Source of the DNA: a virus
UHGV virus genome: UHGV-0069723
Strand: one strand, 5' to 3'
DNA length: 41,341 nt
Under the pieces are notes generated by a model. The model had not been told where the DNA came from. It did no database searches and was given only the letters and a program-made list of their open reading frames with translations. This document shows positions 1 to 41,341 of this stretch, in pieces. How positions within the stretch are numbered: the first letter of the stretch is position 1; every line of letters starts with the position of its first letter. The position numbers and the translations under genes are program-made.

Positions 1-24
1 TCATTCCTATTCAGATACTAATTT

Positions 25-51
25 AACCCTCTGTTTTTACAGAGGGTTTTT
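25..51. repeat. Left terminal hairpin repeat, candidate attL core (AACCCTCTG-N6-CAGAGGGTTTTT)
   Basis: Stem CCCTCTG/CAGAGGG plus T-run; same stem and flanks recur at 39515-39542 with a different loop (TTTTTA vs TTACTA). Integrase gene lies immediately inside. Confidence 0.55.
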
Positions 52-103
52 GTTTTTATGTATTCATTTCTATTCACTCTACACCATATTTTTCGTCGGT
101 ACA

Positions 104-114
104 GGTGACGGTAT
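104..114. promoter_or_regulatory. Candidate integrase arm-type site GGTGACGGTAT (left arm)
   Basis: Same 11-mer in same orientation at 39391-39401 near the right end; the 10-mer GTGACGGTAT also occurs at 340-349 and 430-439 inside int. Confidence 0.3.
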
Positions 115-129
115 TACCTTAAAGGTATA
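115..129. promoter_or_regulatory. Degenerate operator-like site TTACC-TTAAA-GGTAT upstream of int
   Basis: One mismatch from the TTACC-N5-GGTAA palindrome found repeatedly in this prophage; 42 bp upstream of the int start. Confidence 0.3.
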
Positions 130-170
130 CTCTCATGCCGTCATGAAAATGGTTTCTATACGGGTGAATT

Positions 171-1421
171 GTGCTTACCGATACAAAATTAAAAAACCTC
201 AAGCCGCAGGACAAACTGTACAAGGTTTCCGATCGTGACGGGCTGTATGTAGCTGTGCTTACGTCAGGCACGGTCTCGTTTCGCTATGACTACCGTATCA
301 ACGGTCGCCGCGAAACACTGGTAATCGGGCAGTATGGGCGTGACGGTATCAGCCTGGCAGAAGCGCGAGAAGAACTGATTGCTGCAAAGAAGCTGCTTAA
401 AGCAGGCCAGTCACCGGCTGCGGCTAAACGTGACGGTATCAAAAAGATTCGTGGTGCCGAGACGTTTGCGGTACATACCGACAGTTATATGAAACACGTC
501 ATCCTGGCTGACAGTACCCGCGCAATGAAACAGGCGGTGATCGACCGTGACATACTTCCGGTTCTTGGCAATAAAATGATGGCTGAAATTACCACATCGA
601 TGGTTCGTGATTTGTGTGACCGGATTGTCGAACGCGGTGGCCGGGCAACAGCAGTGCAGGCCAGGGAGATCATCAGTAGCGTATACCGTCACGCCAATGA
701 CCGTGGTCATGGTTTGTTTAATCCTGCGGCTGACATTAAACCTTCGTCTATCGCCATATTTAAACCACGAGAGCGAACACTGACACCAGAAGAAATTGGC
801 CTGTTCTTCCGCACGCTGGATGCCATTGGTGCTATGGGCACTATGAAAATGGCTTTAAAACTGGTGCTTATCACTATGGTTCGTAAGGGCGAATTCACCA
901 ATGCAACGTGGGATGAAATAGATTTTAAAAAATGGACATGGACAATTCCTCCAGACCGCATGAAGGGAAGCCGGGCGCACGTTATTTACCTGCCTAAACA
1001 GGCACAGGATATATTGGTCGGGTTGCAGATGTGCGCTGGTGGAAGTGAATATCTGGTTCCTGGTCGTTACAATATCCGGAAGCCATTATCTAATGCCGCG
1101 CTGAACTCTCTGATCGACAGAACGGTGAAAATAATAAATGAAGATGGTGAGCATATTCAGGACTTCACTGTACATGATATGCGCCGTACAGCCAGTACGT
1201 TGTTGCATGAGGCTGGTTATCCTTCAGACTGGATTGAAAAGGCTCTGGCACATGAGCAGAAAGGTGTGCGCGCCGTATATAACAAAGCGGAATACGCCAG
1301 ACAGCGCGCCTACATGTTGCAGCAGTGGGCCGATATGATTGATTCATGGATTGACGGGGAGCATACGGATCTGATTCCGTTCTCCCCGTCGAAGTTTGAG
1401 AAGTGGATGGCGGGGGAATAA
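171..1421 (+). CDS. int: Tyrosine-type site-specific integrase (P4-like, arm-binding N-terminal domain)
   Basis: 416 aa ORF with GTG start; N-terminus MLTDTKLKNLKPQDKLYKVSDRDGLYVAV...FRYDYRINGRRETLVIGQYG typical of P4-family integrases; C-terminal HDMRRT box and conserved Tyr region; sits next to the attL-type repeat. Confidence 0.9.
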   Translation: MLTDTKLKNLKPQDKLYKVSDRDGLYVAVLTSGTVSFRYDYRINGRRETLVIGQYGRDGISLAEAREELIAAKKLLKAGQSPAAAKRDGIKKIRGAETFAVHTDSYMKHVILADSTRAMKQAVIDRDILPVLGNKMMAEITTSMVRDLCDRIVERGGRATAVQAREIISSVYRHANDRGHGLFNPAADIKPSSIAIFKPRERTLTPEEIGLFFRTLDAIGAMGTMKMALKLVLITMVRKGEFTNATWDEIDFKKWTWTIPPDRMKGSRAHVIYLPKQAQDILVGLQMCAGGSEYLVPGRYNIRKPLSNAALNSLIDRTVKIINEDGEHIQDFTVHDMRRTASTLLHEAGYPSDWIEKALAHEQKGVRAVYNKAEYARQRAYMLQQWADMIDSWIDGEHTDLIPFSPSKFEKWMAGE

Positions 1422-1615
1422 CGTTTAATAGTTCTGCTGATTTTCTTCCATCTCTGCTTCTGCTGCCAGTGATTCAATTTTGTTTTCGAATATTGCTGAC
1501 AGTGTTGCAAATTCAGCATCAGTGACAGCGGGAATTGGAACAAACCTGATCCCGCTGTGTGCAAGCATGTTTGCAGTTTCAAGGCATTTTCTTAAATCTG
1601 CTGGTGATGCCCTGT

Positions 1616-2266
1616 TCATGCAGCACGCTCCCGCCCCTGGATGTCTGTTGGTGACAGCGGAGCATTGCTGAATGCATTTGTTAATCCGCCAATATCCAAC
1701 GCGTATCCAGGGTGTAGTTGCACTGCCGGGTCTTCGCACTGATTACCCCAAACATCGAAGCCATGAGACGTCTGGCGGGCGAACAGTTCAATGCGAGAAA
1801 CATCGCCTAATAATTGCACAAGTTTTTCACGAACGATATCTGGCTTTCTTGAATGCTCAAGCCGCGGTGCGGTAAATGACTGAACGATCCCTGCATTAAT
1901 GCGCGTAGGTAGTTTTCCCTTTACCGCAAACAGGCAATCTTCACTATTGGCGCGAGTCATGTGTCCCATACCCATAACCAGTTTATCTGGTTGTCGACTA
2001 CCACATTTTATCCACGTGAAGCCCTTCATCGTCATCAGACGGAATCCCCAGGCTTCAACAACTTTTAGTGCTTCGAGTGGTTGTGTTGGCACCCACCACA
2101 TGGCCAACAGACAGTTTTCATCGGCCAAATCCCACACAGGAAGGCGGCAGATATCCAGCACACTCATAACCGGATATTTAAAACCGGCACCGCGATTACC
2201 ATCTGCGGCTTTGTCCCGGTATACCCAGGGTGGATCTGCATAGATTAGTGTGTATTTCTTAGTCAT
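1616..2266 (-). CDS. MT-A70 family N6-adenine DNA methyltransferase
   Basis: Motif YADPPW near the N-terminus (MTKKYTLIYADPPWVY); ATG at 2266 preceded by GGGGTGG RBS; the track ORF extends to a GTG at 2278. C-terminal 30 aa look low-complexity. Confidence 0.8.
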   Translation of the reverse strand: MTKKYTLIYADPPWVYRDKAADGNRGAGFKYPVMSVLDICRLPVWDLADENCLLAMWWVPTQPLEALKVVEAWGFRLMTMKGFTWIKCGSRQPDKLVMGMGHMTRANSEDCLFAVKGKLPTRINAGIVQSFTAPRLEHSRKPDIVREKLVQLLGDVSRIELFARQTSHGFDVWGNQCEDPAVQLHPGYALDIGGLTNAFSNAPLSPTDIQGRERAA

Positions 2267-2558
2267 AAACCACCCCACAACATCCTATGCCGCTATAGTC
2301 GCCACGGCGAAGGCCGTTACCTTTTGTGATACATTGGTCCCTGCGAACCGCGATCCTTGCACGTTCAACATCACCAGAAGCAACATCCATACACTGAAGC
2401 CAAAGGTGAGCGGCAATGCGGAATTGCCCTTTTTTCTCTCTTTCAATCGCGCGTTTTTCGATCTCTATCGCCGCAGGAGTAACGGCGACAATCTTTGACG
2501 GACTGCGCATTGAAACCTTATTCATGTGATATTTTTCAAGTCGGCTTAACTTTCTCAC
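2259..2558 (-). CDS. Hypothetical protein (early-left operon)
   Basis: 99 aa ORF same strand as flanking genes; stop overlaps the methyltransferase start by 8 nt; start codon uncertain (Met at 2558, 2525 or 2510). Confidence 0.5.
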   Translation of the reverse strand: MRKLSRLEKYHMNKVSMRSPSKIVAVTPAAIEIEKRAIEREKKGQFRIAAHLWLQCMDVASGDVERARIAVRRDQCITKGNGLRRGDYSGIGCCGVVYD

Positions 2559-2667
2559 TTAATCCAACCCTCTCTGAAAATTAATGCCAGCAGATAAAGC
2601 CATGCTGAAACAGAGGCCAGGAATAAGTACCATCCTGACCATTTGCTCCAGTGCCTTAGCAGCGCAC

Positions 2668-2916
2668 TCATGCAGCGTTGCTCACGGGACGATATACACG
2701 TTGCTGAACAGGAGGCTTTTTACCCTGGAACTCTGCCGGGCTTGCTGCCTGACGTTCATCAAGCCAACGCTCAACTTCATCACGGTTCCATGCGCAGCGT
2801 TTATCGGTGATATACCAGCGTTTAGGAAATTCCCCTGCGCGCTCCATACGGTCGATAGTGCTCCATGACAGTGGCACCACCGCCAGGAGTTCTTTCTTAC
2901 CTAATGCACCTTTCAT
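2668..2916 (-). CDS. AlpA-family HTH regulator / excisionase-like protein
   Basis: 82 aa; LSWSTIDRMERAGEFPKRWYITDKRCAWNRDEVERWL matches the AlpA/Xis-type HTH pattern; located between int and the recombination genes. Confidence 0.8.
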   Translation of the reverse strand: MKGALGKKELLAVVPLSWSTIDRMERAGEFPKRWYITDKRCAWNRDEVERWLDERQAASPAEFQGKKPPVQQRVYRPVSNAA

Positions 2917-2965
2917 GAATACCTCTCTTGGTTGCAGTGCGGCGCACGTGGCGCCGCGGTGGTGG

Positions 2966-3988
2966 TTACTCGAATTCTGGACGCATATCGTTAAGCGTCA
3001 TCATGAATTTTTGGTGATATTCATCACCGAGCTTTTCAGCCATGGTGTTAATTTCATTTTCAGCGCGCTTGAACATCGTTTTTGCATCTTCAGCAGATGG
3101 ATCCAGGCTATTAAGTATCGCGATGATATATTCTCGAGCTTCTTCTCGTTCTGAATCTGAAATTGGCGACAGGTGTTGACGCTCATCGTCAACTACGGAA
3201 TATTCACCAGTGATAACAGCTGCGTTATCTTGGCTAAGTCCAGCTTCAGCGCGCTCATCCATAACAACAGCCTTCTGCATTTCAATAGAAACAGGAAGAT
3301 ATTTGAACAGTCGGCGAATTACTGTTTTTTTAGCCATCTCATCGAAGTGATCAACCCATGGGCCACTGCTACCGGCTTTGCTCAGTGCACGAACTTTCTC
3401 AACGTCTGCCCGGCTCATAACTTCAAATTGGACTCCGCCATCTTTCAGTCGTGCAACGGCGTAAACGTGCGTTAATTCTCCGCGGTCACCTGTTTCGCAA
3501 GGTAAATGCTCGAGCGTTTCTTCCAGGCCGTATGAGTAGCTGAATTTGTCGTTTGTATGTACGGTACGAGCCGAGATACTCAGGATCTGCCCAGAGCGGC
3601 GGGCAAGGTCAATCATTCCGCGATAGCCGATAATCAGCTGTGCTTCTGTAGATACGGTTTCCCATCTTCCATTTACTTTCTGGCGTTTGTCGAACGGTAT
3701 CAGGTAAGCGTGTCCAAGAGCTCCGCCTGGTTCAAGACCCAATTGGGCACATTGCATAATTGCCCCCAGGAAGCTGGCTTGGTCGCATGATGCAAGTTTT
3801 GGAACCTTTCTGATCTCTGTGGTTGCTATGCGCGCCAGACGGTCTGCTGTCATGTGCTTTGGAAGTGCCAAAGCCATCTGAGCTTTAATTTTTGGGTCTG
3901 CCAGAAGTCCGGCCAGAGTTGTTGGTTTCTCATTATGATGTGCAACTTGGTTACCGGTAGCCGCTGCCTTAAGTGCATTGATAGACAT
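2966..3988 (-). CDS. recT: RecT-family single-strand annealing recombinase
   Basis: 340 aa; RecT-like core (SFLGAIMQCAQLGLEPGG...AYLIPF...); immediately downstream of the YqaJ-type exonuclease gene. Confidence 0.9.
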   Translation of the reverse strand: MSINALKAAATGNQVAHHNEKPTTLAGLLADPKIKAQMALALPKHMTADRLARIATTEIRKVPKLASCDQASFLGAIMQCAQLGLEPGGALGHAYLIPFDKRQKVNGRWETVSTEAQLIIGYRGMIDLARRSGQILSISARTVHTNDKFSYSYGLEETLEHLPCETGDRGELTHVYAVARLKDGGVQFEVMSRADVEKVRALSKAGSSGPWVDHFDEMAKKTVIRRLFKYLPVSIEMQKAVVMDERAEAGLSQDNAAVITGEYSVVDDERQHLSPISDSEREEAREYIIAILNSLDPSAEDAKTMFKRAENEINTMAEKLGDEYHQKFMMTLNDMRPEFE

Positions 3989-3997
3989 TTTTTCTCC

Positions 3998-4897
3998 TTA
4001 CTTCATTCTGAAGACGCGTTGTGTCGTTGTTGTTTTGAATTTTTCGAATAACTCAGGGTGTACTGACTGGAATAGCTTCTGGTCGAATCTGTTGCTGATC
4101 TGAGATTTCCATGTGCAGAGCGGCTTTCCGTCCAGGGTCAGGACTGAGTGCTCTTGCATGTACATCTTCAGCTTCTCTTCTGATATAGCTATTTCTTCTT
4201 CCAGTGATTTTCTGCGTGATTTCATGTCTCGTAGATCGTTGAATAGTGCGAGTGCCTTTCCGTCAGCCTCGATACTTGTCCCGGCATCTTTCTCAAACAT
4301 CAGCGATACATCGCTTACGCTGGTAGCTTCCGGCGGGTTAAGATTTTTCACTCGGTCCCAGAAAGCGATTTCTTTTTCTAAGATCGCCTGGATAGTTTCT
4401 TCATCACGCTCAACCCGATAGATTCGGAAGTCGTCGCCACCGATAAGCACACCGAAAACGCATACCTGTTTGTTTGTAACCATCAACCCGTGCATGGCCT
4501 GGGCCGTGTAATGCACAGGAATTGCATCTGTCTGGATTTCTCCCCATTCTTTGGCCTTGAACGGACTAACTGTTTTGATCTCAATGTTCTCGCCTGACGC
4601 TGCTTCTGCATCGATCTCAGCTGCAATAAAATCGTAATCACGGTGGATATAGCGGTTTCCGCGATGAACGATTTCCATCCCTGTTTCCTCAGAAAGCAGG
4701 TCTATTACGTATGGCTCCATACGCTGGCCACGCGTGAAAACTTTCTGCTTGCTTTGGTCTACTGGTTTGACACGTGGCTGGACCTTATCCAGATAAACCT
4801 CAAGCGGGGTGCGCCATGGGCTAATTCCAAGAATCCCTGCAACATCGCTTCCTCCGATGTATTTTGTTCTATCCATGATTCCAGCGTTCCGCATCAT
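3998..4897 (-). CDS. YqaJ-type (lambda Exo/RecE-like) recombination exonuclease
   Basis: 299 aa; N-terminal RTKYIGGSDVAGILGISPWRTPLEVY typical of the YqaJ viral recombinase nuclease domain; paired with recT. Start could be 4897 or the Met at 4876. Confidence 0.85.
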   Translation of the reverse strand: MMRNAGIMDRTKYIGGSDVAGILGISPWRTPLEVYLDKVQPRVKPVDQSKQKVFTRGQRMEPYVIDLLSEETGMEIVHRGNRYIHRDYDFIAAEIDAEAASGENIEIKTVSPFKAKEWGEIQTDAIPVHYTAQAMHGLMVTNKQVCVFGVLIGGDDFRIYRVERDEETIQAILEKEIAFWDRVKNLNPPEATSVSDVSLMFEKDAGTSIEADGKALALFNDLRDMKSRRKSLEEEIAISEEKLKMYMQEHSVLTLDGKPLCTWKSQISNRFDQKLFQSVHPELFEKFKTTTTQRVFRMK

Positions 4898-5193
4898 GCC
4901 GCGTCCCTCTGCCCATCAAGCTGATCCGCCAGATCCCAGCGCGCTATAATTGCCATTGCCTCGCGCCGGTAGGCATCCATCAGTTCTTCGAACTCAGGGC
5001 TGTCTTTAGCAGCCTCCAGCACTTCCTGACGAACGCCTTTGCCTGTTACAACGTCGAAAGTTGAGGACAGTTGATGAAGTCGGATGCTCTCAATCAGTTC
5101 AACTTGTCGGTCATATAGCTGTTCTGACAGGCGGTAGTCCTTGTCGAATGCCAGCATGATTTTTTGAAGATTTTTCTGCTGATTAACGTTCAT
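4894..5193 (-). CDS. Hypothetical early protein
   Basis: 99 aa from ATG 5193 (MNVNQQ...) with GGGAGGG RBS; stop overlaps the exonuclease start (ATGATG). Confidence 0.55.
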   Translation of the reverse strand: MNVNQQKNLQKIMLAFDKDYRLSEQLYDRQVELIESIRLHQLSSTFDVVTGKGVRQEVLEAAKDSPEFEELMDAYRREAMAIIARWDLADQLDGQRDAA

Positions 5194-5195
5194 TA

Positions 5196-5348
5196 TCAGC
5201 CCTCCCATATCTCATTATCGTTGGCTACATCGCGAGCTTCTTTGCTGACGAAAGCCCACTTAATGCCTTCCTGTAAGGTGCGGAACTTCCAGCTCATGAA
5301 TCCGCATGCAGTAACGCAGTACCAACCGTTGATGATTTTCCACTGCAT
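5196..5348 (-). CDS. Small hypothetical protein, first gene of leftward early operon
   Basis: Hand-translated 50 aa ORF (MQWKIINGWYCVTACGF...) not in the ORF track; GAGGT RBS 8 nt upstream; stop 2 nt before the next gene start. Confidence 0.4.
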   Translation of the reverse strand: MQWKIINGWYCVTACGFMSWKFRTLQEGIKWAFVSKEARDVANDNEIWEG

Positions 5349-5367
5349 AACTTGTTACCTCGGTCTG

Positions 5368-5444
5368 TTACCGTTGAGGTAATAATTATGCTTATTTGGT
5401 TTGGTGTCAATAGATATGAGTTAAAAAAATTACCCGTAAGGTAA
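5368..5444. promoter_or_regulatory. Left operator region: two perfect TTACC-N5-GGTAA sites (5368-5382, 5430-5444) flanking the leftward promoter
   Basis: TTACCGTTGAGGTAA and TTACCCGTAAGGTAA; on the minus strand a perfect TTGACA -35 (5405-5410) lies between them. Confidence 0.55.
5382..5410 (-). promoter_or_regulatory. Candidate sigma70 early-left promoter (PL-like)
   Basis: Minus-strand TTGACA, 16-17 bp spacer, TAATTA/ATAATT -10; about 35 bp upstream of the first leftward ORF. Confidence 0.4.
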
Positions 5445-5452
5445 TCTATCTG

Positions 5453-5480
5453 GCAATAAAAAAGCCGCCATGAGGCGGCT
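5453..5480 (-). terminator. Rho-independent terminator downstream of the repressor gene
   Basis: Minus-strand hairpin AGCCGCC-TCAT-GGCGGCT followed by TTTTTTATT. Confidence 0.6.
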
Positions 5481-5501
5481 TACTTACTGAAAAATATAGT
5501 T

Positions 5502-6086
5502 TTATTGTTTGCTTTTTTCGTTCTGGTTGATGACAAATTCAATGTAACTTTCGATCTTTGCTTTCTCGGTTTCGGGTAACAATGCGTAGCGCGAGCGGTC
5601 ATAGTTGATAGTCGCAGGGTCGTGCGGGTGAATCAGTAGTTCATATCCGTGACGCCCGAATGCGGATGCAACATTCTCCAGGGTGGAAATGGAAACGCTG
5701 ACCTCATTGTTTAACAGGCGACTGATTGTCACCTGGGCGACGCCGGATGCGCGGTGAAGTTTTCCCTGCGTTGAAAGGTCGCGGCTTTCGCTCATCCAGC
5801 GTTCCAGGTTGTGAGCCGCCAGCTGACCAATGTCGCTTGGGCCGACAGGCTGAAAACCTTCCTGAGAAAGCGAGCGATCGATATCAAGCCAGTTACGGGG
5901 TTTATTGGCGGCAGCTTCAATTTTTCGCGCAACCTGGTCGCCGATAACCTTCTTGCCAAGAGCCCAGCGGTTTACCAGATTTGCCTGAGTTCCAAGTTTT
6001 TCTGCCATCCGCGTCTGAACACCATTGAATTCACGGTCGATCAAGTCGTTGAGATTTTGCCTGCGGACGTCCTGGATACTTTTCAT
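5502..6086 (-). CDS. Prophage repressor candidate with two HTH domains and no S24 peptidase domain
   Basis: 194 aa; two XRE/Cro-C1-like HTH segments (QTRMAEKLGTQANLVNRWALG and ASGVAQVTISRLLNNE); divergent from the cro-like gene across an operator-bearing intergenic region. Confidence 0.7.
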   Translation of the reverse strand: MKSIQDVRRQNLNDLIDREFNGVQTRMAEKLGTQANLVNRWALGKKVIGDQVARKIEAAANKPRNWLDIDRSLSQEGFQPVGPSDIGQLAAHNLERWMSESRDLSTQGKLHRASGVAQVTISRLLNNEVSVSISTLENVASAFGRHGYELLIHPHDPATINYDRSRYALLPETEKAKIESYIEFVINQNEKSKQ

Positions 6087-6141
6087 TTTCTGGAAAATCG
6101 CCTCATATATGAATCAGTAGATGATTCAATTTAAAGCAATA

Positions 6142-6204
6142 TTACCCAACAGGTAAATGCACCTCATAGGTAACTATCCTTGATTTTTGTTACCTTATGG
6201 GTGA
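6142..6204. promoter_or_regulatory. Right operator cluster: three tandem TTACC-N5-GGTAA-type sites
   Basis: TTACCCAACAGGTAA (6142-6156, perfect), GCACCTCATAGGTAA (6159-6173, half-site), TTACCTTATGGGTGA (6190-6204, one mismatch); candidate -35 TTGATT at 6180-6185. Confidence 0.6.
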
Positions 6205-6240
6205 ATATTTATTATCTGAAATAAATATCAGGCAATAGCT

Positions 6241-6471
6241 ATGAGCGATAACGGACATTTCGATTTCAAAAAGCACTGGCTTGCACTTACTCCGGATGAG
6301 CGTGAAGCCTTCGCACAGGAAGCCGGAACGACGAGTCACTATATCCAGACTCACTTAACAGGTAAGCGCAAAATGCCAGGTAAGGTATTGATGAATGGGC
6401 TTTTTAAAGCCTGTAAAACAAGACAATGGCTGCGCTCAAAAGCAGAACTGGCATACTTCTTCTACTCATGA
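6241..6471 (+). CDS. Cro/CII-like HTH regulator (first rightward early gene)
   Basis: 76 aa; HTH-like segment FAQEAGTTSHYIQTHLTG; divergent from the repressor; followed by a terminator. Confidence 0.65.
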   Translation: MSDNGHFDFKKHWLALTPDEREAFAQEAGTTSHYIQTHLTGKRKMPGKVLMNGLFKACKTRQWLRSKAELAYFFYS

Positions 6472-6493
6472 TATCCATCCACAACCCTCTGTA

Positions 6494-6516
6494 GACCGCC
6501 ATCCGGCGGTCTTTTC
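6494..6516 (+). terminator. Rho-independent terminator after the cro-like gene (tR1-like)
   Basis: Hairpin GACCGCC-ATCC-GGCGGTC followed by TTTT. Confidence 0.6.
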
Positions 6517-6526
6517 ATATCTATTC

Positions 6527-6541
6527 GTACCTCAAAGGTAA
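6527..6541. promoter_or_regulatory. Operator-like site GTACC-TCAAA-GGTAA
   Basis: One mismatch from TTACC-N5-GGTAA; directly downstream of the cro terminator and upstream of the next gene. Confidence 0.4.
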
Positions 6542-6621
6542 TAAAAAACCAAATCTGGTTGATCTTTTTTTTGTGTCAGCACAAAATGACCGTAATCCCA
6601 ATACTAATAACAGGGCTTACC

Positions 6622-6822
6622 ATGGAAATTATTACACGTATTGATGCCGCAAAGCGCGGACTTAAACGCTACTACACCGGAAAACCATGTAAGCACGGAC
6701 ATGACAGTGAACGCTGGGTTTACAACGGACACTGTGTTGAGTGCACTATGGAATCAAACCGTCGCATCAGGGCAGAGATTAAGCAGATCATGATTAATTC
6801 CTCCCCACAACATTCAAGCTGA
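6622..6822 (+). CDS. Small Cys/His-rich putative zinc-binding protein
   Basis: 66 aa from ATG 6622 (MEIITRIDAAKRGLKRYYTGKPCKHGHDSERWVYNGHCVECT...); the track ORF extends upstream to 6559 through an implausible hydrophobic N-terminus; weak RBS. Confidence 0.45.
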   Translation: MEIITRIDAAKRGLKRYYTGKPCKHGHDSERWVYNGHCVECTMESNRRIRAEIKQIMINSSPQHSS

Positions 6823-6837
6823 TAGCGGAGATTAATC

Positions 6838-7653
6838 ATGAGCAGACATGCAACAGATTGGGCCTGGGAGACAGATCCAGGTAGCTCGTCATTAAAGCTC
6901 ATACTGCTCTCGATGGCTGACAGAGCCGATGAATATAACCTCTGCTACCCCAGCATAGAACGCCTCGTTAAAGACACTTGCCTGAATAAAAAAACCGTGC
7001 AGGCCGGGCTTATATCGCTCATGAAAATGGGGCTTATTTCAGATACCGGAGAGAGAAAGGGTGCGACGAAAAGAGTGCGGGTTTTCTCTCTTAATATAAC
7101 CAAAAACGGGAACATTAAAGGCAACCGGGAAGGGGGTAATGAACCCGAAAACGGTAATGTTACCGAAAACGGGAATATACCCAAAAACGGGATGTTGAAT
7201 GATCCCAAAAACGGGATGTTGAATGATCCCAAAAACGGGATCCAGAACCAGTCATATAACCAGTCATTTAACCAAGAGAGGGAGAGCAGGACAAAAAGCG
7301 GGGATTCTGTGCCTCATGACCCCGGCGCAAACAACGCCGTGATGAATAACTTTGTTCCTCCTGGTGGGCCAGGGCAATTAGGCAAATTTGTCATGCATGA
7401 ACAATGGCAGCCATCAGATGACTTTCTTCGGAAAAGCTCATTGCAGGGGATCTACCTGGACAGTCTGCCAACGGCACAGGAGCTTGCAGAGTTCAGAATT
7501 TACTGGATGGCTGAGGGTAAGGCATACCATCAGGCACAGTGGGAGCAGAAGCTGGCAAGGCGGCTGCAGATTAGCAGACAGAAGCAATCAACATTACCTG
7601 ATAACAACGTTCCGCACTGGAACAGCCCTGAAGCGTGGGAGGATTTCTTGTGA
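6838..7653 (+). CDS. Replication initiator, lambda O-like (N-terminal winged-HTH) with internal origin iterons
   Basis: 271 aa; N-terminal LSMADRADEYNLCYPSIERLVKDTCLNKKTVQAGLISLMKMGLI...; central repetitive peptide (KNGN/PKNGM) coincides with DNA iterons; followed by a P-like gene. Confidence 0.75.
   Translation: MSRHATDWAWETDPGSSSLKLILLSMADRADEYNLCYPSIERLVKDTCLNKKTVQAGLISLMKMGLISDTGERKGATKRVRVFSLNITKNGNIKGNREGGNEPENGNVTENGNIPKNGMLNDPKNGMLNDPKNGIQNQSYNQSFNQERESRTKSGDSVPHDPGANNAVMNNFVPPGGPGQLGKFVMHEQWQPSDDFLRKSSLQGIYLDSLPTAQELAEFRIYWMAEGKAYHQAQWEQKLARRLQISRQKQSTLPDNNVPHWNSPEAWEDFL
7100..7239. repeat. Origin-type iterons (six copies of CC[CG]AAAAACGG[GT]) inside the O-like gene
   Basis: Copies at 7100, 7144, 7163, 7180, 7204, 7228; includes an exact tandem 24-bp duplication (7191-7214 and 7215-7238). 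Confidence 0.65.
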
Positions 7654-8435
7654 ACAACGTTTTTACCGCGATACAAAACCGTGACGGAGAAGCCCTTTCT
7701 CGCATGTCAGGTTATGAGCATCAGTACGTCAACAATGACAATGTGGTGAACATGTCAGCAGAGAGGCTTGTTGATGCCCTTTTCAAACAGCTGAAACAAC
7801 TGTTTCCGGCGGCAGTAGTAACCAACCTGAAGACTCCAGAGCAGGAAGTTGCTGCAAAACAGCAGTGGATTGCTGCGTTTGCCGAAGGGGGGATCCGAAC
7901 CCGTGAACAGGTTTCTGCTGGTATGCGCCACGCCCGCGCCAGTGAATCTCCGTTCTGGCCGTCGCCAGGGCAATTCATCAAGTGGTGTAAAGACAGCAAG
8001 ATGGTTCTTGGCGTCACCATTGACGATGTGATGGCGGAGTTTCACCGGTACAGCAAGGAAAAAAGTTTATATCCTGGTGGTCCCGAAAGATTCCCGTGGC
8101 GACATCCGGTTATGTACTGGGTCGTATGTGATACCCGCCGTGCAATGTATCAGCGCCAGCTTAGCGAGATTGAGGTTGAGAAACACGCGCGCAGGCTGCT
8201 CGATGATTGGGCGAAAAAGGTAGCTTCCGGACAGCAGATACCCGATCCGGTGATCAGCATACAGGCAAAGCCAGAACCCATGAGTACGCCTCCGGACACA
8301 GGGAGAGACGTTTACCATCCACCAGGGCGAAGTTTCGGGTGTATGCCTAACGCCGCCACATTGGGGGGAATAACACCGGCACAGTGGCTGATGGAGGAAT
8401 ACAGGCGGGGAAAGGCGGCAGGATTTATCAAGTAA
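7635..8435 (+). CDS. Lambda P-like replication protein (helicase loader)
   Basis: 266 aa; QVSAGMRHARASESPFWPSPGQFIKWCKD resembles what I recall of the lambda P core; no Walker A; start may be GTG 7635 or GTG 7650, overlapping the O-like stop. Confidence 0.7.
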   Translation: MGGFLVNNVFTAIQNRDGEALSRMSGYEHQYVNNDNVVNMSAERLVDALFKQLKQLFPAAVVTNLKTPEQEVAAKQQWIAAFAEGGIRTREQVSAGMRHARASESPFWPSPGQFIKWCKDSKMVLGVTIDDVMAEFHRYSKEKSLYPGGPERFPWRHPVMYWVVCDTRRAMYQRQLSEIEVEKHARRLLDDWAKKVASGQQIPDPVISIQAKPEPMSTPPDTGRDVYHPPGRSFGCMPNAATLGGITPAQWLMEEYRRGKAAGFIK

Positions 8436-8472
8436 TACCAGCGCGATAGCGCATTTTTTTACGCCTTGATAG

Positions 8473-8549
8473 TTACCTTCTGGGTAACAAAGTATTCTAA
8501 ACTCTATTGATTTCGTGTCTTATGTGGTTTTTAATTACCTCAGGGGTAA
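8473..8549. promoter_or_regulatory. Two perfect TTACC-N5-GGTAA sites (8473-8487, 8535-8549) with candidate promoters
   Basis: TTACCTTCTGGGTAA and TTACCTCAGGGGTAA; TTGATA (8465-8470) and TTGATT/TTTAAT promoter-like hexamers interleaved; second site ends 3 nt before the ATG at 8553. Confidence 0.55.
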
Positions 8550-8552
8550 ATT

Positions 8553-8897
8553 ATGAGAAAACAGATACAGGCTCTTGGTCGACTCAAAACAGGCCAGATG
8601 AACAAAACAGAATCTGCGTATTGCCAGCACCTTGAGTTGCGTAAACGTGCAGGAGAAATCGTCTGGTATCGATTTGAGGGTATCAAGCTGCGGTTAGCTG
8701 ACAACACGTTCTATACGCCAGATTTTGCTGTGATGCTCGCCACCGGCGAGATGGAACTGCACGAAGTGAAAGGTTTCTGGACCGACGACGCCAGGGTGAA
8801 AACCAAAGTCGCCGCAGATCAGTATCCGTTCCGAATCATCGGGGTAACGGTTAAACCAAAGAAAGCAGGTGGTGGCTGGAACATCGAAGAGTTCTGA
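8553..8897 (+). CDS. Hypothetical protein (possibly DUF1064-like)
   Basis: 114 aa ORF with AGGGG RBS; function not recognisable with confidence. Confidence 0.6.
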   Translation: MRKQIQALGRLKTGQMNKTESAYCQHLELRKRAGEIVWYRFEGIKLRLADNTFYTPDFAVMLATGEMELHEVKGFWTDDARVKTKVAADQYPFRIIGVTVKPKKAGGGWNIEEF

Positions 8898-8958
8898 ATC
8901 GACGATCTTTTTAGTTATCAATGTAATCAATAAGTTATGTGGATAAGCGAGGGTAAAG

Positions 8959-9492
8959 ATGGAAAGTAATATCAAAGGGTTAGTTGCCGCCGGGCATGAG
9001 ATGGCTTCGGAACTGAAAGCAGAATGTGGTGCCGTTGATATGCGCAGTGTGGCAAAGCTGATCAGCGATTTGGCAACGCAACTGGAAGTGCAACTGGTGC
9101 GTGCTAATGCGATGGCCGAAGACCAGCAGAAAGCGATTGAGTCAATTAAGCAGGCTGATTCGGCTGTTAAGTTGGCACACGAGAAGTTTTCGGCGCTGGC
9201 GGCGGAGAATGCGGCAATGCATGAAGCTATTGAAGCCGTTCGGAGTGTTGCGGATAACTCCAGTGGAATTGCCGGATGGCATTTGAATGGCGATATCGCT
9301 ACATGGGAAGAGATTCTTCCTGAAATTAACGATATCGAAACCCCAGCCACCGATGCTTTCCTGGCTGAAGTACGGGCGCAGGGGGTAGAGATGTTCTCAG
9401 AAAAATTCGGAGGTGGCACTCCGCTATCCAATATGGTCAAAGAGGTTGCGGCTGATTTTGCGGCGAAGCTTCGCAAAGGAGGCAACCAGTGA
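8959..9492 (+). CDS. Hypothetical protein
   Basis: 177 aa ORF, same strand, ends 4 nt into the next ORF. Confidence 0.6.
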   Translation: MESNIKGLVAAGHEMASELKAECGAVDMRSVAKLISDLATQLEVQLVRANAMAEDQQKAIESIKQADSAVKLAHEKFSALAAENAAMHEAIEAVRSVADNSSGIAGWHLNGDIATWEEILPEINDIETPATDAFLAEVRAQGVEMFSEKFGGGTPLSNMVKEVAADFAAKLRKGGNQ

Positions 9493-10112
9493 GCAAGATT
9501 GACTATCAGGCACTGCGTGAAGCGGCAGAACGCGCAATTCCGGCAATGGAACGCCTGTTAACGTTGCCAGCCGATGATGACTTGTTAAGCGAAAAGGAGC
9601 TTAAAGATAGCGATGTTGATATTGATGCGATTAACAACTTCAAACTGCTGACCGGCCCGGAAACGGTGCTGGCACTGCTGGATGAACGGGAAAGAAACCA
9701 GCAATACATAAAACGCCGTGACCAGGAGAACGAGGATATTGCGCTTACGGTTGGGAAGCTGCGAGTTGAGCTGGAAGCCGCAGAGAAGCGCAACGCTGAA
9801 TTACAAAGCGAGAATGCATACATCCGCAACCGGTTCAAAGAACTGGACCTGTTAATCGGGAAAAACATTCTGGTCATGCAGGCTGCGATTATCGAATGGC
9901 AGGCAACTGGCGACGCTAAGAGCGGACTGGCATGGATTTATAACACACTGTTTGGCCCTGGCGAATTGCCGGACGAATCTGAGAAAGATGCTCAGGCCTA
10001 CTTTAATCGCAAATATGCACCGATTGACGAAAAGCTTATGGAGCTTCACAAGTGGTTTTGGGAACAAAGTGAATCCGAGCGCGCCGCTGGCATTCGCATC
10101 AAAGGAGAGTGA
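9489..10112 (+). CDS. Hypothetical coiled-coil protein (possibly Ea22-like)
   Basis: 207 aa; start overlaps previous stop; central heptad-like segment (VGKLRVELEAAEKRNAELQSENAYIRNRFKELD). Confidence 0.6.
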   Translation: MSKIDYQALREAAERAIPAMERLLTLPADDDLLSEKELKDSDVDIDAINNFKLLTGPETVLALLDERERNQQYIKRRDQENEDIALTVGKLRVELEAAEKRNAELQSENAYIRNRFKELDLLIGKNILVMQAAIIEWQATGDAKSGLAWIYNTLFGPGELPDESEKDAQAYFNRKYAPIDEKLMELHKWFWEQSESERAAGIRIKGE

Positions 10113-10114
10113 TA

Positions 10115-10401
10115 TGGCAACTTTGCAGGAATTAATCGACCTGACGCCAGAACAGGAAAAAGCGTGGAATCGCCTTGTGAAGGCTGTAAAGGATTTCAGG
10201 GCAGCCGGAGGAAAGTTTTATAGCGTCCTGGACACGCTGAGCGCATACAACGGCGAGCACGTTGCCAGCATTGATAACGATAAGGGCTACCACACTGCAA
10301 GCGTCTATATGCCTAGCATTGATGCGCCAGGGCTAACCAGTTGGGCTGATGATTGGCACGGCATCACGCTGAAAGATGGCGTTGAAGTGGATGAGGACTA
10401 A
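10115..10401 (+). CDS. Hypothetical protein
   Basis: 95 aa from ATG 10115 (MATLQELIDL...) with AAAGGAG RBS; the track ORF starts upstream, overlapping the previous gene. Confidence 0.5.
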
Positions 10402-10404
10402 CAC

Positions 10405-10764
10405 ATGACCACTATTACCAATAAGAAACAGTATCCCAGCGAGCAATATCTTAATGAGCTGATCACCAACATAGAGTTTGCTGCAAGGGCACCAGTTGAA
10501 GTCGTGAGAGCGATGGCAGCAGAGCTACAGAAGCGGCGCGAAGCTGATAGTGCAGAACCTGTAAGCCAGGCTTACAAGTTGAACGCGCTGGATGGCAACT
10601 CTCCGGTAACTCCGGATGGTTGGGTTATGGTTCCTAAACAGGTAACGCCGGAAATCAGCAACGCGATAAACGTTGTGGGTCAACGCTGTACATGCGGAAA
10701 TTGCTCTCAGCGGTTGTGGGATTTATTACTCGACGCCACACAGCAAGGAGTTAACCGTGGCTAA
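10405..10764 (+). CDS. Hypothetical protein
   Basis: 119 aa ORF 3 nt after the previous stop. Confidence 0.55.
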   Translation: MTTITNKKQYPSEQYLNELITNIEFAARAPVEVVRAMAAELQKRREADSAEPVSQAYKLNALDGNSPVTPDGWVMVPKQVTPEISNAINVVGQRCTCGNCSQRLWDLLLDATQQGVNRG

Positions 10765-11038
10765 CCTGCAACTTGCCGTTAAAGGTGAATACTTCGATGC
10801 CATGATTCGCGGAGAGAAAACGGAAGAGTATCGCCTGTGTAATGACTACTGGAATAAGCGAATTATGTTCCGGGAGTATGACCGCCTGATTATCACAAAG
10901 GGATATCCGAAGCGCGACGACTCCAGCCGCAGAATTAACGTCCAGTATGACGGATATGAAATCAAGACAATCACACATCCCCACTTCGGTGATAAACCGG
11001 TAAAGGTGTTCGCGATAAAGGTAAATATTGATGGCTAA
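10757..11038 (+). CDS. Hypothetical protein, possibly ASCH/PUA-like fold
   Basis: 93 aa from GTG 10757 with AAGGAG RBS 7 nt upstream; AVKGEYFDAMIRGEKTEEYR resembles the ASCH N-terminal pattern (tentative). Confidence 0.45.
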   Translation: MANLQLAVKGEYFDAMIRGEKTEEYRLCNDYWNKRIMFREYDRLIITKGYPKRDDSSRRINVQYDGYEIKTITHPHFGDKPVKVFAIKVNIDG

Positions 11039-11369
11039 ATCAGCAGCAGAGCGCAAAGCCGCTCAGAGAGCCAGACAAGCTGCATCTGGTGTGTGTAAGC
11101 TGGAAATTGTGCTTGATGCTCAGGAAATTGAAATGCTGGCGCGGAACTGCGCCGCCCGGCGCCCTAGTCGCGATCCCTATGAAATGGCCGAGTACATCGC
11201 GCTGCTGATCCGCCAGGATGATGCACGTGTGCGCGGGCGTATAAAATCGATCAGCAGAAAACTTTGCGGTAAGTGCGGCGAGAGAGTTCCCGTTAATTCA
11301 TGCCCGTGTAATGGTGACTCGCAATGCTGGGTGACTAAAGGCTGGCATGAAACGAAATTAATAGTGTGA
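11028..11369 (+). CDS. Hypothetical protein with C-terminal Cys cluster
   Basis: 113 aa; C-terminal CGKCGERVPVNSCPCNGDSQC suggests metal binding; stop codon lies inside the GTGACATGTCAC palindrome. Confidence 0.55.
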   Translation: MMAKSAAERKAAQRARQAASGVCKLEIVLDAQEIEMLARNCAARRPSRDPYEMAEYIALLIRQDDARVRGRIKSISRKLCGKCGERVPVNSCPCNGDSQCWVTKGWHETKLIV

Positions 11370-11377
11370 CATGTCAC
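11366..11377. repeat. 12-bp perfect palindrome GTGACATGTCAC (copy 1 of 3)
   Basis: Exact copies at 13631-13642 and 31288-31299; overlaps the stop codon of the upstream gene. Confidence 0.6.
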
Positions 11378-11417
11378 GAGTAGATTATGCATGATGAATT
11401 TGATGGGTTTTGAATAC

Positions 11418-11444
11418 TGCCGCCAACTATGGCGGCTTTATTTT
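11418..11444 (+). terminator. Rho-independent terminator between nin-like genes and terS
   Basis: Hairpin TGCCGCC-AACTAT-GGCGGC followed by TTTATTTT. Confidence 0.6.
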
Positions 11445-11455
11445 GCATGGTACTA

Positions 11456-11488
11456 TTACCACAACGGTAACTATTACCACGGTGGTTA
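11456..11488. promoter_or_regulatory. Two TTACC-N5-GGTAA-type sites just upstream of terS
   Basis: TTACCACAACGGTAA (11456-11470, perfect) and TTACCACGGTGGTTA (11474-11488, one mismatch) ending at the terS start codon. Confidence 0.5.
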
Positions 11489-12084
11489 TGATGCCTGCTG
11501 AACCTAAAACCTATAAACGCAAATCAACGCAATTTAAGCCACTAACAGCAATGCAGGAGGCTTATTGCCAGTCATACATCAAAACGCCTGAAAACCAGAC
11601 TCAGGCAGCGATTAACGCAGGATTCTCCCCAAATACAGCGGCAGTTAAAGCCAGTGTCATGATGCGCGATGAACGCATTCAAAAACGGATTGCCGAGCTG
11701 ATGGAGGAGCGCAACAAACGAATGCGCGTCAGTGCTGATTACGTTCTCATGCGCCTGGTGGAGATCGACCAGATGGACGTGATCGACATCCTCAACGACG
11801 ATGGGAGCCTTAAGCCAATCCGCGAGTGGCCGAAAATCTGGCGCACTACGCTTAGCGGCTTTGATCTGTCATCGACCATCATGAACATGAACGAGGATTC
11901 GATAGAGACAATCCTCAAAAAAATTAAATGGCCTGACAAGGTGAAGAACCTCGAGCTTATCGGTAAGCACGTCGACGTCAACGCGTTCAAAGAGCGCCTG
12001 GATGTTAATGTGAATGTGACAATTGCTGATCGCATAGCGGCAGCCAGGAAGCGACTCAAAGAACGTCAGGATGGTAATCAGTGA
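11488..12084 (+). CDS. Terminase small subunit
   Basis: 198 aa from ATG 11488; LTAMQEAYCQSYIKTPENQTQAAINAGFSPNTAAVKASVMMRDERIQKRI matches the terS (Terminase_2-type) N-terminal pattern; precedes terL with a 4-nt overlap. Confidence 0.85.
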   Translation: MMPAEPKTYKRKSTQFKPLTAMQEAYCQSYIKTPENQTQAAINAGFSPNTAAVKASVMMRDERIQKRIAELMEERNKRMRVSADYVLMRLVEIDQMDVIDILNDDGSLKPIREWPKIWRTTLSGFDLSSTIMNMNEDSIETILKKIKWPDKVKNLELIGKHVDVNAFKERLDVNVNVTIADRIAAARKRLKERQDGNQ

Positions 12085-13556
12085 CAGATGCAGTGTTATC
12101 TCCTGAAGAGCAGTTAATCGAAGATATTGCAGGGTTCACTCACGATCCGCTTGGCTATGCCCTCTATGCGTTCCCGTGGGGGGAAGAGGGGACTGAACTG
12201 GCACATGCCACCGGCCCACGTCAGTGGCAGGCTGATGCGTTCCGAGAGATACGTGATCACCTGCAGAATCCAGAGACGCGCTATCAGCCGCTTATGCTGG
12301 CACGCGCTTCTGGTCACGGTATTGGTAAATCCGCATTCATCTCAATGCTGATCAACTGGGGCATGTCCACTTGCGAGGATTGTAAGGTCGTGGTGACCGC
12401 CAACACCGACAACCAGCTACGAACGAAGACTTGGCCGGAAATTATCAAGTGGTCGAACCTTGCTATCACGAAAGACTGGTTTACCTGTACCGCTACCGCG
12501 ATGTACAGCAATGACCCTGGGCACGACAAGCGGTGGCGAGCTGACGCAATCCCCTGGTCTGAGCACAACACTGAGGCATTCGCCGGATTACACAATGAGC
12601 GCAAACGCATCATCGTGGTATTCGATGAAGCGTCGAACATTGCGGATCTGGTGTGGGAAGTTGCCGAGGGTGCGCTAACGGACGAAGACACTGAGATTAT
12701 CTGGGTGGCGTTCGGAAACCCGACGCGTAATACCGGACGTTTCCGTGAATGTTTCCGCAAGTATAAACACCGCTGGAAAACTGCGCAGATTGACAGTCGG
12801 ACGGTGGAAGGTACCAACAAACAGCAGTTGCAGAAATGGGTTGATGACTACGGGGAAGACAGCGACTTCGTTAAAATCCGTGTGCGTGGCATATTCCCTG
12901 ATGCATCTGAATTGCAGTTTATCCCTACCGGTCTTACTGACGAGGCAATAAAACGGGTGGTAACCGCTGCGCAGGTTGCACATGCTCCGGTGATAATCGG
13001 CGTTGACCCGGCATACTCCGGCGTTGATGACGCTGTGATATACCTGCGGCAGGGGCTACACAGTAAGGTGCTGTGGACTGGAAACAAGACTACCGACGAT
13101 CTGATTATGGCGAAGCGTATCGCTGACTTTGAAGACCAGTATCAGGCTGACGCGGTGTTCATCGACTTTGGTTACGGAACCGGTTTGAAGTCAATCGGTG
13201 ACGGCTGGGGTCGTACATGGCAACTTGTTCCGTTCGGTGGCGCGTCTACTGACCCGCAGATGCTCAACAAGCGTGGGGAGATGTTCAACTCATGCAAGAC
13301 ATGGCTGAGGCTTGGCGGCATGCTGGATGACCATGAAACAGCGGACGACCTGTCGGCGGCAGAGTACAAAGTTCGAGTGGACGGTAAAATCGTTATCGAA
13401 CCGAAGGAAGATATCAAAGAGCGGCTTGGGCGTTCTCCTGGTAAAGGCGATGCGCTACTGCTGACGTTTGCGTTCCCTGTGTCGAAGCGTCTGCGAATTC
13501 CCGGTCAGCAGAACCAGCAAGGCAAGGCCATCACAGATTACGATCCCTATGCTTAA
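12081..13556 (+). CDS. Terminase large subunit
   Basis: 491 aa directly after terS; ATPase-like N-terminal region and nuclease-like C-terminal region with conserved acidic residues. Confidence 0.9.
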   Translation: MTDAVLSPEEQLIEDIAGFTHDPLGYALYAFPWGEEGTELAHATGPRQWQADAFREIRDHLQNPETRYQPLMLARASGHGIGKSAFISMLINWGMSTCEDCKVVVTANTDNQLRTKTWPEIIKWSNLAITKDWFTCTATAMYSNDPGHDKRWRADAIPWSEHNTEAFAGLHNERKRIIVVFDEASNIADLVWEVAEGALTDEDTEIIWVAFGNPTRNTGRFRECFRKYKHRWKTAQIDSRTVEGTNKQQLQKWVDDYGEDSDFVKIRVRGIFPDASELQFIPTGLTDEAIKRVVTAAQVAHAPVIIGVDPAYSGVDDAVIYLRQGLHSKVLWTGNKTTDDLIMAKRIADFEDQYQADAVFIDFGYGTGLKSIGDGWGRTWQLVPFGGASTDPQMLNKRGEMFNSCKTWLRLGGMLDDHETADDLSAAEYKVRVDGKIVIEPKEDIKERLGRSPGKGDALLLTFAFPVSKRLRIPGQQNQQGKAITDYDPYA

Positions 13557-13606
13557 TCCGCTGGTGGGGATAATGTCGTTGATATCCTCTGGTGAGGATA
13601 AAACAA

Positions 13607-13630
13607 AGCCAGCTCATCGGCTGGCTGTTT
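13607..13630. terminator. Hairpin after terL, possibly a bidirectional terminator
   Basis: AGCCAGC-TCATCG-GCTGGCT with T-rich sequence on both strands; sits between convergent genes. Confidence 0.5.
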
Positions 13631-13642
13631 GTGACATGTCAC
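13631..13642. repeat. 12-bp perfect palindrome GTGACATGTCAC (copy 2 of 3)
   Basis: Identical to copies at 11366 and 31288; immediately 3' of the terL terminator hairpin. Confidence 0.6.
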
Positions 13643-13646
13643 GGTG

Positions 13647-14003
13647 TTATTGCTCGCTTAACTTCTGCTTCAGCAAGTAACCTTCGAGCATCCAGATTTT
13701 GTTTACAGCATTCTGCCGGGCAATCTTCCGACCAATTTCTGCATCAAAATTTTCCGGACTTGCACAGGCACTCTCTCCGGTGACGGTGAAGCCATTCTTC
13801 AGTACCAATACGCAGAAAGTCAGGAGGTCTGTAGATTTATGCGCTGTCCATGAATCGCCAACGCCCATATTGGCAGCACGAATGCCGTCATAAGCAGTAA
13901 AGAAATGCTCTTCAAGAATGATGCTTTCGATATATTGAGGCGTAACTCGCGGAGCGGTTTTGCCTTTCTCAACGATTTCTTTTTCGATTTGCTGGTCGTT
14001 CAT
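13647..14003 (-). CDS. Hypothetical protein (possibly Gp49-like), antisense to the late operon
   Basis: 118 aa; AAGGTGAG RBS; lies with the tRNA on the minus strand between terL and the portal gene. Confidence 0.5.
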   Translation of the reverse strand: MNDQQIEKEIVEKGKTAPRVTPQYIESIILEEHFFTAYDGIRAANMGVGDSWTAHKSTDLLTFCVLVLKNGFTVTGESACASPENFDAEIGRKIARQNAVNKIWMLEGYLLKQKLSEQ

Positions 14004-14013
14004 AATCTCACCT

Positions 14014-14038
14014 TAAAAAAATGCCCGGCGAACCGGGC
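14014..14038 (-). terminator. Rho-independent terminator (minus strand)
   Basis: Minus-strand hairpin GCCCGG-TTCG-CCGGGC followed by a T-run; just upstream of the 13647-14003 gene RBS. Confidence 0.5.
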
Positions 14039-14115
14039 GAACTGGAAGCAATGAGTTATGCCTTCCGTGGCTGTACGGGTTTACAGCATGAAGTCATCGC
14101 AATGGCGTCCTGCTG

Positions 14116-14158
14116 TAAAAAGGGCGGTGATAGTCCTTCAAGGGAAACCATCACCGCC
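14116..14158 (-). terminator. Rho-independent terminator of the tRNA gene
   Basis: 9-bp stem GGCGGTGAT/ATCACCGCC followed by TTTTT on the minus strand, about 45 nt 3' of the tRNA. Confidence 0.6.
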
Positions 14159-14201
14159 AAGCCCCTGGAACTTCTGGCATCACGGTCCTTAGGCGTGATT
14201 C

Positions 14202-14278
14202 TGGTGTGGCATGCAGGATTCGAACCTGCGACCAACCGCTTAGAAGGCGGTTGCTCTGTCCAACTGAGCTAATGCCAC
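14202..14278 (-). tRNA. tRNA-Arg (anticodon UCU, reads AGA), phage-encoded, CCA encoded
   Basis: Hand-folded cloverleaf: acceptor GTGGCAT/ATGCCAC, D-arm GCTC-AGTTGGACA-GAGC, anticodon stem ACCGC/GCGGT with loop CTTCTAA, T-arm GCAGG-TTCGAAT-CCTGC, discriminator A plus CCA; 77 nt. Confidence 0.9.
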
Positions 14279-14600
14279 AACGCTGAGAGCACTTAGCCTG
14301 TTAAGGCGCCACACTTTGTCGCGGCTCCATAAATGCTCTCATCGTTGTACCCTCGTCTCTTCCGAGGCGTCACACCGAATCGCCGGGATGGTGAATCCCC
14401 GTGCGCGGAATAAAACCGCTCGACTTGCACATTCCGGCTACCTGGTTCGTTTGCCCGAGCAAGGTAGGGTGCCCCTTAAACGTATCCAGACCGCTATCGT
14501 CGCATGTGCCATACGCCGTACTGCTCAAAATAAAAGCTCACTCCACCTGTTCAATTTAACGACAAGCCAGTCAGGTTAGTAACCGGAATGAACTTTTTTG

Positions 14601-14615
14601 TTACCCGAAGGGTAA
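14601..14615. promoter_or_regulatory. Perfect TTACC-N5-GGTAA site upstream of the head gene block
   Basis: TTACCCGAAGGGTAA, about 90 bp upstream of the first late-strand ORF. Confidence 0.5.
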
Positions 14616-14705
14616 TAATTCGCGCGTTAAATGTCAACTGCCTACGATAAATAAATCATATGTGGTTAAATTGGTAATAATTTAATTGCGTACGGAGTCA
14701 TTGAT

Positions 14706-14912
14706 ATGTGCATGGGTAGCTCACCATCAGTGCCTGCAACACCAGAAGTTCAGGCAGCACCACAGGAGCAGGATTCCGCCGTTGTTGATGCCCGAGACGA
14801 AGAAACTCGTCGCCGTCGCGCTGCTGCTGGTCGTAGTTCTACGCTGCTTACCGGTTCTCAGGGCGACACATCAACCGCTAATACCAGCGGTAAAACGCTG
14901 CTTGGTCAGTAA
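14706..14912 (+). CDS. Small hypothetical protein upstream of portal
   Basis: 68 aa ORF ending 15 nt before the portal start; GGAG 9 nt upstream; overlapping alternative frame (14686-14925) cannot be excluded. Confidence 0.35.
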   Translation: MCMGSSPSVPATPEVQAAPQEQDSAVVDARDEETRRRRAAAGRSSTLLTGSQGDTSTANTSGKTLLGQ

Positions 14913-14926
14913 CCGGAGTCATTGAA

Positions 14927-16606
14927 ATGGCGGAAACAACTAAAGAGCGATTGAACAAACAGTTCGCACAACTTGAAAGCGAGCGTCAGTCGTTCGAGCC
15001 GCACTGGCGCGAGTTGAGTGATTACATCAACCCGCGTGGTTCCCGCTTTCTGACTTCTGAGGTCAACCGTAACGATCGACGCAATACACGCATTATTGAT
15101 TCGACCGGGACTATGGCGGCGCGCACTCTCGCCAGCGGCATGATGTCAGGCATCACAAGCCCCGCGCGTCCGTGGTTTCGCCTGGCTACGCCAGATCCTG
15201 AAATGATGGATTATGGCCCTGTTAAGTTGTGGCTTGAGGCGGTGCAGAACCGCATGAACGATATGTTCAATAAGTCGAATCTCTACCAGTCTCTTCCGCA
15301 GTTATACGGAAGCCTCGGCACATACAGCACTGGTGCAATGGCGGTGCTGGAGGATGACGAGGACATCATTCGCACAATGCCATTCCCGATAGGCAGTTAC
15401 TACCTGGCTAACTCACCTCGTGGCAGTGTGGACACCTGTTTTCGCAAGTTCTCTATGACTGTTCGTCAGCTTGTTCAGGAGTTCGGGCTAAATAACGTCA
15501 GCGAATCCGTAAAAAGCATGTGGGAAAGCGGCACCTACGAGAAGTGGATTGACGTGATGCATTCGGTTTACCCGAACATTGACCGCGATACATCGAAGCT
15601 GGATAGCAAGAACAAGCCATTCAAATCGGTTTATTACGAGGTTGGTGGCGATAACGACAAGTTGTTGCGTGAGTCCGGATTTGATGAGTTTCCAATTATG
15701 GCTCCGCGCTGGGAAGTTAATGGCGAAGATGTTTATGGATCATCATGCCCGGGTATGCTGGCGCTTGGACCTGTTAAGGCATTGCAGCTTCTCCAGAAGC
15801 GCAAGTCGCAGTTGATTGATAAAGCCACCAATCCGCCGATGGTTGCTCCGACTTCCCTCAAGAATCAGCGCGCCTCCCTTCTTCCTGGCGACATCACGTA
15901 TATCGATCAGATTACTGGTCAGGATGGTTTCAGGCCTGCTTATCTGGTTAACCCCAGTACAGCAGATCTGGTAGCAGACATTCAGGACACTCGTCAAATC
16001 ATTAACAGCGCCTACTTTGTCGATCTGTTCATGATGTTGCAGAACATCAATACCCGCTCGATGCCTGTTGAAGCGGTGATCGAAATGAAAGAAGAAAAAC
16101 TTCTGATGTTGGGGCCGGTTCTGGAGCGTCTGAACGACGAATGTCTTAACCCTCTCATTGACCGCGCTTTCTCGATGATGGTGCGTAAAAACATGCTGCC
16201 GCCACCGCCTGACGCGATGGAAGGTATGCCCCTGAAGGTCGAATACATTTCCGTCATGGCTCAGGCGCAGAAGTCTATCGGCCTGTCCAGTCTGGCGTCC
16301 ACGGTTAACTTCATTGGTCAACTTGCGCAAGCGAAACCAGAAGCTCTCGACAAACTCAACGTTGATCAGGCGATCGATGCATTCGCTGATATGTCCGGAG
16401 TGTCTCCAACCGTCATTGTTCCGCAGGAACAGGTTGAGCAGGCTCGCCAGCAACGGGCACAGCAGCAACAGCAGCAACAAATGATGGCGATGGGGATGGC
16501 GGCGGCACAGGGTGCCAAGACGCTAAGCGAAGCTAAAACTTCGGATCCGAGTGTTTTGTCAGCTATGGCGAATGCAGTTAGTGGTCAGGGTGGGCAATCA
16601 CAATGA
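14927..16606 (+). CDS. Portal (head-to-tail connector) protein
   Basis: 559 aa, first large gene of the structural block, followed by scaffold and major capsid genes; Gln-rich C-terminal tail. Confidence 0.85.
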   Translation: MAETTKERLNKQFAQLESERQSFEPHWRELSDYINPRGSRFLTSEVNRNDRRNTRIIDSTGTMAARTLASGMMSGITSPARPWFRLATPDPEMMDYGPVKLWLEAVQNRMNDMFNKSNLYQSLPQLYGSLGTYSTGAMAVLEDDEDIIRTMPFPIGSYYLANSPRGSVDTCFRKFSMTVRQLVQEFGLNNVSESVKSMWESGTYEKWIDVMHSVYPNIDRDTSKLDSKNKPFKSVYYEVGGDNDKLLRESGFDEFPIMAPRWEVNGEDVYGSSCPGMLALGPVKALQLLQKRKSQLIDKATNPPMVAPTSLKNQRASLLPGDITYIDQITGQDGFRPAYLVNPSTADLVADIQDTRQIINSAYFVDLFMMLQNINTRSMPVEAVIEMKEEKLLMLGPVLERLNDECLNPLIDRAFSMMVRKNMLPPPPDAMEGMPLKVEYISVMAQAQKSIGLSSLASTVNFIGQLAQAKPEALDKLNVDQAIDAFADMSGVSPTVIVPQEQVEQARQQRAQQQQQQQMMAMGMAAAQGAKTLSEAKTSDPSVLSAMANAVSGQGGQSQ

Positions 16607-16899
16607 CAGATTACGAAGACGATCAACTGAAAGAAGAAAACGCCCGTAAGCAACGTGACATGGCGCAGCGTGAAATTGATGACATTCGCTTTGTCATGAG
16701 CAGTGAACAGGGGCGTCGCGTTGTCTGGTCGGTGCTGGAGAAAGGCCGTGTGTTTTCCGCTATCTCACCGATGGACGCTATGGCAATGGCATTTAATGAG
16801 GGGCAACGCAATCTGGCGCTGGAACTGTTTCAGCGCGTTATGGCGCATTGCCCTGAACAGTATTTGAAGATGGCCAAAGAGGCCAGTGAACAGGAGTGA
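16603..16899 (+). CDS. Hypothetical head-assembly protein
   Basis: 98 aa; start overlaps the portal stop (ATGA). Confidence 0.55.
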   Translation: MTDYEDDQLKEENARKQRDMAQREIDDIRFVMSSEQGRRVVWSVLEKGRVFSAISPMDAMAMAFNEGQRNLALELFQRVMAHCPEQYLKMAKEASEQE

Positions 16900-16901
16900 T
16901 C

Positions 16902-17597
16902 ATGAATTTATTTGAGCGTTTGCTGTATCGCCGTCTTTGCAATGAGCAACCAGTCGATGGTGGAGCAGCTCCGGCTGCGTCAGAACCATCAGCGCCTGCA
17001 GGTGATAACCATGCTCCAGTTGGTGATCCATCACAACAGGAAGGTGATAAGCCACAACCTGTTGCTGATGGCGATAAACCTGCTGATGACAAAAAGCCTG
17101 AAAACGATAAGCAGGATGAAAAAAAGGACGGCAATAAACCAGAGGGTGCGCCTGAGAAGTACGAGTTTCAGGCTGCCGAAGGCGTAGAGCTGGATACAGA
17201 AGCGTTGAAGGAATTCGAGCCTGTGGCGCGAGGACTTAACCTGACCAACGAGCAAGCGCAAAAGCTGGTTGATGCTTATCCGAAGATTCTGGCAGGTGTT
17301 CAGCAGCGCCAGGCAGAAGCCTGGCAGAAAACAACCGAGCAGTGGGCTGCGGATGTAAAAGCTGACAAAGAAATCGGTGGCGACAAGTTGATTTCTAACC
17401 TTAGCGCCGCACAGCGTGCGCTTGACCAGTTCGGGACACCTGAGCTCAAAGAATATCTGAACACCACCGGGCTGGGTAATCACCCTGATCTGGTCAAAAC
17501 GTTCGTGAAAATCGGAAAGGCGATGTCTGAAGATGGCATGGTCACCGGTGGTAATGAAGGCCAGCGTAGTGCGGCCGAAGTGCTCTATGGCAAATAA
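16902..17597 (+). CDS. Scaffolding protein candidate
   Basis: 231 aa from ATG 16902 with AGGAG RBS; acidic, Pro/Asp/Lys-rich N-terminal half, helical C-terminal half; directly upstream of the major capsid gene. Confidence 0.6.
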   Translation: MNLFERLLYRRLCNEQPVDGGAAPAASEPSAPAGDNHAPVGDPSQQEGDKPQPVADGDKPADDKKPENDKQDEKKDGNKPEGAPEKYEFQAAEGVELDTEALKEFEPVARGLNLTNEQAQKLVDAYPKILAGVQQRQAEAWQKTTEQWAADVKADKEIGGDKLISNLSAAQRALDQFGTPELKEYLNTTGLGNHPDLVKTFVKIGKAMSEDGMVTGGNEGQRSAAEVLYGK

Positions 17598-17605
17598 GAG
17601 AGGAA

Positions 17606-18598
17606 ATGACAATGGCTGTTAAAGGCTTAACTGCGCTAACGCTGGCTGACTGGGGTAAGCGCGTCGATCCAAACGGGAAAGTCGATAAGATTATCGAGCT
17701 TCTCGGTCAAACTAACCCGATCCTTCAGGATATGCCTTTTGTCGAAGGGAACCTTCCTACCGGACACCGAACCACCATTCGTTCTGGTTTACCTTCGGCC
17801 ACCTGGCGTTTGCTGAACTATGGCGTACAGCCAAGCAAATCAACCACAGTGCAGGTCACCGATTCCGTTGGAATGCTGGAAACCTATGCTGAAGTCGATA
17901 AGTCACTGGCTGATCTGAACGGTAATACCGCCGAATTCCGCCTGTCTGAAGACCGCGCATTTATTGAAGCGATGAATCAGCAGATGGCGCAGACGTTGTT
18001 TTATGGTGATTCCAGCGTTAACCCTCAGCAGTTTATGGGACTGTCCTCCCGCTATTCCAGCCTGTCTGCGGGTAATGCTCAGAACATCATTGATGCTGGT
18101 GGCACGGGTACAGATAACACCTCAATCTGGTTAGTGGTGTGGGGCGAAAACACCGTGCATGGCATCTTCCCGAAAGGGCAGAAGGCTGGCATCCAGATGG
18201 AAGATAAAGGCCAGGTGACACTGGAAGATGCGAATGGCGGCAAGTACGAAGGCTACCGTACCCATTACAAATGGGACAACGGACTTGCTCTGCGTGACTG
18301 GCGTTATGTTGTTCGCATTGCAAACATCGATGTCAGCAATCTTTCAGAACCTTCCTCTGCCGCAAATATTGCGAAGTTGATGGTTAAAGCACTGCATCGC
18401 ATTCCAAATCGTGGCATGGGTCGCCCGGTGTTCTACATGAACCGCACTGTAGGCCAGGCTCTTGATCTGCAATCTCTGGAGAAAACATCTCTGGCGATCA
18501 GCGTAAAAGAGACAGAAGGCGAGTGGTGGACTTCATTCCGTGGTGTACCAATCCGTGAAACTGATGCGCTTCTGGAAACAGAAGCCCGCGTGGTGTAA
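17606..18598 (+). CDS. Major capsid protein
   Basis: 330 aa directly after the scaffold gene, followed by a partial terminator further downstream; position and size fit an HK97-fold capsid protein. Confidence 0.8.
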   Translation: MTMAVKGLTALTLADWGKRVDPNGKVDKIIELLGQTNPILQDMPFVEGNLPTGHRTTIRSGLPSATWRLLNYGVQPSKSTTVQVTDSVGMLETYAEVDKSLADLNGNTAEFRLSEDRAFIEAMNQQMAQTLFYGDSSVNPQQFMGLSSRYSSLSAGNAQNIIDAGGTGTDNTSIWLVVWGENTVHGIFPKGQKAGIQMEDKGQVTLEDANGGKYEGYRTHYKWDNGLALRDWRYVVRIANIDVSNLSEPSSAANIAKLMVKALHRIPNRGMGRPVFYMNRTVGQALDLQSLEKTSLAISVKETEGEWWTSFRGVPIRETDALLETEARVV

Positions 18599-18649
18599 CG
18601 CCTGTTATTAACCTGTGGATCGTAACAGACCCACTAATGGAGAAAGAAG

Positions 18650-19087
18650 ATGATCACCGACAAACTGTTGATGTTCTCCGAAGCTCAGGCGGTTACGAAT
18701 ACCGCGGCTTCTACTGACGTAATCGATCTCGGTCCAATTGACGGAAAACGTCGTGATATCGGCGTGGGTTACCCGCTTGAGTTTTGGGCGCTGGTTAACA
18801 CAGCCGCCGCGGCAAGCGGTGATGCAACTGTAAACATCCAGTTGCAGACGAGTGAGAATAACAGCTCATGGACCACTATTTATGATAGTGGCGCACTGGC
18901 AAAGACCGCCATGACAGCAGGTAAACGAGTTGTTTCTGCAAAGGTGCCTGCCGGTGTTCAGCGATATCTGCGTGTTAACTACTCCGTCGCAACTGGCCCA
19001 CTAACGGCTGGCGAATTCACTGCTGGTATCAGTCTTGATGTTGATGCCAATACGCCGTATCCGATCCGCTCAAAAGTAACTGGTTAA
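18650..19087 (+). CDS. Hypothetical virion protein (possible capsid decoration or accessory)
   Basis: 145 aa ORF in the structural block. Confidence 0.55.
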   Translation: MITDKLLMFSEAQAVTNTAASTDVIDLGPIDGKRRDIGVGYPLEFWALVNTAAAASGDATVNIQLQTSENNSSWTTIYDSGALAKTAMTAGKRVVSAKVPAGVQRYLRVNYSVATGPLTAGEFTAGISLDVDANTPYPIRSKVTG

Positions 19088-19097
19088 GGTGATATCG

Positions 19098-19433
19098 ATG
19101 TCAGGTGAGAAACCAAGATACCGCGTTCTGCGCCTCTCTCATATCCATAACACACTGTGGCCGGAGGGGGCAGAAATCGAATACGAAGGTGAGCCTGGTA
19201 GCGCACTGGAACCTGTTAACGATGCAGCCAGACAGGCAAAAGCAAAGGTAGCAGGAAAGGTGTCTATGGCAGCAACCAGCACCAAAATCATCAACGATGT
19301 GTCAGATGATGGTGAACTGGATAAGCTCCGTGAAGAGTACGAATTGCTCTTTAACGAGAAGCCACACCATAACGCCAAAGCCGAAACGCTCCGCGAGAAG
19401 ATCGCAGATAAGCGTAAAGAACTGGGCGTGTAA
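19098..19433 (+). CDS. Hypothetical structural protein
   Basis: 111 aa from ATG 19098 with AAGGTGA RBS; the track ORF starts at GTG 19089. Confidence 0.5.
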   Translation: MSGEKPRYRVLRLSHIHNTLWPEGAEIEYEGEPGSALEPVNDAARQAKAKVAGKVSMAATSTKIINDVSDDGELDKLREEYELLFNEKPHHNAKAETLREKIADKRKELGV

Positions 19434-19448
19434 GCCTCGCGAATCCGA

Positions 19449-19471
19449 CAAGGGGCTTCGGCCCCTTTATT
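19449..19471 (+). terminator. Candidate partial terminator within the late operon
   Basis: Hairpin AGGGGC-TTCG-GCCCCT followed by TTATT (weak T-run). Confidence 0.45.
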
Positions 19472-19483
19472 GCAGGAGTGTAT

Positions 19484-19807
19484 ATGGAACTCGTAAACCT
19501 CAAAACCGGCACTGACAGCTACCAGGATGAGAGCGGAGAAACCAGAACTCGCGATGAATACCCGTGGGGGCTGTGCATCACTCTTAATAACGACACATTG
19601 AATAAGCTGAAGGCGCAACCTCAGGGCGTCGGAACAGAAGTGATGATAACTGCAAAGGCTGTTATTCGAGGCCTGTCTGCCAGAGAAACTGACGATGGTG
19701 TTAATCGCAGCGCCGATCTGCAGATCACTGATATGGCGATCGCTCCTGTTTCCGGGGATGTAGAAAAATCAGCGGCTGAAACTCTGTACGGCAATGGGGG
19801 TGAGTAA
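19484..19807 (+). CDS. Hypothetical structural protein
   Basis: 107 aa from ATG 19484 with GGAG RBS. Confidence 0.5.
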   Translation: MELVNLKTGTDSYQDESGETRTRDEYPWGLCITLNNDTLNKLKAQPQGVGTEVMITAKAVIRGLSARETDDGVNRSADLQITDMAIAPVSGDVEKSAAETLYGNGGE

Positions 19808-20412
19808 TGGCCTCTGTAGTAGAGATCTGTAATCGTGCGCTGTCCAATATTGGCAACAGCCGCAGCATTAACAGCCTGACGGAAGCCAGCAAGGAAGCGG
19901 GGGAATGTTCGCTGCACTTTGAGGCCTGCCGTGATGCTGTGCTTTCTGATTTTGACTGGAACTTTGCTACCAAACGCGTGGCGCTTGCAGATACGAGCAA
20001 TCCACCGCCTGACTGGGAATATGCGTATCAGTACCCGTCCGATTGTCTGCGCATTACTGAAATTATGCTTCCTGGTGTACGCAATCCAACAGCAGCAATG
20101 CGTGTTCAGTACGAAGTTGGTGCAGACACCAACGGAACAGGAAAATTGATCTACACAGACCAGCCGCAGGCATGGCTCAAGTATGTCTCTCGCGTTACAG
20201 ATGTGAACATGTTTGATGCCATTTTTATGGAGGCGTTGGCTTGGCGTCTTGCGGCAGCTATTAACATGGCGCTGACTGGGAATGCAGACCTCGGTACGTT
20301 TGCCCTCAATATGTACAATCGCGTGATTCTTAGTGCTGGCTCGCATAGCCAGAATGAATCACAGGAACCACAGCCACCGGTTGACGAGTTTACCATTGCG
20401 AGGTTGTCCTGA
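19807..20412 (+). CDS. Head-tail adaptor / tail tubular protein A-like
   Basis: 201 aa immediately upstream of the large tail tube gene; assignment by position and size in a podovirus-type module. Confidence 0.5.
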   Translation: MASVVEICNRALSNIGNSRSINSLTEASKEAGECSLHFEACRDAVLSDFDWNFATKRVALADTSNPPPDWEYAYQYPSDCLRITEIMLPGVRNPTAAMRVQYEVGADTNGTGKLIYTDQPQAWLKYVSRVTDVNMFDAIFMEALAWRLAAAINMALTGNADLGTFALNMYNRVILSAGSHSQNESQEPQPPVDEFTIARLS

Positions 20413-22883
20413 TGGCTATCAGTTGGATCCAGCCCAGCTTTGCCGGTGGTGAGATTGGACCGTCGTTGTACGGTCGTATCGACATGGCGAAGTACCAGGT
20501 GGCATTGCGCAAGTGCGATAACTTTATCGTGCGGCAGTATGGCGGCGTTGAGAATCGACCTGGTACGCGTTTTGTTGGTGCCGCCAAATACCCAAATCGG
20601 AAATGCCGCCTGATCCCGTTCCAGTTCTCGACGGTTCAGACCTATGCTCTGGAGTTCGGGCACCAGTACATGCGCGTTATCAAAGATGGTGCGTTGGTGC
20701 TGAACAGCAGCAATGTTATTTATGAAATTGCCACGCCATATACTGAAGCCGATCTGTTCCGAATTAAATTCACGCAAAGCGCCGACGTGCTTACGCTGGT
20801 TCACCCGGCATACCCGCCGAAAGAGTTGCGCCGCTACGCGCATGACAACTGGCAACTGGTTGATGTGGTAACGAAGAACGGGCCATTTGAAGATATCAAT
20901 ATTGACGAGTCAGTGACGGTTTATGCCAGCGCCAGCACCGGGACAATTACGTTAACGGCAAGCGCCTCTATTTTTGGCGCGGAGCAGGTAGGCAAATTGT
21001 TCTATCTGGAACAGCCTGCAGTGGATTCAGTGCCGGTATGGGAAACCAGTAAGAGTACGTCGATTGGCGATATTCGCCGTGCAGACAGTAACTACTATCG
21101 CGCCGTTACAGCAGGCAAAACAGGCACTTTGCGCCCTTCGCATACAGAAGGCACATCATGGGATGGCTGGGGCGGATCCGGTGATGATGATACTGGCATT
21201 GAGTGGGAATATCTGCACAGTGGTTTTGGCATTGCCCGTATCACTGCTGCAAATGGAACTACTGCAACTGCCGAGGTGATTTCCTATATCCCTTCGCAGG
21301 TCGTTGGCGAGGATAATGCCAGCTATAAATGGGCTAAATATGCCTGGAACAGTGTTAATGGTTATCCTGGCACTGTTGTTTATTATCAACAACGTCTTTA
21401 CTTCGCCGCATCGACTGCGTTCCCTCAGACTATCTGGGCCAGCCGTACCGGGGATTATAAGGATTTTGGCAAAAGCAATCCTACGCAGGATGACGACAGA
21501 ATTATCTACACCTATGCCGGGCGTCAGGTTAATGAGATCCGTCACCTGATTGATGTTGGCTCTCTGGTGGCGCTGACTTCCGGAGGTGAGTACGTCATCA
21601 CCGGCGACCAGAACAAAGTGTTAACCCCATCATCATTTGCATTCAGCTCTCAGGGATCAAATGGCTCAAGCAACGTCCCACCAATTGCTGTGGCGAATAT
21701 TGCTCTGTTCGTCCAGGAGAAAGGCAGTGTTGTCCGTGATCTGGCCTACTCATTCGATGTTGACGGCTATCAGGGGAACGACCTGACCATCCTTGCTAAT
21801 CATCTTTTTCAGAAGCACAGCATCGTTGACTGGTGCTTCTCTATTGTCCCTTACTCCAGCGCCTTCTGCATTCGTGATGACGGTAAATTACTGGTGATGA
21901 CCTATTTGCGTGATCAACAGGTTTTTGCATGGGCACCACAGTCCAGTACCGGAAAATATGAAAGCACATGCAGTATCAGCGAAGGAAATGAAGATGCGGT
22001 GTATTTCGTCGTTAACCGAACCGTTAACGGGCAAACAGTGAGATACATCGAGCGGCTGTCCAGCCGTTTATTTATCAGCGATGAAGATGCTTTCTTTGTT
22101 GATTCTGGCCTTAGCTATGATGGAAGAAATACGTCTGACAGAACGATGACCATCACTGGTGGTTCTGGTGAATGGGATTACCGTGCGGAATATACAATCA
22201 GTGTTTCTGGTGGTGCGTACTTCACCAGTAGTGATGTCGGCGCGCAACTACAGTTCCCTTATACCGGAACTGATCCTGATACTGGCGATGAAGTGTCAAA
22301 AGAATTACGTTGCGACATTATTTCTGTAACCAGCAATACCGCTGTAGTGGTTCGTGCTAACAGGAACGTCCCGCCATCCCTCAGGAGTGTGGCCACCACG
22401 AACTGGCAGATGGCGCGCCGGACATTTGGAGGCCTGTCTCATCTTGAAGGCCAGGCCGTAAACATTCTCTCTGATGCGAACGTGGAACCACAGAAAGTGG
22501 TTTCCGGAGGTGCCGTCACGCTGGAATCTCCGGGGGCTGTAGTGCACATCGGCCTGCCAATAACTGCTGAATTCGAAACACTGGATATCAACATTAACGG
22601 ACAGGAAACGCTGCTGGACAAAAAACTGGTGATCCCGTCCGTTACTCTGGTTGTGAATGCCAGTCGCGGCATCTGGGCGACTACGCCCGGCGGTAAATGG
22701 TACGAATATCCACAGCGTGAATTCGAGTTCTACGATGATCCTGTTGATGACGCTACCGGAAAAGTAGAAGTGAAACTGGACAGTAACTGGGGCAAAAACG
22801 GACGTGTAAGAATCCGTCAGCTTGACCCGTTGCCGCTGTCTGTTCTTGCCGTTATTCCTCGCCTTACTGTTGGGGGATTCTGA
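20412..22883 (+). CDS. Tail tubular protein B-like (nozzle)
   Basis: 823 aa; size and position match podovirus tail tube B proteins. Confidence 0.65.
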   Translation: MAISWIQPSFAGGEIGPSLYGRIDMAKYQVALRKCDNFIVRQYGGVENRPGTRFVGAAKYPNRKCRLIPFQFSTVQTYALEFGHQYMRVIKDGALVLNSSNVIYEIATPYTEADLFRIKFTQSADVLTLVHPAYPPKELRRYAHDNWQLVDVVTKNGPFEDINIDESVTVYASASTGTITLTASASIFGAEQVGKLFYLEQPAVDSVPVWETSKSTSIGDIRRADSNYYRAVTAGKTGTLRPSHTEGTSWDGWGGSGDDDTGIEWEYLHSGFGIARITAANGTTATAEVISYIPSQVVGEDNASYKWAKYAWNSVNGYPGTVVYYQQRLYFAASTAFPQTIWASRTGDYKDFGKSNPTQDDDRIIYTYAGRQVNEIRHLIDVGSLVALTSGGEYVITGDQNKVLTPSSFAFSSQGSNGSSNVPPIAVANIALFVQEKGSVVRDLAYSFDVDGYQGNDLTILANHLFQKHSIVDWCFSIVPYSSAFCIRDDGKLLVMTYLRDQQVFAWAPQSSTGKYESTCSISEGNEDAVYFVVNRTVNGQTVRYIERLSSRLFISDEDAFFVDSGLSYDGRNTSDRTMTITGGSGEWDYRAEYTISVSGGAYFTSSDVGAQLQFPYTGTDPDTGDEVSKELRCDIISVTSNTAVVVRANRNVPPSLRSVATTNWQMARRTFGGLSHLEGQAVNILSDANVEPQKVVSGGAVTLESPGAVVHIGLPITAEFETLDININGQETLLDKKLVIPSVTLVVNASRGIWATTPGGKWYEYPQREFEFYDDPVDDATGKVEVKLDSNWGKNGRVRIRQLDPLPLSVLAVIPRLTVGGF

Positions 22884-23347
22884 TGATCGAGGTTCGAATT
22901 ATTCCCGCCACCGAAGAGCATCTTCAGATGATTTTGCCGGATGTTCGTCAGGCTGATATTGACGAACTGTATGCGGTATCGCTGATGACTACCGAAGATG
23001 CGCTGCGTGTTGGTCTTCGCACTGCGACTATGGCCTGGTCAGGATTTGCAAACGGAGAACTGGTAACCATGTTTGGTGTATCTCCGGCGTCAATGATCGG
23101 TGGCAATGGTACGCCCTGGCTGGTCGGAACCAGCCGTATTGAAAAATATCAGAAGACATTTCTTCGCCACTGCCGACCTGTATTGCAGCAGATGTTGGCA
23201 GTTTATCCGCGCCTGGAAAACTACGTCGACGAGCGAAACCATGTTGCCAAAGCATGGTTGCACTGGCTTGGATTCAGGCTTGAAGAAGCCGCGCCTTATG
23301 GTGCTCTTGGTCTTAATTTCCACAGATTTCACATGGAGAGAAAATAA
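22883..23347 (+). CDS. Small internal virion protein candidate
   Basis: 154 aa; start overlaps previous stop. Confidence 0.5.
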   Translation: MIEVRIIPATEEHLQMILPDVRQADIDELYAVSLMTTEDALRVGLRTATMAWSGFANGELVTMFGVSPASMIGGNGTPWLVGTSRIEKYQKTFLRHCRPVLQQMLAVYPRLENYVDERNHVAKAWLHWLGFRLEEAAPYGALGLNFHRFHMERK

Positions 23348-23886
23348 TGTGTAACCCAGCCATCGCTTTGGTTGCCGTCACAGTGGCATCCACAGCCGCG
23401 TCAATGTACAGCCAGAGCAAGCAGGCAAAATACCAGTCAGCCATAGCTGATCGGAATGCTGAAATTGCTGAAGCTCAGGCACAGGATTCAATCAATCGTG
23501 GGAATATTGAAGCGGATCAGCGTCGTCGTGAAATGCGTCAACGCTCAGGCACTGCGGCGGCCACTATGGGGGCTACCGGTGCGGAATTAAGTAGCGGAAC
23601 AGCTCTTGACGTTTTTGCGGATAATGCTCAGTTCGGCACTCTTGATGCGTTAACGACAGTGAATAATGCTCAGCGTGAGGCATATGGGTATCAGGTTCAG
23701 GGAATGAATGCTCAGGCACAGGGGGCTGCTGCTCAGTCGGCTGCTAAATCATCGATGACCAGCACTTTGTTAACGGCACCACTAAAAGCATACGGTGCAT
23801 ACCAGATGGGCGGCGGAACGTGGAGCCCGTTCTCTCAGAAAGCTGCGCCGATTTCTGCTGCTGTTGGCACTCCAACCGGTCGATAA
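23347..23886 (+). CDS. Small internal virion protein candidate
   Basis: 179 aa; Ala/Gln-rich with hydrophobic N-terminus. Confidence 0.5.
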   Translation: MCNPAIALVAVTVASTAASMYSQSKQAKYQSAIADRNAEIAEAQAQDSINRGNIEADQRRREMRQRSGTAAATMGATGAELSSGTALDVFADNAQFGTLDALTTVNNAQREAYGYQVQGMNAQAQGAAAQSAAKSSMTSTLLTAPLKAYGAYQMGGGTWSPFSQKAAPISAAVGTPTGR

Positions 23887-23898
23887 GGGGATAATAAG

Positions 23899-26412
23899 AT
23901 GCCAGTTGTACCAACAACATCGGGCCGTCAGGTTCAAAGCAGAGGGATTTCGACGCAGGGATTCTCATCGTTTCAGACACCAAATGTCGGTGATGTACTT
24001 GGCGATGTTGCAGAGCAATATGCAGGTATTATTGCGCAGGCAAAACAGCGTGCGAATGTTGCTATGGCTCAGGATGCTTCTCTTAGCTTAAGCCAGATAA
24101 GCAGCGATCTGCTGAATAACCCTGAAACAGGTTTGCTTAACCTGAAAGGGAAAAATGCTATTGGAAAAGGTCAGGAGTATACGCAGCAGTTTGATGCTCA
24201 GGTCGAACAACTGGCTATGTCGCTGCTGGATGAACAGGCTCGTAATGCTTTCATGCAGCAGGCGCAGCAGCAGCGCATTCAGTTCACTACGCAGGCCGGG
24301 CGGCACGAGATAGGGCAAATAAATGCCTACGAAGAAGGCCAGTTTCAGGCTACGCTGCTGAACAATGGTAAAAATGCCGCAGCATTGTATGGCGACAACG
24401 CCGCATACGTATTGGCTAATAAGCAAACTTTCCAGCAAATTGAGGATTACGGCATTGCACATGGCTGGAGTGACGAGCAAATCCAGGCCAAGAAAATCGA
24501 GTTTAAAGAAGCAACAGCAAAAGCAACTGCTCAAAATGCTATTGGAGCAAACTATCTTCAGGTAAGACAGCAAAACGGCGAGTTAAGCGATACTGCTGCT
24601 GGTTCTCGCCGTGCTGTAGCAGATAGTGGCTCTTCCGATCGTACCCGCGGTATACGCAACAATAACCCCGGCAATCTTGAATACAGCAAAACTAATCCGT
24701 GGGTTGGGCAGACTGGTGATGATGGTCGCTTTGCCAAATTCGAAACCCCTGAACACGGTATTCGTGCATTAGGGCGGAACCTGATGTCGTATCAGCAGCA
24801 GGGTATTGATACCGTCAGCGAGATAATTAATCGCTGGGCACCGCCTACTGATAAAAATGACACTATGTCGTATATCAAAGCAGTGTGCGAACAACTTGGC
24901 GTTTCTGCTGATGAGCCTCTCGATGCATCAAATCCTGATACCCTGAAGGCGCTTTGTGCAGCCATTATCCATCATGAAAACGGTAGCCAGCCATACAGTG
25001 ATCAGCAGTTAACTGCAGGTGTTAGTGCTGCGCTGGGGCTTTCTCAGCTACCGACAAAAAATAAACGTTATACCGGTGTAGCCTGGTTCGATGCTTTAAG
25101 TGAATCAGATCAGGCCAGCGTGTTGCGACAGACTGATGCACTAGCCAGACAACAGCAGGCTGAATATAAAACGATGCTCGACAGCCGGGTTCGCGATGCG
25201 ACGGCTGCGTATATGCGTGGCATTGAATTTCCTAACCCACCTGGTGAGGATGATTTTATTGCAGCTTATGGAGTCAGAGAAGGAAACCTGCGATATACCG
25301 AGTTTAAGAATACGCAGATCGCCGGACAGTATATAGGCTCTTTCCGCAACATGCCGACAAGCAGCATTACAGCATATGTTGAGCAATTACGCCCGGATAC
25401 TGGTGATACAGGGGAGGGGTATGCGGCACGCGCAACTCTTTATGACAACGTTGTTTCGGCTGCAAATCAGGTGATAAAGCAGCGGCAGTCGGATCCTGTG
25501 CAGTTCTCTCTTGCCTCCGGACAGGCAAAGCCTATCGACATGAGCAATAAGGATAACTTTGGACAGAGCGTTGCCTTGCGTGCCGCTCAGGTCAGTGACC
25601 TTGCTAAGTCATATGGCACTCCACTGACGTTCTTTTCCAAAGACGAGGCCAATCAGATCGGTGTTTTCTTTCGTGATGCTCCAGTTTCCCAACAGGCAGC
25701 ATATCTCGATACCATCAGGCAGAGCACTGGTGGTGGGCAGGTGTATATGTCAGCACTACAGCAGATCAGTGCCAACGCTCCATCTGCTGCCGTTGCCGGG
25801 ATACTGATGGATAAGCCTGGTGGTATTTTGGCAGAAAAAAACTGGTTTAATCCGGATGTTTCCGTGTCTCCTGAAACCGCTGCGCAGACAATTCTTGCTG
25901 GCGCGGCGGCTCGTAAAGGTACTGATGATGCGAAAGGTATTCCGATGCCTAAAGATGCTGATCTTCGCCTTGAGTTTTCTGACATGGTGAAGGATGCATT
26001 TGCTGGTGACGCTCAGGGCGCATCAATGGCATACGAGATCGCAAAGGATTATTACGCTGGTGTGATGGCGAAAAAAGGCGTGGTATCAGGCGAAATTGAC
26101 AATGATGTCTGGAAACAGGCTGTTAACGTAGCTACAGGTGGCGTGCATGACTATAACGGAATGGGGAATGTCCTTTTGCCGTGGGGAATGTCTGCAGAGC
26201 AATTCGATAAGCAGGTTAATCAGGCTTGGAATGAACAAGTTGTCGGCTCAGGGATAAAAACACCGCCTGGTCAGTATGGTTTGCAAAGTTACGGCGATAG
26301 TCAGTACCTGGTGAAACTTGGTACTGGTTATCTGTTGAAAGATGATGGTTCTCCCGTTGTTCTTAATCTGACACAGAAGCGTCAGAGATTCTCCGGAGAT
26401 ATTCCGCAATGA
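23899..26412 (+). CDS. Large internal virion / ejection protein (possible cell-wall-degrading domain)
   Basis: 837 aa; segment GIRNNNPGNLEYSKTNPWVGQTGDDGRFAKFETPEHGIRALGRNL resembles motifs I associate with virion-associated muralytic domains (tentative). Confidence 0.6.
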   Translation: MPVVPTTSGRQVQSRGISTQGFSSFQTPNVGDVLGDVAEQYAGIIAQAKQRANVAMAQDASLSLSQISSDLLNNPETGLLNLKGKNAIGKGQEYTQQFDAQVEQLAMSLLDEQARNAFMQQAQQQRIQFTTQAGRHEIGQINAYEEGQFQATLLNNGKNAAALYGDNAAYVLANKQTFQQIEDYGIAHGWSDEQIQAKKIEFKEATAKATAQNAIGANYLQVRQQNGELSDTAAGSRRAVADSGSSDRTRGIRNNNPGNLEYSKTNPWVGQTGDDGRFAKFETPEHGIRALGRNLMSYQQQGIDTVSEIINRWAPPTDKNDTMSYIKAVCEQLGVSADEPLDASNPDTLKALCAAIIHHENGSQPYSDQQLTAGVSAALGLSQLPTKNKRYTGVAWFDALSESDQASVLRQTDALARQQQAEYKTMLDSRVRDATAAYMRGIEFPNPPGEDDFIAAYGVREGNLRYTEFKNTQIAGQYIGSFRNMPTSSITAYVEQLRPDTGDTGEGYAARATLYDNVVSAANQVIKQRQSDPVQFSLASGQAKPIDMSNKDNFGQSVALRAAQVSDLAKSYGTPLTFFSKDEANQIGVFFRDAPVSQQAAYLDTIRQSTGGGQVYMSALQQISANAPSAAVAGILMDKPGGILAEKNWFNPDVSVSPETAAQTILAGAAARKGTDDAKGIPMPKDADLRLEFSDMVKDAFAGDAQGASMAYEIAKDYYAGVMAKKGVVSGEIDNDVWKQAVNVATGGVHDYNGMGNVLLPWGMSAEQFDKQVNQAWNEQVVGSGIKTPPGQYGLQSYGDSQYLVKLGTGYLLKDDGSPVVLNLTQKRQRFSGDIPQ

Positions 26413-28211
26413 GTTACTTTGGCCTTAATCCAGTAAACCAGAATCAGCAGCTTGACGAAGCAGCATCAAATCCAGCTGGCTTTAACAGCGATGTTGGTTT
26501 TTTCGACAATGCTGTAGGAGCGGCATTGTCTGGTTTGTACTCCGGGCTGGTGGCAAAGCCAGATCAGTTGCTATGGGCAGGGATGGATAAAATCGTATCC
26601 CCGATTGCTCAGTTTGTTAACGAAAACACCTCGATCAATGACACTTCAGTTTCATACATTGCTGAGCAGAGAAAACTAGCAGAGCAGCAGGTTAAGCGGC
26701 TGACGCCTGATGCCGCGACAACCGGAACCGCCGGGCAGGTCCTTTATGGGTTGTTCGATATGGGCGGGCAGGCTGTTGTCGGTACAACGCTCGGTGGTCC
26801 GGTCGGAGGTGCTGCGGCGGTAACTTCTCTACAGGGTTTTTCTGAGTTTGAACGGCTTACAGCACAGGGTGTTGATTTCAGGACGGCGCAGGAAGCGGGA
26901 TTAGTGCAGGGTATTACTGCTGGTGCCGGAACACTGATCCCTATGAGCCTCGGGTTACGTGCTGGTGGTGCGCTGGCGGAAGGTGTGGCGGCTCAGCTTG
27001 CGCGGACGGGTGAAAGTTCAGTGCGACGCGCCGCAGCAACAGCAGTACGTGCAACGCCAGATATTGCCTATGCCGCAGGTACAAATATTGCGTTCGGTAT
27101 GGCACAGCGTGGGCTTACTGCAAAAACGCTTCGTGATGGTGGCTATAGCGAAATGGCTAACCAGTATGATGTGTTGGATCGACAGGCAATTGCTATTGAT
27201 GCTGTTCTTGGGGTGGCGTTTGGTGGTGTCGGCAGATTTATTAACTTTCGCGGCGAGTCTACAAGCGCACCAAATTTTTCACTAGTTGATATCGATGCTG
27301 CACTGGCGGCGAATGCCGCTCATCATGCTGAAATTGATATTGCTCCCGGCGTGCCGATCAACGTGCTTTCGCGTAATTCGCACATTCAGGCTCTGCGAAA
27401 AGCCATGTCTGATGTTAGCCAGGGGAGACCTGTAGACGTTGCCAGCATTGTTGAGTCTGCATCTTTCAGTGAAATTCCTGGACGCAAGAGTCTGCTGTCT
27501 CAGGCAGTTAATGAGGCTCTGTCATCTGTAGATGATGGAGTAACGGCGCGCGCTATAGAAAATCGGTTGCTTGAAGAACAGGCCGCGCAGCTTTTGCCGC
27601 GTGGCGATAGACAGGTTTACCAGTCTGAAATCGCTAATAGCCAACGAATTATTGAAAATCTCACTGAACAGCGCGCACAAATTCTTGCAGAAGATCCAGC
27701 CGGTAGCGGTAAGGCTTTATCTCGTGCTCGATCAGATAAACAGGCCAGACTTCGCGATATTGACCAACGAATCCGGCAGGCACAAGAACGCCTGGAATTT
27801 TCTCGTAACGCGTTGGCACCGCATGAGCCTGGCGGTCAGTTTTTTGAAGCTCGAGCAGAACTGGCTCGGAGACAGCAGGCAGAAAGTGAACTTAATGCTC
27901 AGGCTGTTTCATTCTATAAAACAGCAGAGGTCAGGACGCCAGACGAAGTAGCTCCTTTTGAGCCTGATAAAATATTGCAACAGGCAGAACAAAAAATGAT
28001 GTCAGATCAGGCAGGAGATATTGATTTGCGCATAGCTGAAGACTCGCTGCTTGAATCACCTGACATGATAATCACCGTGCTGGATGATGATGGTAATCCA
28101 CAATCGCGCAGTGCGCGTGAAGCACTGGATGAAGCGAACAGGGAAAGTGAGCAGGCAATACAGGATTCCAGCCTGTTTGATGTCGCTGTGGCGTGTTTCT
28201 TGAGAGGTTAA
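26409..28211 (+). CDS. Large internal virion / ejection protein
   Basis: 600 aa; Gly/Ala-rich N-terminal region, coiled-coil C-terminal region. Confidence 0.6.
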   Translation: MSYFGLNPVNQNQQLDEAASNPAGFNSDVGFFDNAVGAALSGLYSGLVAKPDQLLWAGMDKIVSPIAQFVNENTSINDTSVSYIAEQRKLAEQQVKRLTPDAATTGTAGQVLYGLFDMGGQAVVGTTLGGPVGGAAAVTSLQGFSEFERLTAQGVDFRTAQEAGLVQGITAGAGTLIPMSLGLRAGGALAEGVAAQLARTGESSVRRAAATAVRATPDIAYAAGTNIAFGMAQRGLTAKTLRDGGYSEMANQYDVLDRQAIAIDAVLGVAFGGVGRFINFRGESTSAPNFSLVDIDAALAANAAHHAEIDIAPGVPINVLSRNSHIQALRKAMSDVSQGRPVDVASIVESASFSEIPGRKSLLSQAVNEALSSVDDGVTARAIENRLLEEQAAQLLPRGDRQVYQSEIANSQRIIENLTEQRAQILAEDPAGSGKALSRARSDKQARLRDIDQRIRQAQERLEFSRNALAPHEPGGQFFEARAELARRQQAESELNAQAVSFYKTAEVRTPDEVAPFEPDKILQQAEQKMMSDQAGDIDLRIAEDSLLESPDMIITVLDDDGNPQSRSAREALDEANRESEQAIQDSSLFDVAVACFLRG

Positions 28212-28216
28212 ATTAA

Positions 28217-30691
28217 ATGAGACAGGAATGTATACAAGCGGTTCAGCAGGCGGCGCAGCGCATGTTAACGGCGCGAGAAATACAGAACATTGAAGACCGC
28301 ATTTATCGAAATATGCGCTCCATTGCTCGTGATGACCCTATATCGTGGCGACAACTTTCCGAATCAGAGCGGCTATATCGAGCAGCACAATTGGCATCTG
28401 AAGAATTACAGCGAGAAGCGGCATTAAAGAAACGTCGTGTGGCTCTCACTATAGCCGCGCGTCAGAGATTGGATAAATTTATCAATAGCTATCAAGGGGC
28501 TGATGGGAAACTTGGCGCTCTTAACCGTACTATAGCTTTTAATGCAGACGGTAAATCTAATTTCCTCTCTGTTGAATCCAGAACAAAAGCCACCCGTGAT
28601 TATGCATTGAGTCAATTGCAGGAGGCATTCGAAGCAGTTGATCCTCGCTTTTTTGGTCTGTTTGAAGATGAAGCGGGCGTACGTGACCTGGTATATGAAA
28701 TGCGGGGGCAAAATACTGGCAATGCTAAAGCAAGAAACGGTGCTAAGGCGTGGAGAGAAGTTACAGAGCTGCTGCGCCGCCGGTTTAATGATGCTGGTGG
28801 GGACATTGGCTATCTCGAAAACTGGGGGATCCCTCAACATCATTCTATGGAAAAGGTTGGGGCAGTATCAAAGGATAAGTGGGTTAGCGATGTTATAGGT
28901 AAGCTGGATCGCAAATATTATATCCGAGCCGATGGACAACTGATGAACGATGCCGAGTTGTCTTCATTTCTTGGAGAGGCTTATAACACGATCGCTACTG
29001 GTGGGCTGAATAAGCTTACTGATACCGGAATGCGAATTTCCGGCGCACGTGCTAACCGTGGTAATGCATCACGACAGATACATTTCAAAGATGCAGATTC
29101 CTATCTGCAATATCAGCAACTTTATGGCGATCGCTCTCTATGGGAAATCATGGTCGGTCACCTGGAAGGTATCAGTAAAGATATTGCACTGGTGGAAACA
29201 TATGGCCCAAACCCCGATCATGTTTTCCGCTCTCTTCTTGATCAGGTGAAGGCAGAAACGGCAACAGCTAACCCGAGTAAAACCGGTAAAGTCGAGCGGC
29301 TGGCGAACAACACAGAGAATCTGTACAACTTTATTTCCGGAAAGACACAGCCTGTAGCGAATCCGCACATCGCGCGATGGTCTGACAATATCCGCAACTG
29401 GCTGGTTGCCAGCAGACTCGGATCCGCGTTGCTGTCATCGTTCTCTGATCTTGGAACCATGTATCTGTCTGCGAAGGTTACCAACCTTCCAATGAACCAG
29501 TTATTCCGCAACCAGCTTGAAGCTATGGACCCAACGAACCGTACAGAACTTGCGCGGGCGCGCCGCGCTGGTCTGGCGATGGAATCTCTACTTGGCAGCG
29601 TTAACCGCTGGGCGATGGATAATATGGGGCCGTCAGTGTCTCGTTGGGCGGCAACGGCGGTAATGCGTGCCAGTGGGCTTACAGCATGGTCAGATGCGCA
29701 CAAGCGCGCCTATGGCGTAACCATGATGGGAAGCCTGGGAGAAGTAGTGTCACGGACACCAGACCTTCGTAGCCTCGATGACTCTGATTTTCGTATCCTG
29801 AAAAGCAAAGGGATTACTGACACAGACTGGAGCGTATGGAAGCTGGCGAAACAGGAGGACTGGGGGAACGGTAATAATATGATGCTGACACCGGAAAGCA
29901 TTATGCGTATCCCTGATTCAGCAGTTAAACATCTTGGTGAGCCTGAACGCGTGAAATTTGAGGCAATGCGTAAACTGCTCGGTGCCGTAACTGAAGAAGT
30001 TGATATGGCTGTTATTACACCGGGAGCACGTGAGCAACTGATAACCGGTTCTGGTATTCAGCGTGGAACATGGAAAGGTGAATTAACGAGAAGTGTTTTC
30101 CTGTTTAAATCGTTCCCTATCTCGGTTGTTATGCGTCACTGGTCACGCGCTATGGGTATGCCGTCTGCTGGTGGGCGTGCGGCATATATTGCGACGTTTA
30201 TTGCCAGTACGACCATTCTTGGCGCTTTGTCGCAGCAACTTAACGACCTTGCGTCTGGTCGTAATCCTCGAGAGATGACAGGAGAAGATGCCGCAAAATT
30301 CTGGCTTGGTGCTCTACTGAAAGGTGGTGGTCTTGGCCTTTACGGTGACTTTTTATTGTCAGATCACACTAGGTACGGAAGCGGCGCGCTGGCGTCGATG
30401 CTTGGCCCGGTAGCTGGTCTGGTTGATGACGTAGTGAAGATTGCTCAGGGCATACCGTTAAATGCTGTGGAAGGGAAGAGTGAGCAGACTGGTGGTGATC
30501 TGGTGAAGCTGGGGAAAGGTTTGATGCCTGGTGCGAATCTCTGGTACTTGAAGGCGGCTCTCGATCACATGATCTTTAACCAGATGCAGGAGTATTTTTC
30601 ACCAGGCTATTTGCGTAAAATGGAGCAACGTTCGAAGAAAGAGTTTAACCAGACATACTGGTGGCGACCACAGGATGTCACTCCGCAATAA
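28217..30691 (+). CDS. Large internal virion / ejection protein
   Basis: 824 aa; last gene of the long late operon before the accessory region. Confidence 0.6.
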   Translation: MRQECIQAVQQAAQRMLTAREIQNIEDRIYRNMRSIARDDPISWRQLSESERLYRAAQLASEELQREAALKKRRVALTIAARQRLDKFINSYQGADGKLGALNRTIAFNADGKSNFLSVESRTKATRDYALSQLQEAFEAVDPRFFGLFEDEAGVRDLVYEMRGQNTGNAKARNGAKAWREVTELLRRRFNDAGGDIGYLENWGIPQHHSMEKVGAVSKDKWVSDVIGKLDRKYYIRADGQLMNDAELSSFLGEAYNTIATGGLNKLTDTGMRISGARANRGNASRQIHFKDADSYLQYQQLYGDRSLWEIMVGHLEGISKDIALVETYGPNPDHVFRSLLDQVKAETATANPSKTGKVERLANNTENLYNFISGKTQPVANPHIARWSDNIRNWLVASRLGSALLSSFSDLGTMYLSAKVTNLPMNQLFRNQLEAMDPTNRTELARARRAGLAMESLLGSVNRWAMDNMGPSVSRWAATAVMRASGLTAWSDAHKRAYGVTMMGSLGEVVSRTPDLRSLDDSDFRILKSKGITDTDWSVWKLAKQEDWGNGNNMMLTPESIMRIPDSAVKHLGEPERVKFEAMRKLLGAVTEEVDMAVITPGAREQLITGSGIQRGTWKGELTRSVFLFKSFPISVVMRHWSRAMGMPSAGGRAAYIATFIASTTILGALSQQLNDLASGRNPREMTGEDAAKFWLGALLKGGGLGLYGDFLLSDHTRYGSGALASMLGPVAGLVDDVVKIAQGIPLNAVEGKSEQTGGDLVKLGKGLMPGANLWYLKAALDHMIFNQMQEYFSPGYLRKMEQRSKKEFNQTYWWRPQDVTPQ

Positions 30692-30699
30692 AAGGAGAT

Positions 30700-30825
30700 A
30701 TGATGGTTCAAATAACTTTTATTGTACTAATATGTGCAGCGTTTTTATGCTATTCATACATTTTGATAAAAATGGGTTTCAATTGGAATCTCTGTTGCGT
30801 GCAGCGGCATGGTTCGGCTTTGTAG
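30700..30825 (+). CDS. Small hydrophobic peptide (moron candidate)
   Basis: Hand-called 41 aa ORF (MMVQITFIVLICAAFLCYSYILIKMGFNWNLCC...) with AAAGGAG RBS; the alternative track frame 30675-30863 is also hydrophobic, so the frame is uncertain. Confidence 0.3.
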   Translation: MMVQITFIVLICAAFLCYSYILIKMGFNWNLCCVQRHGSAL

Positions 30826-30910
30826 TATTCGGAATTGTATTGTTCGGAAGAATAATAAAATAACTAGTTAATTTGTGGATTGGTGCTGTTTTTCCATGAT
30901 AGGGGTAATT

Positions 30911-31291
30911 ATGAGAAAAGTATTTTTGATTTTTGGATTTATGCTTCTCGTTGGATGCCAGTCAGCTGCACAGTTTGAAAGAAATATGCTTACGTGGCGC
31001 GGGCAGAGTATAGACGCAATGGTTCAGCAGTGGGGGTATCCTCAGGGAGAGCTTACATCTCCAGATGGAAACAGAGTGTATGTTTACTCAAGCTCTGGTA
31101 GTTATAACGTACCACAAACCACAACGTATAATACTACGTCTAATCTAATTGGTAATACTATATATTCAAACACATACGCAACAACTGATGGCGGTTATAC
31201 ACTCCATTTCAGTTGCTCTGTTTACGTTGAGTTTGGTGCTGATAAGATTATTAAAAATGTTACATGGCGCGGTAATAATTGCGTTGCGTGA
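30911..31291 (+). CDS. Lipoprotein (moron), possible BamE/SmpA-OmlA-like N-terminal region
   Basis: 126 aa from ATG 30911; signal peptide with lipobox LLVGC; Thr/Asn/Tyr-rich C-terminal half; visibly AT-rich gene; stop overlaps the GTGACATGTCAC palindrome. Confidence 0.6.
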   Translation: MRKVFLIFGFMLLVGCQSAAQFERNMLTWRGQSIDAMVQQWGYPQGELTSPDGNRVYVYSSSGSYNVPQTTTYNTTSNLIGNTIYSNTYATTDGGYTLHFSCSVYVEFGADKIIKNVTWRGNNCVA

Positions 31292-31299
31292 CATGTCAC
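31288..31299. repeat. 12-bp perfect palindrome GTGACATGTCAC (copy 3 of 3)
   Basis: Identical to copies at 11366 and 13631; overlaps the lipoprotein stop codon and abuts a terminator hairpin. Confidence 0.6.
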
Positions 31300-31325
31300 A
31301 GGCCGCTTTCGCGGCCTTGTTTTTA
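31300..31325 (+). terminator. Rho-independent terminator after the lipoprotein gene
   Basis: Hairpin AGGCCGC-TTTC-GCGGCCT followed by TGTTTTT. Confidence 0.6.
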
Positions 31326-31401
31326 ACGAATGCCACCGCCGCCCGGGCGGGAATCCGCAGAACGCCCACCGCAGCGGGAGCCGTCAGCAGCAGTATCGCT
31401 G

Positions 31402-31905
31402 TTATACTATTGAGTTTAATGATATCTTGTCCTTAATATCATTAAGTTTGCCATATATCTTTTTTGCATAAAAATCAGCCTCCTCAATAAACCTCGACTT
31501 CTCATTATCAGGCATATTTTTGAAGGTATGTGCACATGTATATTGAGAGTAGTATTTGTGAAATTCTTGATACGCATTATTGAGTTCTTGTAAGTCTTTT
31601 TTATACTCAGGAAGGTATATGTTTATTAGCATTTCCATCGTTTGCAACGGATTCGCTCTTGATACGTCAAATTTACTATCAGAGTGGTATCTGGCATTTT
31701 TTACGAAATTGAGAATGGTAATTGTGCTTGAATCTATGACTTTTTTAGTAAGTATACAATTTATAAATAATTGCTCGCGTTTATCCCTTAATATTTTTTG
31801 TCGCTCTAATCTTATGCTGTTTTTGTATCCTTGTCCTGCATTTATATAAGTGGAAACTATAGCAATAACTGCACCTATCAATGCGCCTAAGATAGTATTA
31901 TCCAT
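31402..31905 (-). CDS. Membrane-anchored hypothetical protein (cassette gene C)
   Basis: 167 aa from ATG 31905 with AGGTGG RBS; one N-terminal hydrophobic helix (NTILGALIGAVIAIVSTYI) then a Lys/Tyr-rich soluble domain; visibly AT-rich; no motif I recognise. Confidence 0.6.
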   Translation of the reverse strand: MDNTILGALIGAVIAIVSTYINAGQGYKNSIRLERQKILRDKREQLFINCILTKKVIDSSTITILNFVKNARYHSDSKFDVSRANPLQTMEMLINIYLPEYKKDLQELNNAYQEFHKYYSQYTCAHTFKNMPDNEKSRFIEEADFYAKKIYGKLNDIKDKISLNSIV

Positions 31906-31930
31906 ATAAGCCACCTAAACTGCGTAAAAT

Positions 31931-32794
31931 TTATTTTCTGCCACTTCTGTAGTATATGTTGCGACCATTTTTGGTCACATTAACAACATGACCCTTTGTT
32001 TCTACTTTGTTATTTGTTGCCTTATATACTTCAAAGTCAAACCATGATATATGACTTATTTCGTCTATAGATACCATAATTTCTAGACCTTGAACTTTCT
32101 TTTTGCTTATCCCTTTTATCGCAGCACTGCGCTTAATTTGGATTTCACCTGGGTAAGCGTTTGTAAATGTAACAGATAAATTTTCTTTGTTTCTGTACCC
32201 TGACATTAAAGGAACAAAAGATATGTGTTGGTGTGGCCCTTGATTTTCCGTTGGCTCACCAGAACCATTTATTATTCCAACGTATACTTTATTTGATGAT
32301 AAAGTAATTAACATTGGTTTCTTAGGATCTGATTCGATTGCATCAAGCAATAGCAAATCTAAAGAACCCTGGGAGTACGTTTTTCGCAATACCCTAGCTT
32401 TCATTGCCTCTGATATTTTGTCATAAATATCACGTTTATAAAAACAACCTAAAAGAAGATCTTTTAGCCAAACAAAAGATACATAACACAAAGAGAAGCA
32501 AATTGATGTGACTGACAGAAGAAGTAGCCACATGTAAATTCTATCTGTTTCTGGTTTTGACGTTACATTAAAAGTTTCCACCATATCGTGAACTAGGTGA
32601 AAATCAGGATATTTATATTTTATAAATGCGGCAATTATTACCGAAGCAACAAGGCAATATGTACCTAATGCAGCTACTTTCATATAAAGAAGCTGGCCTT
32701 CATGTCGGTATAAACGGAAATAATGATACTGGTTAGCGGTTATCATAATATAACCACTAACCAGAATGGGGATAATTAGAAGAGCTAACAACAC
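31931..32794 (-). CDS. Polytopic membrane protein with C-terminal soluble domain (cassette gene B)
   Basis: 287 aa; three to four hydrophobic segments in the first ~125 aa; probable GTG start overlapping gene A's stop by 1 nt; visibly AT-rich; no motif I recognise. Confidence 0.65.
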   Translation of the reverse strand: MLLALLIIPILVSGYIMITANQYHYFRLYRHEGQLLYMKVAALGTYCLVASVIIAAFIKYKYPDFHLVHDMVETFNVTSKPETDRIYMWLLLLSVTSICFSLCYVSFVWLKDLLLGCFYKRDIYDKISEAMKARVLRKTYSQGSLDLLLLDAIESDPKKPMLITLSSNKVYVGIINGSGEPTENQGPHQHISFVPLMSGYRNKENLSVTFTNAYPGEIQIKRSAAIKGISKKKVQGLEIMVSIDEISHISWFDFEVYKATNNKVETKGHVVNVTKNGRNIYYRSGRK

Positions 32795-33003
32795 TATTTC
32801 CTTACAGTGGCAAGATCCTGTTTAACGATTGCAGCAGCGAGACGACGCATCTCCTTAACCTCAGGAAGCTCAGAAATTTGCTGTGATGAGATATACACAC
32901 CACCACGCTTGTTAACCTGCGCTGACGCCGGAACTTCTGCATTTTTTGCCTGAGGGCTGGGTGCATTATCCCTCGTTTTTGTACGAGCGAACCAAAATCC
33001 CAT
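32794..33003 (-). CDS. Small hypothetical protein (cassette gene A)
   Basis: 69 aa; strong GGAGGAGA RBS; ordinary GC unlike B and C; promoter-like TTGCAG-17-TACTAT and an operator site directly upstream. Confidence 0.5.
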   Translation of the reverse strand: MGFWFARTKTRDNAPSPQAKNAEVPASAQVNKRGGVYISSQQISELPEVKEMRRLAAAIVKQDLATVRK

Positions 33004-33029
33004 ATCTCCTCCTCATGTAAACACATGGT

Positions 33030-33044
33030 TTACCTTTAAGGTAA
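33030..33044. promoter_or_regulatory. Perfect TTACC-N5-GGTAA site overlapping the cassette promoter -10/+1
   Basis: TTACCTTTAAGGTAA on the plus strand; on the minus strand it abuts the TACTAT -10 candidate (33044-33049). Confidence 0.5.
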
Positions 33045-33114
33045 TAGTACGCTATTCACCCCCAGTCTGCAATCGTACAGAATTATTTAAAGGCACATCC
33101 CTGTGCCGCCGCTG

Positions 33115-33810
33115 TCAGAAGAACCCTGCTTTGTCGTTGATGTATTCCGCGTGGGTCTGGATATCACGCAGGCATTTACTCACACCGACGATGTAGCAGA
33201 ACATGGTGGTCAGCTCCGCCGCCGCGCCCGATACGTCGTGCCCGTCGTCCTGTAACTGGTTCAGCAGATTCATCAGCAGTGAGTTCTCCGTCAGGCCGAG
33301 AACACCAGACGGCGAGTGAATCAGGCTGCGGTAGCCGGGCTTCAGCGGGGCGCTGTAGGTTTTGTTCTCTATCTTCATCGCCTGCATTACTGCTGACGCC
33401 GTGGCGTTGGCTACCTGGTCGGCAACCATCTTTATGCGTTCTTCCTGCGGGAGCGAGTTTTTAATGTAACTTCCGGTGCGGCGGATCTGAGGAAGTACTT
33501 CGCCTGTAACCCATTTGCGAAAGCGGTAGGGGATAGTGCCTGGTGTCACCGCATCGCGGCAGCGGAGGATCAGTGTGTAGAGGCCTGACTCGGAGATGAT
33601 GATCGATTCTTGCTCACCGCCAGGGGTGTCGGTTGAAGCGACGCCCTTCTCATCATCATCAAGTTTTCGAACAGCATCTCGATGGTTTGCTATGCCTATA
33701 GCCCGACAAACATCTGAAGCGATAAACCATGGCTCACCATTAATGACGATTACCCGTATATCGGCTTGGGATTCGAAAGAAAAAATGGACGTGCTTTTTG
33801 TAGCTGTCAT
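33115..33810 (-). CDS. Bro-N domain antirepressor-like protein
   Basis: 231 aa; N-terminal FSFESQADIRVIVINGEPWFIASDVCRAIGIANHRDAVRKLDDDEK...GLYTLILRC...WVTGEVLPQIRRTGSY fits the Bro-N pattern; C-terminal domain is paralogous to the small ORF at 34126-34383. Confidence 0.85.
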   Translation of the reverse strand: MTATKSTSIFSFESQADIRVIVINGEPWFIASDVCRAIGIANHRDAVRKLDDDEKGVASTDTPGGEQESIIISESGLYTLILRCRDAVTPGTIPYRFRKWVTGEVLPQIRRTGSYIKNSLPQEERIKMVADQVANATASAVMQAMKIENKTYSAPLKPGYRSLIHSPSGVLGLTENSLLMNLLNQLQDDGHDVSGAAAELTTMFCYIVGVSKCLRDIQTHAEYINDKAGFF

Positions 33811-34079
33811 AGTGGTTACCTTTTAGTCTGGTTAATCACCACTACCGACGCCAATCGGTTGGTGGTGAACTGTGCAGGGTTGGCGTAACCGGCTAAAAGG
33901 ACCCGGCGCACCTTTCGGTGCCCCCACACAGCCCACCATAATACGAATGTGGCCGTGCTATACGCATAAAAAAACCGCTTGCGCGGTGAATGCGCCTTTT
34001 AGTAATCCGGGACGCCAATCCCGGCACTGGATTTTGCCAGTGCCCGATTACTATGGCACAAGAGGAGTGCGATGTAAAT

Positions 34080-34094
34080 TTACCGCAAAGGTAA
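34080..34094. promoter_or_regulatory. Perfect TTACC-N5-GGTAA site upstream of the Bro-N gene
   Basis: TTACCGCAAAGGTAA, within the ~315-bp untranslated region between the two antirepressor-type genes. Confidence 0.45.
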
Positions 34095-34125
34095 ATATAA
34101 GCACTCCACTTGGTAATTGCAAACC

Positions 34126-34383
34126 TTATCTGGTTTGTTTTCGTAATTGTTCGGCACAATAGTCGAGATGTGTTTGTAGATCCTGCATAGACATCTGTGA
34201 GCTGGTGACGTAGTTAATCAGTGCAGTCAGTTCGGCAAGTGGGCCATCGACATTAAATCCATCCTTATCGAGATCCCGGAGTAATTTCATCAAGTGCGAT
34301 CCCTCCACCAGTGACCTGACGCCTCCCGGCGTGTGAATCCTTTCGGTAAATCCGTCTTCCAGTGGATAGTGATACTGCTGCAT
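34126..34383 (-). CDS. Small antirepressor-like protein (paralog of the Bro-N protein C-terminal domain)
   Basis: 85 aa from ATG 34383 (MQQYHYPLEDGF...); HTPGGVRSLVEGSHLMKLLRDLDKDGFNVDGPLAELT...DLQTHLDYC aligns with HSPSGVLGLTENSLLMNLLNQLQDDGHDVSGAAAELT...DIQTHAEYI of the Bro-N protein; LexA box in its promoter. Confidence 0.6.
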   Translation of the reverse strand: MQQYHYPLEDGFTERIHTPGGVRSLVEGSHLMKLLRDLDKDGFNVDGPLAELTALINYVTSSQMSMQDLQTHLDYCAEQLRKQTR

Positions 34384-34404
34384 CTTATCTTCTCCATGTA
34401 ATAA

Positions 34405-34420
34405 CTGTATATTTATACAG
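34405..34420. promoter_or_regulatory. LexA (SOS) box CTGTATATTTATACAG
   Basis: Matches CTGT-N8-ACAG with an AT-rich spacer and perfect dyad symmetry; 22 bp upstream of the small antirepressor-like ORF, overlapping its likely -10. Confidence 0.7.
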
Positions 34421-34459
34421 TAGCAAATAATTTGTTTGCTATCCAGCACGTTTTGCAAA

Positions 34460-34474
34460 TTACCCGAAAGGTAA
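34460..34474. promoter_or_regulatory. Perfect TTACC-N5-GGTAA site upstream of the LexA-boxed promoter
   Basis: TTACCCGAAAGGTAA, about 40 bp distal to the LexA box. Confidence 0.45.
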
Positions 34475-34578
34475 TATCTATTCGTATTTACAGTCTTTCT
34501 ATCCATATGTGGTTTTTCAGGTAATAGAATAACCAGATATGCGGCGCAACGGGTGCTGCGACTATCTGGAGATTTAAC

Positions 34579-37335
34579 ATGACGGTCTCAACCGAAGTTG
34601 ACCACAACGAATACACAGGTAACGGAGCTACGACATCATTTCCGTATACCTTCCGTATTTTCAAAAAATCCGACCTGGTTGTTCAGGTGTCTGACCTGAA
34701 CGGGAACGTAACAGAATTGGTTCTGGATACCGGTTATACGGTAACAGGGGCGGGCACTTATAGTGGCGGTTCTGTTGTTCTTCCGTCGCCGCTTGCTGCT
34801 GGATGGCGAATTACGATAGATCGTGTGCTTGATGTGGTGCAGGAGACTGATCTTCGTAATCAGGGAAAATTTTTCCCCGAGGTGCATGAAGATGCCTTTG
34901 ACTATCTGACGATGCTGATCCAGCAATGTTTTGGATGGTTCAGACGTGCATTGATGAAACCATCTTTGCTTGCAAAATATTACGATGCAAAGCAAAACAA
35001 AATTTCTAACCTTGCAGATCCATCACTTGAGCAGGATGCTGTAAATAATCGATCAATGCGCAATTATGTTGATGCTGCAATCGCCGGAGTTGTTGGTGGT
35101 TTTGGTTGGTTTATTCAGTATGGTTCTGGAGCAGTATACCGAACGTTCCAGGATAAGATGCGGGATAACGTTAACGCTCTTGATTTTGTTCCGTTTGAGC
35201 AAAGATATGCTGCATTAAATTTTGAAGTTGATGCGTCTGAATGGTTAATTAATGCGATAAATTCTGGTGCAAGTGTCGTTAGAATACCTGCAGGTAAATG
35301 GATGATTTCTAAGAACATAGATGTGCCTCCTGGAGTGTCTTTAATTGGTGATGGCATTGATTATTGGGATACATATAGACCAGCGCCTGAAAGATTATTA
35401 AAAAGTTGGAGTAAAGGAACCCATCTTGTATTTACTGGTGATGGAGAAAAAAACAAATATTTTTTTAACATCTCTAATGAAAGACCAGTTAAAATTGTTG
35501 AAGGGATATCTTGTAAGTTCACTGAGTTTACAAATGAAGATTCTGTAGGTGTTACTCCTGCTACACCAAAAGCCATGAGCGTAGCTGTTAGTATCAACAG
35601 GGCATCACAGTTACGCAACCTGAGAATAATGGTAAGTAAAAATGGTATTGAAGGATACAATAACCCTGATTCTTATTCATTGGGTGATGACTGGGATATA
35701 GGGTTGCATGTATACGATAGCTGTGATTCAGTTATTGATAACGTACAGATTGTCGGCTATTGGAGGGTAAAAGGACTACTACTGACAGAAAATGACGGGA
35801 GCCTTTCAATGAAGGGAAATCCTGAAAAAACGCACTTTAATAACGTTTATGTCCAGTCAGGGATCGCGATAAGGAATAGCCCTCAGATTGATCTTGTAAG
35901 TAATACTGAAAGCTCAGTGACATTTAAACATAAAAAGTCGATGAGAATAACTTCAGTTAAACAGTTTAAAATTGCTGGCAGTGAATCAGTATATACGTAT
36001 TCAGATGCATCATTTGATGGAGCTAACATCACACTATCTGGTATTTCTCCTGAAATACAAGGTACAATAAGTGTAATCAGGTTTCCGTCAATTGGTAATA
36101 ATTTTAGCGGGACTGTTTTTGAGAATACAGTAGCCACTACTCTTGATCATACATCAGGTAAGCCATCAGAATACTTTGGCCTTCCTGCATCCTTTGCATT
36201 AGAGGTTGATGGTTTCCCTGTTCGTAATTTAAGGTTTGATAAATTCAAAGCTCAAACAACATTTGATAAAGGAAATTGCATTTTTGGTGATTGCCGTGAT
36301 GTTAAAATAACATCATCTGAGTTTGAAAATGGAATTATGATTGCGTATAACCAGACCGAGACTCAGGGTTATACAGGAAATCTTAGATTTTTTGCTTCTG
36401 ATCTTCAGAGCAGCGTTAACACAAGTGAGTTTAAACCAAGAGACGCATTTGTAGACAATAGACAAATAAAAACGGAGTTTACTGATGGTTCGTTCATTAT
36501 AAAGAACTGGAGGCCTACAGATACAAAAATACAATGGTCGTCTGGAGCAGATGCTATTGTTCTTAGAGAGTCACCTGACGAACAATCAGACGGAAATATT
36601 TACGGGTATCACATTGATGGTAAAAGATGGATTAATGTTAGTGGATATAACAAAGATATAAATATTTCATCAAGAAACTTAAGCGTAAAAAACCATGGTG
36701 ATGACTCTGCAGTTATTAATATATTCGGCGACTCTGGAAATATTGCCATTAAAGGTAATTTTTCACCAATTATTGATAACAGCAAATCTCTTGGTGCACC
36801 ATCATTTAGATGGGCACAGGTTTATTCTGCGAACGGTTCGATAAACACATCAGATGGTAGAGAAAAAAGTGAACCGATTAGTACAAGTGAGCTCAGCTTG
36901 TATATGTCTCGTGGTTATGAAGGTGATGCAATTCTGGATGCATGGGGAGATATCAGGATTGTAGCTTTTCGCTGGCTTGATGCCGTCAGGGAAAAGGGAG
37001 ATGGTGCCCGCTGGCATTTTGGTGTTATAGCACAACAAGTGAGAGACACTTTCCTCGCGCATGGGATTGATGGAACCAGATTTGGCCTTCTCTGTTACGA
37101 TGAATGGGATGATAAATACGCGCCAGTGATGGCGGTAAGGATGATCACTAAAGTTGTGGATGGCGTCGAAATTGAGATGGAAGAAGAATACGAAACAGAA
37201 GAGCGAACTCTGGTTTGCAAGGCTGGAAATAGGTGGGGTATCCGTACTGACCAGTGTTTATGGCTTGAGTCAGCTTATTTGCGTAGAAGAATCGAAAAAA
37301 TAGAATCACGTCTTGCAATGCTTGAAAGTAGCTAA
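34579..37335 (+). CDS. Tailspike / tail fibre with C-terminal intramolecular chaperone (peptidase S74-type) domain
   Basis: 918 aa; conserved-looking N-terminal head-binding region; visibly AT-rich central region (~35200-36850); C-terminal ...SDGREKSEPISTSELSLYMSRGYEGDAILDAWGDIRIVAFRW... resembles the self-cleaving chaperone-of-endosialidase domain. Confidence 0.85.
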   Translation: MTVSTEVDHNEYTGNGATTSFPYTFRIFKKSDLVVQVSDLNGNVTELVLDTGYTVTGAGTYSGGSVVLPSPLAAGWRITIDRVLDVVQETDLRNQGKFFPEVHEDAFDYLTMLIQQCFGWFRRALMKPSLLAKYYDAKQNKISNLADPSLEQDAVNNRSMRNYVDAAIAGVVGGFGWFIQYGSGAVYRTFQDKMRDNVNALDFVPFEQRYAALNFEVDASEWLINAINSGASVVRIPAGKWMISKNIDVPPGVSLIGDGIDYWDTYRPAPERLLKSWSKGTHLVFTGDGEKNKYFFNISNERPVKIVEGISCKFTEFTNEDSVGVTPATPKAMSVAVSINRASQLRNLRIMVSKNGIEGYNNPDSYSLGDDWDIGLHVYDSCDSVIDNVQIVGYWRVKGLLLTENDGSLSMKGNPEKTHFNNVYVQSGIAIRNSPQIDLVSNTESSVTFKHKKSMRITSVKQFKIAGSESVYTYSDASFDGANITLSGISPEIQGTISVIRFPSIGNNFSGTVFENTVATTLDHTSGKPSEYFGLPASFALEVDGFPVRNLRFDKFKAQTTFDKGNCIFGDCRDVKITSSEFENGIMIAYNQTETQGYTGNLRFFASDLQSSVNTSEFKPRDAFVDNRQIKTEFTDGSFIIKNWRPTDTKIQWSSGADAIVLRESPDEQSDGNIYGYHIDGKRWINVSGYNKDINISSRNLSVKNHGDDSAVINIFGDSGNIAIKGNFSPIIDNSKSLGAPSFRWAQVYSANGSINTSDGREKSEPISTSELSLYMSRGYEGDAILDAWGDIRIVAFRWLDAVREKGDGARWHFGVIAQQVRDTFLAHGIDGTRFGLLCYDEWDDKYAPVMAVRMITKVVDGVEIEMEEEYETEERTLVCKAGNRWGIRTDQCLWLESAYLRRRIEKIESRLAMLESS

Positions 37336-37564
37336 ATATTGAGGATTAATCTTAGTAGCCGGCTTGCTTATTACGAAGTAAGTTCGGCTTCTTTCTTCTT
37401 TAATTGTGACTGAGAGGTACACTAGACCATTTTCTGAACGAAATTTTCATTGCCGTAGAAGGTAGAAATACAGCGTTTTGAGGTAACTATTATCCTTAAA
37501 TGGTTTATTATGTGTGAATCTTCAATAGTAAGGAGATTGTTATGCGTAATAAACGGTGTTCATT

Positions 37565-37969
37565 ATGTCAGCCCATCTAACTACTGATTCTTTAAATCAA
37601 TGGCTTAGTGTGAGCTCTCTTGCTGCAGTTATCGTAGGCGTTCCGCCAGAGGTGGCGCTCGGTGCTCTTGCTGGTGCGGTAATTTTTGTTACCTCTGCGG
37701 TAGAGTACCCAATTCATCGTCGCGTACTCTTATCGATGCTTAGCTTTCTCTGTGGACTTCTTTTCTACAAACCAGCAGCATCAATTCTTATCGGCATAGC
37801 CAGCCTGATCCCTACCATCACGCAGGACTCTTTTGAAAAAGGGATTGTTTTCTCTGCTGGCGCATTCGTGTCAGCAATTGTCGCTGTGCGTATTGGTATA
37901 TGGCTCTACCACCGTTCAGACAATCCACGCGATTTAATTCCGGGGAGAAAAGACGATGGTAACGCATGA
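37565..37969 (+). CDS. Holin-like polytopic membrane protein
   Basis: 134 aa from ATG 37565 (track ORF starts at GTG 37556); several hydrophobic segments; first gene of the lysis cassette. Confidence 0.5.
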   Translation: MSAHLTTDSLNQWLSVSSLAAVIVGVPPEVALGALAGAVIFVTSAVEYPIHRRVLLSMLSFLCGLLFYKPAASILIGIASLIPTITQDSFEKGIVFSAGAFVSAIVAVRIGIWLYHRSDNPRDLIPGRKDDGNA

Positions 37970-38264
37970 GTTTTTTTTGCTTATCACCAATGCAGTTATT
38001 TGTACTGGCATAGCAATTCGCGTTGTCACATTCCGGCGTAACGGCTCTCAACATCGAAGATGGGGAGGGTGGCTTGCTTATTTCCTTATTGTTGCTGCGG
38101 CCAGTATTCCTGTTCGTGTCGTCTATGCAATCTGGTTACGCACGCCAATGGCTGTGGATTTATCTGAGGTCATTATCAACGCTGTCATGCTTGCCGCGGT
38201 TATTAAAACACGCGGTAACGTTGTTCAGATTTTCAAAATATCGAGGTCTAAACATGGAGATTAA
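37956..38264 (+). CDS. Holin-like / antiholin-like membrane protein
   Basis: 102 aa, about three hydrophobic segments; GGGAGAA RBS; overlaps neighbours at both ends. Confidence 0.5.
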
Positions 38265-38883
38265 ACAATTCCAGCGAGCTGCTGGTATTAGCGAGGCGCT
38301 GGCCGCACGCTGGTTCTCGCATATAACTTCTGCGATGAAAGAGTTTGGTATCAGCAAAGCAGAAGATCAGGCAATGTTTATTGCTCAAGTCGGGCATGAG
38401 TCTGGGGGCTTCACCAGGTTGCAGGAGAATTTCAACTACAGTGTCAGCGGACTGGCTAACTTCGTTCGGGCTGGGCGTCTCACTCAGGGGCAGGCTAATG
38501 CACTGGGTCGCCATGCTGGTGAACCACCATTGCCACTCGAGCGCCAGCGAGCGATTGCCAATCTGGTGTACAGCAAACGCATGGGGAACAATGCCCCCGG
38601 CGATGGCTGGAATTACCGTGGCCGCGGACTTATCCAGATTACCGGTTTGAATAACTATCGTGATTGCGGAAACGGCCTGAAAGTGGACCTGCTGGAGAAT
38701 CCTGAACTGTTGGCGCAGGACGAATACGCGGCTCGTAGCGCGGCGTGGTTCTTCTCCAGCAAAGGTTGCATGAAGTATACCGGCGATATTGCACGTGTAA
38801 CTCTGATTATCAATGGTGGCAGGAATGGCATCGACGACCGGCGCGCGCGGTACGTCACTGCCAGTAAGGTGCTGGCGGTATGA
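38254..38883 (+). CDS. Endolysin, glycoside hydrolase family 19 (chitinase-like)
   Basis: 209 aa from ATG 38254 with GAGG RBS; [13 protein letters not shown] and [15 protein letters not shown] match GH19 motifs; the track ORF (38023-38883) is extended upstream through the second holin-like gene. Confidence 0.85.
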
Positions 38884-39362
38884 TCTGGGCATTCGTAAAA
38901 GCATACTGGAAACAGTTGATTATCGTGGCAGTGCTTGCTGTTCTGGTCATATCAGGAGTTGTTGCCTGGAATGTACACGGTAGCCGTCAGTACGACGCCG
39001 GGTATGCGCAGGCGAAAGAAGACTGCAAAGCCGAAGAAGAAAAAGTTCGTCAGTACTACGAACAGGAGAAAGTGACCAATGAACGTGAAGCTCAGCAGAG
39101 GATCGACCAGGCGCGCAATGATGCTCTTGATGCTGCCGCTCGCGCTGGCCGGTTGCAGCAACAGCTCGTTGCCATCCGTGAGCAGCTCAGGCACTATAAC
39201 GCCATTGTCGGCGCTGGGTCGTCAGCCGCAGACACCGGAGTTTTGCTTGCCGACGTGTTCAGCAAATCTCTCGAGAGAAATAGACAACTGGCAGAGTATG
39301 CTGACCGGGCAGCCGAAGCCGGAAGAGTCTGCGAAAAACAGTACGACACCCTGACCAGATAG
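38880..39362 (+). CDS. Rz-like inner-membrane spanin (i-spanin)
   Basis: 160 aa; N-terminal membrane helix then charged coiled-coil; start overlaps the endolysin stop. Confidence 0.7.
39079..39354 (+). CDS. Rz1-like outer-membrane lipoprotein spanin embedded in Rz (+1 frame)
   Basis: ORF wholly inside Rz in another frame; lipobox LALAGC after a basic n-region; Pro/Ser-rich mature part; exact start uncertain. Confidence 0.5.
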   Translation: MNVKLSRGSTRRAMMLLMLPLALAGCSNSSLPSVSSSGTITPLSALGRQPQTPEFCLPTCSANLSREIDNWQSMLTGQPKPEESAKNSTTP

Positions 39363-39390
39363 CATGGCATTTTTCATGGTACTGATTTCC

Positions 39391-39401
39391 GGTGACGGTA
39401 T
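39391..39401. promoter_or_regulatory. Candidate integrase arm-type site GGTGACGGTAT (right arm)
   Basis: Same 11-mer and orientation as 104-114; followed by a 9-bp inverted repeat CACTCAATT/AATTGAGTG (39444-39480). Confidence 0.3.
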
Positions 39402-39514
39402 ATAAAACGGTACGAGAAAAATTCATCTTTGGAAAAATGTTATCACTCAATTGGTTATGGTATCCGTAAATAATTGAGTGGGAATGATTTGAACCCTGCA
39501 CTATGAATGAACAA

Positions 39515-39542
39515 AACCCTCTGTTACTACAGAGGGTTTTTT
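39515..39542. repeat. Right terminal hairpin repeat, candidate attR core; also the terminator of the lysis operon
   Basis: AACCCTCTGTT-ACTA-CAGAGGGTTTTTT; same stem and flanks as 25-51. Confidence 0.55.
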
Positions 39543-39580
39543 ATACTCACGAATCATAGGCTTGAAGTTACTGACATCGC

Positions 39581-40120
39581 TTAGTTAAACCAGCTGTCCG
39601 ATTTGTTCTCTTCTGCTTTACCCACGCTTTTCATCAGATCGCGACCGCCTTCAGTCATATTTCTGTTTGCGTCAGCTTCAGATTGCACCACATCGGTTTG
39701 CGCAGCTTTGTGCTTCAGTTCCTGATCGATAAATTCGTTTTCGCGCTTGACGCGGGCTTCTTCTTTCGCCAGCGCCAGTTTTTGTTTCTGAATCTCTAAG
39801 CTGCGTAGCTCATCTTCATAACTTTGATCGCGTTTTTTGTCCGCAGTGGCTTCGGCGTCCAGTTTATCCTGACGAGCTTTCTTATTCGCCGCTGCCGTTG
39901 CCGCTCTTTTATTAGCCGCGGCCTGGGCGTTTGCGCGACGTTGCTTCTCTTGCTGGATTTCCCTGTTGCGCTCCGCGACCCATTCGTCATGCTGCCTTTG
40001 CTCTTCATTTTTACCTTGCTGTTCCGCTTCTGCGACAGCCGAGAGTTGATCCTGCAATGATGAGGCGATAGCCGGATAGCTTAAGGAGGCTAAGATGGCG
40101 CAAAGAAAAACTTTCTTCAT
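39581..40120 (-). CDS. Secreted/periplasmic coiled-coil protein (host flank, DUF1090-like guess)
   Basis: 179 aa; signal peptide MKKVFLCAILASLSYPAIA; highly charged Ala/Lys/Glu/Gln-rich; outside the att repeats. Confidence 0.6.
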   Translation of the reverse strand: MKKVFLCAILASLSYPAIASSLQDQLSAVAEAEQQGKNEEQRQHDEWVAERNREIQQEKQRRANAQAAANKRAATAAANKKARQDKLDAEATADKKRDQSYEDELRSLEIQKQKLALAKEEARVKRENEFIDQELKHKAAQTDVVQSEADANRNMTEGGRDLMKSVGKAEENKSDSWFN

Positions 40121-40135
40121 GACTCCTCCTGATTA

Positions 40136-40654
40136 TTAGCTCTTTTCAGGACATTTGGTATTTGGCTGAATACGCGTTTCGTTATACGTCGTGGTAATAA
40201 CAACGGCTAAACCTGTCGTAAACTGGCACTCTTTACCCACCTGGGTGGAGGTATACACTTTGGTGCCTTCCTTATATGTTAAAGAAACACCTTCCACTAA
40301 GGTTTTATCATTCACCATCGAACCCGCTGCCGCGCCTACAGCTCCGCCGCCAACTGCACCTGCCGTCGTTCCGGAATTGCTGCCAGACCCGACGTTGTGG
40401 CCGATAACACCGCCAGCGACAGCGCCAATAAGCGCGCCGAAGGCTTGTGCGTTCCGTTTATTTTGGGCGTTGTCTACGGCAACTTTTGCGGGAAGAATGG
40501 AAATAATATTAACGGTTTTAGTTTCTTGTTTGGTATTCAGTTGATCGGTTTGATAAACATCGGCAGCATGATCATCAGCATTTGACTGGCATCCTGCCAG
40601 AGTGAATGACGCTAACATTGCCACAGGCAGAAGACATTTTTTAAATTTCATCAC
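40136..40654 (-). CDS. Glycine-zipper lipoprotein (YcfJ/SlyB-like, host flank)
   Basis: 172 aa; lipobox LAGC; Gly-zipper GALIGAVAGGVIGHNVGSG...GAVGGGAVGAAAG. Confidence 0.7.
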   Translation of the reverse strand: MMKFKKCLLPVAMLASFTLAGCQSNADDHAADVYQTDQLNTKQETKTVNIISILPAKVAVDNAQNKRNAQAFGALIGAVAGGVIGHNVGSGSNSGTTAGAVGGGAVGAAAGSMVNDKTLVEGVSLTYKEGTKVYTSTQVGKECQFTTGLAVVITTTYNETRIQPNTKCPEKS

Positions 40655-40964
40655 TATTCCTTGTTATACACATTACGAAAAATGAGACATTTAAGATCAT
40701 CAAAAGAGGAAAGTAAATGTATTGCGTATAAAGGAATAGATTAAATTTATTAAAATTCATGCGGGAAATAATTTATAAAAATACATCATCACAACATATG
40801 TATTAATGATGTATTTATTTCGCAGCCGAACAGGATGAACTTCAGTCAGAACAAAGACGTAAAATTTAAGATGAAAGAATATCTGCCGCTTTGATAATCT
40901 CAAAGAGCAAAAGCATCCGACAGCGAGGTGCCGTTATGTTCTGTGAGAGTGGAGAAGGTAACCG

Positions 40965-41156
40965 CTAACGTTGTACCGGTGATTCGACGGAGAGTGTGGA
41001 TTGCTGAGCTTCTTTTTTGCTCTGATGGTGCTGCCAGGCACCGACGGACGAGTAGATAAAACGGCCAAAGAAGAAGATAAAGCTGATGAGCAGTACGATA
41101 CGGGTCATGCGACTGTTAAATCGGTGTCGTTTTCGCATACTGGTTGCCTGACTCAC
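40965..41156 (-). CDS. Small hypothetical membrane protein (host flank)
   Basis: 63 aa ORF with one hydrophobic segment (IVLLISFIFFFGRFIY); start uncertain. Confidence 0.35.
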   Translation of the reverse strand: MSQATSMRKRHRFNSRMTRIVLLISFIFFFGRFIYSSVGAWQHHQSKKEAQQSTLSVESPVQR

Positions 41157-41341
41157 AAAAGGTTCCTTGAAGTATGTCCCACGCCGTGGACGGTACTTAC
41201 ATTAAGGCACAACAGGACAAAATGGTCAATTCTTCGTTATGTAAAAAAGCGTCAGTGGATACATATTTTAATGTTATGGAAGTTAATTTAATTATTTACA
41301 ATGATGATGTAATAATGATGAGTTAACATGATAAACGTAAT

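Follow-up and report, generated by a model that had tools for sequence, protein, structure and literature searches.

Gene content and affiliation of the prophage

The window, a stretch of 41,341 nt, is, as judged by its sequence, an integrated temperate podovirus prophage of E. coli and belongs to the epsilon15/phiV10 type of Uetakevirus. The prophage lies at the guaA/yfgI junction and features the following borders and early genes.

about 1–39489, Uetakevirus prophage, delimited by identity to relatives and, at the right end, by the att core
39473–39489 (+), att core (attR) ATTGAGTGGGAATGATT, the core sequence of the relative ZX5 (PMC9782041), with one occurrence in the window
39490–41341, host chromosome with yfgI, yfgH and yfgG, a stretch that matches every one of 5,426 complete E. 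coli genomes and is annotated there under these names
171–1421 (+), tyrosine integrase (PF00589, PF13356)
1616–2278 (−), MT-A70 methylase (Pfam)
2259–2558 (−), PerC-like ORF (Pfam)
2966–3988 (−), RecT (PF03837, E=4e-57)
3998–4897 (−), YqaJ-type exonuclease (PF09588, E=1e-23)
6241–6471 (+), cro-like gene (PHROG 35 repressor family)
6838–7653 (+), O-like initiator with HTH_36 and DnaT domains (Pfam)
7635–8435 (+), lambda P homolog (PF06992, E=1.5e-56)
8553–11038 (+), variable accessory ORFs (Pfam, PHROGs, NCBIfam; none an antiterminator)

The late region, together with cargo and lysis genes, occupies most of the remainder.

11491–12084 (+), terS (PF03592; annotations of relatives), most likely starting at ATG 11491 rather than at TTG 11410
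12081–13556 (+), terL (annotations of relatives)
13647–14003 (−), convergent ORF after terL
14202–14278 (−), tRNA-Arg(UCU) (ARAGORN; Rfam tRNA, 74.6 bits)
14706–30691 (+), virion operon (PF12236, PHROGs): small ORF, portal, protease/scaffold-like ORF, major capsid, decoration-like ORFs, tail tubular A and B, internal virion proteins
14927–16606 (+), T7-type portal (PF12236, E=2e-187)
16896–17597 (+), ORF filed as protease (PHROG 458, RefSeq records)
19807–20412 (+), tail tubular A
20412–22883 (+), tail tubular B
22883–30691 (+), internal virion proteins, two small and three large
30875–31291, lipoprotein-like ORF
33003 to 31402, leftward, low-GC cargo operon (GC 0.376)
34579–37335 (+), single tailspike of low GC, 0.38–0.41 (PHROG 1171, E=2.5e-300)
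37556–39362 (+), lysis cassette with two holins, GH19 endolysin and Rz/Rz1 (PF16931, PF05449, PF00182; PHROG 312)
38254–38883 (+), GH19 endolysin (PF00182, E=1.5e-9)

Pfam and an iteron search, which places six iterons at 7092–7244 within the O-like gene, bear out the early content proposed in the first-pass annotation (RecT, YqaJ exonuclease, O/P-like replication, in-gene iterons), and Pfam and PHROGs agree with it on late genes in podovirus order, a single tailspike and a GH19 endolysin. Its list of virion genes stands except for the scaffold, which is filed as the protease above; its nin-like ORFs are such by position only, those at 8553–11038 being DUF1064/resolvase-like, Ead/Ea22-like or of unknown type.

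The prophage shares 96–98% identity with phiV10, TL-2011b, phiv142-3 and ZX5, and about 78% with epsilon15. In whole-genome comparison, phiv142-3, PAS61, TL-2011b, phiV10 and HEMP4 match at 96–98% identity across 65–85% of the query. Gene order in both early and late regions equals that of five annotated Uetakeviruses (epsilon15, phiV10, TL-2011b, Tyrion and ZX5), and the complete arrangement recurs in dozens of viral contigs. Among 5,426 complete E. coli genomes, 639 (~12%) have the junction of regulator and terS. A relative with 97% identity is a short-tailed phage as judged by electron microscopy (PMC9782041). The tRNA is also present in TL-2011b and phiV10 but lacking in epsilon15 and Tyrion, and the tailspike module differs from that of phiV10, as seen from gaps in alignment coverage.

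Operators, terminators and anti-repressor modules

The operator TTACC-N5-GGTAA occurs at 15 sites (≤1 mismatch) versus 0.62 expected, with none of 100 shuffles giving 15; the dispersed operator noticed earlier is thereby confirmed. Sites are found at PL and PR and, in the rightward operon, past the terminators that separate its modules; others precede terS, the portal operon and the tailspike. Exact copies number 8–11 in each of four relatives and occupy homologous places.

114–128, operator-like site with one mismatch, upstream of the integrase (operator search)
5352–5481 (−), PL-like control region with promoter, terminator and two operators
5410–5382 (−), PL-like promoter TTGACA-17-AATTAT
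5368–5382 and 5430–5444, PL operators
5481–5462 (−), terminator after the repressor gene (−18.3 kcal/mol, z=−6.5)
6142–6215 (+), PR/PRM-like region, promoter TTGTTA-17-TATTAT
6142–6156 and 6190–6204, PR/PRM operators
6493–6512 (+), intrinsic terminator after the cro-like gene (−15 kcal/mol, z=−5.1)
6527–6541, operator with one mismatch, past the cro terminator
8441–8549 (+), post-P control block: terminator GCGCGATAGCGC plus T7 (fold −8.4 kcal/mol), then operators
8473–8487 and 8535–8549, operators past the P gene
11419–11444 (+), intrinsic terminator before terS (−16.2 kcal/mol, z=−4.1)
11448–11456 (+), conserved TG-n-TACTAT extended −10-like element, overlapping the first terS operator
11456–11470 and 11474–11488, terS operators
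13607–13626, hairpin/terminator after terL
14601–14615 (+), portal-operon operator in the leader 14601–14705
33030–33044, operator of the leftward cargo operon, 27 nt upstream of it

A further match at 37689, inside a gene, may be due to chance, and the lysis cassette in this window is preceded only by matches resembling an operator half-site. The surroundings of the operators are conserved as well: a TTGATT...ATGTGGTTTTTAAT block precedes the gene block that follows P, the virion-operon leader (…TGTCAA…CATATGTGGTTAAATTGGTAATAATTTAATT…) is almost invariant, and the terminator–operator–operator–terS block is kept in five genomes, from E. coli phages through epsilon15. The terminators at −15 to −18 kcal/mol are credible; relatives annotate terminators at the same junctions, and phiV10 carries one at the position equivalent to the post-P terminator. 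A sigma-70 scan yielded no promoter before terS or the portal operon. The promoter-like elements at these two places were picked out by eye and are weak compared with the sigma-70 consensus.

The repressor and two anti-repressor modules complete the control elements.

5502–6086 (−), HTH prophage repressor of SPC32H Rep type (PDB 5d50_A over full length, E=1.7e-41; HTH_3)
33115–34094 (−), second anti-repressor module: Bro-N/Ant fusion, two RNAs, promoter and operator
33115–33810 (−), Bro-N/Ant fusion (PHROG Ant families; C-terminal domain versus 5d50_E, E=2e-13)
33858–33943 (−), C4 antisense RNA (Rfam)
33968–34043 (−), IsrK-like RNA (Rfam)
34050–34094 (−), promoter and operator of the second module
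about 34126–34383 (−), small SPC32H-type ant (PHROG 450/1760)
34403–34422 (−), LexA box before small ant (20-mer consensus matched with 2 mismatches; 0 expected)
34460–34474, operator in the divergent region between small ant and tailspike

The Rfam scores in the second module are 77.7 bits (RF01695) and 77.9 bits (RF01394). The divergent region between small ant and tailspike is conserved in epsilon15 and Tyrion.

The gene preceding terS and its palindrome

The position occupied by Q in other phages carries a gene that is the last early one before terS in every annotated Uetakevirus compared.

11028–11369 (+), Q-position gene of the epsilon15 gp49 family (112 aa from ATG 11031), with a ribbon-helix-helix fold and a C-terminal Cys knuckle (RHH-Zn)
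11366–11377, palindrome 1, GTGACATGTCAC, overlapping the TGA stop of the RHH-Zn gene
13631–13642, palindrome 2, between terL and the convergent ORF
31288–31299, palindrome 3, overlapping the stop of the lipoprotein-like ORF
31300–31317 plus T-run (+), terminator right after palindrome 3

Three exact palindromes compare with ~0.003 expected (4^-12 per position). Of 80 viral loci, 78 have the palindrome at the stop codon, and the remaining two end at that point. Palindrome 1 is conserved in epsilon15, Tyrion and TL-2011b; the position of palindrome 2 is kept in epsilon15 (2142), phiV10 (2262) and Tyrion (2702); and the epsilon15 equivalent of palindrome 3 lies at 19517, before an annotated terminator (19531–19556). 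The motif GTGAC-N2-GTCAC goes with the gene family down to 31% identity; among 9 divergent loci, 5 have it inside or beside the gene, versus ~0.05 expected (54 kb). Judging from this co-occurrence, the RHH-Zn protein most likely binds the motif, and it may be an accessory DNA-binding factor that tunes read-through or insulation at operon boundaries, rather than a Q analogue. In 45 of the 78 viral loci the terminator–operator–operator–terS block is found no farther than 220 nt from the palindrome; of the remaining 33, the one locus read, L012, has it behind an inserted 70-aa ORF. As far as could be found, the RHH-Zn gene with its accompanying 12-bp palindrome has no earlier description and is the sole new detail of this prophage. 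Beyond the first-pass annotation go this candidate regulator with its own putative DNA site and the probable LexA-controlled induction by an SPC32H-type anti-repressor.

Control of late transcription

Searches of Pfam (E≤0.1), NCBIfam and PHROGs with the ORFs at 8553–11369 and the small ORFs beside PL and PR matched no antiterminator family, a PDB sequence search came back empty, and a fold search gave no likeness to Q or N. The earlier statement that no Q or N homolog is recognisable holds for HMM, sequence and fold searches. Q- or N-type antitermination most likely plays no part in regulation; a strong terminator just before terS with a conserved regulator-like gene in front is, though, also what one would expect of an antitermination switch.

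The model that we infer to be best supported has the repressor acting directly on late operons that are each terminated separately, because operators are conserved at the late operons and are accompanied by an SPC32H-type Rep/Ant pair and a LexA box. Intrinsic terminators cut the rightward early operon after cro, after P and before terS, and nearly each transcription unit begins with one or two 15-bp operators over promoter-like elements; the units so equipped include terS–terL, the tailspike, the portal-to-injection-protein operon and those with the two anti-repressor modules. Because operators head nearly every unit, a single SPC32H-type repressor would keep all of them off directly in the lysogen. 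Upon DNA damage, LexA would leave its box before small ant, and Ant would strip the repressor from the DNA and release all units, with the Bro-Ant gene presumably gated by the C4/IsrK-type RNAs. The analysis establishes the homologies of the components and, for the sites, their statistics, positions and conservation; site occupancy, separate promoters for the late units and the order of events are deduced. Simultaneous de-repression does not explain early/late timing. The full explanation—a Uetakevirus prophage without Q/N antitermination, under direct repressor control and with an accessory RHH-Zn factor—is given a probability of about 0.7. Operators before late operons fit the direct control of late genes suggested at first pass, an interpretation that is, as a whole, partly supported.

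RHH-Zn could instead activate late promoters, in a role like that of P1 Lpa, P2 Ogr or Mu C, once the late operons are de-repressed. The conserved place at the early/late boundary, the DNA-binding fold, the weak late promoters, which may need help, and the family name 'transcriptional regulator' in PHROG and RefSeq would suit such a role, but it is unlikely: the three palindromes, which alone qualify as conserved candidate sites, stand at 3' ends of units and do not precede the operons for portal, tailspike or lysis, the element that three rightward leaders share (CATATGTGGTT...GGTAAT) bears no relation to the palindrome, and the family occurs in phages already having known late activators.

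Equally unlikely is that leaky read-through from PR drives most late expression with no dedicated factor, downstream operators being roadblocks that tighten repression in the lysogen. In the cro and P terminators the U-tracts are indeed short or interrupted, or the stems weak (the post-P fold above), every late operon lies downstream of PR on the same strand, and terS and the portal operon have no good sigma-70 promoter. However, before terS stands a strong terminator with a U-rich tract behind it, the operators overlap conserved −10-like elements rather than arbitrary positions, and blocks transcribed leftward precede the tailspike and lysis units, so that read-through would need to cross ~3 kb of antisense genes.

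More doubtful still is RHH-Zn as a new Q-like antiterminator, loading onto RNA polymerase at palindrome 1 and taking it through the terminator 11419–11444 into terS and the late genes. Its constant place in Uetakeviruses, the strong terminator separating it from terS, palindrome 1 upstream of that terminator and a weak profile match to RNA-polymerase-binding TraR/YbiI zinc-finger proteins (E about 0.03–0.05) speak for it. Against it, neither sequence nor fold resembles Q or N, the fold being that of a DNA-binding RHH protein; the Cys spacing is unlike DksA/TraR fingers, with no PF01258 match in Pfam; and the promoter-like GTGACA-18-CATGAT beside the palindrome is absent as a conserved element in epsilon15 and Tyrion. 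The 41-nt palindrome–terminator spacer reads as a remnant of the 70-aa ORF intact in L012, close spacing being absent from 33 of 78 loci, and antitermination at palindrome 3, at the late-operon end, would drive antisense transcription. The family is present, too, in N15-like elements that have a true Q (PF06323), as well as in Mu-like and P2-like phages with their own late regulators.

The first-pass framing as a recent, unusual lambdoid–podovirus recombinant is rejected as most improbable: early families (RecT, YqaJ, lambda P, Ead/Ea22) are common to lambdoid phages and early segments are shared with many Stx-phage records, but the whole early and late arrangement is the same in epsilon15, phiV10, TL-2011b, Tyrion and the viral contigs, and about 12% of the complete E. 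coli genomes carry it.

The "hybrid" is not noteworthy in itself, the gene order being that of the established genus (whole-genome comparison, five annotated members). Lambda-like early genes joined to a T7-like short-tailed virion module without Q or N are the normal layout of Uetakevirus, and this prophage is a common, ordinary epsilon15-type one, its design old and genus-defining. For its repressor and anti-repressor the match is the Rep/Ant pair of SPC32H, whose structure is solved and in which Rep, according to the discussion in PMC9638917, is a tetramer on palindromic sites that is disassembled by Ant. In ZX5, 97% identical, over-expression of repressor or anti-repressor shifts the lysis–lysogeny balance (PMC9782041). 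Epsilon15 carries the operators at the same positions, where the annotation of its reference record already names them as sites of repressor binding.

Genus assignment and gene layout

As judged by its sequence, the window belongs to the genus Uetakevirus, the epsilon15-like temperate podoviruses. A BLAST comparison of its two halves with 50,697 phage records yields 95.5–98% identity over 42–85% of each half-window to phiV10, TL-2011b, phiv142-3, and vB_EcoP_PAS61; HEMP4 and vB_EcoP_ZX5 are also among the Escherichia phages at 96–98% identity over 65–85% of the query, and the identity to Salmonella phage epsilon15, PAT1, and 65FD is approximately 78%. The records of phiV10, epsilon15, and Tyrion place these phages in Uetakevirus. 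The gene order of the window is that of the annotated relatives from the integrase to the lysis genes: int, recombination, rep/cro, O/P, accessory genes, the gp49-like gene, terS/terL, portal to internal proteins, tailspike, and lysis. The genes for a short tail are the T7-type portal and the tail tubular proteins A and B, and the 97%-identical relative ZX5 has a short tail by electron microscopy (PMC9782041).

The first-pass annotation had read this layout as a hybrid of lambdoid early functions and a podovirus-type virion module. The genes that it named are borne out by Pfam and PHROGs: RecT (PF03837), the YqaJ exonuclease (PF09588), an O-like gene, and a lambda-P homolog in the early region; in the late region, the T7-type portal (PF12236), the major capsid protein, the two tail tubular proteins (A and B), the three large internal proteins, the one tailspike, and the GH19 endolysin. 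The O-like gene is composed of HTH_36 and DnaT domains and carries the proposed in-gene iterons, six in number, at 7092–7244. The same searches identify an integrase, an MT-A70 methylase, a PerC-like ORF, an AlpA-type excisionase, an HTH repressor, and a cro-like gene among the early genes, and terS, terL, two small internal virion proteins, two holins, and Rz among the late ones. Two labels were loose: the ORF called scaffold is filed as a protease, and the nin-like ORFs earn that name by position only—their content being accessory genes of Ead/Ea22, DUF1064, and unknown types. The window is a routine Uetakevirus prophage: the combination of lambdoid early and podovirus late genes and the lack of Q and N are normal traits of a known, abundant genus and not a discovery, and the whole-genome comparison with phage records (BLAST) returns known Uetakevirus members.

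The att core of ZX5, ATTGAGTGGGAATGATT, is located at the 3′ end of guaA (PMC9782041). This core occurs a single time in the window (39473–39489), and the 1.85 kb past it are the host genes yfgI–yfgH–yfgG, found in 5,426 of 5,426 complete E. coli genomes; hence, the window is an integrated prophage whose left end all but coincides with that of the window. The junction between terS and the gene in the Q position (the gp49-like gene) is present in 639 of these 5,426 genomes (approximately 12%), which makes this a very common prophage; among the members of the group are phages that convert the serotype of Salmonella and O157. The TL-2011b record (NC_019445) likewise runs into host DNA (41360–43105): its gp54–gp56 correspond to E. 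coli yfgI, yfgH, and yfgG, the yfgH homolog being labelled there as a DNA methyltransferase.

Several local features accompany this layout. A tRNA-Arg(UCU) gene, 14202–14278 (−), is situated in the stretch from terL to the portal operon and runs opposite to the late genes; phiV10 and TL-2011b also contain it, without annotation and overlapped by a "hypothetical protein" CDS, and it is absent from epsilon15 and Tyrion. The tailspike is low in GC and divergent from that of phiV10, and the gap between it and the lysis cassette is only 220 bp (37336–37555); the O-antigen acetyltransferase or other seroconversion genes of phiV10, TL-2011b, Tyrion, and epsilon15 are missing at this place. The segment 30875–33003 is low-GC cargo (0.38), in which a lipoprotein-like ORF ends the virion operon and a leftward operon of three genes (68, 286, and 169 aa) follows, with an operator 27 nt upstream. 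The cargo genes give one weak nucleoside deoxyribosyltransferase-like Pfam match, and PADLOC matched no defence system among them or in the Q-position protein.

Repressor operators, terminators, and the lysogeny switch

The dispersed operator of the first-pass annotation, TTACC-N5-GGTAA, occurs at 15 sites with at most one mismatch, 10 of them exact; shuffles average 0.62 sites and never reach 15. One match, inside a holin gene, is probably due to chance. Exact copies are found at homologous places in each of four relatives, 8–11 per genome. The epsilon15 record annotates "repressor" sites before terS, the portal operon, and the tailspike, at the lambda-style early promoter region PL, and after the replication genes; the operator is thus real but prior knowledge at the level of annotation.

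Operator groups and intrinsic terminators of the window (terminator energies from folds)
Operators at the PL-like and PR-like early promoters
Operators directly after the terminators behind cro, the P gene, and the Q-position gene
Operators ahead of the virion operon
Operators ahead of the leftward cargo operon and the RNA-gated ant module
Operators in the divergent ant/tailspike region
Terminator after cro, −15.0 kcal/mol
Terminator after the P gene, −8.4 kcal/mol
Terminator before terS, −16.2 kcal/mol
Terminator after the virion operon, −16.5 kcal/mol (the fold includes the stem of a palindrome)
Terminator after the repressor gene, −18.3 kcal/mol

The rightward early operon is split by intrinsic terminators, and the relatives annotate terminators at the same junctions. 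Ahead of terS, a block consisting of the terminator, 11 nt, two operators, and terS itself is shared by the E. coli phages, epsilon15, and Tyrion, and its first operator is overlapped by a conserved extended −10-like element, TG-n-TACTAT. The leader of the virion operon is nearly invariant across the genus, from the E. coli phages to epsilon15. The genome would accordingly read as a series of transcription units, each closed by a separate terminator and started from its own promoter under repressor control, such that one repressor may guard many terminated modules. Direct repressor control of the late operons is the best-supported model, and this half of the earlier reading, together with the lack of a classic antiterminator, stands, while the hybrid as a novelty does not. 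A further conserved element, CATATGTGGTT(T/A)...GGTAAT, follows the first operator at a distance of approximately 30–45 nt in three rightward leaders, at 8520–8549 (the block after the P gene), 14656–14690 (virion operon), and 34503–34530 (tailspike); it may represent the core of a promoter or be bound by another factor. The ATATGTGGTT motif alone is not significant in the window (5 occurrences against 2.6 expected), its support being positional conservation across genomes.

The predicted components of a lysogeny switch of the SPC32H type—a repressor (Rep) homolog, an anti-repressor (Ant) homolog, and an ant gene with a LexA box—are present in the window.

Components of the switch
33115–33810 (−), Bro-N/Ant ORF; its C-terminal domain matches the SPC32H anti-repressor (5d50_E, E=1.9e-13)
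33858–33943 (−), C4 antisense RNA (RF01695), 77.7 bits (gathering score 45)
33858–34043 (−), span of the C4 RNA and the adjoining IsrK-type RNA (77.9 bits, Rfam)
approximately 34126–34383 (−), second, small Ant-type ORF
34403–34422, LexA box AACTGTATATTTATACAGTA, directly upstream of the small ant gene

For the repressor, homology to its SPC32H counterpart spans the entire length (PDB 5d50_A, E=1.7e-41). The LexA box has 2 mismatches to the consensus, with 0 such boxes expected by chance; it lies in a divergent control region that also holds the tailspike promoter and a repressor operator, and it is kept in epsilon15 and Tyrion. SPC32H Rep is described in PMC9638917 as a tetramer on palindromic sites that is disassembled by tetrameric Ant, and the life cycle of ZX5 is shifted by over-expressed repressor or anti-repressor (PMC9782041). 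From the site enrichment, the conserved positions, and the epsilon15 annotation, we infer that Rep binds TTACC-N5-GGTAA and is released by Ant. The C4 RNA lies upstream of the Bro-N/Ant ORF on the same strand, as in P1-type immI—a P1/Gifsy-type RNA gate on the anti-repressor within a podovirus prophage. The operator network and the Rep/Ant switch of the window are already on record.

The gene in the Q position and its palindrome

The lack of Q and N homologs, as claimed, is upheld: the ORFs at 8553–11369 and the small ORFs beside PL and PR match no antiterminator family. For the Q families (Q-lambda, PF03589; Q82, PF06530; Q21, PF06323), the ORFs at 8553–11369 yield no Pfam, NCBIfam, or PHROG match at E≤0.1. 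The first ORFs of the PL operon, 5196–5348 and 4894–5208, fall into PHROGs of unknown function, and an N-like role for them was rejected since they have neither an Arg-rich motif nor a family match. The lambda N arrangement of an Arg-rich first PL gene with nut boxA/boxB is not found, the PL and PR leaders being only approximately 30 nt long, and no strong terminator was found within the PL operon.

The place of Q is taken by the gene of a small protein with a ribbon-helix-helix fold and a Cys knuckle, hereafter the RHH-Zn protein, which is accompanied by a palindromic 12-mer, GTGACATGTCAC, of the GTGAC-N2-GTCAC type.

The gene in the Q position and the palindromes
11028–11369 (+), RHH-Zn gene, 112 aa from the ATG at 11031
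11366–11377, palindrome 1, overlapping the stop codon of the RHH-Zn gene
13631–13642, palindrome 2, between terL and a convergent ORF
31288–31299, palindrome 3, overlapping the stop of the last virion-operon ORF and abutting the terminator

The RHH-Zn protein is a homolog of epsilon15 gp49, phiV10 p55, and TL-2011b gp20. The gp49 family carries the label "transcriptional regulator" (RefSeq, PHROG 536) and has no Pfam or NCBIfam family; 772 homologs were found, all of them unnamed, in approximately 148 clusters at 50% identity. The protein features the strand-helix-helix fold of the RHH (CopG/Arc/MetJ) proteins and looks like a dimeric DNA binder with a predicted small metal-binding knuckle. 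Foldseek against the PDB and BFVD returned nothing useful. For the C-terminal half, TraR/DksA is no more than a weak lead: profiles match TraR and YbiI only at E=0.03–0.05, no Pfam match is found, and the Cys pattern, C-x2-C...C-x-C...C, differs in spacing from the DksA/TraR finger C-x2-C-x17-C-x2-C (PF01258). Homology to MatP was discarded, with an hhalign probability of 0.2% for an approximate MatP query sequence. In neither sequence nor fold does the protein resemble N or the Q proteins (Q-lambda, Q82, and Q21).

The window contains GTGACATGTCAC in three exact copies, against approximately 0.003 expected (4^-12 per position). Epsilon15, at approximately 78% identity, carries the exact 12-mer at the same three places (39612, 2142, and 19517), and phiV10 and Tyrion carry it as well. 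Overlap with the gene's stop codon is seen at 78 of 80 viral loci, and the other two end there. A duplicated segment as the origin of the three copies was rejected on account of their unrelated flanks, and an RNA hairpin is unlikely with a stem of only 4 bp in folds. The 12-mer is not annotated in any record and has no match in the searchable literature; a literature search on Uetakevirus late genes gave no match either.

The association extends to distant members of the family. Nine independent loci, retrieved by look-ups of contigs with the exact protein since an alignment-based search lacked a conserved stretch, encode members of 31–43% identity and contain GTGAC-N2-GTCAC 5 times, against approximately 0.05 expected in 54 kb. 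All five occurrences are inside or next to the gene—two on the TGA stop, one 15 bp before the start, and two within the 3′ part, where one of them codes for the peptide VTGH—and palindrome and gene thus co-occur in 5 of 9 distant and 78 of 80 close loci. The constant location of the site in or beside the gene indicates that the two form a cassette. The distant sites (L087, 4354; L093, 588; L088/L089, 306; L091, 4352; L092, 3224) come from phages of unrelated types, a Mu-like prophage among them. The gp49-family gene often ends at the TGA that the half-site contains, and in Mu-like members the site within the gene encodes the conserved peptide VTGH. The N15-like element L085 has a family member without a GTGAC site and carries another palindrome, GTGGGACCATGGTCCCAC, at 1804–1817 and 7479–7496, behind the Q gene and ahead of the holin gene, the latter copy with a T-run; this may be a plain terminator or a site of changed specificity.

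A late promoter of the lambda PR′ kind would offer another explanation for the region behind the gene. The hexamer pair GTGACA-18-CATGAT (11366–11395) resembles such a promoter; its −10-like hexamer and spacing are not conserved in epsilon15 and Tyrion, and the spacer is the remnant of an ORF, which excludes a PR′ promoter in the interval from palindrome 1 to the terminator. The spacer between palindrome and terminator measures 23 nt in epsilon15, 41 nt in the window, and approximately 227 nt in those relatives (33 of 78) that carry an inserted ORF, as read in L012. In this viral locus, an extra ORF of 70 aa (MPKIRYDLEDMRD...) occupies approximately 4357–4570 between the RHH-Zn gene and the terS terminator, and 32 viral loci are similar; in the window, 11378–11418 is what is left of it, with the last approximately 35 nt kept, and the promoter-like hexamer pair arises by chance. 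The terS block lies at most 220 nt from the palindrome in 45 of 78 informative viral loci; for the other 33, the one read, L012, has it behind the inserted ORF.

An antiterminator would fit the position of the gene. In an N15-like element, the family has a genuine Q21-type antiterminator as its neighbour; in a P2/186-like prophage it follows gpA, and in a Mu-like prophage it immediately precedes gemA/mor. Hence, it is not a dedicated replacement of Q, and the RHH-Zn protein is very unlikely to be an antiterminator. On the evidence of the shared cassette, it probably binds the palindrome, and, more tentatively, it may take some part in early/late control. The protein and the palindromes at operon ends are the most promising unexplained component for early/late timing. 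At roughly one chance in five, the RHH-Zn protein and GTGAC-N2-GTCAC would constitute an undescribed boundary device that sets the crossing from early to late genes and supplies Q-like timing in Uetakeviruses—a DNA-bound factor at the 3′ ends of transcription units, which might act as a roadblock, by control of termination, or by looping between the three sites. Should the protein indeed govern read-through or insulation, phages would have in it a transcription-boundary factor of a new type, which Mu-, P2-, and N15-like phages also carry.

Comparison with known systems

The matS site of E. coli, GTGACRNYGTCAC, comprises 13 bp. The site of the window comprises 12 bp with a centre of 2 instead of 3 bp, and the likeness is a resemblance only; in addition, the RHH-Zn protein lacks the four-helix bundle and coiled coil of MatP and has a Cys knuckle instead.

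As in the Q/PR′/tR′ region of lambda, a small gene ends the early rightward operon and is followed by an intrinsic terminator and then the late genes. Unlike lambda, the window has no conserved promoter/pause region between gene and terminator, and its repressor operators lie downstream of the terminator.

Phages P1 and P7 feature the C1 repressor with many scattered operators, the immI C4 antisense RNA with ant, and the late activator Lpa. The window shares with them a single repressor with operators scattered before many operons, a C4-family RNA upstream of ant, and the lack of an N/Q cascade. However, its repressor is unrelated and its operator symmetric, the virion and replication modules are unrelated, and no Lpa homolog was detected in the window.

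The likeness to SPC32H (PDB 5d50, 5d4z) comprises Rep, the Ant domain, the LexA box before the small ant gene, and palindromic operators. In contrast to SPC32H, the window has two genes with an Ant domain, one of which is fused to Bro-N and lies behind C4/IsrK-type RNAs.

The known Uetakevirus members differ from the window in the body of the tailspike, in the accessory set at 8553–11038, and in the low-GC cargo operon at 31402–33003, which the window possesses; phiV10 is annotated with a fusion of RecT and exonuclease, which are two separate genes in the window. Common to all are the operator motif at the same places, the att core at guaA, the Q-position gene, and the palindromes.

Follow-up and report, generated by a model that had tools for sequence, protein, structure and literature searches.

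In the Salmonella phage SPC32H, the repressor Rep is reportedly inactivated by a LexA-controlled antirepressor, Ant, and PDB entries 5D50 and 5D4Z belong to this switch, the solved structure of Rep being 5D50. Rep is described, in a secondary source, as tetrameric when bound to DNA, with DNA-binding pairs drawn from different dimers, and Ant as breaking this tetramer (PMC9638917). For the C-terminal domain of Rep, a DNA-looping tetramerization fold has been proposed, and the mechanism of repression is termed not extensively characterized (PMC9986798). The GenBank record of the related phage epsilon15 (AY150271.2) carries the predicted annotation 'protein_bind: repressor, lysogeny' at seven sites; three of these fall in the region orthologous to the one studied here and include the orthologs of both of its operators, while the rest precede the terminase gene, gp3, the tailspike gene and a RuvC-like gene.

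Here we analyse a stretch of 41,341 nucleotides, virus genome UHGV-0069723 (the window), following up an earlier note made from its sequence alone. The note proposed a leftward early promoter, here called PL, bracketed by two operators and followed by a 50-aa first gene. Our main reading, to which we assign a probability of roughly 0.8, is that the PL locus is the ordinary, repressor-controlled leftward early promoter of a very common E. coli prophage.

Results

The prophage and its Rep/Ant switch

Between positions 4800 and 6900, the window shares 98% DNA identity with Escherichia phage phiV10 and its close relatives, and about 77% with another Uetakevirus, Enterobacter phage Tyrion. Judged by sequence, the window is an epsilon15/phiV10-type (Uetakevirus) prophage; it is contained complete, with a P4-type integrase gene (171-1421) at the start. 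Of 5,426 complete E. coli genomes, 558 carried the 371 bases around the PL locus. A tRNA gene (14205-14278, minus strand) is found inside the prophage, in the interval between terminase and portal.

The protein encoded just upstream of PL aligns over its full length (residues 1-190) with SPC32H Rep (PDB 5D50_A, E=3.5e-42), and a Pfam scan returned HTH families only, with no S24/LexA-type autocleavage (peptidase) domain. Ant is likewise recognizable (Table 1), and Rep has diverged from SPC32H far more than Ant has (147.6 bits over 190 residues versus 160.8 bits over 83). The LexA box upstream of ant is the sole such site in the window (reported on both strands), compared with 0.03 expected. By homology, these components (Rep and Ant homologs, a LexA box and a repressor lacking an autocleavage domain) identify a switch of the SPC32H Rep/Ant type. 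In ZX5, a 98%-identical phage, overexpression of Rep left no free phage and decreased holin and endolysin transcripts by more than 99.9%; the study overexpressed both repressor and antirepressor, and mapped no operators or transcription starts (PMC9782041).

The window also encodes a second antirepressor, a Bro-N/Ant-C fusion, behind C4 and isrK RNAs. Together these look like a P1 immI-like module that would be under Rep control, separate from the LexA-controlled Ant. A perfect Rep operator and a predicted promoter, TTGCAA-17-TATATT (34122-34094), are located ahead of isrK/C4.

The leftward promoter and its operators

The perfect TTGACA and the AT-rich -10 that the earlier note had placed on the minus strand were found where it had located them; the -10 reads AATTAT, and the pair matches the consensus at 10 of 12 positions, with a 17-nt spacer that falls within the 16-18 nt of sigma-70 promoters. 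Hexamer pairs with 10 of 12 matches occur three times in the window compared with about eight in random sequence, so that the score alone is not significant and support for the promoter comes from its context and conservation. The two perfect palindromes said to bracket it were also recovered, reading TTACCTTACGGGTAA for O_L2 (5444-5430) and TTACCTCAACGGTAA for O_L1 (5382-5368) on the minus strand, and their arms are conserved. The last T of the -10 is the first T of O_L1, and transcription would start at around 5375. The repressor is predicted to occupy both palindromes, and the Cro-like protein could bind the same sites.

On the upstream side, the T-tract between O_L2 and the -35 is possibly a UP-like or bendable element, and the terminator of the rep transcript insulates PL from that transcript. 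A candidate plus-strand terminator at 5352-5385 was discarded as an artefact, as its stem is formed by O_L1 and the GGTAA half-site downstream of it, and a real T-run is lacking.

Table 1. Coordinates of the features described at the PL locus and elsewhere in the window.
Feature	Position	Strand	Details
YqaJ-type exonuclease and RecT genes	2966-4897	minus	Pfam YqaJ 1.1e-23, RecT 4.4e-57; PL operon
Second operon gene, 99 aa (gp38; PHROG 856)	4894-5193	minus	translationally coupled, TGAtaATG
50-aa gene (PHROG 898; PhiV10p39 / epsilon15 gp37)	5196-5348	minus	ATG 5348
Shine-Dalgarno GAGGT	5357-5361	minus	8 nt ahead of ATG 5348; conserved in all relatives
Proximal operator O_L1	5368-5382	strandless	perfect palindrome, centre on predicted +1 (~5375)
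-10 hexamer AATTAT	5387-5382	minus	AATTAT or GATTAT, equal spacing, in all relatives
-35 hexamer TTGACA	5410-5405	minus	from sequence; TTGACA or TTGACT in 7/7 relatives
T-tract	5423-5429	minus	O_L2/-35 interval; kept in Tyrion, BUCT554, epsilon15, SPC32H, PAT1
Distal operator O_L2	5430-5444	strandless	perfect palindrome, centre at -62
Intrinsic terminator of rep transcript	5462-5481	minus	8-bp stem, 6 GC pairs and T-run; annotated in phiV10
rep, repressor gene, 194 aa	5502-6086	minus	just upstream of PL; Pfam HTH_3 only
Three operator copies, rep/cro divergent region	6142-6204		6142 perfect, 6159 two mismatches, 6190 one mismatch
Second operator-bracketed cassette	8473-8549	plus	upstream of DUF1064 gene
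Bro-N/Ant-C fusion antirepressor gene, 231 aa	33115-33810	minus	behind C4 and isrK RNAs
immI-like module	33858-34094	minus	Rfam isrK 33968-34043, C4 antisense RNA 33858-33943
ant, small antirepressor, 85 aa	34126-34383	minus	PDB 5D50_E, E=4.1e-47
LexA box upstream of ant	34403-34422		one mismatch to consensus

Both hexamers and both operators retain their positions in Tyrion, BUCT554, epsilon15, SPC32H, PAT1 and BUCT711, with diverging spacers and flanks, and O_L1 and O_L2 are 62 bp apart in six genomes and 63 bp apart in one. In 54 distinct E. coli-type sequences, neither the operator arms nor TTGAC varied, whereas the central 5 nt of the operator did. Even in a distant IMG/VR branch, with about 42% identity in the small protein and unalignable flanks, the same palindrome brackets a TTGACA/GATTAT promoter, with the proximal operator displaced by 13 bp to give a spacing of 75 bp (~7.1 turns). 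The operator arms were identical in every relative found. The first scan for related loci retrieved only loci with identical proteins, and further scans beyond these found nothing. Conservation, together with homology to a repressor system that has been characterized, supports the leftward early promoter of the earlier note, its two bracketing operators and its 50-aa first gene.

Regarding the leader, the one found in the Salmonella phages epsilon15 and SPC32H and in the Klebsiella relative BUCT711 is about 75 nt longer (around 2415-2490 in the coordinates of loci L085, L084 and L087), and contains a small hairpin, with a third operator immediately ahead of or at the RBS. In the window, Tyrion and BUCT554, the leader measures 27 nt, and only a GGTAA half-site is present at the position of the third operator. 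The sequence following O_L1 in the window resembles that following the third operator in the long leaders, suggesting a deletion between operator copies.

Operators elsewhere in the window

Two points escaped the earlier note: the repressor is of the SPC32H Rep/Ant type and not lambda CI, and the operator motif is distributed genome-wide. Ten perfect copies of the palindrome TTACC-N5-GGTAA are present in the window compared with 0.01 expected, a number reached by none of 100 shuffled windows. Eight of the ten are located in the 14.5% of the window outside ORFs of at least 110 aa and the other two only within mechanical 5' extensions of ORFs; all ten are effectively intergenic. In the rep/cro divergent region, a predicted rightward promoter (6187-6215) overlaps the third operator copy (6190).

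The second operator-bracketed cassette reproduces the geometry of PL, with an operator, 19 nt, TTGATT, 17 nt and a TTTAAT that overlaps the second operator, and its 62-bp operator spacing is found in phiV10 and epsilon15 as well. The TTTAAT hexamer did not pass as a -10 in the promoter scan. Transcription units of the right arm are each closed by a terminator, after which new operator sites appear; this pattern suggests that a number of promoters are repressed separately, in place of a cascade of antitermination.

Several further observations concern these sites. Four sites share a proximal geometry in which a -10-like hexamer and the operator TTACC overlap by a single T, last in the one and first in the other: 5382 (AATTAT, PL), 11456 (TACTAT, upstream of the terminase gene), 33044 (TACTAT, the 33030 site) and 34094 (TATATT, the immI-like promoter). 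Three copies of the plus-strand motif (c)atATGTGGTT (8522-8529, 14660-14667 and 34507-34514) lie 32-44 nt 3' of a perfect operator and 5 nt ahead of another half-site. This motif, which by count alone is not enriched, is kept at the orthologous promoters of epsilon15, among them the promoter that precedes the lysis genes, and may serve rightward or late promoters as a recognition element. Operators with one mismatch were found just upstream of the integrase gene (114-128; the gene starts at 171) and within the beginning of the lysis region (37689-37703); in epsilon15, a perfect operator at 24704 precedes the lysis genes. Three minus-strand ORFs (69, 287 and 170 aa; 31402-33003) that are absent from phiV10 follow directly on the perfect operator at 33030 and probably represent strain-specific cargo under Rep control.

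The first gene of the operon

The earlier note had described the 50-aa ORF as a first gene with a good RBS downstream of PL, and it stands as such, with its own protein family, a conserved Shine-Dalgarno sequence and a pN/pS of 0.20. It is not an overlooked gene: it is annotated in phiV10 (PhiV10p39), epsilon15 (gp37), SPC32H (SPC32H_040) and RefSeq (WP_001198620.1), and forms PHROG 898. A profile search with its sequence, which the note had suggested, matched this family end to end (E=1.9e-38; residues 1-50 on profile positions 1-50 of 50), and no relatives were found in Pfam, NCBIfam or a PDB profile search. Among 1.84 billion representatives, a profile search retrieved 18 family members, nearly all of them stand-alone proteins of 32-69 aa, and none of the 18 was an informative fusion. 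Conserved residues are G8, V12, T13, G16, S19-W20-K21-F22, W31-A32-F33 and A38. Divergent members do not conserve C11 and C15, and a Cys-based metal or disulfide motif was rejected for this reason. The AlphaFold model, one featureless helix with a pLDDT of 56.6, was unusable. We infer that the product may be an early accessory factor that binds a host or phage protein, much as lambda Kil, CIII or Gam do, and not an RNA-binding antiterminator. For the second gene of the operon, gp38, Foldseek against PDB gave no fold match below E=8.6 (model pLDDT 68).

Proposed mechanism and alternative explanations

In a lysogen, Rep would be made from the gene immediately upstream, with its transcript stopping at 5481-5462, and would sit on both TTACC-N5-GGTAA palindromes, O_L1 spanning the -10 end and the start and O_L2 lying at -62. 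RNA polymerase would thereby be excluded from PL. Upon DNA damage, LexA would leave the ant promoter and Ant would disassemble the Rep tetramer; with the tetramer lost, PL would fire, and its transcript would run without interruption through the 50-aa gene, the 99-aa gene, the exonuclease and RecT genes, and the AlpA-like, PerC-like and methylase genes. As a whole, this mechanism appears likely, given the promoter elements and their conservation, the homology to Rep and Ant, and the coding status of the 50-aa ORF.

Two alternatives concern this first gene. The Tyrion annotation places a gene, gp39, on the plus strand across the same stretch, which would make the 50-aa frame a shadow ORF, and one antisense frame is stop-free, with a pN/pS of 0.37. 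However, it is the frame that shares third positions with the 50-aa frame, whereas the latter, with pairs summed, has both the lowest pN/pS (0.20) of all frames and the highest pS; four other frames of the stretch exceed 1.2. Against relatives, the 50-aa ORF shows a pS of 0.64-0.73 and a pN of 0.05-0.12, and its variable columns are distributed 8/8/21 over the three codon positions. Its ATG, Shine-Dalgarno sequence and stop position are conserved, and PHROG 898 covers its product end to end, whereas the 72-aa product of the opposite-strand ORF (5164-5382) matches no PHROG or anything else; besides, a plus-strand gene here would run into PL and its operators. By these coding signatures the 50-aa ORF is a real gene; we rejected the opposite-strand ORF as a shadow frame, the least credible of the alternatives considered, and Tyrion gp39 is probably a mis-call. 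Hardly more credible is a lambda N-like function for the 50-aa protein, which would modify RNA polymerase at a site in the leader and so allow terminators to be read through. The gene does hold an N-like position, as the first one downstream of a repressor-controlled leftward promoter, and in the long-leader relatives the small hairpin in the PL leader is followed by a T-run. However, the protein is neutral (pI 6.1, two Arg), lacks an arginine-rich motif and matches no Pfam or NCBIfam family; the fold of the 27-nt leader is not significant (z = -1.7) and includes no nut-like structure, and Rfam gave no match at the PL leader. In addition, no intrinsic terminator was found downstream of PL on the minus strand between 1400 and 5400, and the terminators of the right arm precede units with their own operator sites, which is not a read-through design. 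We therefore rejected an N-like protein on its neutral charge, its unstructured leader and the lack of downstream intrinsic terminators. The analogy with N drawn in the earlier note holds for position and fails for protein, leader and terminators; judged by synteny with exo/recT, the position of lambda kil/cIII fits the gene equally well.

A third possibility refines the main explanation of a Rep-repressed PL instead of replacing it: a single Rep tetramer could bridge O_L1 and O_L2, with the resulting 62-bp micro-loop clamping PL until Ant splits the tetramer. The spacing of about 5.9 helical turns, constant in the six relatives and 1 bp longer in one, would be consistent with this, as would the recurrence of the same geometry at a second promoter in the window, in phiV10 and in epsilon15. 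The described tetramer, with its DNA-binding pairs drawn from different dimers (PMC9638917), and a C-terminal domain proposed to support DNA looping (PMC9986798) point in the same direction. However, the 13-bp shift of the proximal operator in the distant branch indicates that phasing is not strict, a 62-bp loop is energetically demanding, operator spacing is in part set anyway by the geometry of the -35 and -10, and two independent Rep tetramers account for the data equally well. We regard the single-tetramer bridge as tentative. The same caution applies to a broader proposal in which the operator bracket, conserved across the genus, could be the natural substrate of the unusual 'trans' Rep tetramer, one tetramer might clamp each early promoter, separate repressed promoters might replace lambda-style antitermination, and the 50-aa protein might be the first effector upon release.

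Discussion

The PL region, its repressor sites and the 50-aa gene are all already publicly annotated and a Rep/Ant crystal structure has been solved, so the discovery value of this locus is small. A correct reading nevertheless serves annotation, as the prophage is so common in complete E. coli genomes: the 50-aa gene should be treated as real, the opposite-strand call in Tyrion as probably wrong, and the label 'N-like' should not be spread. Furthermore, the conserved two-operator bracket offers a concrete, testable DNA substrate for Rep, whose mechanism is little characterized (PMC9986798).

Among known systems, epsilon15 (AY150271.2) and phiV10 share with the window the order of repressor gene, operator, promoter, operator, small gene, gp36/38, exo and RecT, together with the same palindrome arms and the 62-bp operator spacing; for phiV10 this extends to 98% DNA identity. 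Epsilon15, SPC32H and BUCT711 differ from the window in their leader, longer by about 75 nt, and in the third operator before the RBS. SPC32H resembles the window in Rep, Ant, the LexA box at ant and the absence of a RecA-type cleavage domain, whereas the second, larger Bro-N/Ant fusion behind C4 and isrK RNAs sets the window apart.

Lambda PL is similar in that it is leftward, adjoins the repressor gene, is repressed at overlapping sites and transcribes recombination genes. In contrast to lambda, the window has two operators 62 bp apart instead of three adjacent ones, and hence no tripartite operator, its repressor is not an S24 autocleaving CI, and its first gene is not N-like, with neither a nut site nor a downstream intrinsic terminator. 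In phage P1, the operators are 17-mers that lack symmetry, and the C1 repressor is not known to be related to Rep. The likeness of the window to the P1 C1 regulon lies in its organization: a single repressor, operators scattered over the genome at many separate promoters and an immI-like c4-ant module.

What the first reader, a model, noticed from the sequence alone, without database searches (positions are those of the whole stretch)
7100..7239. Replication origin iterons embedded in the O-like initiator gene
Six copies of CC[CG]AAAAACGG[GT], including an exact tandem 24-bp duplication, lie in the linker of the initiator ORF, mirroring the lambda arrangement where ori is inside gene O. The duplication may reflect recent iteron gain.
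Basis: seen in the sequence. Interest (0 to 1): 0.45.

Follow-up and report, generated by a model that had tools for sequence, protein, structure and literature searches.

The report
Phage replication origin inside its initiator gene
The repeats are real and are almost certainly the binding sites at which this E. coli prophage starts copying its DNA, laid out inside the initiator's own gene as in phage lambda; next to them is a second, much more widely conserved repeat that I could not find described.

Summary
Observation confirmed. Six copies of [AC]CC[AG]AAAACGG[GT] lie at 7099-7239. The last 62 nt are an exact 24-nt tandem (x2.6), the strongest tandem repeat in the window.

The window is a phiV10-like (Uetakevirus) E. 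coli prophage. The repeats sit between a winged-helix N-domain (Pfam HTH_36) and a DnaT-like C-domain of a 271-aa initiator. A lambda-P-type helicase-loader gene follows.

In 31 relatives from four proteobacterial classes the layout is the same. An array of dyad-symmetric repeats follows the N-domain, and its sequence changes with lineage while the symmetry is kept. In at least 18 loci the copies are read in two or three reading frames, so the DNA, not the peptide, is conserved.

Directly 3' of the last iteron, at a fixed distance, are 2-4 copies of a ~12-nt GAAYC motif (window 7245-7280). It is far more conserved than the iterons.

Copy number is polymorphic (4-11) among near-identical E. coli prophages, and the window allele is the commonest. 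The tandem therefore reflects ongoing gain and loss, not a one-off recent gain.

Verdict: a lambda-style iteron origin built on a different initiator family. Nothing was tested experimentally. The iterons are unsurprising; the GAAYC array is the interesting part.

The parts
6838..7653 (+). Initiator gene (271 aa): winged-helix N-domain (aa 1-86), repeat-encoding linker (aa 88-147), DnaT-like C-domain (aa ~180-265)
   Evidence: Pfam HTH_36 E 1.8e-10 and DnaT E 1.2e-15. PHROG 1032 'replication initiation protein' E 1e-108. PDB DnaT C-domain chains 4ou6/2ru8/6aep E 1e-19 to 1e-21. AlphaFold N-domain pLDDT 92, winged helix.
7099..7110 (.). Iteron 1 (ACCAAAAACGGG), distal and degenerate
7144..7155 (.). 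Iteron 2 (CCCGAAAACGGT), 18-nt unit
7162..7173 (.). Iteron 3 (ACCGAAAACGGG), 18-nt unit
7180..7191 (.). Iteron 4 (CCCAAAAACGGG), first 24-nt unit
7203..7216 (.). Iteron 5, full dyad TCCC-AAAAAC-GGGA; GATC at 7201
7227..7240 (.). Iteron 6, full dyad TCCC-AAAAAC-GGGA. Its dyad centre lies 11.5 nt before the first GAAYC, as in 31 relatives. GATC at 7225 and 7239.
7180..7241 (.). Exact 24-nt tandem array (2.6 units); the unit number is polymorphic among relatives
7245..7280 (+). Three 12-mers GAACCAGTCATA / TAACCAGTCATT / TAACCAAGAGAG: the family-wide GAAYC array, proposed unwinding or ssDNA-capture element
   Evidence: Duplex stability -48.7 against an ORF mean of -54.3 kcal/mol per 40-mer.
7650..8435 (+). 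Lambda-P-family helicase loader. Start GTG 7650 overlaps the initiator stop (GTGA); GGAGG at 7638-7642.
   Evidence: Pfam Phage_lambda_P E 1.5e-56; PHROG 109 'P-like helicase loader'; phiV10 annotation; sequence.

Best explanation
The 7099-7280 stretch is the prophage's origin of theta replication, embedded in the initiator gene.

Inferred mechanism:
1. Dimers of the initiator's N-terminal winged-helix domain bind the six dyad-symmetric sites (core TCCC-A5C-GGGA). The perfect 24-nt-spaced copies next to the 12-mers are likely the primary sites, and the degenerate distal copies are auxiliary.
2. The resulting nucleoprotein array destabilises the adjoining GAAYC 12-mer array (7245-7280) and captures one of its strands. 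The partner is most plausibly a conserved part of the N-domain, helped here by the ssDNA-binding DnaT-like C-domain.
3. The P-like protein, translationally coupled to the initiator, delivers host DnaB to the opened DNA.

Shown: the repeats, their dyad symmetry, DNA-level conservation, fixed architecture, domain identities and copy-number polymorphism. Inferred: binding, unwinding, helicase delivery, and that replication starts here.
For: Gene identities:
- HTH_36 plus DnaT-like initiator followed by a lambda-P-family gene.

Same position as lambda:
- In lambda the iterons begin at O codon 117, directly after the PF04492 domain (aa 22-115).
- Here they begin at codon 88, directly after the winged helix, which ends near aa 86.

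Architecture in 31 loci (29 distinct):
- The last iteron's dyad centre is 11.5 nt before the first GAAYC.
- Watson-Crick complementarity of the six outer arm pairs is 122/174 in that register and at most 69 in any other, with 2-4 pair types per position, so changes are compensatory.
- Examples: CCCAAAAACGGG, CCCAAAATTGGG, GTACCAATATTGGTAC, GTGCCAAAAGTGGCAC, GTCGGAAAAATCCGAC, GGGCAGGAGCTGCCC.
- Arm sequence changes along with recognition-helix residues: KKT with CCC, R[DE]TxF with GTCGG, SxR[AT] with GCAG.

DNA rather than peptide is conserved:
- Iteron copies fall in 2-3 reading frames in at least 18 of 31 loci, for example V. salinus PKNG/PKTE/SQKR.
- GAAYC copies are 13+12 nt apart in most gamma-proteobacterial loci (NQS then EPV) but 12+12 in the window (NQSYNQSFNQ). 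The first copy is read as NQS, EP/ES or RT in different lineages.
- blastn similarity to Vibrio H20-like and Edwardsiella GF-2 phages is confined to window 7093-7276 and 7138-7255, although the N-domains are 57% identical as protein.
- All four Pro codons in the iterons are CCC (6% of Pro codons in the window's long ORFs) and 5 of 6 Gly codons are GGG (17%).

Other support:
- GAAYC-N6-9-GAAYC occurs 39 times at the anchor and 3 times elsewhere in 366 kb scanned on both strands.
- No other comparable repeat array exists in the window.
- The domesticated chromosomal counterpart DopC (HTH_36 plus DnaT_C next to the P-like DopE) is reported to lack iteron-like sequences and not to act as an origin (PMC5509034).
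- Lambda and Stx phages show the same arrangement, with 4 or 6 iterons and the ones nearest the unwinding region bound best (PMC7466680).
Against: - No experiment on this phage or, as far as I could find, on any member of this initiator family.
- There is no strongly AT-rich tract. 7240-7279 is only about 1.9 SD less stable than the ORF mean, and the least stable 40-mer of the ORF lies at the other end of the array (7081).
- No DnaA box or IHF site lies in the region.
- The cumulative GC-skew minimum near 6.5-7.0 kb coincides with the switch of transcription direction, so it does not discriminate.
- Within the window all six copies share one frame, so the DNA-level argument rests on relatives.
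- Anchoring the alignment on GAAYC makes the enrichment count partly circular.
Confidence: 0.75

Rival explanations
1. The sites bind the initiator but serve autoregulation, copy control or titration (as plasmid iterons also do). Unwinding and helicase loading would then occur elsewhere, for example in the AT-rich intergenic DNA at 6100-6240 or 8440-8540, or near the DnaA box at 8938.
For: The least stable DNA of the region is intergenic (6105-6230, 8498). A perfect DnaA box flanked by two IHF-consensus sites lies at 8925-8982. The iteron region is only mildly AT-rich.
Against: 6100-6240 is the divergent repressor/cro promoter region. The fixed-register GAAYC array next to the last iteron in 31 loci argues for a functional unit at this spot. 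The lambda precedent places unwinding directly beside the iterons (PMC7466680). The DnaB-loader gene directly follows.
Confidence: 0.12
2. The repeats are only a slippage-prone, low-complexity N/G/P-rich protein linker. The DNA has no cis-acting role.
For: All copies in the window are in frame, and unit lengths (18, 24, 12) are multiples of three. The peptide PKNGxLN is itself recognisable across many gamma-proteobacterial relatives. Copy number varies freely.
Against: The same DNA motif is read in 2-3 frames within and between loci. Dyad symmetry is kept through compensatory changes. Rare codons CCC and GGG are used throughout. DNA similarity to distant phages is restricted to this stretch. 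The domesticated DopC is reported to lack such repeats.
Confidence: 0.04
3. Sub-claim rival: the GAAYC 12-mers are not an unwinding or ssDNA element. They would be duplex binding sites for a conserved host protein, or extra low-affinity duplex sites for the initiator that bend or phase the array.
For: They are about 45% G+C and not a classical AT-rich DUE. They are conserved across hosts from alpha- to delta-proteobacteria.
Against: Lambda, in the same host, lacks them. They co-occur with unrelated C-domains and different partner genes: P-type, DnaB-type 'Ban', a 969-aa replication protein, or none recognisable. They therefore track the N-domain family rather than the host or loader. No DnaA, IHF or promoter consensus is present.
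Confidence: 0.3

Closest known systems
Phage lambda ori-lambda within gene O, with P as DnaB loader
   Same: The origin repeats lie inside the initiator gene directly after its DNA-binding domain. The repeats have internal dyad symmetry with an A-rich centre (lambda TCCCTCAAAACGAGGGA; here TCCCAAAAACGGGA) and 18-24 bp spacing. The element thought to open lies on the 3' side. A P-family gene follows, overlapping the stop codon.
   Different: The N-domain is Pfam HTH_36, not Phage_rep_O (hhalign probability 4.5%). The C-domain is DnaT-like, not the lambda O C-terminus. There are six rather than four iterons. The strongly AT-rich tract is replaced by conserved GAAYC 12-mers.
Stx phages 933W and P27 (lambda-type O, six iterons)
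   Same: Iteron number differs from lambda by tandem gain. The iterons nearest the opening region are bound best, and the extra distal ones still matter (PMC7466680). Here the proximal copies are perfect and the distal ones degenerate.
   Different: Those phages carry true lambda O homologues, and their iteron number is fixed per phage type. Here it varies from 4 to 11 among near-identical prophages.
DopC/DopE of Cellvibrionales and Oceanospirillales (Brezellec et al. 2017, PMC5509034)
   Same: Identical domain architecture: HTH_36 plus DnaT C-domain next to a lambda-P-family protein.
   Different: DopCE is a resident chromosomal pair reported to have no iteron-like sequences and no origin function. 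The window copy is in a prophage and carries the full repeat set, so it looks like the phage-borne ancestral state.
Iteron plasmids (RK2 TrfA, F RepE) and oriC, with repeated 13-mers or 8-mers in the DUE
   Same: An array of initiator sites sits beside 3-4 tandem short repeats whose sequence and position matter, and one strand of which the initiator binds (PMC4081077). The GAAYC array has the same size, number and position.
   Different: Those DUE repeats are AT-rich and lie outside genes. No DnaA boxes are present here. The initiator has a single winged helix rather than WH1 plus WH2.
Winged-helix replication organisers DnaD (B. subtilis) and staphylococcal RepA_N

Membership tests
Lambda-type origin (ori inside the initiator gene, O/P module) | Initiator gene immediately followed by a lambda-P-family helicase-loader gene | tested here: met
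   PF06992 E 1.5e-56; PHROG 109; GTGA overlap at 7650-7653
Lambda-type origin (ori inside the initiator gene, O/P module) | Four or more direct repeats with internal dyad symmetry, inside the coding sequence just after the DNA-binding domain | tested here: met
   Six copies at 7099-7239; symmetry and position conserved in 31 loci
Lambda-type origin (ori inside the initiator gene, O/P module) | Strongly AT-rich unwinding tract adjoining the last iteron | tested here: inconclusive
   7240-7279 is 40% G+C, with dG -48.7 against an ORF mean of -54.3 (SD 2.9). This is not comparable with lambda's A-tract. A conserved 12-mer array occupies the position.
Lambda-type origin (ori inside the initiator gene, O/P module) | Initiator binds the repeats and the fragment supports replication | not testable with these tools
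   Requires EMSA or footprinting and a replication assay
Lambda O protein family (Pfam PF04492 Phage_rep_O) | N-domain matches PF04492 | tested here: not met
   No PF04492 hit at E<0.01. Lambda O itself scores 5.7e-36. hhalign of the family profile against lambda O gives probability 4.5%.
Lambda O protein family (Pfam PF04492 Phage_rep_O) | Lambda O C-terminal (P-binding) domain | tested here: not met
   The C-domain is DnaT-like. Relative GF-2 does have the lambda O C-terminus on the same N-domain/iteron cassette.
HTH_36-type phage initiators (PHROG 1032, 6643, 391 'replication initiation / O-like') | N-terminal HTH_36 winged helix with conserved MSxDAxxWAW...LADRADE | tested here: met
DopC/DopE domesticated pair | HTH_36 plus DnaT_C protein next to a P-like protein | tested here: met
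DopC/DopE domesticated pair | Resident chromosomal gene without iterons | tested here: not met
   Prophage context, 99% identical to phiV10-like phages, iterons present. A DopC locus could not be fetched for direct comparison, so its lack of iterons rests on PMC5509034.
E. coli primosomal protein DnaT | C-terminal ssDNA-binding domain | tested here: met
   aa 180-265 match DnaT 85-170, E 7e-21
E. coli primosomal protein DnaT | DnaT N-terminal domain | tested here: not met
   The DnaT matches cover only aa 180-265 of the query. The N-terminus is HTH_36.
Plasmid-type iteron origin | DnaA box(es) within the origin | tested here: not met
   The nearest TTWTNCACA is at 8938, 1.7 kb away
Plasmid-type iteron origin | Tandem short repeats in the opening region beside the iterons | tested here: met
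   Three 12-mers at 7245-7280, conserved family-wide. That they are the opening region is inferred.

The most novel reading that the evidence does not exclude
The GAAYC 12/13-mer array is a sequence-specific origin-opening or ssDNA-capture element. It would be read by a conserved surface of the HTH_36-type initiator N-domain, for example the invariant N-terminal MSxDAxxWAW helix. If so, this whole pan-proteobacterial phage initiator family shares one 'origin core' (last iteron plus 12-mers in fixed register) while iteron specificity and helicase-recruiting C-domains are swapped freely. That would be a phage counterpart of DnaA-trios or the DnaD recognition element.
Probability: 0.35. Interest if true: 0.7.

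Novelty: new variant of a known kind. Interest (0 to 1): 0.45.

Why it matters
This prophage module is in about 8% of complete E. coli genomes (424 of 5426), and in phiV10, an O157:H7 phage. Its origin has not been mapped as far as I could find.

The analysis gives exact coordinates for a minimal origin and a ready-made allelic series of 4-11 iterons for testing how site number affects replication.

More generally, it defines a portable cassette: winged helix, cognate dyad iterons and GAAYC 12-mers. This cassette recurs with different helicase-recruiting domains across Proteobacteria. It offers a simple rule for predicting phage origins in this family from sequence. It also offers a tractable system for asking how a single winged-helix initiator opens DNA.

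Tried and rejected
- Single-sequence AlphaFold of the whole protein was useless (pLDDT 38). Only the N-domain with an alignment gave a model.
- hhalign of the N-domain profile to lambda O was not significant.
- DnaA-box, IHF and sigma-70 promoter scans found nothing in the array.
- GC skew is confounded by transcription direction.
- Literature searches for phiV10 or epsilon15 plus iterons, for HTH_36 plus iterons, and for the literal motif strings found no description of these repeats. The string hits were unrelated primers.
- The lead that E. coli K-12 Rac oriJ might be an experimental test was dropped. K-12 ydaU is DUF1376, a different family.
- Polymorphism among 44 close alleles is too sparse to test constraint. 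There are 5 variable sites in the iteron cores, 4 of them at the first or last core position.
- The 95-aa minus-strand ORF 6945-7232 was rejected as a by-product of the repeats.

Full report
**What the window is**

The initiator gene 6838-7653 is 100% identical to an E. coli chromosome and 96-99% identical to Escherichia phage phiV10 and its relatives (Uetakevirus). It occurs in 424 of 5426 complete E. coli genomes.

The surrounding genes are those of a temperate-phage early region. A leftward recombination operon and repressor lie at 5502-6086 (-). Rightward come a small cro-position gene and a terminator, then the 271-aa ORF, a lambda-P-family gene and a DUF1064 gene.

**Check of the observation**

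Six copies of a 12-nt core start at 7099, 7144, 7162, 7180, 7204 and 7228. The consensus is [AC]CC[AG]AAAACGG[GT].

- A slightly degenerate pattern gives 4 matches against 0.06 expected, and no shuffle of 100 reaches 4.
- At up to two mismatches, every match in the 41 kb lies in this 141-bp cluster.
- The last 62 nt are a perfect 24-nt tandem of 2.6 units, score 124, the best tandem repeat in the window. Upstream of it is an 18-nt-period stretch.

**The protein**

- Pfam finds HTH_36 (aa 18-67) and the DnaT DNA-binding domain (aa 184-252).
- The C-domain matches solved E. coli DnaT C-domain structures at E 1e-19 to 1e-21.
- PHROGs place the protein in 'replication initiation protein' families, and the next gene in 'P-like helicase loader'.
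- With a 73-sequence alignment, AlphaFold models aa 1-86 at pLDDT 92 as a winged helix preceded by an extra N-terminal helix. Confidence collapses at aa 90, exactly where the repeats begin.
- The protein is not a sequence homologue of lambda O. It has no PF04492 hit, and hhalign probability is 4.5%.
- The P-like gene most likely starts at GTG 7650. GGAGG lies 8 nt upstream, and the start overlaps the initiator stop as GTGA.

**Close relatives: copy number**

Among 80 IMG/VR loci with a 99-100% identical N-domain, the iteron count ranges from 4 to 9 through gain or loss of 18- and 24-nt units. The window arrangement (45, 18, 18, 24, 24) is the commonest, at 43 of 80.

- phiV10 has the same six iterons but one more 12-mer.
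- The 'BP9' record has one 24-nt unit fewer.
- Protein clusters reach 311 aa, which is 7.6 units and 11 iterons.

The exact duplication is therefore one state of a continually expanding and contracting array, not evidence of a particular recent gain.

Among 44 distinct alleles of the same length, four of the five variable sites in the iteron cores are at the first or last core position. The linker beyond the repeats varies at all three codon positions. The data are too few for a formal test.

**Distant relatives: the main evidence**

I examined 31 loci (29 distinct). Their N-domains are 29-87% identical to the window's. The hosts and sources are:

- Enterobacterales, Vibrio, Pseudoalteromonas and Marinobacterium;
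- Wohlfahrtiimonas and Acinetobacter;
- Pseudomonas, Aeromonas and Burkholderia phages;
- a Zoogloeaceae MAG, Methylotenera, Sphingobium and Desulfovibrio.

Every locus has the same layout: winged helix, then an array of repeats, then 2-4 copies of GAAYC at about 12-nt intervals, then an unrelated C-terminal region.

*Dyad symmetry.* Aligned on the first GAAYC, the last repeat is dyad-symmetric about a point 11.5 nt upstream.

- The six outer arm pairs are complementary in 122 of 174 cells in that register, and in at most 69 in any other.
- Each position shows 2-4 different complementary pair types.
- The arms differ by lineage while the symmetry and an A/T-rich centre persist. Examples are CCC/GGG, GTACCA/TGGTAC, GTGCCA/TGGCAC, GTCGGA/TCCGAC and GGGCAG/CTGCCC.
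- The arms change together with residues of the predicted recognition helix.

This is what is expected of sites bound by a dimeric winged-helix protein.

*DNA, not peptide.*

- In at least 18 of the 31 loci the iteron copies lie in two or three reading frames. In Vibrio salinus the same CCCAAAAACGG is translated PKNG, PKTE and SQKR.
- The GAAYC copies are 13 and 12 nt apart in most gamma-proteobacterial loci, giving NQS then EPV. In the window they are 12 and 12 nt apart, giving NQSYNQSFNQ. Across lineages the first copy is read in all three frames.
- blastn similarity between the window and the Vibrio and Edwardsiella phages is confined to the repeat stretch (window 7093-7276 and 7138-7255), although their N-domains are 57% identical as protein.
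- The window's iterons use CCC for all four prolines and GGG for five of six glycines. These codons make up 6% and 17% of their families in the window's long ORFs.

**The GAAYC array**

- The junction consensus is CA|GAAYCNNYCA. G, A, A and C at the four defined positions of GAAYC are present in 28-29 of 29 distinct sequences.
- GAAYC-N6-9-GAAYC occurs 39 times at the anchor and 3 times elsewhere in 366 kb, counting both strands. The anchor was chosen on this motif, so that count is partly circular. The background rate of 0.008 per kb is not.
- The motif travels with the N-domain whatever follows. C-domains include DnaT-like (window, Marinobacterium, PPompW type), the lambda O C-terminus (GF-2) and others.
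- Partner genes include P-type loaders, a DnaB-type helicase (Acinetobacter AB1), a 969-aa replication protein (Stx2a_F403), or none recognisable (H20, Marinobacterium).
- Lambda, in the same host, has no such motif after its iterons.

The motif therefore tracks the initiator family, not the host or the loader.

It is only mildly unstable: -48.7 kcal/mol per 40-mer against an ORF mean of -54.3 (SD 2.9). It contains no DnaA box, IHF site or promoter.

Its number, unit size and position match the repeated 13-mers or 8-mers of oriC, RK2 and F unwinding elements. There the initiator binds one strand sequence-specifically (PMC4081077). They also recall the DnaD recognition element of B. subtilis oriC (PMC10201434). 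I therefore propose it is the opening or ssDNA-capture element. This is inference, at roughly 45% confidence.

**Comparison with the known**

Lambda's four annotated iterons begin at O codon 117, directly after the PF04492 domain. They are dyad-symmetric with an A-rich centre and are followed by the AT-rich tract and then P (PMC7466680). The window mirrors this in position, symmetry, spacing and gene order. It differs in both initiator domains and in the nature of the adjoining element.

The exact domain architecture (HTH_36 plus DnaT_C beside a P-like protein) has been described for the domesticated chromosomal pair DopC/DopE. That paper reported no iteron-like sequences and no origin function there (PMC5509034). 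This is consistent with the repeats being an origin feature that is lost on domestication. I could not retrieve a dopC locus to verify this directly.

I found no paper describing the iterons or the GAAYC array of this family. The library searched is incomplete, so absence of a report is not proof of novelty.

**Circumstantial support for autonomous replication**

- E. coli HL15 and SF10 each carry the phage both in the chromosome and as a 41,027-bp circular record.
- An 8,461-bp circular record (pZ1323HEC0067-2) contains a sister-lineage initiator plus P module and no other typed replicon.

Both could be assembly products, so I give them little weight.

**Verdict**

The origin interpretation is well supported by comparative evidence but untested experimentally.

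The initiator is a lambda-O analogue, not a homologue. The 'recent gain' remark should be replaced by 'polymorphic array'. The most interesting element is the neighbouring GAAYC 12-mer array, which is conserved across Proteobacteria in fixed register with the last iteron.

Noticed in passing
window 8925-8982: A perfect DnaA box TTATCCACA (8938-8946, minus strand) is flanked by two IHF-consensus matches (8925-8937, 8970-8982). They lie in the gap between the DUF1064 gene and ORF 8959-9492, 1.7 kb downstream of the iterons.
   Followed up: no
window 7201, 7225, 7239: Three GATC (Dam) sites overlap the arms of the last iterons: three in 42 bp, against about one per 530 bp in the window. GF-2, Phaseolibacter and Superficieibacter relatives also have GATCCC arms; Vibrio phage H20 does not. 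Methylation or SeqA control is possible.
   Followed up: partly
window 7188-7231, minus strand: Terminator-like hairpins are formed by the facing arms of neighbouring iterons plus the T5 run. This is probably a by-product of dyad-symmetric tandem sites.
   Followed up: no
window 7192-7200 and 7216-7224; spacers in L003, L004, L087, L091, L096, L116: The spacer of the 24-nt unit contains a conserved TTGAAT (TTTGAAT in many relatives) across Enterobacterales, Vibrio, Pseudoalteromonas, Marinobacterium and Acinetobacter phage AB1. Unexplained.
   Followed up: no
L002 (PP488543 'Escherichia phage BP9', 138 kb Vequintavirus) and PP350014 'phage PH444' (115 kb): Both records carry this temperate-phage repressor/initiator/P module near a record end. 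They are probably chimeric assemblies.
   Followed up: no
NZ_CP079771 / NZ_CP079768 (L121): E. coli HL15 and SF10 each have the phage in the chromosome and also as a 41,027-bp circular 'plasmid' record.
   Followed up: partly
L120 (NZ_CP148379, 8,461 bp, circular): A small circular record holds racR/ydaS/ydaT-type immunity genes, a sister-lineage HTH_36-DnaT-like initiator (with iterons and GGAACCCAAAGGAACCC) and a P gene. No other replicon is typed. It may be a natural mini-replicon or an assembly artefact.
   Followed up: partly
L100 2501-2950 (Granulosicoccaceae MAG): The initiator ORF ends at a TAG inside the GAACCTATCAGTAG repeats. The protein would consist of only the N-domain and the iteron-coded part.
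   Followed up: no
proteins P0121-P0240: All 120 best profile hits are 70-165 aa long. Many are annotated as partial, and among those inspected many break off or change frame within the iteron-coded stretch. This suggests short-read assemblies and gene calls often break at these repeats.
   Followed up: no
window 6622-6822 (+): A small ORF just upstream of the initiator has a Cys/His pattern (CKHGH...CVEC). It has no Pfam hit and is annotated as hypothetical in phiV10.
   Followed up: no

Follow-up and report, generated by a model that had tools for sequence, protein, structure and literature searches.

The gene at positions 8553-8897 of this virus genome raises two questions: what the 114-aa protein that it encodes does for the phage, and why two palindromes stand in the short gap before it. 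A reading made from the sequence alone had placed two perfect operators and two promoter-like elements directly upstream of this open reading frame, and had proposed that the gene is probably silent in the lysogen and released from repression early, and that its product may be a regulator or a nuclease-fold protein that might control the late genes. We followed up these proposals over the whole stretch of DNA that was analysed (41,341 nucleotides, hereafter the window). The explanation that we favor, and regard as probable, is that the gene heads a cassette gated by the phage repressor Rep, that this cassette would be derepressed through the SOS response and the antirepressor Ant, and that it would supply a branched-DNA nuclease of the DUF1064 family early.

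Across its early region, the window is 96-97% identical to podoviruses of the epsilon15/phiV10 type (genus Uetakevirus), and guaA adjoins the Uetakevirus prophage in E. coli chromosomes. Positions 8300-9000 match one RefSeq chromosome at 100%, and we took the gene map from the PGAP annotation there, which confirms the 114-aa open reading frame at 8553-8897 and annotates it as a DUF1064 protein. The same segment is present in 530 out of 5426 complete E. coli genomes (about 10%), a frequency that gives its correct annotation practical value. Elsewhere in the window, the left arm encodes a RecT/YqaJ pair, and a C4 antisense RNA and isrK lie beside a BRO-N gene.

Operators, promoter and hairpin in the upstream gap

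The gap between replication gene P and the 114-aa gene (8436-8552) is 117 bp long and contains, in this order, a hairpin with a run of seven Ts, a distal operator, a -35 hexamer, a spacer, a -10 hexamer, a proximal operator and the ATG. The features are as follows:

8441-8460, plus strand: terminator-like hairpin 3' of replication gene P, with a GCGC stem and the loop GATA
8473-8487, no strand: distal operator, half-sites TTACC and GGTAA around the centre TTCTG (TTACCTTCTGGGTAA); its centre lies about 62 bp 5' of the predicted transcription start
8507-8512, plus strand: -35 hexamer TTGATT; TTGAnn in 108 of 109 distinct cassettes
8521-8529, plus strand: motif TATGTGGTT in the promoter spacer
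8530-8535, plus strand: -10 hexamer TTTAAT; TTTAAT or TTAAAT in 102 of 109 distinct cassettes
8535-8549, no strand: proximal operator, half-sites TTACC and GGTAA around the centre TCAGG (TTACCTCAGGGGTAA)
8553-8897, plus strand: gene for the 114-aa DUF1064 protein, a predicted Holliday junction or branched-DNA endonuclease

The two operators lie where the sequence-only reading had placed them, and these palindromes are real and not a product of chance. Perfect copies of TTACC-N5-GGTAA occur 10 times in the window, against 0.01 expected from shuffled sequence, and all 10 are non-coding in a window of which 10% is non-coding (chance probability of about 1e-10, computed with the terS start corrected). 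Across the window, sites of this palindrome coincide with the starts of transcription units. Outside the gap they are found at these places:

5368-5382 and 5430-5444: PL sites, behind the repressor gene; the PL region (5368-5444, minus strand) has the promoter TTGACA-17-AATTAT, and its operators are 62 bp apart
6142, 6159 and 6190: sites in the rep-cro-like intergenic region, one perfect and two degenerate
11456 and 11474: palindromes abutting terS
14601: site upstream of the portal operon
33030, 34080 and 34460: three sites in the antirepressor/tail-fibre region

The proximal operator is interlocked with the promoter. The spacer between TTGATT and TTTAAT is 17 nt, the last T of the -10 is base 1 of the operator, and the operator extends from there across the predicted start (about 8542) and the Shine-Dalgarno sequence AGGGG (8542-8546), with the ATG 3 nt 3' of it. 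This agrees with a sigma-70 promoter, TTGATT-17-TTTAAT, that has an overlapping operator and is predicted to start transcription at about 8542, and the promoter is kept in Salmonella, Klebsiella and Enterobacter relatives. A simple promoter scan missed it because it accepts only -10 hexamers whose second base is A. Of the two promoter-like elements that had been proposed, only this one holds: the distal candidate, TTGATA at 8466-8471, lacks a usable -10 at a distance of 16-18 nt, and just 5 of the 109 cassettes have it. The label "twin promoter" was wrong, as the gap holds a single promoter and a pair of operators.

The distal operator could have a separate use, namely to gate a leftward, antisense promoter directed into the end of the P gene, without cooperating with the proximal operator. 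The minus strand carries AAGACA (8521-8516) and, after 16 nt, TAGAAT (8499-8494), which together reach 9 of 12 matches in the scan and are kept in cassettes of the E. coli type. However, TAGAAT is replaced by CGCATA in Salmonella, Klebsiella and Enterobacter cassettes, whereas the operator and the 62-bp spacing are invariant; PL has the same twin layout without an antisense promoter; and the promoter scan of the region gave fewer promoter-like matches than its shuffles. We rejected AAGACA-16-TAGAAT as a promoter, since it is not conserved outside E. coli-type cassettes, and consider a separate antisense role of the distal operator very unlikely. We retain the reading in which both operators serve the rightward promoter.

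Upstream of the distal operator, the stem of the hairpin is formed by 8441-8444 paired with 8449-8452, and an A and seven Ts (8454-8460) follow. The fold has a free energy of -7.4 kcal/mol (z = -2.9) and is in two relatives no better than that of shuffled sequence. Five genera-level relatives share the same stem and T-run but differ in the loop and in the replication genes upstream, and the distal operator begins 10 nt past the conserved TAC that closes the T-run. Our terminator scan had a threshold of a 5-bp stem, so that this 4-bp hairpin (8441-8452) fell below it and was not called; its sequence and conservation suggest that it may act as a terminator. Rfam at gathering thresholds found no RNA element in the gap (8436-8552).

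The spacer motif TATGTGGTT occurs in perfect form three times in the window (at 8521, 14659 and 34506); the copies are all intergenic and on the plus strand, and each sits 46-58 nt 3' of a perfect operator. Copies are carried by epsilon15 at equivalent places. As an extended -10, a -35, a CRP-like or a sigma-54-like element, the motif was rejected, because none of these fits every copy.

Conservation of the cassette and the predicted operator binder

In an alignment with Salmonella phage SPN1S, Enterobacter phage BUCT554, and Klebsiella phages Kp4865-1 and BUCT711, the cassette is conserved and the upstream replication genes are different. A pattern scan of IMG/VR, in which both operators had to be perfect and a spacing of 60-64 was allowed, found at least 120 contigs with the cassette, and the operators are 62 bp apart in 109 out of 109 distinct cassettes, despite nearby indels. 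To avoid the requirement for perfect operators, we assembled an independent set of 80 loci that were fetched through the Rep protein alone. The cassette is present in 73 of these, with both sites perfect in 70 and one mismatch in the remaining 3. For the 61 distinct cassettes of the Rep-chosen loci, we took variability as one minus the frequency of the commonest base. Its mean is 0.002 over the 20 half-site positions and 0.27 over the 10 positions of the operator centres; it is 0.003 in the -35, 0.01 in the -10 and 0.055 elsewhere. Half-sites that stay fixed and centres that are free to vary form a pattern typical of contact by a dimeric helix-turn-helix protein. A scan for heteroimmune variants, in the form of the cassette backbone with a non-TTACC distal site, returned none; the Rep-based locus search returned only repressors that are 99-100% identical, and the Uetakevirus relatives examined share the half-sites.

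The layout recurs at PL, which aligns without gaps to the cassette (8466-8556): it has the same distal operator and CTATTGA at the -35, and its -10 abuts the proximal operator, as does the one at 8530-8535. We rejected the idea that DUF1064 genes of other phages also have a promoter of their own. Pseudomonas phage F116 and Vibrio phage X29 have DUF1064 genes without such a cassette, embedded in operons; in F116, the gene overlaps the preceding one and has no upstream gap, and in X29 the gap is about 40 nt. The cassette thus belongs to the Uetakevirus-type early region and not to the gene.

The window encodes a candidate binder for these sites, together with the parts of a switch that would remove it:

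5502-6086, minus strand: Rep, 194 aa, predicted operator binder, with a match to PDB 5D50_A
34126-34383, minus strand: ant, 85 aa, matching the anti-repressor PDB 5D50_E (E = 4e-47)
34405-34420: LexA box CTGTATATTTATACAG, canonical, 22 nt upstream of ant

Over its full length, with the N-terminal HTH domain and the C-terminal domain for tetramerisation and Ant binding, Rep is homologous to the SPC32H repressor (PDB 5D50_A, E = 3.5e-42, residues 1-190), and it is 43% identical to the Rep of SPN1S, the Salmonella Rep closest to that of SPC32H. The Reps of E. coli, Salmonella and Klebsiella phages are 43-45% identical, and the NLVNRW helix and the half-sites are common to all of them. In a Pfam scan, Rep matched HTH families only, with no S24 peptidase domain. 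A Rep homologue and an Ant under a LexA box are both present, which places the window among phages with a switch of the SPC32H type. Two papers that cite the SPC32H work describe Rep as binding palindromic DNA as a tetramer, with DNA-binding pairs drawn from different dimers, and describe a tetrameric Ant that breaks Rep apart (PMC9638917; PMC9986798). The RefSeq record of epsilon15 (NC_004775.2) labels palindromes as repressor binding sites before terS, gp3 and the tail fibre gene, at three places at PL, and at 35906-35922. There is thus a strong case, based on annotation, position and co-conservation, that Rep would bind both 8473-8487 and 8535-8549. The proposal of repression in the lysogen and early derepression gains support from the same palindromes at rep-cro and PL, from the repressor annotation in epsilon15, and from the Rep/Ant/LexA switch, all of which suggest this mode of control.

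These sites may also be bound by the cro-like protein (6241-6471). If this protein, or an activator, were the main occupant, the palindromes would tune lytic expression and not silence the gene in the lysogen. Cro-type proteins usually share the operators of the repressor, and this 76-aa protein matches phrog_35 "transcriptional repressor". However, a site over the -10 and the start predicts repression and not activation, the curators of epsilon15 assign the sites to the repressor, and a pair of sites fits well with a tetramer that has two DNA-binding pairs. Both proteins may bind, but we find it improbable that the cro-like protein or an activator is the main binder, and Rep remains our candidate for silencing the gene in the lysogen.

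The DUF1064 protein and its transcription unit

The 114-aa protein passes the Pfam profile of DUF1064 (PF06356) with 31.3 bits against a gathering threshold of 24.7, and it matches PHROG 190 "Holliday junction resolvase" with E = 7e-43 (PHROG annotations are not experimental). A search found 6854 homologues, and the residues E20, P56-D57 and E71-V72-K73 do not vary among homologues with identities as low as 71%. In the AlphaFold model (pLDDT 79, pTM 0.70) a PD-(D/E)XK core is present, with the alpha-beta-beta-beta-alpha-beta order, the helix-1 glutamate, the PD and the (D/E)xK of that fold. The profile match and the model core bear out the earlier idea of a nuclease fold. An earlier prediction placed DUF1064 among the PD-(D/E)XK nucleases, as a relative of T7 endonuclease I-like families (PMC1189080); a later listing gives it as a domain of unknown function that is suspected of a role in recombination, and reports that it co-occurs with RecT, SSB and DnaB/C (PMC3424549). 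T7 endonuclease I matches the 114-aa protein with its catalytic motif aligned, at E = 0.18-0.2 in sequence and profile searches of the PDB and E = 0.48 in Foldseek, and a Foldseek search of the model gave no match at E <= 0.001. We rejected an assignment to T7 endonuclease I, because the single-sequence, profile and Foldseek matches are all non-significant, and for the same reason we claim membership of the fold only, and not of a subfamily or a substrate class.

What such a nuclease might do is suggested by the gene that replaces it. In IMG/VR, the cassette is followed by an intact DUF1064 gene in 97 instances, by a broken one in 4, and by a RuvC-family gene in 23. Behind the same cassette, gp43 of epsilon15 passes the Pfam cutoff for RuvC, and the DUF1064 and RuvC-family proteins share no similarity. 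The swap is a non-orthologous replacement in one regulatory slot. Since a RuvC-family resolvase occupies the same slot, the DUF1064 protein is most likely a Holliday-junction or branched-DNA endonuclease, as predicted from its sequence and context.

A nuclease of this fold might instead degrade host DNA, serve in a restriction-like or anti-defence activity, or act in a genome packaging step. The open reading frame directly downstream, at 8959-9492, has no methyltransferase match (its sole Pfam match is weak and unrelated), and a PADLOC search for defence systems gave no match for DUF1064. The interchange with RuvC-family genes and the match to PHROG 190 also argue against these jobs, as does the neighbourhood in F116, where the DUF1064 gene comes directly after NinB/Orf and an HNH gene, without a gap; its reported association with RecT, SSB and DnaB/C suggests a part in recombination (PMC3424549). 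We consider these other jobs together unlikely, and keep to the branched-DNA endonuclease.

The genes behind the 114-aa gene bear on the proposed regulatory role:

8959-11369, plus strand: rest of the predicted transcription unit, on the same strand and tightly packed

This stretch encodes a 177-aa protein of unknown function, an Ead/Ea22-like protein, further unknowns, a DUF551 remnant, an ASCH-domain gene and a phrog_536 gene. From 8553 to 11369, there is no operator or terminator-like site before the one at 11419-11436, and these genes are probably members of one operon. The last gene of the unit (11031-11369) matches phrog_536 "transcriptional regulator" and is equivalent to gp49 of epsilon15; its product has a basic N-terminus and a Cys-rich C-terminus.

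The suggestion that the 114-aa protein itself is a transcription regulator that switches on the late genes has some basis in this layout: the 8553 gene heads a separately controlled unit between the replication and late genes, and the early-region proteins that were annotated or scanned include no recognisable Q-like antiterminator. The properties of the protein, however, did not sustain it. Pfam, PHROGs and NCBIfam gave no match to regulator or DNA- or RNAP-binding families; what the protein has is a nuclease fold with the invariant catalytic residues E...PD...ExK and a match to PHROG 190. In epsilon15 and in 23 viral contigs, a RuvC-family resolvase replaces the gene and leaves the cassette unchanged. 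The terS, portal and tail-fibre units have Rep-type operators of their own, so that late units appear to be gated directly. If the operon does carry a late regulator, 11031-11369 is a better candidate than the 114-aa gene, for which we give a role as late-gene switch hardly any credence. We thus continue with the 114-aa protein as a predicted branched-DNA endonuclease.

Proposed mechanism and comparison with known systems

We propose that the hairpin and T-run would end, or at least attenuate, transcription arriving from the replication genes, and that TTGATT-17-TTTAAT would start a new unit, which would extend from 8553 to about 11369 and end at the terminator-like sequence 11419-11436. In the lysogen, Rep would occupy both operators, and at the proximal site it would block RNA polymerase at the -10 and the start. 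The distal operator lies 62 bp (six helical turns) upstream and would present the same face of the helix, which makes cooperativity probable; one Rep tetramer, with its two DNA-binding pairs, could hold both operators, a bridging that we infer from the spacing and the tetramer. The DNA loop between the operators is 47 bp, which is short and needs a flexible protein. DNA damage would lead to cleavage of LexA and release of ant, and Ant would then dismantle Rep. The derepressed promoter would fire together with PL and PR, with no activator required, and the nuclease would resolve or trim branched intermediates of replication and recombination, alongside RecT/YqaJ. Five elements of this scheme are predictions: that Rep binds these two sites, that one tetramer bridges them, that the hairpin acts as a terminator, that transcripts start at about 8542, and that the nuclease acts on branched DNA.

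More tentatively, and with somewhat less than even confidence, we suggest that two statements hold jointly: that the 62-bp operator pairs at the 8553 promoter and at PL are natural targets of a Rep tetramer binding in trans mode, and that DUF1064 is a resolvase family interchangeable with RuvC. If this is true, a single tetramer would hold the two sites together over a very short loop, with the geometry of the protein serving as the ruler, and the hypervariable operator centres would tune affinity or immunity. Two operators with a fixed six-turn spacing would offer a natural DNA substrate for the published model of the Rep tetramer, and the DUF1064/RuvC swap is a natural experiment that gives a widespread domain (the 6854 homologues above) a likely function.

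The closest known counterpart is the region upstream of gp43 in epsilon15, which has the same GCGC hairpin with seven Ts, the promoter TTGAAA-17-TTAAAT, operators 62 bp apart and an ATG 3 nt after the proximal one. The position, after the replication gene and before Eae/Ead-like genes, is also the same. What differs is the first gene, which in epsilon15 encodes a RuvC-family resolvase unrelated to DUF1064. The epsilon15 record annotates the distal site (35906-35922) only; the proximal site (35969-35983) is present and unannotated.

The switch itself resembles that of SPC32H, whose Rep-Ant-LexA components are represented by PDB 5D50 and 5D4Z and go back to Kim and Ryu (2013) and Kim et al. (2016), as cited in PMC9638917 and PMC9986798. 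Shared features are the Rep and 85-aa Ant homologues, the LexA box before ant and a Rep with no autocleavage domain, and SPC32H also carries a DUF1064 gene that is 94% identical. A difference is that the window's Rep is only 43% identical to the Salmonella Rep.

The operator pair invites comparison with OL and OR of lambda, in which there are likewise two operators per oligomeric repressor, one of them over the core promoter, with a spacing of integral turns. The natural sites of lambda adjoin each other, and the dimeric repressor pairs through its C-terminal domains and is cleaved. The sites in the window, in contrast, are 62 bp apart, and Rep would already be a tetramer, one that an antirepressor takes apart and that is not cleaved. 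Hochschild and Ptashne reportedly found in 1986 that lambda repressor can bind cooperatively to operators placed five to six helical turns apart.

Phage P1 provides another precedent. Its C1 repressor acts at asymmetric 17-mer operators dispersed over the genome, and its immI region contains the c4-icd-ant module. As with C1, one repressor would gate many units in the window, including late ones (the terS, portal operon and tail fibre sites), and the C4 antisense RNA and isrK beside the BRO-N gene are reminiscent of immI. C1 is, however, unrelated to Rep, and the sites in the window are palindromic and often occur as phased pairs.

For the gene product, the comparison is with junction-resolving nucleases such as Rap (NinG) of lambda, RusA, T7 endonuclease I and archaeal Hjc; like those of phage early and nin regions, the predicted nuclease of the window is small and encoded just after the replication genes. 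T7 endonuclease I and Hjc also share the PD-(D/E)XK core with E...PD...ExK, whereas Rap and RusA have other folds, and the similarity of DUF1064 to solved resolvases is non-significant. The job that we propose for the DUF1064 protein is that of gp43 in epsilon15, of Rap and RusA in the nin regions of lambdoid phages, and of endonuclease I in T7.

Seen against these systems, the layout is an ordinary, strongly conserved design of the epsilon15-like kind, which has in part already been annotated. The Rep/Ant switch of SPC32H, the epsilon15 annotation and DUF1064 as a predicted nuclease were already known; as far as we have checked, three points appear to be undescribed, namely that the cassette has a second operator, that the 62-bp phasing is invariant and recurs at PL, and that DUF1064 and RuvC-family genes replace each other. 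The epsilon15-like design would differ from a lambda-style antitermination cascade in that one antirepressor-sensitive repressor gates a series of short units of transcription, before each of which a terminator-like hairpin appears to stand.

Hairpin and operator junctions between units

In the window, we found a recurring layout in which a hairpin and T-run are followed within ~12-20 nt by a Rep-type operator (the palindrome TTACC-N5-GGTAA, predicted target of the repressor Rep), at 6493-6541, 8441-8487 and 11419-11488. These junctions divide cro, the replication genes, the predicted transcription unit headed by the DUF1064 nuclease gene and terS, and their repetition suggests that serial units are gated by the repressor, in place of antitermination.

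The PGAP start of terS is TTG 11410; read from there, the gene would run across a hairpin resembling a terminator (11419-11436) as well as the operators at 11456 and 11474. The alternative start, ATG 11488, yields a 198-aa product, which matches epsilon15 terS in length. The sequence TGgTACTAT (11448-11456) abuts the operator and resembles an extended -10.

Further genes of the predicted nuclease unit

The unit closes with a gene that is the counterpart of epsilon15 gp49:

11031-11369, + strand, final gene of the unit, phrog_536 "transcriptional regulator" (E = 9e-53)

Its product is basic at the N-terminus and rich in Cys at the C-terminus (CGKCG...CPCNGDSQC), and it gave no match in Pfam, NCBIfam or the PDB; we consider it a candidate late regulator. 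Within the same unit, gene 9489-10112 (+ strand) encodes an Ead/Ea22-like protein, the C-terminal part of which matches the PADLOC model DpdH (E = 7.6e-37).

Operator sites and the adjacent motif

When related cassettes were compared, variability at the operator centres 8478-8482 and 8540-8544 was 0.27, versus 0.055 in the surrounding non-coding DNA, and the distal operator had 38 distinct centres among 109 cassettes. These variable centres may reflect tuning of affinity or immunity, or gene conversion between sites. An imperfect operator-like site lies in the attachment-site region:

114-128, one-mismatch operator site TTACCTTAAAGGTAT, just 5' of int

The site is conserved just 5' of int in epsilon15, as TTACCCTAAAGGTAT (26882-26896 of the epsilon15 record). 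A perfect operator also precedes the portal operon (14601-14615). In the E. coli chromosome NZ_CP069480.1, otherwise a close match, this operator was not scored as perfect, and the window is therefore not identical to that sequence.

We also observed a short motif next to operators:

8521-8529, 14659-14667 and 34506-34514, + strand, perfect copies of TATGTGGTT (three in the window)
8936-8944, TATGTGGTT with one mismatch

All three perfect copies are intergenic. The distance from a perfect Rep-type operator down to TATGTGGTT is 46-58 nt for all copies, and 5 nt past each lies an operator half-site, TTACC or GGTAA. Epsilon15 carries the motif in equivalent places, ahead of gp3, gp23 and gp43 (2990, 24753 and 35955 in its record). 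None of the promoter elements tried matched TATGTGGTT.

The antirepressor region

Here we identified the following features:

34405-34420, canonical LexA box CTGTATATTTATACAG, 22 nt 5' of the 85-aa gene
34126-34383, - strand, 85-aa gene matching the antirepressor of Salmonella phage SPC32H (PDB 5D50_E, E = 4e-47), labelled hypothetical by PGAP
33858-33943, - strand, C4 antisense RNA (Rfam, 77.7 bits)
33968-34043, - strand, isrK Hfq-binding RNA (Rfam, 77.9 bits)

Both RNAs are flanked by the 34080 operator on one side and by the BRO-N gene (33115-33810) on the other. The block of C4, isrK and BRO-N resembles the c4/ant module of P1 immI, here placed downstream of an SPC32H-type ant gene.

Follow-up and report, generated by a model that had tools for sequence, protein, structure and literature searches.

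A 12-bp palindrome at operon ends of an epsilon15/phiV10-like prophage as the candidate cognate site of the gp49/N15 gp46 protein family

A short palindrome repeated at operon ends

What purpose could a short perfect palindrome serve in a phage genome if it recurs exactly three times, each time at the end of an operon? The window, by which we mean the whole stretch of 41,341 nucleotides that was analyzed (UHGV-0069723), is an epsilon15/phiV10-like (Uetakevirus) prophage. A search of all of it confirmed the three exact copies of GTGACATGTCAC that an initial annotation had listed, at 11366-11377 (copy 1), 13631-13642 (copy 2) and 31288-31299 (copy 3), none of which is assigned to a strand, and found no copy elsewhere. 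The assertion that three copies exceed chance also held up: in 100 dinucleotide-preserving shuffles of the window the mean was 0.01 copies and the maximum was 1, and three copies were reached in 0/100. The repeat does not extend past 12 bp, as the flanks of the three copies are unalignable, and when GTGAC and GTCAC were searched for at spacings of 0-8 nt, only spacer 2 was present in the window and there was no spacer-3 (matS-type) motif.

The three rightward operons of the window each end at one copy. Copy 1 contains the TGA (11367-11369) of a plus-strand gene at 11028-11369 (probable ATG at 11031) for a gp49-family protein of 112 aa, and lies ~125 bp upstream of the start of terS in the terS/terL pair (11491-13556). 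Copy 2 occupies the convergent gap between the end of terL at 13556 and a minus-strand gene at 13647-14003 with a match to Pfam Phage_gp49_66, beyond which is a minus-strand tRNA-Arg (14202-14278). Copy 3, also in a convergent gap, contains the TGA of a lipoprotein ORF (30875-31291, signal ...LLVGC) and marks the end of the morphogenesis operon, which converges there with a minus-strand C4-RNA/antirepressor cassette. In both ORFs with a stop inside the palindrome, as had been claimed, the TGA forms its positions 2-4, and the labels given earlier to the neighbors were borne out by a Terminase_2 match, the tRNA-Arg and the lipoprotein signal. A terminator-like hairpin with a T-run was likewise found beside every copy. 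That of copy 1 is on the plus strand at 11419-11445 (stem-loop 11419-11436), 41 nt past the palindrome, and is kept in relatives; that of copy 2 is on the minus strand at 13597-13626 (hairpin 13626-13607), 4 nt away, and read on the plus strand it would be 3' of terL but has a poor T-run; that of copy 3 is on the plus strand at 31300-31327 (hairpin 31300-31317), abuts the palindrome directly (0 nt) and is annotated as a terminator in the phiV10 and epsilon15 records.

Several familiar explanations of such a site were tried and rejected. A CRP site is ruled out, in agreement with the earlier remark on spacing, because 4 nt separate TGA from TCA, not 6 nt as in TGTGA-N6-TCACA; the flanking T of a CRP-type site is present at only 2/3 copies. 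A repressor operator was rejected because the repressor sites annotated in the epsilon15 record are a different palindrome, ATTACC-N5-GGTAAT, which occurs nine times in the window, for the most part directly before the start of an operon. A promoter element was rejected as well: there is one weak promoter-like match, within chance expectation, that takes copy 1 as its -35 hexamer, and none at copies 2 and 3.

Related phages do have the motif at these junctions, so its absence from all of them, which would have refuted the initial annotation, is not what the comparison shows. In E. coli, Salmonella and Klebsiella relatives GTGACATGTCAC is unchanged at the same three places while the flanks diverge. 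Copy 1 is exact in 79/80 related IMG/VR loci and in epsilon15, SPN1S, TL-2011b, ZX5 and Kp4865-1; copy 2 keeps its position in phiV10, epsilon15, ZX5, SPN1S and Kp4865-1 and is missing from TL-2011b. Our literature search found no paper containing the 12-mer, and the paper on ZX5 and the N15-related matches do not treat the gp49/gp46-family gene and the site.

Linkage of the palindrome to one gene family

The gene that ends in copy 1 is the last of the rightward early operon, which begins beside the repressor gene and a repressor-operator-like site. Its Cys-rich product belongs to the epsilon15 gp49/N15 gp46 family (phrog_536), which comprises 209 clusters at 50% identity among 1.84 billion proteins and whose members are labeled only "transcriptional regulator" or "hypothetical"; the former is solely a PHROG/RefSeq label, and no curated family names the protein. 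The protein has an N-terminal basic helix, a ribbon-helix-helix (RHH)-like core and, towards the C terminus, four clustered Cys residues that resemble a Zn-knuckle. Searches of Pfam, NCBIfam, PADLOC and PDB sequences, with the single sequence and with a profile, gave it no name, and Foldseek returned no match. The structural matches to a high-confidence AlphaFold model were weak and all of the RHH type, with MatP-matS third. Among 71 family members no Pfam RHH model matched above threshold, and two had sub-threshold matches (RHH_5, E = 0.013; RepB-RCR_reg, E = 0.028).

Homologs with 31-58% identity occur in N15/phiKO2, P2-like Yersinia phages, a Pantoea myovirus and Vibrio phages, and their genomes carry GTGAC-NN-GTCAC at or just past the homolog's own stop, often with dispersed copies elsewhere. 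In N15, phiKO2, the P2-like Yersinia phages and Pantoea AH07, the TGA of the homolog again constitutes positions 2-4 of the palindrome. N15 and phiKO2 each have three syntenic copies, one of them within repA, and Vibrio K308 and its relatives, with a homolog that is 35% identical, have three copies near the gene. Among 71 loci, one per species, 65 have at least one copy, 52 have it between -20 and +30 bp of the gene's stop, and in 36 the stop codon is inside the palindrome, against an expectation from base composition of ~0.04 copies per 40 kb. The palindrome is absent from six of these loci and from beside an Aeromonas homolog (34% identity), and many phages have a single copy, at the gene's end.

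The spacing is strict. In 1.83 Mb of loci, GTGAC...GTCAC with spacers of 0/1/2/3/4/5/6/7 occurred 4/1/122/2/0/1/4/1 times, and everted half-sites, used as a control, gave 0-3 copies. All ten half-site positions are invariant across very divergent phages; variation is confined to the central two, which differ by clade (AT; GC in Yersinia; TG/CA in N15; AC/GC/CC in Vibrio). The sites are enriched in non-coding DNA (72% vs 17% of random positions) and in convergent gaps (24% vs 3%), and a terminator-like hairpin lies within 60 bp of 37/119 sites vs 108/2100 random positions, although proximity to a terminator is mostly a Uetakevirus feature. Sites in coding DNA are found in N15 repA, in an internal-virion-protein gene of Klebsiella phages and in a Q-like gene of AH07. 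By these sequence comparisons, the motif goes with one gene family and not with module junctions, the family carries it into phages that have no modules in common with this prophage, and gene and site move as one unit between unrelated phages.

The candidate binding protein and its possible action

What might bind the palindrome? The initial annotation had offered three roles, a protein-binding site, an RNA processing element and a boundary sequence for recombination or moron insertion, and the comparisons favor the first. We lean towards the reading, on balance probable, that GTGACATGTCAC is the cognate site of the 11028-11369 product and that the most likely action of the complex is that of a barrier to RNA polymerase in both directions. 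This protein, whose gene ends in copy 1, is the candidate because distant homologs in unrelated phages have these half-sites at the stop codons of their own genes, and the gp49 family is best read as a new family of phage DNA-binding proteins. A dimer, with its basic helix, RHH-like core and Cys4 metal cluster, would read two GTGAC half-sites 2 bp apart. Both binding and function are what we infer, and the protein would probably act as a roadblock or insulator and possibly as a DNA bridge.

In Uetakeviruses, with two further sites at the 3' ends of the packaging and morphogenesis operons, the bound protein would supplement the intrinsic terminators, which are one-directional, and so insulate convergent operons, and at copy 1 it would reduce the transcription that runs on from the early operon into terS. 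Feedback on its own mRNA could be a further effect, as with LacI at O3, since a polymerase halted at the stop codon yields a non-stop mRNA. If, as we presume, the early operon is off in lysogens, the protein would be absent from the prophage and insulation would therefore be limited to lytic growth. A role as a terminator helper is not obvious for the sites in coding DNA.

A precedent for such an arrangement is LacI, which when bound to O3, at the 3' end of its gene, works as a roadblock and can halt RNA polymerase before the gene's end (PMC3711431). Given the gp49-family protein as binder, the phage site likewise lies at the 3' end of the gene that encodes its binder, with the stop codon inside it or near it at the loci counted above. 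The phage fold, however, is RHH-like and not LacI/GalR, no inducer is known, and the phage system is without a promoter-proximal primary operator; a roadblock and tmRNA tagging may be hypothesized for the phage protein by analogy. The RHH repressors (Arc/Mnt, CopG, ParD/TacA, TraM) are its best structural matches and are, like it, small, presumed dimers with short symmetric DNA targets. It differs from them in its additional N-terminal basic helix and C-terminal Cys4 domain, in a locus without a toxin partner or conjugation context, and in sites that mark operon ends and the 3' end of its own gene instead of covering promoters; at none of the copies of GTGACATGTCAC is there the operator over a regulated promoter that is expected of an RHH regulator.

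Alternative roles, the likeness to matS and significance

Could the palindrome act instead in recombination, or as RNA? That it is a boundary sequence where modules and morons are exchanged seems to us most improbable, even though copy 3 suggests something of the kind: in relatives it is kept despite five different left flanks and genes, with a constant terminator to its right, homology to phiV10 and TL-2011b restarts exactly at 31287, and the lipoprotein ORF ends inside the palindrome again in a Klebsiella prophage. This part of the earlier proposal stands as circumstantial, but a conserved functional site beside a moron hotspot would look alike without any role in recombination, and copies 1 and 2 are without such an exchange of flanks. 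In TL-2011b, a suspected inversion or recombination at the palindrome was rejected, being instead a shared Ant/Bro C-terminal domain whose homology stops 14 nt short of it; the idea of a cassette together with its site was also rejected, as the lipoprotein ORF is confined to Uetake-like phages. No recombinase is linked to the site, nor would a recombination role explain why, in phages of different types, the palindrome accompanies a single gene family. The boundary sequences and moron junctions of lambdoid phages do resemble copy 3 in being short conserved sequences at a module joint beside a terminator, but the phage motif is tied to one protein family, is found in non-lambdoid phages, and is a strict dyad with no signs of a crossover point. 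Only a shade less improbable is an RNA hairpin, GUGA-CNNG-UCAC, at the stop or in the 3' UTR, which would serve as a processing or stability signal or as the RNA target of the Cys-rich protein (cf. Mu Com) and would affect termination or translation of the downstream genes. Each copy in the window does have one reading direction that gives gene stop, palindrome and terminator in that order, the palindrome in N15 is followed immediately by the ribosome-binding site of gene 47, and the Zn-knuckle likeness of the Cys cluster would suit an RNA-binding protein. Yet the stem is of 4-5 bp only and marginal in folding, no Rfam family was found at the sites, the structural matches are DNA-binding RHH proteins, copy 2 is beyond the plus-strand terminator, and several sites are in convergent gaps. 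Moreover, there is no compensatory change, and the C and G that would close the loop are no less invariant than the stem among proteins that are only 31-40% identical; invariant half-sites without compensation fit base readout better than an RNA stem, and the RNA processing element proposed earlier is left unsupported.

The remaining alternatives arise from the likeness of the palindrome to matS. The family is found in Enterobacterales, Vibrio and Aeromonas hosts, which are the taxa known to possess MatP. The E. coli consensus matS is GTGACATTGTCAC (PMC8669397, PMC3603311; consensus also PMC6907758), that is, the phage 12-mer with one additional central T and with identical GTGAC/GTCAC inverted half-sites, and both occur as a few dispersed copies per replicon and not as clustered operators. 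Might the protein then fold the phage chromosome as MatP does with matS, by bridging copies that lie far apart or through an action on host SMC/MukBEF? In the window this would give loops of 2.3 kb (terS-terL), 17.7 kb (morphogenesis genes) and the remainder. We regard such an architectural role as unlikely, though it would suit the dispersed copies, including those in coding DNA to which the logic of promoters and terminators does not apply, and the family HMM does align to MatP residues 69-139 (the basic helix, RHH and start of the coiled coil). However, sequence homology to MatP was not established: hhalign gave E = 0.15-0.67, which is not significant, against one MatP sequence, its C-terminal half and 38 close MatPs (searches for diverse MatPs, by homolog search and metagenome scan, yielded only 89-100% identical sequences, unusable for a profile), and the family HMM scored 5.7 bits against MatP in a targeted hmmsearch, which 1.1-1.9% of shuffled MatP sequences equal. 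None of the 71 members matches the MatP Pfam domains (PF06303, four-helix bundle; PF17414, RHH C-terminal) at E up to 10. The phage protein, at 112 aa, is without the four-helix bundle and the C-terminal coiled coil of MatP and has the Cys4 cluster in their place, the pair is phage-borne with one site tied to the gene's own stop codon, and the lone copy of many phages cannot be bridged. More doubtful still is that the gp49/gp46 family is a pared-down phage counterpart of MatP with 12-bp "matS minus one" sites that the host MatP could not use; if that were true, the phage would have private sites for organizing its chromosome or unloading SMC while avoiding true matS, and the gene with its stop-codon site would pass from phage to phage in one piece. 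Quite unlikely, in turn, is that MatP or another host protein binds the 12-mer and that the phage gene is linked to it otherwise, for instance by modulating the host factor. The 12-mer is within one base pair of the consensus, and the half-site preference of MatP is species-dependent, being GTTAC-N3-GTAAC in Photorhabdus (PMC8669397). Nevertheless, the matS sites described are all 13 bp, and with one central base pair fewer, each half-site is rotated and displaced with respect to its partner. True matS is avoided by prophages (PMC3603311), and the 3-bp matS spacer is at background in the phage loci, where the spacer is strictly 2 bp (2 vs 122 copies in 1.83 Mb). A host-factor site would also have no need to be at the stop of one phage gene in unrelated phages.

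The reading of GTGACATGTCAC as the site of the gp49-family protein itself would pair an uncharacterized phage protein family with a precise, testable predicted DNA target. Gene and site move jointly among podoviruses, telomere phages, P2-like phages and Vibrio phages. A single added base pair would turn the predicted target into matS, a sequence otherwise avoided by prophages and the hallmark of the terminus macrodomain in E. coli, which raises a question: do these phages have a MatP-like system of their own, or do they interfere with that of the host? For the Uetakeviruses (epsilon15, phiV10, SPN1S), the palindrome is a second genome-wide class of site, at operon ends, beside the operator-like palindromes at operon starts. 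Such operon-end sites bear on how transcription is organized in a phage without a recognized late-gene regulator.

Palindromes at the starts and ends of operons

The window is a Uetakevirus prophage, one of the epsilon15/phiV10 group. Its integrase gene lies at the left end of the window and is followed by the repressor gene (5502-6086) in the leftward early operon, and the rightward early operon has as its last gene an ORF for a 112-aa protein (11028-11369). Downstream of this ORF come terS-terL, a minus-strand gene with a tRNA-Arg, a long morphogenesis operon (to 31291) and a minus-strand cassette, followed by the tailspike gene (34579-37335) and the remaining prophage. The initial annotation drew attention to three exact copies of a 12-bp palindrome, GTGACATGTCAC, at 11366-11377, 13631-13642 and 31288-31299, and considered that they could not be due to chance. 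This is borne out, as the mean of dinucleotide-preserving shuffles was 0.01 copies and none of 100 shuffles had three. The three loci share no sequence outside the 12 bp, and the half-sites GTGAC and GTCAC occur at no other spacing in the window. As also remarked there, the TGA within the palindrome is the stop codon of both ORF 11028-11369 and ORF 30875-31291, and a terminator-like hairpin accompanies every copy: at 11419-11436 (plus strand), 41 nt 3' of copy 1; at 13626-13607 (minus strand), 4 nt away from copy 2; and at 31300-31317 (plus strand), abutting copy 3 on its 3' side. Copies 2 and 3 sit in convergent gaps and their adjoining terminators have a T-run on one strand only, so that the opposite direction presents a hairpin and then the palindrome, with no T-run.

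The ORF that ends in copy 3 (30875-31291) encodes a lipoprotein-like product (MRKVFLIFGFMLLVGC..., phrog_3716). Searches recovered this ORF from only ZX5, Phi05_1387 and a single Klebsiella prophage, and it is a moron in place of the small membrane protein of phiV10 and SPN1S. Next to it, the minus-strand cassette is an immunity module of the P1/N15 C4-RNA/antirepressor type within a Uetakevirus, with its 3' end against copy 3: a Bro-N/antirepressor gene (33115-33810) has just upstream of it a C4 antisense RNA (33858-33943, minus strand; Rfam, 77.7 bits) and an isrK RNA (33968-34043, minus strand; Rfam, 77.9 bits). A near-copy of the 12-mer, GTGACATGGCAC, occurs in a small gene after the portal gene (window 16655-16666; phiV10 5306; comparison loci L003 16873 and L004 24810), with two mismatches in the window and one in several relatives; it recurs about 5.3 kb beyond copy 1 in many IMG/VR loci and is probably a coding coincidence.

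A second palindrome, ATTACC-N5-GGTAAT, unrelated to the 12-mer, has nine 17-bp copies with at most one mismatch (5367, 5429, 6141, 8534, 11455, 11473, 14600, 33029 and 34459; 0.06 expected from shuffles), most of them just 5' of operon starts (switch region, terS, portal operon, tailspike gene and antirepressor cassette). The positions of the two palindromes thus mark the starts of operons by ATTACC-N5-GGTAAT and three rightward operon ends by the 12-mer. Since ATTACC-N5-GGTAAT is annotated as a repressor binding site in the epsilon15 record, the late operons of the window may be under direct repressor control.

Conservation of the 12-mer and its linkage to a gene family

Among Uetake-like relatives, epsilon15, SPN1S and ZX5 have an unchanged 12-mer at each of the three corresponding places, and Klebsiella phage Kp4865-1 at the first two, while TL-2011b is without copy 2 and the flanks vary in sequence and length throughout. 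In phiV10, copy 1 is GTGACATGTTAC, with one mismatch when read across the record ends; record NC_007804.2 is cut within the palindrome (39101-39104 joined to 1-8), so the motif is not visible in the linear record. Copy 1 was present in 79 of 80 related IMG/VR loci, with copy 2 as well in 52, and none of the 80 had a 12-mer in the 10 kb of upstream early genes. Two Klebsiella Uetake-like phages, Kp4865-1 (24674) and L007 (26462), share an extra exact GTGACATGTCAC inside an internal-virion-protein gene that is absent from E. coli and Salmonella relatives. By eye, Kp4865-1 also has, directly after copy 1 (12709-12790), a promoter-like TTGACT and a perfect LexA-box-like CTGT-N8-ACAG, 3' of which a UmuD-like ORF (MGFPSPAADYVEQ...) is inserted ahead of terS.

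Searches by tblastn found homologs of the 112-aa protein in quite different phage types. The TGA stop codons of gene 46 of the telomere phage N15, gp13 of a P2-like Yersinia phage and gene 31 of the Pantoea myovirus AH07 form positions 2-4 of GTGACTGGTCAC, GTGACGCGTCAC and GTGACAGGTCAC, respectively. N15 has GTGACTGGTCAC or its complement at 28550, 33237 and 39269, and phiKO2 at 31182, 36062 and 41939; all three copies are syntenic with diverged flanks, one at the gene 46 stop, one within repA and one intergenic, and none of these palindromes is annotated in either record. The intergenic copy, found where the repA operon ends, is about 25 bp 5' of a promoter-like TTGACG-18-TAGAGT heading a stretch towards the antirepressor genes, which in N15 presumably encodes the C4-like cA RNA; the C4/antirepressor cassette of the window ends at copy 3.

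In a survey of 71 loci from different bacterial species, with homologs at 39-81% identity, at least one palindrome was present in 65 loci, lay -20 to +30 bp from the stop codon in 52 and contained the stop codon in 36, where base composition predicts about 0.04 palindromes per 40 kb. The architecture is strict: for GTGAC-Nx-GTCAC with x from 0 to 7, 1.83 Mb of homolog loci held 4, 1, 122, 2, 0, 1, 4 and 1 copies, and everted arrangements numbered 0-3. The ten half-site positions are invariant and the center is mostly AT, otherwise clade-specific. Further afield, the homolog in Vibrio phage K308 (35% identity) is accompanied by three palindromes in 23.7 kb, and K308 relatives (98% and 75% identity) have sites with a different center at matching distances from the gene; an Aeromonas homolog (34% identity) has no such palindrome in its 48-kb genome. 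Two loci, L126 and L130 (Pectobacterium and Symbiopectobacterium), have tandem palindromes, at 10336 on the gene stop and about 10363, 27-28 bp on, which may reflect cooperative binding; related Pectobacterium loci retain the downstream one alone. This linkage in different phages indicates that the palindrome is a property of the gene family of the 112-aa protein and not of Uetakevirus module junctions.

When ORFs were called crudely, non-coding DNA held 72% of 129 sites (17% of random positions) and convergent gaps held 24% (3% of random positions). Of 119 sites, 37 had a terminator-like hairpin at most 60 bp away, compared with 108 of 2100 random positions, an enrichment contributed mostly by the Uetake-like phages.

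The 112-aa protein family and MatP/matS

The 112-aa protein has no match in Pfam, NCBIfam, PADLOC or PDB sequences, and PHROGs places it in phrog_536, labeled "transcriptional regulator". Its family is a small one of 209 clusters (50% identity, E <= 0.001) among 1.84 billion proteins, and it conserves an N-terminal basic helix AERKxxQRxR, a PYxxxEYIxLLIR helix and a CxxC...C...C cluster. Plasmid records with the family come mainly from Klebsiella and Escherichia and are of N15 size (about 46-56 kb); these are probably phage-plasmids. Some larger plasmids also have it.

The target of E. coli MatP, matS, is the 13-bp GTGAC[AG]N[TC]GTCAC (PMC3603311, PMC6907758); its half-sites are those of the phage 12-mer, and consensus matS, GTGACATTGTCAC (PMC8669397), is the phage 12-mer with one central T added. 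MatP uses a ribbon-helix-helix for dimerization and matS contact (PMC12756933). The statistics do not establish homology of the phage family to MatP: the score was 5.7 bits, equaled by 1.1-1.9% of composition-preserving shuffles, hhalign gave E = 0.15-0.67, and no family member matched the MatP Pfam domains. As these scores are non-significant, we regard MatP/matS as the nearest known counterpart and a possible model for function, but do not assign the phage pair to that family. Bobay and co-workers reported that true matS is absent from about 500 prophages (PMC3603311), with which the background level of spacer-3 motifs in our data agrees.

A possible role at operon ends

The analysis shows directly that the motif exceeds chance, is conserved, keeps a strict architecture and is linked to the gene; what, then, would act on it? 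The initial annotation offered a protein-binding site, an RNA-processing element or a recombination boundary. The gene-site linkage supports the first and narrows it to the 112-aa protein family, a dimer of which would bind the 12-mer on duplex DNA. Duplex DNA is favored because the half-sites are invariant with no compensatory change, a possible RNA stem would have just 4-5 bp, and the structural matches are to DNA binders; an RNA element is, by the same features, less likely. Also less likely is a recombination boundary: its only basis is the variation seen to the left of copy 3, and the one apparent rearrangement at a site did not hold up. Host MatP, whose matS shares the half-sites at spacer 3, is likewise a less likely binder.

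What such a dimer does is less certain than its binding. Most likely, it would act as a barrier at operon ends that stops RNA polymerase from either direction, supplementing the one-directional intrinsic terminators and insulating convergent units. At its own gene the barrier would limit read-through into terS and possibly truncate its own messenger, as Lac repressor at O3 truncates its own (PMC3711431). The main alternative is that the protein bridges the dispersed copies in the manner of MatP, or acts on host SMC complexes. The sequences point to something new: an uncharacterized phage protein family that appears to be paired with a matS-like 12-bp site traveling alongside its gene.

Follow-up and report, generated by a model that had tools for sequence, protein, structure and literature searches.

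A conserved structured leader RNA fused to a phage tRNA-Arg(UCU) as a candidate read-through element of an early, repressor-controlled anti-defence unit in a phiV10/epsilon15-like prophage

Analysis of a phiV10/epsilon15-like prophage (UHGV-0069723; the window, 41,341 nucleotides in its entirety) revealed that the tRNA-Arg(UCU) gene lying antisense in its late region is the optional 3′ module of a conserved RNA structure, which covers a further 240 nt upstream. We propose that this RNA is the leader of a leftward early transcription unit of ~1.0 kb, reaching roughly from 14637 down to 13607, in which an operator-overlapped promoter would be followed by the leader, the tRNA, the P8 hairpin with terminator T1, terminator T2, an Acb4-family gene, and terminator T3 (Table 1). 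The unit would be off in the lysogen and would fire upon induction or infection. tRNA-processing enzymes would then excise the tRNA, with an RNase P cut between GUU and GUGG, and the excised tRNA would add AGA decoding capacity, while the leader would act in cis on the transcribing RNA polymerase, carrying it past T1 and T2 and allowing expression of the anti-defence gene. In lambdoid phages, the leader would serve the entire early-left operon in this way, as a functional analogue, and not a homologue, of the HK022 put RNA. We assign this whole model, including the cis-acting leader and the excised tRNA, a probability of roughly 0.4. An earlier note on this DNA had set the limits of the antisense island at 13647-14278, which proved too narrow, since these stop at the tRNA 5′ end and the functional unit extends upstream to ~14637.

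Table 1. Features of the leftward unit and its surroundings, in window coordinates
Feature	Position	Strand	Basis
Candidate sigma-70 promoter: -35 TTGACA (14637..14632), 17-nt spacer, -10 TACCCT (14614..14609)	14609..14637	minus	sequence reading
Palindromic operator TTACC-N5-GGTAA, in overlap with the -10 hexamer and the probable transcription start	14601..14615	.	motif count
Leader core: helices P1, P2, P4, P5, invariant 3-bp helix, candidate invariant loop-to-strand pairing	14349..14521	minus	covariance model R1, covariation
P6, long hairpin CAACGAUGAGAGCAUU...AGUGCUCUCAGCGUUG with hypervariable tip	14277..14348	minus	inverted repeat I1
tRNA-Arg, anticodon UCU, CCA encoded	14202..14278	minus	ARAGORN; Rfam RF00005; RefSeq annotation of the locus
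P8 hairpin AUCACG-CCUAAGGAC-CGUGAU, directly 3′ of the tRNA	14179..14199	minus	sequence reading
T1, family-specific intrinsic terminator, CUUGGCGGU...ACCGCC-CUUUUUACA	14113..14158	minus	terminator scan
T2, terminator-like hairpin GCCCGGUUCGCCGGGC + AUUUUUUU	14013..14038	minus	terminator scan
118-aa Acb4-family gene (PF13876, 'N4 Gp49 / Sf6 gp66')	13647..14003	minus	Pfam
T3, hairpin in the gap where terL and the Acb4-family gene converge	13607..13626	.	terminator scan, minus strand
68-aa gp3-like ORF, between terL and portal	14706..14912	plus	
Portal	14927..16606	plus	PF12236

Results

The tRNA-Arg(UCU) gene and its codon context

ARAGORN, run on the whole window, returned a single tRNA, a 77-nt tRNA-Arg(tct) with an encoded CCA, and the Rfam scan of the window gave the same element 74.6 bits (E 1e-14) under RF00005, whose gathering score is 29. 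The canonical minus-strand tRNA that the earlier note had read from the letters was thus accepted by both tools. In the RF00005 alignment, the tRNA carries the full arginine identity set (A20, in the D-loop sequence ...GGAC..., together with C35, U36, A73, and the 3′ CCA); in E. coli tRNA-Arg, the identity elements are A20, C35, U/G36, and A/G73. The closest host tRNA was tRNA-Lys (81.7%), and the acceptor and anticodon stems are unlike those of host tRNAs. The gene itself is already known from RefSeq and GenBank annotation and taken alone is routine: in the 100%-identical RefSeq locus, the tRNA-Arg and the 118-aa ORF are the only annotated features, and a tRNA-Arg is likewise annotated in close relatives, including phiV10-like typing phages, SPN9TCW, and SPC32H.

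The position of the tRNA between terL and portal, also claimed earlier, was borne out by the PF12236 match of the portal gene and by a 491-aa ORF at 12081..13556(+), which gave no match in our Pfam scan and whose equivalent is the terminase large subunit in the phiV10 and epsilon15 records. The att core ATTGAGTGGGAATGATT lies at 39473..39489 and duplicates the 3′ end of guaA; the tRNA is internal to the prophage and, as the note had argued, cargo rather than the integration target.

Codon usage was counted in the window's own ORFs, with 52 E. coli core genes as the host reference. AGA and AGG occurred 8.7 and 5.0 times per 1000 codons in the window and 0.97 and 0.90 times in the reference, which makes AGA ~9-fold commoner in the phage ORFs and agrees with the expected excess over host usage. 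The suggestion that the tRNA serves AGA-rich late or accessory genes held only in part. AGA is enriched and the tail-fibre gene contains 20 such codons, but there are none in terL, portal, capsid, or the neighbouring 118-aa ORF, and phages lacking the tRNA are AGA-rich as well (9.3 per 1000 codons in HK022, 6.4 in mEp460, and 4.2 in epsilon15, where the tRNA is deleted). The codon argument is therefore permissive only; codon supplementation is plausible, though AGA richness does not discriminate. Rare-Arg tRNAs are well known in coliphages, and the present one, like T4 tRNA-Arg(UCU) and the ileZ-argN-argO set of Stx phages, is canonical cargo in an AGA-rich genome.

A conserved and covarying leader RNA is fused to the tRNA

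The leader occupies ~240 nt directly upstream of the tRNA (14279..14521(-)), and five of its helices are backed by covariation. Its core was matched by our covariance model R1 with 139 bits (E 5e-39), and the 3′ strand of the adjoining P6 hairpin extends over the opening bases of the tRNA. Altogether, 132 distinct copies of the leader were found in phages of Enterobacteriaceae, and among these the P6 stem displayed many compensatory variants. In an alignment of 34 diverse cores, 96.6% of the cells were paired and 10 pairs had changed on both sides, a level that none of 500 shuffled controls reached and that compares with 27–42% in slid controls; with 79 distinct sequences, 94.9% were paired. 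U-G pairs are near-invariant (77/79 sequences), and the folded strand is thus that of the tRNA. Invariant single-stranded blocks (GGUAGCCGGAAUGUGCAAG, AGCGGUC, and GGUGUGAC) are also embedded in the core. The leader is, therefore, a conserved, strand-specific, covarying RNA structure.

Scanned with Rfam gathering thresholds, the window gave nothing for the leader; apart from the tRNA, the permissive Rfam 15 scan of 14279..14700 returned nothing at E<=10, and six other leader contexts gave no match at E<=0.1 to any Rfam model, including those of riboswitches, ribozymes, GOLLD, ROOL, and C4. Our literature search, which cannot prove absence from print, found no published description of this RNA, and it is apparently new to description.

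Several further candidates were rejected. The hypervariable P6 tip contains a 13-codon ORF encoding MRAFMEPRQSVAP, which lacks conservation and was discarded as a small protein, and a search for an antisense target elsewhere in the prophage yielded chance-level 11-13-mers only. Neither the window nor mEp460 holds a second leader copy; a weak match at 3742..3875 (16.6 bits) contains none of the conserved blocks. Pairing of the P2 loop (CUUG) with an invariant CAAG, inspected by eye, received inconsistent support.

Distribution and genomic context of the leader

The tRNA-Arg is present in 25 of the 132 copies and absent from 107, where its slot is filled by a stem closed by GUGG...CCAC; in these copies, a hairpin with the same AUCACG/CGUGRU stem as P8 follows the 3′ domain. 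Wherever the tRNA is present, it starts at the same conserved junction. The tRNA is thus an optional module in a slot that most copies fill otherwise, and of the earlier reading as stand-alone cargo the internal cargo remains, whereas the independence does not. Compared with other phage tRNAs, this one is distinguished by its fusion to a structured RNA at a fixed junction, by being optional there, and by lying under the operator of the immunity repressor.

Family members include P1, P7, Stx2-converting phages, cdtI, phiV10, and SPN1S, while Uetakeviruses hold 39 copies. In 62/131 copies, the leader follows closely (~110 nt away in example copies) behind an S24/HTH cI-type repressor gene of the same strand, and in these lambdoid copies no N-like ORF intervenes. 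This is the nutL/putL position and the placement expected of a put-like element, and it speaks for an early leader that acts in cis. P1 and P7 have the core alone, devoid of P6, the 3′ domain, and T1; it lies between trnI and ban, inside an operon and directly before ban. In epsilon15, a deletion between matching P2 and T1 loop motifs took out the core and the tRNA along with the 5′ arm of T1.

As far as we searched, the RNA is confined to phages of Enterobacteriaceae. Pattern matches outside this family were mostly chance, and a single contig labelled 'Bacillota MAG' with a full leader copy is probably mis-binned.

A repressor operator overlaps the candidate promoter

The candidate promoter agrees with the sigma-70 consensus at 9/12 positions, with 3/6 in the -10 hexamer, and was passed over by our consensus scan because the scan demands 4/6 per hexamer. 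The same layout, TTGACA-17-TACCTT, is kept in epsilon15. The operator motif that overlaps it occurs in 11 exact copies in the window versus ~0.1 expected. Some of these copies lie in the two gaps that flank the repressor gene (5368, 5430; 6142), and the OL/OR regions of the prophage carry the palindrome. The operator at the promoter has the same form as these flanking sites, and in the GenBank record of epsilon15, the motif at the equivalent place is annotated as a repressor site. Since the promoter carries the operator of the prophage's own repressor, the unit should be expressed upon induction or infection; it is probably silent in the lysogen, and the Northern blot of the lysogen that the note had suggested would probably be blank.

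Terminators and the variable cargo slot

The earlier claim of a strong terminator 3′ of the tRNA and a second one before the ORF agrees with the terminator scan, in which T1 and T2 were both found; 4 terminator-like sites of this type were detected versus 1.5 expected. The T1 hairpin (14158..14123(-)) consists of a 14-bp stem followed by CUUUUU, and a hairpin of the form (C)UUGGCGGU...ACCGCC(C)UUUUUACA ends 83/120 copies in lambdoid and Uetakevirus contexts alike. The T2 hairpin (14038..14023(-)) comprises 6 G-C pairs and the following AUUUUUUU, ~20 nt ahead of the start codon and immediately before the ribosome-binding site of the ORF, and is kept in epsilon15 upstream of its Gp49 homologue. 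T3 would close the leftward unit and might act for terL too; at the corresponding site on the terL strand, a rho-independent terminator is annotated in the phiV10 record. The consensus scan (at least 4/6 per hexamer) detected no sigma-70-like promoter between T1 and the ORF, which suggests that expression of the ORF needs read-through. The T1 and P2 loops have a YCCUU(G) motif in common, but co-variation of the two loops within single RNAs is weak (mean longest common substring 5.6 for true partners, 5.0 for mismatched partners, and 4.2 for shuffled loops).

The co-oriented 118-aa ORF beside the tRNA, noticed earlier and also present in RefSeq, is a member of Pfam family PF13876 (118.6 bits against a cut-off of 27, E 1.7e-34), which is the Acb4 anti-CBASS family (bioRxiv 10.1101/2024.12.30.630793). 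In a sequence search of the PDB, its sole match was Acb4 (9E4W; E 0.006, residues 61-103); pairwise similarity to SPO1 Acb4 is low, with that E value over 43 residues, while PADLOC and PHROGs returned nothing informative. The family membership predicts a cyclic-nucleotide sponge against CBASS, the Acb4 sponge being a tetramer with affinity for 3′3′-cGAMP or related CBASS signals. In a Klebsiella relative, the slot is filled by a Tad2-like gene (PF11195), and in another phage group, a Tad2-like gene directly follows the leader RNA. The presence of Acb4-family and Tad2-like genes at this slot points to an early anti-defence cassette, and the cargo differs among relatives (Gp49/Acb4, Tad2-like, DUF551, and others). 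With its own promoter and terminator, its orientation opposite to the surrounding late region, and its variable content, the unit resembles a moron, though it departs from classic morons in being probably under repression in the lysogen.

Discussion

The proposed cis-acting leader resembles HK022 put in that each comes first among the structured elements of a repressor-controlled early transcript, occurs in lambdoid phages with no N gene at that place, and has terminators downstream. put RNAs are processive antiterminators that act in cis, rendering RNA polymerase resistant to terminators through the β′ zinc-binding domain. The two differ in that the leader spans ~165-400 nt with at least six helices, whereas put has ~70 nt and two stem-loops; in that each genome holds one leader copy, whereas HK022 has putL and putR; and in that the leader comes with a conserved terminator of its own plus a tRNA or tRNA-like module. 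Homology was rejected, as a search of the HK022 genome with R1 gave no significant match and putL, read directly, showed no resemblance.

Taken as a mechanism alone, leader-driven read-through of T1 and T2 is tentative. T1 is a conserved part of the family and shares its loop motif with P2; a discrete stable RNA or an attenuator would explain this no less well than a terminator whose purpose is to be overridden. In Uetakeviruses, moreover, processive antitermination could send antisense transcripts past T3 into the terminase genes. Furthermore, T2 may be no more than leaky, since epsilon15, which has lost the core, retains both T2 and its Gp49 homologue. It is more doubtful whether this 165-400-nt RNA amounts to a new class of phage RNA acting in cis on the host transcription machinery, which would be the substitute long suspected for the N protein in N-less lambdoid phages (Stx2a and Stx2c phages included), be used by P1 ahead of ban, and drive the early Uetakevirus anti-defence cassette, with the tRNA or tRNA-like module as a built-in processing site.

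Alternatively, the leader and its tRNA or tRNA-like domain could form a separate, stable non-coding RNA that acts in trans, ends naturally at T1, and undergoes the same RNase P cut. It would act early in infection, for instance as a decoy for tRNA-binding or tRNA-cleaving host factors or sequester another host protein, the downstream genes being expressed by leakage only. Such an RNA would account for the conservation of T1 with the family and its shared loop motif with P2, for the acceptor-like GUGG...CCAC stem closing the 3′ domain, and for the anti-defence nature of the adjoining genes (Acb4, Tad2-like). The P6 tip and the 3′ domain, both hypervariable and with recurrent T-arm-like hairpins (e.g. 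GGUUCGAUUCC), show the pattern expected of an arms race. There are also precedents: GOLLD and ROOL adjoin tRNAs in phages, the T4 tRNA cluster contains stable RNAs, and C4 (P1) and CI (P4) are processed by RNase P. Like these, the leader is a structured phage RNA tied to a tRNA or tRNA-like processing site, but none of their Rfam models matches it. P1 and P7, however, have only the core, inside an operon directly before ban, and the prophage holds no long antisense target. Moreover, the lambdoid early-left operon lies wholly downstream of T1, such that efficient termination there would kill lytic growth. We thus regard a stable trans-acting RNA as unlikely.

The leader could also be a sensing attenuator, riboswitch-like or protein-binding, in which a host signal sets stop versus read-through at T1 and gates the early-left or anti-defence genes. 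The large, highly conserved core with its invariant single-stranded blocks would suit this, as would the conservation of the T1 stem base (GGCGGU/ACCGCC) and loop motif along with the core. Nevertheless, inspection by eye found no alternative pairing with the T1 5′ arm conserved in all subtypes, P1-type copies lack T1, and no Rfam riboswitch family matched, which leaves an attenuator improbable.

A similarly low probability falls to a plain tRNA moron, that is, a rare-codon tRNA equipped with a promoter and a terminator beside an unrelated ORF, the upstream sequence being a common promoter plus a leader that lacks any separate function. The canonical tRNA, the strong enrichment of AGA and AGG, the familiarity of rare-Arg tRNAs in coliphages, and the RefSeq record, which marks the tRNA and the ORF only, all accord with it. 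It is, however, already disfavoured by the covariation: the upstream 240 nt are kept with compensatory changes in 132 copies, 107 of them without the tRNA-Arg, in unrelated phage types and with the tRNA start fixed at one junction, and tRNA-less phages are equally AGA-rich.

Finally, phage tRNAs can rescue infection from tRNA-cleaving defences, as in T5 with PARIS and retron systems, and the tRNA here might chiefly replace a host tRNA-Arg(UCU) cut by an anticodon nuclease instead of supplementing codon usage, in keeping with its place in one early repressor-controlled unit with an anti-CBASS sponge-family gene, its stems unlike the host's, and an AGA richness that does not follow tRNA presence; this is very improbable, as we know of no E. 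coli defence aimed specifically at tRNA-Arg(UCU), the anticodon loop CUUCUAA is presumably the same as in host argU, and only 25/132 copies have the tRNA.

The leader RNA occurs in classic and medically relevant phages, at the position of nutL and N in lambda, and provides a sequence-defined, testable candidate for early-left expression in lambdoid phages without N. Under our proposed model, the Uetakevirus 'antisense island' would be recast as an early repressor-controlled counter-defence cassette of a tRNA and an Acb4 or Tad2 sponge, with consequences for the host range of phages and for engineering them for therapy. Opposite-strand ORFs annotated in databases, PhiV10p04 and mEp460_036/037, coincide in part with the tRNA or with covarying helices and are likely to be spurious.

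A known phage tRNA and AGA-rich genes

ARAGORN identified a single tRNA in the 41-kb window, a tRNA-Arg(TCT), which scored 74.6 bits against the Rfam tRNA model (gathering score 29) and aligned to it as a normal cloverleaf with A20, anticodon UCU, A73 and an encoded CCA. As the earlier note had described, it lies on the minus strand between the large terminase subunit gene (terL) and portal, and a consensus scan of the minus strand from 13400 to 15000 recovered four terminator-like hairpins (1.5 expected), among them both terminators that the note had placed 3' of the tRNA (T1) and before the co-oriented 118-aa ORF (T2). The att core known from a sister phage (PMC9782041) was found elsewhere in the window, and the tRNA is therefore internal cargo and not an integration target, as had been proposed. 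The 1146 bases around the tRNA are 100% identical to a prophage adjoining guaA in E. coli NZ_OZ040490.1, where RefSeq already carries the labels 'tRNA-Arg' and 'Gp49 family protein'. In addition, phiV10 and related O157 typing phages (genus Uetakevirus) share 97% identity over the tRNA region, and ~9% of the E. coli genomes that are complete contain a tRNA copy at least 95% identical. The window and its best RefSeq match, the NZ_OZ040490.1 prophage, are related as mosaics: megablast matched nothing there to 23352..31282 (the region of the internal virion and ejection proteins), and 31931..33515 is just 91% identical.

The earlier note had also suggested that the tRNA supports AGA-rich genes. 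Per 1000 codons, the window ORFs (52 greedy ORF calls, a few probably spurious; 12,246 codons) contain 8.66 AGA and 4.98 AGG, versus 0.97 and 0.90 in E. coli core genes (52 genes, 14,493 codons). The tail-fibre gene carries 20 AGA and 10 AGG codons, while AGA is absent from terL, portal, the capsid gene and the 118-aa ORF. The expected excess over the host was thus observed, but it argues only weakly for a role of the tRNA: with an identical ORF caller for all phages, HK022, which has no tRNA-Arg(UCU), reached 9.30 AGA per 1000 codons, followed by the window prophage (8.66), mEp460 (no tRNA, 6.42), SPN1S (with the tRNA, 5.57) and epsilon15 (tRNA deleted, 4.17). AGA richness is general among these temperate phages and does not track the presence of the tRNA. 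The earlier finding is correct yet ordinary: the phage tRNA was known and annotated, and its codon rationale is plausible without being discriminating. The interest rests on the leader RNA 5' of the tRNA, and not on the tRNA.

Features of the leftward unit and related loci (coordinates are those of the window unless stated; NZ_OZ040490.1 is not collinear with it throughout)
Feature	Location	Strand	Remark
Candidate promoter, TTGACA	14637..14632	-	17-nt spacer
Candidate promoter, TACCCT	14614..14609	-	candidate -10
tRNA-Arg(UCU)	14202..14278	-
T1	14158..14123	-	3' of tRNA; consensus scan
T2	14038..14023	-	~20 nt ahead of 118-aa ORF start codon; consensus scan
118-aa ORF	13647..14003	-	co-oriented with tRNA
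T3	13626..13607	-	beyond 118-aa ORF; consensus scan
terS	flank	+	PF03592
Terminase large subunit, 491 aa	flank	+	named from phiV10 and epsilon15 records
gp3-like ORF, 68 aa	flank	+
portal	flank	+	PF12236
Tail-fibre gene	34579..37335
att core	39473..39489
TTACC-N5-GGTAA, gap left of repressor gene	5368, 5430		exact
TTACC-N5-GGTAA, right of repressor gene	6142; 6159, 6190		exact; near
TTACC-N5-GGTAA, other	8473, 8535, 11456, 14601, 33030, 34080, 34460		exact
TTACC-N5-GGTAA, other	114, 6527, 11474, 37689		near
epsilon15 deletion locus	epsilon15 2600..2760		versus window 14123..14500
Opposite-strand ORF, window	14021..14272	+	probably not a gene
Opposite-strand ORF, phiV10	phiV10 2672..2923		PhiV10p04; probably not a gene
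Opposite-strand ORF, mEp460	mEp460 2245..2798		mEp460_036/037; probably not genes

A covarying leader RNA in enterobacterial phages

The 427 nt between the tRNA and gp3 are not a generic spacer. The first 241 nt (14279..14519) are ~82% identical to unannotated DNA of lambdoid phages (cdtI, mEp460, Ayreon, 2H10, twelve Stx2c phages and Stx2a_1447/WGPS2), where the copies sit in the interval separating the cI repressor gene from the leftward early operon's first gene and are oriented like that operon. We collected 132 distinct copies of this leader RNA with pattern scans and a covariance model, and all credible ones came from phages or prophages of Enterobacteriaceae (Escherichia, Salmonella, Klebsiella, Enterobacter, Citrobacter, Kosakonia, Phytobacter, Kluyvera, Pseudescherichia, Superficieibacter and Erwinia dacicola). 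A core copy at full score (157.7 bits) was seen at 1156..1311 of JAIIAN010000430.1 (1753 nt, from a 'Bacillota bacterium' MAG); this contig is most likely a piece of an enterobacterial phage that was binned wrongly.

Alignment of 34 diverse cores supported helices P1, P2, P4 and P5, with 96.6% of cells paired and 10 pairs changing on both sides; none of 500 shuffles reached the observed pairing values, and controls in which partners were slid by 1-3 columns were 27-42% paired. The helices were upheld in 79 distinct model-aligned sequences (94.9% paired), where two U-G pairs are almost invariant (77/79), and the folding strand is therefore that of the tRNA. A fifth helix, P6, forms a long stem (CAACGAUGAGAGCAUU...AGUGCUCUCAGCGUUG) for which many fully compensated variants exist; the tip that it encloses is hypervariable and about 40-250 nt long. 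Several invariant blocks, including GGUAGCCGGAAUGUGCAAG, could pair over 5 bp with the P1 loop (GCACA with UGUGC) and could form a 3-bp helix, pairings that covariation cannot confirm because the collecting pattern held one of the blocks. Opposite-strand ORFs in database records overlap either the tRNA or covarying helices and are probably not genes.

The tRNA is an optional module of the leader RNA

Within this widespread structured RNA, which no Rfam 15 family matches in the window or in six other contexts, the tRNA is optional. Of the 132 copies, just 25 have tRNA-Arg(UCU), and in every one of them it starts directly past a conserved junction (...GCGUU|GUGG). Where the tRNA is missing, a variable domain follows the junction; it is closed by a GUGG(U)...(A)CCAC stem, identical to the first four base pairs of the window tRNA's acceptor stem, and is succeeded by an AUCACG...CGUGRU hairpin and a terminator. 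T-arm-like hairpins, GGUUCGAUUCC among them, turn up repeatedly in this 3' domain and in the P6 tip.

T1 itself belongs to the leader RNA family: a hairpin of its type, (C)UUGGCGGU...ACCGCC(C)UUUUUACA, terminates 83 of 120 copies, both in lambdoid phages and in Uetakeviruses, and a YCCUU(G) motif is common to its loop and that of P2. In epsilon15 the tRNA has been deleted: a 13-nt motif of the P2 loop (UUCCCUUGAUGCU) is joined there to its identical counterpart in the loop of T1, and the deletion took with it the remainder of the core, P6, the tRNA itself and T1's 5' arm. The epsilon15 record also places an RNase III site at 2720..2819, which falls within the leader region, rich in hairpins, upstream of the P1 helix that epsilon15 has kept.

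A candidate promoter under a repressor operator

A candidate promoter precedes the unit, and its arrangement is kept in epsilon15 (TTGACA-17-TACCTT). Its -10 is overlapped by a palindrome, TTACC-N5-GGTAA (14601..14615), of which the window holds 11 exact copies (~0.1 expected), also ahead of terS, the tail-fibre gene, the antirepressor region and elsewhere. The GenBank record of epsilon15 marks the same palindrome as repressor sites at equivalent places. Together, the operator over the -10 and this annotation argue that the leftward unit is most likely silent in the lysogen and fired upon induction or infection; the operator at 14601 could also serve the divergent gp3-portal operon. Such scattered operators resemble the C1 operators of phage P1, here in a podovirus. 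Side by side at 33858..34043(-) are an isrK Hfq-binding RNA (77.9 bits) and a C4 antisense RNA (77.7 bits), a P1-immI-like antirepressor control module that is also present in lambdoid phages carrying the leader RNA (mEp460, Stx2c, 1720a-02).

A predicted anti-defence gene in a variable slot

The 118-aa protein is a strong member of PF13876 (Pfam, E 1.7e-34), described as the Acb4 family of tetrameric sponges that sequester CBASS cyclic-nucleotide signals (bioRxiv 10.1101/2024.12.30.630793; also 10.1101/2025.07.12.664507), and its sole PDB sequence match is Acb4 9E4W (E 0.006). It is thus a predicted anti-defence protein. The gene in this slot differs among relatives, being Gp49/Acb4 in E. coli phages and epsilon15, a Tad2-like protein (PF11195, anti-Thoeris) in Klebsiella phage ST512-KPC3phi13.3, and DUF551 or unknown proteins in others; a Tad2-like gene also lies downstream of the leader RNA in a second phage group. 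We therefore regard the unit as a putative early, repressor-controlled anti-defence cassette. The consensus scan found no promoter-like site between T1/T2 and the Acb4-family gene. The ~80 nt between T1 and T2 (14040..14122, minus strand) are conserved with epsilon15 and contain an inverted repeat pairing the T1 U-tract (UUUACAGCA...UGCUGUAAA), which may be an extra regulatory structure in the gene's leader; Rfam gave only meaningless weak matches over this interval (RyhB, 18 bits).

Genomic contexts and a possible read-through element

For 62 of 131 distinct copies, an S24/HTH cI-type repressor gene stands just upstream in the same orientation (~110 nt away in the examples listed), with operator-like repeats and a promoter in the gap. 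Their first gene, which has no N-like ORF ahead of it, encodes an unknown 126-aa protein and is followed by DUF2303/YfdQ. For lambdoid phages with this left-operon type, a recent paper reports that N is absent and proposes a put-like RNA mechanism (PMC12315714). HK022 putL, read directly, has no resemblance to the leader RNA, and the HK022 genome contains no copy of it. We found no description of the leader RNA in the literature searched, although an earlier one may exist.

Upon derepression, host RNA polymerase would start near 14602 and transcribe the leader, the tRNA, once cut out by the usual tRNA-processing enzymes, would add AGA-decoding capacity, and the leader would let some polymerases past T1 and T2 to express the Acb4-family gene. 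We prefer this role as a cis-acting read-through element on three grounds: the position in lambdoid phages, the terminators that separate the leader from its cargo, and the loss of T1 along with the core in epsilon15. Counted against read-through are the conservation of T1 within the leader RNA, the single copy per genome (one in mEp460) and the phage P1 copies without T1; serious rivals are a sensing attenuator and a discrete, stable RNA that may mimic a tRNA.

A further 39 of the 131 copies are in Uetakeviruses. P1, P7 and relatives carry the core alone, in an unannotated 286 nt between trnI and ban (71009..71294 in P1, AF234172.1; 134.8 bits for the P1 core). In P1 a tRNA thus lies immediately 5' of the core, whereas in the window (core at 14349..14521) it is immediately 3'. 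One viral contig (L031, 3998..4960, minus strand) has two leader cores in tandem, the first with its P6 hairpin interrupted by ~400 nt, apparently with an opposite-strand ORF, and the second degenerate; this locus seems to be a recombination and insertion hotspot.
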